This document shows positions 1 to 16,174 of a stretch of 16,174 nucleotides of DNA, piece by piece. The stretch spans positions 1-16,174 of the forward strand of contig JBDGSM010000018.1 of assembly GCA_042217545.1 (NCBI GenBank). The letters run 5' to 3'. A program made the position numbers and the translations under genes. Within the stretch, counting starts at the first letter, position 1, and each line of letters starts with the position of its first letter. A model generated the notes under the pieces. It worked only from the letters and a program-made list of their open reading frames with translations, was not told the origin of the DNA and ran no database searches. Origin of the DNA: Candidatus Nanohalobium sp. (lineage in GTDB: Archaea; Nanohalarchaeota; Nanosalinia; Nanosalinales; Nanosalinaceae).

Positions 1-230
1 ACCTCTGCTATATCCTCTCCTGAGCCCTGGATCAGGAGGCCTTCGTCTTCAAGCCTTTCTGCGGCTTTCCAGGCTTTTTTGGCATTTGTCTGTGATGTTA
101 GAATGACGAAAACTAGTTCCTGGAATATTCTTTCTTCATCGGCTTCTTTTAAGGCCTTGAATTCCTTGATTCTCTGCTTTATCTCGTCCTCTTTCTCTCT
201 GTACTGTTGCAGGACTTCGCTTTTCTTCAT
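1..230 (-). CDS. ogg: N-glycosylase/DNA lyase (archaeal 8-oxoguanine DNA glycosylase, HhH-GPD), N-terminal part; runs off the left edge
   Basis: Not in the ORF track. Manual translation from ATG at 230-228 gives MKKSEVLQQYREKEDEIKQRIKEFKALKEADEERIFQELVFVILTSQTNAKKAWKAAERLEDEGLL, open to the edge. The pattern 'I..RI.EF......IF.EL.F.ILT....A' matches the N-terminus of archaeal Ogg. The ATG overlaps the upstream TGA (ATGA). Confidence 0.75.
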   Translation of the reverse strand, partial: MKKSEVLQQYREKEDEIKQRIKEFKALKEADEERIFQELVFVILTSQTNAKKAWKAAERLEDEGLLIQGSGEDIAE

Positions 231-1021
231 TTCTTTAGCTCTTTGTCTATAGCGTTCTTCACATTCTGGTAAGACGGTGAGCTGACCATTTTTCCGTTTA
301 CGAAGATTGAAGGGGTGCTGCTGACGCCGTTACCTTTTCCTATCTGGAGGTCGTTCTGCACTTCTTTCTGTATGCTGGATTTGTCCAGACATGCGTTCAT
401 CTTCTGGTCGCTGATATTGGTGGTCTGGGATGTCAGATCTAGTACAAGCGCTCTTGTCAGCCATCTTGTCTTTTCACTTCCCTGGTTGTCGTACATTGTG
501 TGATGGAACTTCCAGAAGTTTCCAGGATCATTGTCCAGTACGCATTCTCCTGCTTTTGCTCCCAGAGTCGATCCAGGACCCAGGAACGGGAAGTTAACGA
601 AGTAGTACTTTACCTTCCCGGAGTCGATGTAGTTCTTCTTCACCTTGGGAAATACCTGCTGGTCAAACCTGTTGCAGTACGGACAGCGGTAGTCTCCGAA
701 CTCCACAACTTTGACAGAAGCGTTCTGGCTTCCTATCATCGGCTGCCTATCCAGATGGAAAGGACTTGACTTGAACATCGCAAGTATCTGCGGAAGAATC
801 AGTGCGACGAAGATCAGAAGAGTTACGCCTGTAAGGCCTTTCAACAGAAGGCTTCTGCGTTTTGAACTCTTGGCCTCTGACTGGTTCTTCTTCTCCCGTT
901 TAGCCTTCTTTACCTTTTCCTTCTGGTGGGAGTTAAGTTCTTCCTCGTGTTCTTCCCCCCAGTGAATATGGAGCTCTCTATCAGAATCAAACTCCTTTTC
1001 ACAGAACTCACATTCTACCAT
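227..1021 (-). CDS. DsbA-family (Thioredoxin_4) thiol-disulfide oxidoreductase with N-terminal C2H2 zinc finger and TM anchor
   Basis: G...A.VKVVEFGDYRCPYC active site; cis-Pro loop GVSSTPSIFVNG; TM segment GLTGVTLLIFVALILPQILAMF; N-terminal CEFC-x12-H-x4-H. Confidence 0.92.
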   Translation of the reverse strand: MVECEFCEKEFDSDRELHIHWGEEHEEELNSHQKEKVKKAKREKKNQSEAKSSKRRSLLLKGLTGVTLLIFVALILPQILAMFKSSPFHLDRQPMIGSQNASVKVVEFGDYRCPYCNRFDQQVFPKVKKNYIDSGKVKYYFVNFPFLGPGSTLGAKAGECVLDNDPGNFWKFHHTMYDNQGSEKTRWLTRALVLDLTSQTTNISDQKMNACLDKSSIQKEVQNDLQIGKGNGVSSTPSIFVNGKMVSSPSYQNVKNAIDKELKK

Positions 1022-1041
1022 GAAACCTAATTGAAGAAGAG

Positions 1042-1051
1042 ATTATAAAAA
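1042..1051 (-). promoter_or_regulatory. Putative TATA box for the ZnF-DsbA/ogg unit
   Basis: Minus strand reads TTTTTATAAT, 21-30 nt upstream of the ATG at 1021, consistent with a leaderless archaeal transcript. Confidence 0.55.
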
Positions 1052-1117
1052 TCCATGATTCCGGTCTGAAGATATAAACCGCTGCAGGCCTTCAAACATT
1101 ACCAGAGAAGATTTTCA

Positions 1118-1381
1118 ATGTTCGAAGGATCAGGCCCCGACCTCCTACTACACCTGTTGACCACTTCTGTGGCCGCAGTTCTTTTCGCAGTATCATACAG
1201 GGCCTATCGGAAGAAGGAGAACAGCAAGTTCATCTATATCTGCGCTGCATTCGGAGTATTCGCAGTCAAGGAAGGAGTTATAGCTGCGAACACGGAACTT
1301 GTAAGGCCTGAACTTACTGCAGCAGTGCACGTGCTGAACCTTACTATACTGGGACTTTTCTTCCGGGGAACGATAAAATGA
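1118..1381 (+). CDS. Small hydrophobic (about 3 TM) membrane protein, translationally coupled to the downstream wHTH regulator
   Basis: 87 aa with three hydrophobic stretches and a SYRAYRKK positive-inside loop; its stop overlaps the next ATG (ATGA 1378-1381). Confidence 0.75.
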   Translation: MFEGSGPDLLLHLLTTSVAAVLFAVSYRAYRKKENSKFIYICAAFGVFAVKEGVIAANTELVRPELTAAVHVLNLTILGLFFRGTIK

Positions 1382-1840
1382 AGGCAGAGATATGTGAAAA
1401 GGTCAGGGAAAAACCAGGAATACATTTCAGATGCCTTCAGAGGGAGACAGAATGTTCCTCAAGCACTTTGAACTACCATCTAGAGGATATGGAGCCTTAG
1501 GGAACGCAGGATTCATGGTTACAGAAGATTTTATCCTCCAGAAGTCCCCGAAAGTTTTGAGAAATCTCTCGCTGCCCTCAATCATGATGTTAGAGGTCTG
1601 ATGCTTTACAGGATAAAGGACGGCACCACCCAGAAAGAACTTGTTGAGGAGCTTGACAGGTCGAAGTCAACGGTTTCAGTCCATCTGAAGACGCTGCGGG
1701 AGGACGGCCTTATCAGGGAAGAGTCTGAAGGCCATTCCAAGAAGATTTACCTGCAGAAAGATGCTTTAAGTGCTGTAGAAAGATATGCCTCTGATCTGGT
1801 GGACAAGGTCTCTGACGGCTTTATCGAGATGTGGGATTGA
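1378..1840 (+). pseudogene. Tandem winged-helix transcriptional regulator (COG3398-like) split by a +1 frameshift near 1495
   Basis: ATG 1378 gives MKAEICEKVREKPGIHFRCLQRETECSSSTLNYHLEDMEP* (PGIHF...LNYHL wHTH pattern). The frame starting at 1496 reads LRERRIHGYRRFYPPE...ALNHDVRGL into ORF 1601-1840 (second wHTH, TQKELVEELDRSKSTVSVHLKTL). Removing one C from GAGCCTT fuses them. Could be a sequencing error. Confidence 0.8.
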
Positions 1841-1967
1841 GTTTGATTAATGTTTCATTCCTGCCCTCCTCTTCCAGCCTCTGCTCTGCTTCATCATTTG
1901 AAAGGCCTTCCTTGCCTGTATCAAGCTTCTCGTAAATCTCTCTGATTTTTTCGGAGTGCCAGGACAT
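1821..1967 (-). pseudogene. 48-aa stand-alone or truncated N-terminal domain of a P-type cation ATPase (Cation_ATPase_N-like)
   Basis: Manual translation: MSWHSEKIREIYEKLDTGKEGLSNDEAEQRLEEEGRNETLIKLNPTSR*. Matches the 'WH....E....L.T...GLS..EA..RL...G.NE' motif; similarity ends at GRNE. TTTAAA at 1994-1999 lies 27-32 nt upstream. Confidence 0.75.
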
Positions 1968-2012
1968 TACAGGGGAGAATTATCCTCATCACGTTTAAAG
2001 TATTCAGTTAAG

Positions 2013-3428
2013 CTAGTAGGAGTGGATTGAATCGCCTTTAGCTGCTTCGGCGGCATCGCACAGGGCCTCAGGGAATGTCGGGTGCGCATGGATGGTGTTT
2101 GCTATGTCGTCCAGGTAGGCGTTCATCTCAAGCGCAAGTGTTGCCTCCGCTATCATATCGGAAGCCCGTGCACTGACTATCTGGACACCGAGAAGCTTTT
2201 CGTCTTTATCCGCCACAACCTTGACATAACCCGCCTCCTTGTTGGTGGAAAGAGCCCTGCCTGAAGCGCTCATGGGGAACTTGCCTACTTTCAGTTCATC
2301 GTATTCTTCCCGGGCATCTTCCTCGTTAAGGCCTACAGTAGCGACCTCAGGATCAGTATACATCACCGCGGGAATATAATCGTTATCGAAGGCCGCCGGT
2401 TTTCCTGCTACCACTTCTCCCGCGACCTTTCCCTCACGATAGGCCTTGTGAGCAAGCAAGGGTTCTCCTGCAGCGTCTCCGATACATAGAATGCTGTTAT
2501 CACCGGTCTGCATCTTTTCATCTACCTCTACAAAGCCATCTTCGTTTATCTCCACATCAGTGTTTTCCAGGCTGAGATTTCCCAGTACAGGCCTTGTCTC
2601 TCTACCTGCGGCTACAAGGATGTAGTCTCCTTCAAGTTTGAGCTTTTCTCCGTCCTGTTCGGCTACAAGGACAGGTTTTCCATCATCCCTGTACTCGACA
2701 TCCTGCGCTTTTGCGGAGGTATAGATCTCGTCCTCGTACATGTCGCTTGTCTCCTGGATGGAGTTCACTACTTCCTCTTCAAACATTCCGAGAACTCTTT
2801 CACGTGCCTCTACGACTTTTACTGTCGCTCCAAATTTGCAGAACTTTGTGACGGCTTCCATACCGATGTATCCGCCCCCGACCACTACTATCTCATCAGG
2901 TACTTCATCAAGCTCCAGCACTTCACGTGAGGAGATCACGCGATCCTTATCGAACTCGAGTCCGGGTATCTCTATCGGCTGTGATCCTGTCGCGATAATA
3001 GCTTTCTCAAACTCAACGTTCTCAGCGTTGTGCTCCTCCTCTACACGTATAGTATTTGAGTCAAGGAATCGGGCCTCACCTTCCATGTACTCGACATTAT
3101 GGTGGTCCAGCATGTTAAGGACTCCGTTATCAAGCCTTTTTACGGCGGAATCCTTCCATTTCTGTATCTCGCTGAACTCGACATCTATCCCTTCTGTATG
3201 GATGCCTATCTCATCCCAGTGCTCTATATCCTTCTTGAAACCGGCGGCGTGGATCAAGGCCTTCGCCGGGATACATCCATGGTTCAGGCATATGCCGCCT
3301 ACTTTCTCCTTCTCGACAAGTACTACGTCTTTTCCTTTTTGACTGGCTCTGATCGCTGCAGTGTATCCTCCGGGACCTGCACCTATTACAACGACATCTG
3401 TGCCGGTGGTAATATCTCCTACAACCAT
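2013..3428 (-). CDS. lpdA: Dihydrolipoamide dehydrogenase (E3)
   Basis: FAD-binding GAGPGGY, redox disulfide GGICLNHGCIP, NAD-binding VVGGGYIG, C-terminal HAHPTFPE. Confidence 0.97.
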   Translation of the reverse strand: MVVGDITTGTDVVVIGAGPGGYTAAIRASQKGKDVVLVEKEKVGGICLNHGCIPAKALIHAAGFKKDIEHWDEIGIHTEGIDVEFSEIQKWKDSAVKRLDNGVLNMLDHHNVEYMEGEARFLDSNTIRVEEEHNAENVEFEKAIIATGSQPIEIPGLEFDKDRVISSREVLELDEVPDEIVVVGGGYIGMEAVTKFCKFGATVKVVEARERVLGMFEEEVVNSIQETSDMYEDEIYTSAKAQDVEYRDDGKPVLVAEQDGEKLKLEGDYILVAAGRETRPVLGNLSLENTDVEINEDGFVEVDEKMQTGDNSILCIGDAAGEPLLAHKAYREGKVAGEVVAGKPAAFDNDYIPAVMYTDPEVATVGLNEEDAREEYDELKVGKFPMSASGRALSTNKEAGYVKVVADKDEKLLGVQIVSARASDMIAEATLALEMNAYLDDIANTIHAHPTFPEALCDAAEAAKGDSIHSY

Positions 3429-4862
3429 TTAGATCTCCATAAGCATTTCATCAGGCTGTTCTAGGTTTTTGATAACCTGGTTCATGAAGCGAGCCGCCTC
3501 CGCACCATCTATAACTCTGTGATCATAGCTTAGTGAAAGCTTGACGGTATTCCGGACTTTTACCCCCCCATCTACGACCTGGGGCGTCTCCTGGATCTTT
3601 CCGACACCCAGGATCGCCACCTGAGGATAGTTGATTATCGGGGTAAAACCTTCTCCACCTATAGCTCCTATATTTGTAATCGAAAAAGTACCTCCCTGCA
3701 GATCCTGAGGTGAAAGACTTCCTGATTGAGCTTTCTCAACTTTATCGGAGATACCTGACGCCAGTTCCACGAGATTCCTGCTGTCTACATCCTCCACTTT
3801 CGGAACAAGAAGGCCTCTCTCAGTATCGACAGCTATGTTGAAATCGTAGTACTTCTTCCGGACTATCTCATCGTTTTCGTCATCCAGCTCTGCGTTCAGA
3901 TTTGGATGGTCCTTCATTGCCACGTAACAGGCCTTCATGATGAAAGGAAGATAGGTCAGATGCTCATCTATGTCGTCCTTTACCTCTTCACGAAGCCTGA
4001 CCAGCTTTGTAACATCTGCAGTATCCATATGGGTTACGTGAGGTGCTGTAAACCGGGCTTTTGTCATCTTCGAGCCCGTCATCTTCTTGACCTGGTTCAT
4101 CTCCACACGTTCGACCTCTCCTTCATCAGTCTCAACAGTACGAGTATTTTCAGAGGACTCAGCTTCTGGGCCATTACCTTTTTCTGTCGCGTTCATTACA
4201 TCAGTCCTGAGGACTTCACCGCCTTTGCCTGATCCCTCTATCTCGGAGATGTCGAGGCCTTTCCCTCGTGCCAGTCTTCTGACCGAAGGGGATGCCTGCG
4301 ACCCCCTGCTTTCGCCTGGAGCCTCTGAACTGCTACGTGAGGCCTTCTCTGAGCTTTCCGATGTTCCGCTATCTGCGTAGTCCTGCAGTTCTTCTTCAGT
4401 TATCCTTTCACCGGTCTTGATCTCGGCGAGATCTATTCCTTTCTCCTCGGCAAGTTTTCGAACTTTAGGCAGCGCTAGGACATCGCCAGAGCTTGAAGAA
4501 ATTGTAGTACCTGTTTTTTTCTCTGGAGTACTGTCTCTGTCTTCTTCTACGTCTTTATCTTCATCTTCGTCTTCCGTAGGCGAGTTTTCTGCTTTTTCTG
4601 AGGCATCTTCCTGTTCCTCAGCATCTCCAGTCTCCATTTCCAGTATTACGTCGCCGACCTCTACCCTGTCGCCCGGTGAGGCCTTGAATTTCTTTATTAT
4701 TCCATTAGAGGGGGCCGGTACCTCCACTACTGCTTTGTCTGTTTCCGCCTCTGCGAGAATCTGGTCTTCTTCTACTTCGTCGCCTTCCTCTACTTTCCAG
4801 TCCAGGAGTTTTCCCTCGGTGACTCCTTCACCGGTATCCGGGAACTCGAACTCCAGGGTCAT
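3429..4862 (-). CDS. pdhC: Dihydrolipoamide acyltransferase (E2) with one lipoyl domain and two peripheral subunit-binding domains
   Basis: Lipoyl motif ETDKAVVEV; catalytic DHRVIDGA; GGTFSITNIG. Start moved from 4889 to ATG 4862 (MTLEFEFPDTGEG), just downstream of the E1-beta stop. Confidence 0.95.
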   Translation of the reverse strand: MTLEFEFPDTGEGVTEGKLLDWKVEEGDEVEEDQILAEAETDKAVVEVPAPSNGIIKKFKASPGDRVEVGDVILEMETGDAEEQEDASEKAENSPTEDEDEDKDVEEDRDSTPEKKTGTTISSSSGDVLALPKVRKLAEEKGIDLAEIKTGERITEEELQDYADSGTSESSEKASRSSSEAPGESRGSQASPSVRRLARGKGLDISEIEGSGKGGEVLRTDVMNATEKGNGPEAESSENTRTVETDEGEVERVEMNQVKKMTGSKMTKARFTAPHVTHMDTADVTKLVRLREEVKDDIDEHLTYLPFIMKACYVAMKDHPNLNAELDDENDEIVRKKYYDFNIAVDTERGLLVPKVEDVDSRNLVELASGISDKVEKAQSGSLSPQDLQGGTFSITNIGAIGGEGFTPIINYPQVAILGVGKIQETPQVVDGGVKVRNTVKLSLSYDHRVIDGAEAARFMNQVIKNLEQPDEMLMEI

Positions 4863-4866
4863 TGTA

Positions 4867-5838
4867 TCAGAACTCCAGAAGTTCTTCAAGGCCTTCTAAG
4901 GCTCTCTCCGTGTTTGGCATGTAGTAATCCTCCAGGGTGTAAAGCGGATAAGGCACGTCAGGGCCTGTAACACGTTTTACAGGTGCTTCAAGGTTGAGTA
5001 TTGCCTCCTCGTTGATCCGGGTTGCGATCTCCGCGCCGAATCCTGCAGTCTTCGGTGCCTCGTGCAGCACCATGGCTCTTCCTGTTTTCTTTACAGACTC
5101 TATTATGGCGTCGAAGTCTGTTGGATAGATCGTTCTAGGATCTACTATCTCAATCTCTGCATCGACTTTCTCTGCTGCTTCTTCAGCTACAGGGACCATC
5201 GCACCCCACGCAATTAACGTGGCGTCGTCTCCCTCCTGGACTATCCTGGCTTTCTCCAGGTCTACTTCTTTCTCCCTGTCGACTTCCTCCTTGAAGGCCC
5301 TGTAAGTCTGCTTCGGCTCAAGGAAAACCACGGGATCATCCAGCTGTATCGATTTCCTCAGAAGAGAGTAAGTGTCCTGCGGAGTGCTTGGTATGACTAC
5401 GTGTAGGCCTTCAGCATGGGCAAAGAAAGCTTCCGGCGATTCCTGGTGGTGTTCCAGTGCCGATATGCCGCCTCCGTAAGGCGCCCTGATAGTAATCGGC
5501 ACCTCGAAGTCTCCCCTGCTTCTCAGCCTGAATCTTGCAGCATGTTCCTTGATCTGGTGGAAGGCCAGGTAGGAAAAGCCGGAGAACTGGATCTCCGGTA
5601 CAGGCCGCATACCTTTCAAGGCCATTCCGATACCTGTCCCTACGATACCTGATTCGGCGAGAGGACTGGAGAAAACTCTTTCTCGACTGAATTCGTCCTG
5701 AAGGCCTTCGGAAGCTCTGAAGACGCCTCCGTCCTGTCCGACGTCCTCTCCGTAAACTACAACATCTTCATCGTTTTCAAGTTCATCGTGAAGTGCCGCG
5801 TTCACTGCTTCAACAATATTCATCTCCTCGGCAGCCAT
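4867..5838 (-). CDS. pdhB: Pyruvate/2-oxoacid dehydrogenase E1 beta subunit
   Basis: GEDVGQDGGVFR, SPLAESGIVG, RPVPEIQF, EHHQES, FLEPK, HEAPKTAGFGAEI motifs. Confidence 0.96.
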   Translation of the reverse strand: MAAEEMNIVEAVNAALHDELENDEDVVVYGEDVGQDGGVFRASEGLQDEFSRERVFSSPLAESGIVGTGIGMALKGMRPVPEIQFSGFSYLAFHQIKEHAARFRLRSRGDFEVPITIRAPYGGGISALEHHQESPEAFFAHAEGLHVVIPSTPQDTYSLLRKSIQLDDPVVFLEPKQTYRAFKEEVDREKEVDLEKARIVQEGDDATLIAWGAMVPVAEEAAEKVDAEIEIVDPRTIYPTDFDAIIESVKKTGRAMVLHEAPKTAGFGAEIATRINEEAILNLEAPVKRVTGPDVPYPLYTLEDYYMPNTERALEGLEELLEF

Positions 5839-6896
5839 TATTCGTCACCTCCGAAAAATTTCTGACACTGTTTCTTTTCTTTCTCAAGTATCTCTGGTGT
5901 GTCCTTGTAGACATAGTCGAACATCTCCTCCATCTCCGGATCATCCTCGTCGATGGCCTCGTTGGAGGCCTCTTTGATCTTTTTCTCGGCTTCTTCCTCG
6001 AAATCCTCGAGTTCATCCTTCCAGATACCCTGATCTTTCAGGTAATCCCGGAAGCGTTTCAGAGGGTCCTTATCCTTCCATTTCTCGACTTCGTCCTCGT
6101 CCCTGTATCTGGTTGAGTCGTCTGAAGTGGTATGGTCATCAAGTCTGTATGTCAGGGCCTCGAGCAGTACTGGTTCGCCGTTTCTGGCTTTTTCAATTGC
6201 TTCCTGCACGCCCTTTATGACTGCGATTATGTCGTTTCCATCGACCTGTACTCCGTCAATGCCGTGGGCTACTGCCTTCTGCGCCAGTGTATCGGAGTTT
6301 GTCTGTCTTTCAACCGGCATAGAAATCGCGTATTGATTGTTCTGTACTATAAATACGTTGTGGCCCGAGAAGACTCCTGAAAAGTTCAGTGATTCGTGGA
6401 AGTCGCCTTCGGAAGTGCTTCCGTCGCCTGTAAAGCTGACTACTGCGTTTTTCTCGCCCTGTTTCTCCATGGCCATCCCTATTCCTGCAGCATGCTGGTT
6501 CTGCGTTCCGACCGGTATCGCAACCGGCAGATTGTTACCTAGGTCTGTCTGACCGTTGGTATCACCCATCCAACGCATGAAAAGCTTCTTCAACGAGGCT
6601 CCACGTGCTATAAAAGCTGCTGTCTCCCTGAAACTTGGAACCATCCAGTCTTCTTCCGTCATCGCGTGGACAGCGCCGATCTGGGCGGCTTCCTGGCCCT
6701 TGTGCGGTGCATATGTCGAGATTTCGCCTCTCCTCTGGATTGAGAAGGCCCTTTCGTCAAATTTTCTTGCCAGCACCATCTGTTTATACAGCTCCCGGTA
6801 CTCCTCATCACTAATTCCATGATCGTTTTCCTCGTCCTCAGTGCCGAGAACCTCGATTTTCTCCACTTTCGCGGAGTGAACTTCTTTCCGAACCAT
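5838..6896 (-). CDS. pdhA: Pyruvate/2-oxoacid dehydrogenase E1 alpha subunit
   Basis: ThDP motif GDGSTSEGDFHE...NNQYAIS; GQEAAQIG; YRLDDHTTSDD. Substrate (pyruvate versus branched-chain 2-oxoacids) cannot be fixed from motifs alone. Confidence 0.95.
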   Translation of the reverse strand: MVRKEVHSAKVEKIEVLGTEDEENDHGISDEEYRELYKQMVLARKFDERAFSIQRRGEISTYAPHKGQEAAQIGAVHAMTEEDWMVPSFRETAAFIARGASLKKLFMRWMGDTNGQTDLGNNLPVAIPVGTQNQHAAGIGMAMEKQGEKNAVVSFTGDGSTSEGDFHESLNFSGVFSGHNVFIVQNNQYAISMPVERQTNSDTLAQKAVAHGIDGVQVDGNDIIAVIKGVQEAIEKARNGEPVLLEALTYRLDDHTTSDDSTRYRDEDEVEKWKDKDPLKRFRDYLKDQGIWKDELEDFEEEAEKKIKEASNEAIDEDDPEMEEMFDYVYKDTPEILEKEKKQCQKFFGGDE

Positions 6897-7005
6897 TATA
6901 TTTGAAGAAAGGCGTTGAGTCGTATATAAAAAGTGGTTTGCGACCGAGAGGTAAACAGAGAGCGAGGCCTTAACCTATTAATTCAGCCAGAAGGAAACTT
7001 CTTAC
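6897..7005. promoter_or_regulatory. Divergent promoter region between the dehydrogenase operon and acetate-CoA ligase
   Basis: Minus-strand TTTTTATATA (6923-6932) is 27-36 nt upstream of the pdhA ATG. Plus-strand TATTAATT (6977-6984) is 22-29 nt upstream of ATG 7006. One AGGCCT (6965-6970) lies between them. Confidence 0.6.
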
Positions 7006-9042
7006 ATGCTTGACAGACTCTTCTCTCCGGAAACAGTAGCGGTCGTCGGAGCCTCCAGGAAGGAGGGAAAGACAGGCCACGAAATATTCGATAATCTTCT
7101 GCACGACTTCGAGGGAGAAGTCGTCCCAGTAAATCCCAACGCCGAAGAAGTGCACGGAGAAAAGGCCTATGACGAAGTTCCAAGAGGAACAGAACTTGTA
7201 GTAATAGCTGTACCGGCCAGGATCGTCCCAGATATAATGGATCAATGTGGCGGGAAAAATGTGAAAGCGGCGATATTAGTCTCCGCAGGATTCTCGGAGG
7301 TCGGTAACAAGGATCTCGAGGACGAAGTACTGGAAAAAGCAGAAGAAAACGATATTGAACTTCTCGGACCGAACGTCTTAGGCCTTATCAACGTAGAGAA
7401 CTCGATGAACGCATCTTTCGCATCCAGGATGCCGGAACCAGGAGATATATCATTCATGAGCCAGTCCGGGGCATTCTGCACCGCCATACTGGACTATGCA
7501 AAGGCAGAACACATAGGTTTCAGGCACTTCGTCTCCATAGGCAACAAGGCGATGATAAACGAAGTAGACCTGCTCGAAAAATGGCGTGAAGACGATACAG
7601 AGGCCATACTATCCTATACAGAAGGCATAGAGAATGGAAGAAAGTTTCTGGAGGAGGCAGAACATACTTCCAGGGAGACACCGATCATAATGGTCAAATC
7701 CGGTAGAACCGACGAAGGAGGCGACGCAGCCAGCTCCCACACAGGAAGCATAGCAGGCAGCTACGAGGCCTACAGGGCTGCATTCCGGAAATGCGGTATA
7801 ATAGAGGCAGAGTCGAACAGGGAGCTACTTGACTATGGAAAGGCCTTCGCATACCAGCCTCTCCCTGAAGGAAAGAATATTGCGGTCGTAACGAACGCAG
7901 GGGGGCCTGGAGTCCTGACGGCGGATGAGATCTCTGAGCATGAAATGGAGCTTGCCAACTTCACATCGGAGACCACGAGAAAACTTGAGGATTCTATGCC
8001 GGATGAATCGGGGAAGAACAACCCGCTCGACGTGATAGGCGACGCAGGACACGAGAGATACCGTGATGCGCTCGACACAGTTATCAGGGACGACAGAGTA
8101 GACTCCATAATCGTCATACTGACCCCACAGGCCAATACAGAGATCGAAAAAACAGCAAAAAGCATAGTTAAGGCATCAGAATCCACGACAAAGCCGATAA
8201 TGGCTTCTTTCATGGGTGAGAAGGATGTAGGAAAAGGGATCAAGACACTGGAGGAAAACGACATACCAGACTTTGAGGACCCGAAAGACGCGGTCAAGGC
8301 CCTCAAAGAGATGAATGAGTACAGGAAGTTCCAGGAGGACTTCAGAGAATATCATCACTTCGACTACGATGAGAGGATGGCGGAAAAAGCACTTGAGACT
8401 CCTGAAGGCTACGAAGAATACGAGGAGCTCCTGAAAGCCTATGGGTTCCAGTTCCCACTGACAAAGGTCGCGGAAGCGCCTAATCCTGCTGCCGAAGCCG
8501 CGCAACAGGTAGGATACCCTGCAGTCATGAAGATCAGGTCGCCTGATGTCCAGCACAAGACAGACATCGGAGGAGTTCAGACCGGCATTGAATCCAGGAA
8601 GGAAGCAAAAGAGGCCTTCAACGACATAGTGGAGGGGGTATATGATCACAGGCCGGGAAGCGAGATCAAAGGCGTCCTGGTACAGGAGGAGATGGAAGGC
8701 CTGGAAGTTGCTTTAGGTATGAAGAGGGATCCACAGTTTGGACCGATGATAATGGTGGGTCTCGGAGGCATATACATCGAAGCGCTTCACGATATCTCCT
8801 TAGGAATAGCGCCAATATCAGAGCAGGAAGCGGACAAGATGATAGAAGAGCTACAGAGCTCGGAACTTTTTGAAGGGGTCAGAGGCAAAGAACACAGTAT
8901 CGAGACAGTTAAGAACGCTATAATGAAGCTGGGAGAGGTAGCGATGAACCACGATGAGATACATGCCATAGATATCAACCCGCTTATCCTGAAAGAAGAA
9001 GAGGCCTACGTAGCAGACATAGAGATGGAATTTGAAGAATAA
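7006..9042 (+). CDS. acd: Acetate-CoA ligase (ADP-forming), fused alpha-beta
   Basis: CoA-binding N-terminus (AVVGAS...GK.G, PVNP), LLGPN.LG, SQSGA, VSIGNKA, phospho-His AASSHTGSIAG, TNAGGPG, NPLDVIGDA; ATP-grasp beta domain HKTDIGGV, RDPQFGP...VGLGGIYIE, DINPL. Confidence 0.96.
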   Translation: MLDRLFSPETVAVVGASRKEGKTGHEIFDNLLHDFEGEVVPVNPNAEEVHGEKAYDEVPRGTELVVIAVPARIVPDIMDQCGGKNVKAAILVSAGFSEVGNKDLEDEVLEKAEENDIELLGPNVLGLINVENSMNASFASRMPEPGDISFMSQSGAFCTAILDYAKAEHIGFRHFVSIGNKAMINEVDLLEKWREDDTEAILSYTEGIENGRKFLEEAEHTSRETPIIMVKSGRTDEGGDAASSHTGSIAGSYEAYRAAFRKCGIIEAESNRELLDYGKAFAYQPLPEGKNIAVVTNAGGPGVLTADEISEHEMELANFTSETTRKLEDSMPDESGKNNPLDVIGDAGHERYRDALDTVIRDDRVDSIIVILTPQANTEIEKTAKSIVKASESTTKPIMASFMGEKDVGKGIKTLEENDIPDFEDPKDAVKALKEMNEYRKFQEDFREYHHFDYDERMAEKALETPEGYEEYEELLKAYGFQFPLTKVAEAPNPAAEAAQQVGYPAVMKIRSPDVQHKTDIGGVQTGIESRKEAKEAFNDIVEGVYDHRPGSEIKGVLVQEEMEGLEVALGMKRDPQFGPMIMVGLGGIYIEALHDISLGIAPISEQEADKMIEELQSSELFEGVRGKEHSIETVKNAIMKLGEVAMNHDEIHAIDINPLILKEEEAYVADIEMEFEE

Positions 9043-9086
9043 AGAAAGAAAAGGGGAAGGCCTCTGGGATCAAGGCCCGAAAAAAG
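9043..9086. terminator. Possible terminator zone between convergent genes
   Basis: Purine runs (U-rich on the minus strand) flank a short GGCCT...AGGCC stem (9059-9063/9073-9077). Confidence 0.35.
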
Positions 9087-9873
9087 TTATTCCCGGTTGA
9101 CTGTTGCGCCTGCTGAGGCCTCGGTATTGGATGATGCTTCTCTATCCTCCGTCCGCGTCTCCGAGTTCGGGCTGGCGGATGCGTTGATTGACGTGTCTAT
9201 ATCTGTCTTGAAATCTGCCTTGGAGTCTTCTTTCTCCGCTTTGACCTTGAAGTCATTCTGGTCAGGTACTTTGACAGTGATTTTTCCGTCTGCATCTGTC
9301 TTTCCCTGGAATTCGCCGTTTACTCTTACTTCTGCATTCGCTACTGCTTCTCCTTTTTGTGTGGCGGTGACTGTGACGTTGTTACCTGTTTTGATCTTTC
9401 CAGAAATGTTCAGCTGGATTCTGCTCTGTTCCCCCTTCTTCTGTTTGTTTGCTGATTTGTTCTTGTCTTTACCTGATAGGAAGGCCGTGATGGCTGCGAA
9501 AATTCCCTGATGGTCTCCGGACTTTGCTTCTTCGCTCACCTGAGCTCCTGCGCCATTCGAGTTGTTGTTATGTGCCTGGCTTGGAGTTCCTTTGTTTTCT
9601 GCGTGTTCTGAGGCCTTTACATCTGCTTTTGCAGAGCTCTTTCCCTCCATGTCGCTTACTCTTTCCTGGAGAGATGAAAGCTTCTGCTTGATCTGTGCCA
9701 GTTGTTTCTGTATGTGATCCAATGCGTTCATGATTCCTGTGTCTGCGGAGGCGTTGACCCCCCGTGTTGCTCTGTGTGGTTGTATGGGCCGATTGTGCGG
9801 CTGTTGGGGCTGCCATTCCCAGTAGCAGACCTGCTACCAGGAAGGCGGTCGTGAAACTGTTTTTGAAGTTCAC
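9087..9873 (-). pseudogene. Secreted protein (signal peptide, coiled coil, C-terminal beta-sandwich-like domain) split by an extra G in a G6 run
   Basis: GTG 9873 gives a signal-peptide-like MNFKNSFTTAFLVAGLLLGMAAPTAAQS. Removing one G from the run at 9758-9763 (C6 on +) yields TGVNASADTGI fused to ORF 9087-9731, which has the VTVTA...V.NAEVRVNG...GKTDADGKITV beta-sandwich pattern. Confidence 0.7.
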
Positions 9874-10003
9874 TGAGTTCTTCAGGCCTTTACTGCTGTT
9901 TCCAGGCCTTTTTGTTGTTTTGTTCGTGGATGTTCCTCTTCCCGGGAGGAAACTTTTTTCCTGTTTCCGGGGTTGCCCTGGATCGTGTCGTTGATATGAC
10001 CTT

Positions 10004-10518
10004 TCAGGCCTTTATTCCTTTTTCCATACCTTTGCCGGGGTTTGGAGGTTTCTTCTTTTTCTGTTTTTCTATTGCTTTCTGTATCTTCTTCTGGGCCTTG
10101 AATGGGACTTTTTTCTTGATCTCTTCTAGTTTGCTGATGTCTCTGTTCGATATATTCTGGAGTTTTTCGGTCAGGTTTCTGTTTTTCGTTTTGTTCACCA
10201 GTGTTCTGGACTTCTCCATGCTGAAATGGTACTGATTCACCAGATCTGAAGCTTTATCTGACATATTTCTCCTGGCCATCACGTTGGCCTCGGCAAGAGA
10301 CTCCTCCGCGTTGTTTGTTATCGCTTTGGCCTTTAGATCCGGCCCCCGATCATACCTGCAAGGCCTACTTCAAGGCCTTCCACAAAGTTTTCAAGAGGAT
10401 AGAGCAGGTCTCCCGGGACCATTCCGGGATCTGTTGAACTTGATTTCTGAGGAGGCTTCGCTGAGACCGAGGCTGTCAGAACTACAAGTGCTGAAAGTAC
10501 TAATGCGGTCTTCCTCAT
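10004..10518 (-). pseudogene. Secreted DUF5667-like protein split by a missing G in a G5 run; 3' end uncertain
   Basis: Signal peptide MRKTALVLSALVVLTASVSA, then PGMVPGDLLYPLENFVE. Adding one G at 10343-10347 gives GGPDLKAKAITNNAEESLAEANV joined to ORF 10004-10282. The 'PGD.LY.L....E...KA......A.E.L.EA' pattern is DUF5667-like. Other frames remain open toward about 9880, so another indel near 10010-10023 is possible. Confidence 0.65.
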
Positions 10519-10540
10519 ACCTCTCTAAAAACTCCGCACC

Positions 10541-10550
10541 GTTTTAAAAG
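10541..10550 (-). promoter_or_regulatory. Putative TATA box for the secreted-protein pair
   Basis: CTTTTAAAAC on the minus strand, 23-32 nt upstream of ATG 10518. Confidence 0.55.
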
Positions 10551-10635
10551 GGATATGTGAACAATCGTTTATTCGGGGCTCCCTGTTCTCGCTATGGAGG
10601 TTCTGAGCTTTTTTCAACAGTTCAATTTTGTTTAA

Positions 10636-10699
10636 CAGGCCTGAAAGCGACTCGTTACGAGCGGTGGCTGTTCTTTCCGGGAAGTGCTTTTCGGGCCTG
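10636..10699. other. Intergenic inverted repeat enclosing two small hairpins (possible structured RNA or cruciform)
   Basis: CAGGCCTGAAAGC (10636-10648) pairs with GCTTTTCGGGCCTG (10686-10699) with one bulge and one G-U. Inner hairpins are CTCG-TTA-CGAG and CTTT-CCGG-GAAG. Confidence 0.4.
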
Positions 10700-10756
10700 A
10701 GATCCCGGGTTTGACTGCCGGTAGATTTAAGCTGTTTTGTTGGACAAGGTAGATGT

Positions 10757-11164
10757 ATGGAGCTACGTGACTGGGCTGGTATGGCGACATATGGTCTTTC
10801 TGTTCTCTTCCTGATGTCCGTGTTTCTTACTGGTTCTGCAGGCCATGAGGCCTCGAATGTCTCTGATGTGAAGCTTGTTCAGAAGCATTCTCAGACATCT
10901 TTTGATACTGCGGCGCTGGAACTTACTGTTTCGGGTAATGCCAGTGTCTCTGGCGGTGATGCAGGTCTCAGGGTTAACTCTACGTCTTTCAGGAACGATA
11001 CTCTGAGGGTTGATCTCGATGCTGTCTCACAGAATCTCTCCCGGGATGCTCCAGAGAGAAGCCTTAACTACAGTTTAAAGGTGGGGATGGGGTCGCAGCT
11101 GCCGGACAGAGTTCTTGTTTACGGTCCTTCGGGAAGAACCGATCTCTTCAGGCCTGAGAGCTAG
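10757..11164 (+). CDS. Hypothetical secreted or membrane-anchored protein with several N-glycosylation sequons
   Basis: N-terminal hydrophobic segment; sequons NVS, NAS, NST, NDT, NLS, NYS; upstream ATTTAAG (10725-10731) at TATA distance. Confidence 0.75.
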   Translation: MELRDWAGMATYGLSVLFLMSVFLTGSAGHEASNVSDVKLVQKHSQTSFDTAALELTVSGNASVSGGDAGLRVNSTSFRNDTLRVDLDAVSQNLSRDAPERSLNYSLKVGMGSQLPDRVLVYGPSGRTDLFRPES

Positions 11165-11212
11165 TTTTCTCATGGCAGGGGGTTTAAGTTTCCTGTGCTG
11201 TAAAGAATGTGT

Positions 11213-12040
11213 ATGAACCTGGAGTTTGATCTGGAGCAGTACCCACGGGAGATAATAGTTTCGACATGCCTTCTAACTGTTCTGGGCGCGATGCAGTTTT
11301 TGCCTGATGGATCTCTAAACTTTTTACCGTTCAAAGGATTTTTCCAGGGCCTTTTCGCGAATACTGTGGGATTTGTCTCCTTCGTGTTCTCGGTATCCAG
11401 ACTACACATCAAACTGGGATACAGCGGGTACGTGCTCGGTTTCCTGATGCTTATGGTTGTGCTATCCACTTTTGCGTACAGGAAATCTTCCTGGATAGTA
11501 CATTTCCTTGCGACAGCAACGGTTGCACTGTACGGTTTCCTGGCGCTGATAATGGCGTTCCTGTTCCCAGCCCTTGTACCGGATGTACAGGTGTTAGGCC
11601 TTGGAGTGCAGGTCATCTTTATCGGCCTTGCAGCAACCGAACTTTACAAGCTACTGGACTCAGATGATTTCGAGTTCGAGGCCTTCAGGAGCGGTTACGC
11701 GGCTGCTGTCTGGCAGACTGTGTTTGGAACTGCTTTCCTGGGTTTCCTTCAGTACGTCGGCGACTACCAGGCTCTAGGTCCCGTGATGACAGGAGTATTT
11801 GTGATTCTCGGCCTCCTGGGAATTGTGATGATGTTTTCAGCTTACGAACTTGCTATCAACACGCGGAGAGGCTTCTACATGAGCTTTGGATTCCTCTTTT
11901 TGCTGTTCGTGGCCGCGATTATCGCAGGATCCCTTCTAGGCGTCCTGGTTCCTTTCGGCCTGATGATACTTCTATGGGTCAACAGGAAGGCCTACGGCGT
12001 GGAGTACGAGTTCCCGGACTTCGAAAGCTACCTGCCGTAG
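11213..12040 (+). CDS. Hypothetical polytopic membrane protein (about 8-9 TM)
   Basis: Long ORF dominated by hydrophobic segments with acidic ends. TTTAAG at 11183-11188 favours ATG 11213 over 11207. No family recognised. Confidence 0.8.
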   Translation: MNLEFDLEQYPREIIVSTCLLTVLGAMQFLPDGSLNFLPFKGFFQGLFANTVGFVSFVFSVSRLHIKLGYSGYVLGFLMLMVVLSTFAYRKSSWIVHFLATATVALYGFLALIMAFLFPALVPDVQVLGLGVQVIFIGLAATELYKLLDSDDFEFEAFRSGYAAAVWQTVFGTAFLGFLQYVGDYQALGPVMTGVFVILGLLGIVMMFSAYELAINTRRGFYMSFGFLFLLFVAAIIAGSLLGVLVPFGLMILLWVNRKAYGVEYEFPDFESYLP

Positions 12041-12088
12041 AAACCGGTCTCCGTAAGCATTACATAACTTGTGACCCAGTTATCGAGT

Positions 12089-13249
12089 ATGGTTGACAGA
12101 GAAGAAGCACTGGAACTTCACAGCAAAAACCCCGGAAAAATCTCCGTAGAGCCCTCGGTAGAGATAGAGTCCAGGGAAGACCTCAACCTAGTATATACGC
12201 CAGGAGTGGCAGAACCCTGCAGGGAGATCTCACGTGGCAGGGAGAAAGCATACAAATACACTTCTAAAGGAAACCTCGTCGCAGTAGTTTCCGACGGAAC
12301 AGCAGTACTCGGCCTTGGAAACATAGGGCCTGAGGCCTCGATGCCGGTGATGGAGGGAAAAGCCGACCTGATGAAGAAGTTTGGAGAAGTCGACGGATTT
12401 CCGGTCTGTATCAATGCGGACTCCGCAGAAGATATCGTGGAGCATGTCGAGAGAGAAGCTCCGACCTATGGGGCGATAAACCTTGAAGACATCCGTGCAC
12501 CAAGATGTTTCAAGGCAGAGGAACAGCTCAAGGAGAAACTGGATATACCTGTCTTCCATGATGATCAGCACGGCACGGCGATCGTCGTACTTGCCGCGCT
12601 GAGAAACGCGCTCCAGATCTCCGGCAAAAAACTTTCAGAAGTCAAGATAGTTATATCGGGAGCAGGAGCATCAGGTATAGCGGTCGCAAACTTCCTGATT
12701 GAAGCAGGGGCTGAAGAGATACTACCTGTGGATTCGTCGGGCATACTGAGAACCAACGATGAAAACAGATACAAGGGAGAGCTCGCAGCCAGGACAGAGG
12801 CAAGAACGGAGACAGGAGGCCTTGAAGATGCAATGGAAGGCGCGGACGTGTTCATAGGTCTCTCGGCGCCAGGAATAGTTAATAAAGATATGATTAAATC
12901 AATGAACGATGATCCGATCGTCTTCGCACTTGCAAACCCTGATCCAGAGATACTGCCTGAAGATGCAAGGGAGGCAGGAGCCTTCATCACTGCTACAGGA
13001 GGAAGTGACTTTGACAACCAGGTCAATAACTCGCTAGCATTTCCCGGAGTTTTCCGCGGCGCACTGGATATTAAGGCCTCTGAGATCAATGAGGAGATGA
13101 AAAAAGCTGCTTCAAAGGCCATAAGTGAGTTTATTGAACCAGAGAAAGACAAGATAGTGCCTGAGACTCTGGACAAGGACCTGGCGATGGAGATCGCTGA
13201 AGAAGTGGCTGAGGCAGCCAGGGAGACTGGAGTCGCGAGAAAGAGTTGA
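12089..13249 (+). CDS. NAD(P)-dependent malic enzyme (short type, no PTA domain)
   Basis: YTPGVAEPC, VSDGTAVLGLGNIG, PVMEGKA, INLEDI, FHDDQHGTA, GAGASG, FALANPDPEI, NQVNNSLAFPG. ATG 12089 preferred over GTG 12071. Confidence 0.96.
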   Translation: MVDREEALELHSKNPGKISVEPSVEIESREDLNLVYTPGVAEPCREISRGREKAYKYTSKGNLVAVVSDGTAVLGLGNIGPEASMPVMEGKADLMKKFGEVDGFPVCINADSAEDIVEHVEREAPTYGAINLEDIRAPRCFKAEEQLKEKLDIPVFHDDQHGTAIVVLAALRNALQISGKKLSEVKIVISGAGASGIAVANFLIEAGAEEILPVDSSGILRTNDENRYKGELAARTEARTETGGLEDAMEGADVFIGLSAPGIVNKDMIKSMNDDPIVFALANPDPEILPEDAREAGAFITATGGSDFDNQVNNSLAFPGVFRGALDIKASEINEEMKKAASKAISEFIEPEKDKIVPETLDKDLAMEIAEEVAEAARETGVARKS

Positions 13250-13295
13250 GACCTTTCGGAATCCTTTTCAGTTTTCCTTTCTCTACTATTTTTCC

Positions 13296-14186
13296 ATGGA
13301 TGAAGAAGTAAAGAAGAAGTATGTCCGTTCGGGAAAAGTGATCCAGAAAGCCAGGAAGAAGGCAAGAAAGATAGCTGAACCAGGAACGGAGTACAGGGAG
13401 ATAGCTGAAACCCTGGAGAAACTTATACGGGATGAAGGCCTGGAACCTGCTTTCCCTGTCAATCTCTCGGCTGATGAAGAAGCAGCTCATTACTCCCCTG
13501 GAACAGATACTGAACGGGTCCTGAAGAAGGAAGAAGTCCTGAAGATAGATATAGGCGCTCACTGCGATGGATACATTGCGGACACTGCTGTAACCGTAAA
13601 TCCTTCAGGCAAACATCAGGAAATGATTGAGACAAACCGCCAAGTCCTGGAGAAGGCCCTGGAGTTCATCGAACCAGGTAAAACTGTCGGTGAGTTTGGA
13701 ACTTTTGTCCAGAACCAGATACCGGATGAATACAGTGTTATCAGAAACCTTACAGGCCATTCCCTTGGCCATTACACCCAGCACGCAGGCCTGTCGATCC
13801 CGAACAACAGGAACAAGTCCAGACATGTCTTCGAAAAGGGAGACGCTGTTGCAATCGAGCCATTCTTATCTACTGGAAGTGGAAAGATCAAGGAAGGTAA
13901 AGAAGGTAATATCTACCTGGAGAAGGGCGGAAACGTTAGAGGCCGTGCAGAGAGAAAACTTCTGAAGAAGATAGAGAGCTTTCAAGGCCTGCCGTTCTCT
14001 CCGAGGTGGTTCGACAGCTTTTCAGGGAGAGAAAGGATAGCTCTGAAGAAACTGGTACAGTCAGGAGCTGTAAAGTCGTATCCAATCCTCAGAGAAGTCG
14101 ATAAAGGGATTGTAACTCAGGCCGAGCATACAGTCCTGATAGGCGTTGACGACGGAGAGAACATAGTCACTACTCGTTCTGAATAG
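13296..14186 (+). CDS. map: Methionine aminopeptidase type II
   Basis: AFPVNLS...AAHYSP, KIDIGAHCDGYIADTA, NLTGHSLG, AIEPF, helical insertion and QAEHT, as in the archaeal type II enzyme. Confidence 0.96.
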   Translation: MDEEVKKKYVRSGKVIQKARKKARKIAEPGTEYREIAETLEKLIRDEGLEPAFPVNLSADEEAAHYSPGTDTERVLKKEEVLKIDIGAHCDGYIADTAVTVNPSGKHQEMIETNRQVLEKALEFIEPGKTVGEFGTFVQNQIPDEYSVIRNLTGHSLGHYTQHAGLSIPNNRNKSRHVFEKGDAVAIEPFLSTGSGKIKEGKEGNIYLEKGGNVRGRAERKLLKKIESFQGLPFSPRWFDSFSGRERIALKKLVQSGAVKSYPILREVDKGIVTQAEHTVLIGVDDGENIVTTRSE

Positions 14187-14691
14187 CGCAGACCTCGGGA
14201 TTCCCGGTCCTGCCGATGAAGTAGATCAGCAGGCCCATGCCCGTGGCTCTTACAAGGCCGCCCTGGAACGGCATCGCTGCTAGCACTCCTGTAAGTCCCA
14301 GGAAACCCAGTAGGCCTACTCCACAGCCCGCGCATCCCGCAGCGATAAATCCTGGCAGAATACCGGAGATTTCTCATTTTTGCTCCTGAGGCCTTCATCT
14401 GCGTCCAGAAGTTGGTAAGCACTATCCCTGTCAAAAGGCTATAGAGAGCTACCGTTGCAGTATTAGTTATGCCGCCCGAGAGATAGGTTCCCATTATTCT
14501 GAACTGTATCGAAGGTATCCAGTACTCTATACCAGCTGAAAACATCTGTAAGCTGTATCCTGGGTTGCTGCTTAATGCCAGAAGGATAAAAGTTAAAGAG
14601 GAAAAAGAACGGTTACTGAGGCCTTTCTCCAGTCCTGGAGAGCTGCCTCAAGGCCTTTAGGAAGTTTTCCAAGCCAGTTCTCCGGTTTCAT
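14170..14691 (-). pseudogene. About 4-TM membrane protein with a GCAGCG (CxxC) motif, coupled to the upstream DsbA; interrupted by two indels
   Basis: ATG 14691 overlaps the DsbA stop (ATGA) and gives MKPENWLGKLPKGLEAALQDWRKASVTVLF. Adding one T to the run at 14602-14606 (A5 on +) continues SSLTFILLALSSNPGYSLQ into ORF 14545 (MFSAGIEYW...AKMR). A second shift near 14370 gives ISGILPGFIAAGCAGCGVGLLGFLGLTGVLAAMPFQGGLVRATGMGLLIYFIGRTGNPEVCAIQNE*, stop at 14172-14170. Confidence 0.8.
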
Positions 14692-15641
14692 TTGTTGAGT
14701 TCGCTGTCAAGCACGTCCACGAATCTGGAGTATGGCTGTGCTCCTACAACTCTCGTGGCGCTGTCGGAGTTTGAACGGTAGATCAGGAATCCTGGCGTGC
14801 CCGAGATTCCCTTGTTACGTCCTTCTGATTTGTCCTCGTTGATCGCACTTGCTACGCCCGAGTCCAGGCATGACTGTATGGCGCTCTTGCTGACTCCTTC
14901 CTGTGACGCCCAGTCCTTGATCTTGCTGTCCACATTCGAGCTGCTGACCACTTTCTGGTTGTCGTAGACCTTCTTCTTGACCGACCAGAACGTGTCATTG
15001 CCACCTTCCTGGTAGACGCATTCCATAACATGAGCGGCGTCCTTGGCCCATGGGTGGATTCGAGGAGGTAGAGGATAATCCTTCCATACTACTTTTACCT
15101 TGCCTGTGTCGATGTAGTTGGTCTTGATCCTCGGGAAGGTGTTGGATTCGAAACGCTCACAGTAAGGACATTCAAAGTCCTCGTACATCACCATGGTGAC
15201 TGGTGCATCTTTCTTCCCCATCACCGGATCGTTCTTGTAGGTCAGGCCTGAAACAGAGACACCTGTCTTGATGCCTGGCGGACTGTTGCTTCCGCTACCA
15301 CCTGTACCGTTGTTCGAGGGCGCATTGCCTGTTTGTGTTCCGGGAATATTTAGACCGGAACCCGATGCCAGAAGGCCTGAAGAGAGGCCTACCGCGACGC
15401 CCAGGACGAAAACGGTCAGGAATGCAAGTCTCAGAGGTATCTGTACAGAACCAGAATCAGAAGGCTCCACAGTTTCAGTTAGATCAATATCCTCTATATC
15501 CTCGTCCGCCTGTGCTTCAGTATTGTTTTCCACATCTTTCTCATCTGCTTCTCCTCCGTGAACCCGGCCCTCGTGAATATGCAGGCCTCGTTCCGAGTCG
15601 AACTCTTCACCGCAGATATCGCACTTATAGCTGTCCGCCAT
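14688..15641 (-). CDS. DsbA-family thiol-disulfide oxidoreductase with N-terminal C2H2 zinc finger, acidic linker and TM anchor
   Basis: DPVMGKKDAPVTMVMYEDFECPYC, DYPL...HPWA, cis-Pro GISGTPGF, VVGAQPY; TM segment LAFLTVFVLGVAVGLSSGLLA; N-terminal CDIC-x12-H-x4-H. Confidence 0.94.
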   Translation of the reverse strand: MADSYKCDICGEEFDSERGLHIHEGRVHGGEADEKDVENNTEAQADEDIEDIDLTETVEPSDSGSVQIPLRLAFLTVFVLGVAVGLSSGLLASGSGLNIPGTQTGNAPSNNGTGGSGSNSPPGIKTGVSVSGLTYKNDPVMGKKDAPVTMVMYEDFECPYCERFESNTFPRIKTNYIDTGKVKVVWKDYPLPPRIHPWAKDAAHVMECVYQEGGNDTFWSVKKKVYDNQKVVSSSNVDSKIKDWASQEGVSKSAIQSCLDSGVASAINEDKSEGRNKGISGTPGFLIYRSNSDSATRVVGAQPYSRFVDVLDSELNK

Positions 15642-15684
15642 ACATATATACAGAATAAGAGATGTTAATAAAGAGAAGGGTTAA

Positions 15685-15700
15685 AGGGAGGTAACTCCCT
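15685..15700 (-). terminator. Hairpin followed by a pyrimidine tract downstream of cdc48
   Basis: Minus strand reads AGGGAG-TTAC-CTCCCT then TTAACCCTTCTCTTT, beginning 13 nt after the cdc48 stop. Confidence 0.5.
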
Positions 15701-15712
15701 CATAAAAGGCCT

Positions 15713-16174
15713 TTAAGCGTAGTAGTCAGGAGTGTCGTCTTCGTCCTGCTCGATCTTGTTCATCCTCTGGGTCATCGCCCTGTACTGCTCAAGGTTATCC
15801 TTCGTCGCAGTAGGCCTCACATCTTCAAGAGCGTTCTCAAAGTCTTCCATGGTCGCTTCATCGGAATCGATGTCGCTACGCAGAGCGTTCATGCCTGCTT
15901 CACGGCAGATCGACTCTATATCGGAACCTACAAAGCCTTCTGTCCTGGAAGCAAGATCATCTAGGTCTACATCATCACTGACGGGCATATCCCGCGTATG
16001 GACATCGAAGATCTTTCTCCTGGACTCCTCATCCGGGACCTCGACTTCAACGTTCCTATCAATACGTCCAGGCCTCATAATTGCTGGATCGATCATGTCA
16101 GGCCTGTTCGTCGCCGCGATAACTGTCACGCCTTCCAGGGACTCGATTCCATCAAGCTCTGTAAGCAACTGGTT
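15713..16174 (-). CDS. cdc48: CDC48/VAT-family AAA+ ATPase, C-terminal part of the second AAA domain; runs in from the right edge
   Basis: NQLLTELDG...VIAATNRPDMIDPAIMRPGRIDR (second region of homology), TEGFVGSDIESICREA, DFENALEDVRPT; the frame is open to the edge. Confidence 0.93.
   Translation of the reverse strand, partial: NQLLTELDGIESLEGVTVIAATNRPDMIDPAIMRPGRIDRNVEVEVPDEESRRKIFDVHTRDMPVSDDVDLDDLASRTEGFVGSDIESICREAGMNALRSDIDSDEATMEDFENALEDVRPTATKDNLEQYRAMTQRMNKIEQDEDDTPDYYA

Follow-up and report, generated by a model that had tools for sequence, protein, structure and literature searches.

The palindrome AGGCCT is highly iterated in one clade of nanohaloarchaea, alters the proteins encoded there and may reflect a recombination drive

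Why palindromes of the restriction-site type accumulate in some genomes, as HIP1 does in cyanobacteria, is a question that has stayed open for thirty years, and it is raised again by a stretch of 16,174 nt from Candidatus Nanohalobium sp. (the window), in which 59 copies of AGGCCT are dispersed over positions 37..16105 (no strand assigned; first letters at 37 to 16100; 3.65 per kb). A preliminary description had set about 59 copies against about 4 expected, and the excess is borne out by 200 dinucleotide shuffles of the window, which yield 4.9 +/- 2.5 copies with a maximum of 13; TGGCCA is scarce, as described, with three copies at 6470, 10273 and 13766. The window is a sample of the 3,699 copies found in the whole genome (1.03 Mb), where AGGCCT is present on 82 of 82 contigs at 1.3-5.9 per kb, so that the enrichment is not confined to one contig; nor is it matched by other words, the runner-up palindromic hexamer having 603 copies. 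Genome-wide, the ratio of observed to expected copies (O/E) is 15.1 given base composition and 5.1 under an order-2 Markov model whose expectation is itself inflated by the motif. As is characteristic of highly iterated palindromes (HIPs), a single short palindrome stands far apart from all the others in the genome; the word differs from HIP1 proper, whose core CGATCG has an O/E of 0.99 in genome G000. The flanking bases mostly vary, as had been noted, except that A is rare directly 3' of the hexamer (0.39), in keeping with the genome-wide avoidance of CTA/CTAG. Contigs from two public runs, a possible source of the assembly, match the window almost letter for letter, and an Rfam search of the window gave zero matches.

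The first explanation to be weighed is a pure mutational hot spot, or a preference at the level of codons, codon pairs or peptides. In the window, sites within genes occupy all three codon phases (5, 19 and 21) and lie in genes of both strands (17 in forward, 28 in reverse genes), and the three codon readings proposed earlier are as claimed. The phase 0 site at 1304..1309 (forward strand; AGG CCT, Arg-Pro) represents a context filled genome-wide in 479 of 621 cases (expected 10.8%), the phase 1 site at 9002..9007 (forward; GAG GCC TAC, Glu-Ala-Tyr) one filled in 945 of 1,565 eligible contexts (expected 8.1%), and the phase 2 site at 8697..8702 (forward; GAA GGC CTG, Glu-Gly-Leu) one filled in 1,387 of 1,870 (expected 9.2%). 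AGGCCT thus occupies 60-77% of the codon contexts able to hold it, against an expected 8-11%. A spacer site is found at 1086..1091 (no strand), with further ones at 1903, 6965, 9058, 10637 and 15707; all five spacer sites reported previously (1086, 6965, 9058, 10637 and 15707) fall outside the genes called in this analysis. Genome-wide, intergenic spacers are 23-27 fold enriched, divergent spacers included. Furthermore, the 3,037 coding sites compare with 585 +/- 22 after synonymous shuffling within genes and 282 +/- 16 after codon shuffling (20 replicates each). Enrichment in spacers, together with the outcome of synonymous shuffling, largely refutes a mutational, codon or peptide cause, and the earlier argument against a protein-level or codon-pair origin holds; other palindromes are likewise not enriched.

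The one observation in favor of such a cause is that the encoded tripeptides are enriched. Tripeptides of the form [KEQ]A[FLSYCW] are 1.91, 1.37 and 2.11 fold in excess in genomes rich in the word (hereafter high) versus 1.05 in the low genome G021, where the excess is therefore absent, and reversed-tripeptide controls give 0.86-0.99. AGGCCT pressure nearly doubles the matching tripeptides and so alters proteins, and we consider a mutational, codon or peptide origin extremely improbable. The effect is uniform: occupancy is even across genes (chi2 992, df 948, in G000) and across conservation classes (0.65-0.72), and a search for fixed placement of AGGCCT near promoters revealed none. Controlled for codons, neighbors and all 4-mers, the per-site effect amounts to log-odds of 3.47, 2.86 and 4.22 in three high genomes and 0.09 in G021. 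Its specificity is graded, with log-odds of 1.55-2.67 for AGGCCC, which with its complement GGGCCT acts as a partial site, 0.32-1.13 for AGGCCA/G and -0.15 to 0.74 for inner variants; one-base deviations are thus tolerated mainly at the first and last positions, as in HIPs.

Of 70 genomes compared across the phylum, 12 are in the high state, all of them within one clade, at densities of 2-4.8 per kb. Two genera are high throughout (g1, 3/3; g18, 3/3) and two are mixed (g2, two high and four low; g21, four high and one decaying). The high state is lost repeatedly among clade relatives and one genome is caught in mid-decay: in rpoA, G046 retains one of the nine sites of its sister G047. An integrase-flanked island in G019 contains 13.4 kb free of AGGCCT; this poverty of newly acquired DNA and the roughly doubled tripeptides are both features of uptake sequences. 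A virus scan gave no relative of an island protein. A weak test, on 5-kb rpoA loci from 23 low genomes, brought out no other iterated palindrome. A named-genome scan gave 80 archaeal loci with 223 sites against 321 expected; none was dominated by AGGCCT, the nearest case being two copies in a piece of 2.4 kb.

Several candidate causal genes were also examined, and none of the nine tested tracked the trait. DnaG is present in 28 of 41 genomes, many of them low; the SAM methyltransferase L120 is missing from the complete genome G001 and the integrase from the complete genome G003; the SPEARE small ATPase occurs in low G015 and gives weak matches alone in high G022; and the VRR-NUC nuclease is found in 29 of 70 genomes with sequence classes that cut across the trait. 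The ART-like protein and thymidine kinase occur each in one of five genomes and the Mrr-like membrane proteins in two of five, the phosphoesterase and DUF2582 fail to follow the trait, as do the histones, and NucS and RadC are present in high and low genomes alike. A PADLOC scan of 17 unknown proteins returned weak matches for one coiled-coil protein alone; an atlas look-up of two small unknown proteins gave no usable family, and two metagenome scans for one of them gave no locus. Possible candidates from the incomplete screen are a pair of small acidic genes, syntenic in G000, G019 and G003 but not detected in G021 (G003 L167:1960-2220; G019 L116:16335-16598), and a class I SAM methyltransferase (G019 L128:9475-10083).

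That no symbiont gene tracked the trait in these screens, which covered one low genome and one third of G003, would suit a factor supplied by the haloarchaeal host or by a mobile element, in which case the trait would follow host or virus and not symbiont gene content. The speed of loss in G046 points the same way, and methyltransferase transfer between symbiont and host has been proposed (PMC11001535). Nevertheless, the high state stays within a single clade, where it extends over entire genera, and few copies of AGGCCT occur in the sampled haloarchaeal loci; we judge such an external factor very improbable. Virus scans gave 121 loci, 80 of them with flanks, and for none could infection of this lineage be shown.

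One mechanism named in the preliminary description was methyltransferase-directed repair, in which, following Elhai's model for HIP1, an enzyme marks GGCC or AGGCCT and repair keeps the marked strand. Such a process could raise gain and lower loss together, and the outermost bases are the ones that best tolerate deviations, as Elhai describes for HIP1; in addition, AGGTCT is slightly enriched (0.50-0.74 versus 0.33 in G021), as 5-methylcytosine deamination would produce. However, a C5 methyltransferase is found in one of 12 high and 14 of 58 other genomes, the N4/N6 beta class gives zero matches in the complete genomes G001 and G003, the D12 class is found in none of five genomes, and a strong N6_Mtase match common to three complete high genomes was sought and not found; over these four families, the cognate methyltransferase associated with HIPs is lacking from the genomes searched, 11 of the 12 high ones included. 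MutS is found in none of five genomes, and NucS, present in five of five, is about 80% identical between high and low. The word spectrum bears no Vsr-type depletion of AGGTCT/AGACCT (+0.50 to +0.74), transition neighbors are undrained, and no drop in synonymous divergence was seen near sites. In fact, the word is under-represented, with 97 and 73 sites, in the two genomes that encode an M.HaeIII-like methylase and an NgoPII nuclease. GGCC itself numbers 704 in G021 versus 6,377 in G000. The methylation branch of the first interpretation is consequently not supported and is judged improbable, while its account of a DNA-level, genome-wide, HIP1-like iterated palindrome stands.

In order to characterize turnover, three close genome pairs were compared, and AGGCCT was found to be gained about 3-7x faster than background and lost at about 0.1x the background rate (257 contexts, or 227 when the comparison was repeated under stricter conditions). 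Speeded gain combined with slowed loss gives the best fit, and a fixation-bias model lies within 0.9 and 0.3 log units of it; protection-only models are 22.7 and 8.4 log units worse and gain-only models 11.6 and 12.2 worse, the latter speaking also against a mutational hot spot. The contexts behind these fits are few and close to synonymous saturation, and the G003-G023 background fit ran to extreme values. Across genera, site positions turn over and show no clear conservation beyond the codon background (odds ratios 1.4, 1.7 and 2.6 versus 1.9, 2.0 and 2.0). Such kinetics are as expected for selection or for biased conversion, and do not separate a drive from weak selection; the contigs, all of one study, gave no usable polymorphism.

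The spacing of sites offers a further constraint. Close pairs occur in the window at 10361..10378 (12 bp apart; no strand), 9884/9904, 15373/15385 and 16070/16100, and across the genome fewer pairs than expected lie within about 40 bp of each other, following g = 1 - 0.93 exp(-d/19 bp) in every genome tested. Hairpin avoidance was rejected as the cause, as the other 63 palindromes show no deficit of same-word pairs; and since conversion tracts in Haloferax measure 0.6-5 kb, a scale of 19 bp is too short to represent a tract. Beyond 80 bp the spacing is random. The periodicity check suggested earlier was negative: a 10.5-bp rhythm in raw pair counts vanishes once amino-acid contexts are fixed (gain <=2.2 log units for two extra parameters), and no kilobase period (10-90 kb) is present in the one complete genome analyzed, G019, by a spectral test (p = 0.76) used instead of the damped-sine method of Xu et al.

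Both the recombination or uptake and the chromosome-protein branches of the preliminary description are compatible with the turnover kinetics and the 40-bp exclusion. For the latter, weak natural selection would favor the site of a chromatin or nucleoid protein, each AGGCCT conferring a tiny fitness gain (scaled coefficient 3-4) that is redundant within a footprint. An archaeal histone covers 30 bp per dimer, and the exclusion is on the scale of one or two dimers; these genomes carry at least five histone-fold genes, within a genus sites persist more than control codons (7.2 versus 3.4), and the kinetics would be the same as under a drive. Selection for a chromatin site therefore fits nearly as well; yet the random spacing beyond 80 bp, the lack of a 10.5-bp or kilobase period, the tolerated 13.4-kb gap, the loss of the word in many relatives and the similarity of the histones common to G000, G019 and low G021 all weigh against it, and we regard it as rather unlikely.

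Tentatively, we favor a molecular drive, which may well arise from a putative site-specific DNA-binding protein that biases recombination toward AGGCCT alleles. This protein would read AGGCCT, require the GGCC core, accept G for A at the ends and cover a footprint of some 20-40 bp. Recombination between two versions of a locus, through cell-to-cell transfer or conversion between chromosome copies, would transmit the site-bearing version more often, and any position able to become AGGCCT, regardless of its location, would be favored in that direction by about e^3 to e^4, even at the cost of an amino-acid change. A second site within one footprint would add less; the sites themselves would be a by-product or weakly useful, and would decay once the factor is lost. 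We infer the protein, the reading of the exclusion as its footprint, and recombination rather than cell fitness as the channel. ComEC and DprA were found in none of five genomes searched, and a non-homologous archaeal system may take their place; HIP1 itself is reported to raise transformation and recombination. More tentatively still, what operates in this archaeal symbiont may be a sequence-specific recombination drive that needs no methylation, which would have reshaped about 2% of the genome together with hundreds of amino acids, and would have been shut down on at least four occasions in close relatives.

AGGCCT sits in 1-Mb genomes that lack the methylases complicating the cyanobacterial case, and as the word is present or absent within a single genus, its cause is testable by gene-content comparison and direct footprinting; if the drive is real, this would be the first system where paired comparison could reveal what causes a highly iterated palindrome. 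That a force at the DNA level can skew protein sequences in a DPANN lineage also matters for the phylogeny, codon models and metagenomic binning of the group.

How does this word compare with known systems? AGGCCT restriction sites are of the StuI type. Type II restriction-modification systems (HaeIII/NgoPII GGCC, AGGCCT) read the same kind of word, but the two relatives with a GGCC system avoid it (97 and 73 sites), whereas the high genomes are without the system. A literature search found no description of AGGCCT as an iterated palindrome in this group. HIP1 (GCGATCGC) and the alternate cyanobacterial HIPs, such as GGCGCC in Calothrix PCC 7103 and CAGGCCTG in Synechococcus PCC 6312, likewise consist of one short GC-rich palindrome far above others in genes and spacers, tolerate deviations at the ends and are patchily lost among relatives (PMC4390886, PMC5861425). 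In fact, CAGGCCTG includes the AGGCCT hexamer (0.37 per kb, O/E 14.7). In contrast to alternate HIPs, for which Elhai finds a cognate methyltransferase, none is found here; the 40-bp exclusion has no counterpart in the portion of the HIP literature examined, and the present word has no kilobase period by the spectral test and positions apparently unconserved across genera. It is, moreover, archaeal, and occurs as a hexamer 2-4.8 times per kb; the density of HIPs is 0.2-2.7 per kb. The uptake sequences of Pasteurellaceae (USS) and Neisseria (DUS) are non-palindromic words of 9-10 bases. They are read by a competence machine and their pairs are clustered as terminators, whereas AGGCCT is a palindrome of 6 bases at three to four times their density, its close pairs are avoided, and ComEC and DprA were not found in the genomes searched. 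Nevertheless, uptake sequences likewise arise by point mutation, are indifferent to gene function and are absent from newly acquired DNA (PMC2817400, PMC7811141), the tripeptides that they encode are about doubled (PMC2817400), and sites lying close together contribute little extra, a pair of USS within 100 bp bringing no rise in uptake.

The AGGCCT pattern is real, genome-wide and lineage-specific. The window, which is contig C10 of a genome assembled into 82 contigs (1.03 Mb), holds 59 copies, against 4.9 +/- 2.5 expected from 200 dinucleotide shuffles, and the coordinates, the count of the sister palindrome TGGCCA and the codon readings of the preliminary description were all correct on rechecking. 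The source genome (G000), probably that of a nanohaloarchaeon given its size of ~1 Mb, its acidic proteome and a same-family protein assigned to the genus Ca. Nanosalina, totals 3,699 copies (observed/expected 15.1), present on all contigs, compared with 603 for the runner-up palindromic hexamer. The excess, for which a protein-level or single codon-pair cause had been argued against, survives codon controls, with 3,037 coding sites versus 585 after synonymous and 282 after codon shuffling (1,139 gene calls from a simple in-house caller). Spacers are 23-27 fold enriched regardless of tandem, divergent or convergent orientation, and none of the 18 tRNA genes carries a site. The rarest tetramer of this genome is CTAG (observed/expected 0.24), as in haloarchaea. 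Within the window, positions 2013-9042 presumably form an ordinary metabolic block, which we take to comprise a pyruvate/2-oxoacid dehydrogenase cluster (E3, E2, E1 beta, E1 alpha) on the minus strand, presumably faced by an acetate-CoA ligase-like gene. At position 1495, where the window may carry a one-base assembly error, one base is absent from the contigs of both covering public runs; just downstream lies a short HTH-like ORF (1601-1840) whose start appears truncated.

Occupancy, the share of eligible codon contexts spelling AGGCCT, reaches 77, 60 and 74% in the three codon phases of G000, where 8-11% is expected, and is uniform from gene to gene. The corresponding values are 89, 72 and 73% in G003 and 56, 51 and 68% in G019, both AGGCCT-rich genomes, and 3-5% in the AGGCCT-poor G021. 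When codon, neighbour and 4-mer effects were accounted for by conditional logistic regression (no more than 150,000 codons from any genome; for G003 87,000, from one third of the genome), the log-odds for AGGCCT were 3.47 in G000, 2.86 in G019, 4.22 in G003 and 0.09 in G021. In this model AGGCCC and GGGCCT retain approximately half of the AGGCCT log-odds, AGGCCA and AGGCCG display a slight residual effect, inner variants show little to none, and none of these variants is clearly depleted; recognition is graded and the GGCC core is indispensable. Protein sequences have shifted to accommodate the hexamer: rich genomes exceed shuffles by factors of 1.4-2.1 for [KEQ]A[FLSYCW], 1.2-1.5 for RP and 1.3 for GL, the corresponding ratios in G021 being 1.05, 0.79 and 1.0. 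In G000-G021 alignments, 979 eligible triplets are found in G000 alone and 412 in G021 alone, the reversed controls giving 472 and 493.

Among 70 genomes of the phylum, 12 have AGGCCT densities of 2.0-4.8/kb, one (G046) has 0.95/kb and the remaining 57 at most 0.7/kb (rounded genome sizes), and all 12 rich genomes fall within one clade (support 100). In 80 loci from other archaea the hexamer is not enriched (223 observed vs 321 expected). In a tree built by fast search from two genes (1,191 columns, 32 genomes), several inner nodes of which are weak, the poor genus g20 is sister of the rich g1, and G046 is a short-branched sister of the rich G047, nested within a rich genus; genus g2 comprises two rich and four poor species. 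One gain followed by at least four losses would be the simplest reading of this distribution, several independent gains being the alternative, and the proteins of G021 bear no amino-acid trace of a former excess. G046 is a genome with decaying sites, one of the nine G047 sites being kept in the rpoA alignment. An unrelated phage stretch on a viral contig (L302, GC 56%) holds 30 dispersed AGGCCT and 32 CTCGAG in 10 kb; WGGCCW-type words are enriched there, and the ORF at 4101-4691 carries an NPPY motif and resembles an adenine methylase.

Across genera, site positions are shared no more than control codons, except between G019 and G003 (2.6 vs 2.0), and within a genus about twice as much. A reversible codon model fitted to three close genome pairs indicated that AGGCCT is gained ~3-7 times faster and lost about ten times more slowly, with 0.4-0.5 of the log bias falling on gain (0.3-0.4 in a stricter rerun, where 998 of 1,000 bootstraps lay within 0.2-0.6). 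Protection-only and gain-only models fitted more poorly in both runs. Faster gain together with slower loss is the pattern of a fixation bias, for which the evidence is moderate, because data are few and near saturation and one background fit is extreme. These kinetics are compatible with selection and biased conversion alike, and do not discriminate between them.

With regard to the methyltransferase-directed repair suggested in the preliminary description, a C5 methyltransferase was found in one of the 12 rich genomes versus 14 of the 58 others, 41 genomes being covered with the PF00145 profile. The N4/N6 beta class gave no match in the complete genomes G001 and G003, nor did the D12 class in five genomes searched; N6_Mtase matched strongly in G003 and the poor G021, and only weakly in G001 and G058. 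Two AGGCCT-depleted genomes, G017 (L001:1456-3355) and G021 (L002:1456-3375), encode an NgoPII-family nuclease alongside a methylase resembling M.HaeIII (PDB 1dct, E 1.8e-95); this system is 87% identical between the two genera and was likely transferred recently. MutS was found in none of five genomes searched, and NucS, near-identical in sequence, in five of five. Four-fold sites close to AGGCCT are conserved no more than the gene mean, and a screen of 86-100 genes common to G000 and G019 and absent from G021 (73 proteins scanned) contained no Eco57I, MT-A70, Vsr or phosphorothioate families.

In four pooled rich genomes, site pairs are depleted at short range, with observed/expected ratios of 0.4-0.5 for distances of 9-20 bp, 0.63-0.71 for 21-40 bp and 0.77-0.84 for 41-60 bp, and their frequency is normal beyond 80 bp; partial sites are likewise scarce around full ones, and other palindromes have no short-range gap. 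With amino-acid contexts fixed, the pair fit was g = 1 - 0.93 exp(-d/19 bp), with no helical period. No kilobase period was detected in G019, and start codons revealed no preferred position, only dips at TATA and start regions. A recently acquired, integrase-flanked island of G019 (L115:5191 to L116:13329, ~205-233 kb) is nearly free of sites, with one stretch of 13.4 kb devoid of AGGCCT; it has a virus- or plasmid-like part and presumably contains heavy-metal genes.

The data point to a putative protein that would bind AGGCCT across a short footprint, each site gaining a small advantage independent of position. We tentatively hypothesize that site-bearing alleles are favoured in recombination, a reading that is quite possible and that we rank above weak selection for a chromatin-protein site, itself possible, because the force is blind to gene function and position, alters amino acids, lacks long-range order, tolerates gaps and has repeatedly been lost. 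Against favoured recombination count ComEC and DprA, which were not found in five genomes searched, and the lack, among the genes screened, of any that tracks the trait; nine candidate causal genes were rejected on this ground.

The 1-Mb G019 carries up to seven histone-fold genes (L106:2558, L106:16172, L128:5132, L138:3659, L143:16315, L145:2251, L155:9220), five with Pfam PF00808 matches and two with a C-terminal coiled coil, whose orthologues are mostly present in G000 and G021. Archaeal DnaG, which 20 of the 24 family members possess, was not found with the query used in the complete single-contig G015 and G021. A second family of large proteins (3,300-3,500 aa; G001:875204, G003:981149), not found in G000 and G019, has a C-terminal SPEARE-like ATPase region that shares 34-36% identity with the small SPEARE ATPase.

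The literature covered, mostly open-access, yielded no description of AGGCCT as a highly iterated palindrome or overrepresented word in archaea or Nanosalina, and the hexamer is absent from the main text of PMC11001535 and PMC10266531. Indifference to function and position, amino-acid change, absence of long-range order, gap tolerance and repeated loss are features reported of uptake sequences, and AGGCCT is alike in these. Compared with published work on HIP1 and iterated palindromes (PMC4390886, PMC5861425, PMC13756078, bioRxiv 2024.09.10.611283), on uptake sequences (PMC2817400, PMC7811141) and with further sources (PMC8223754, PMC11276520), AGGCCT behaves like HIP1 or an uptake sequence, yet by the criteria tested it belongs to neither.
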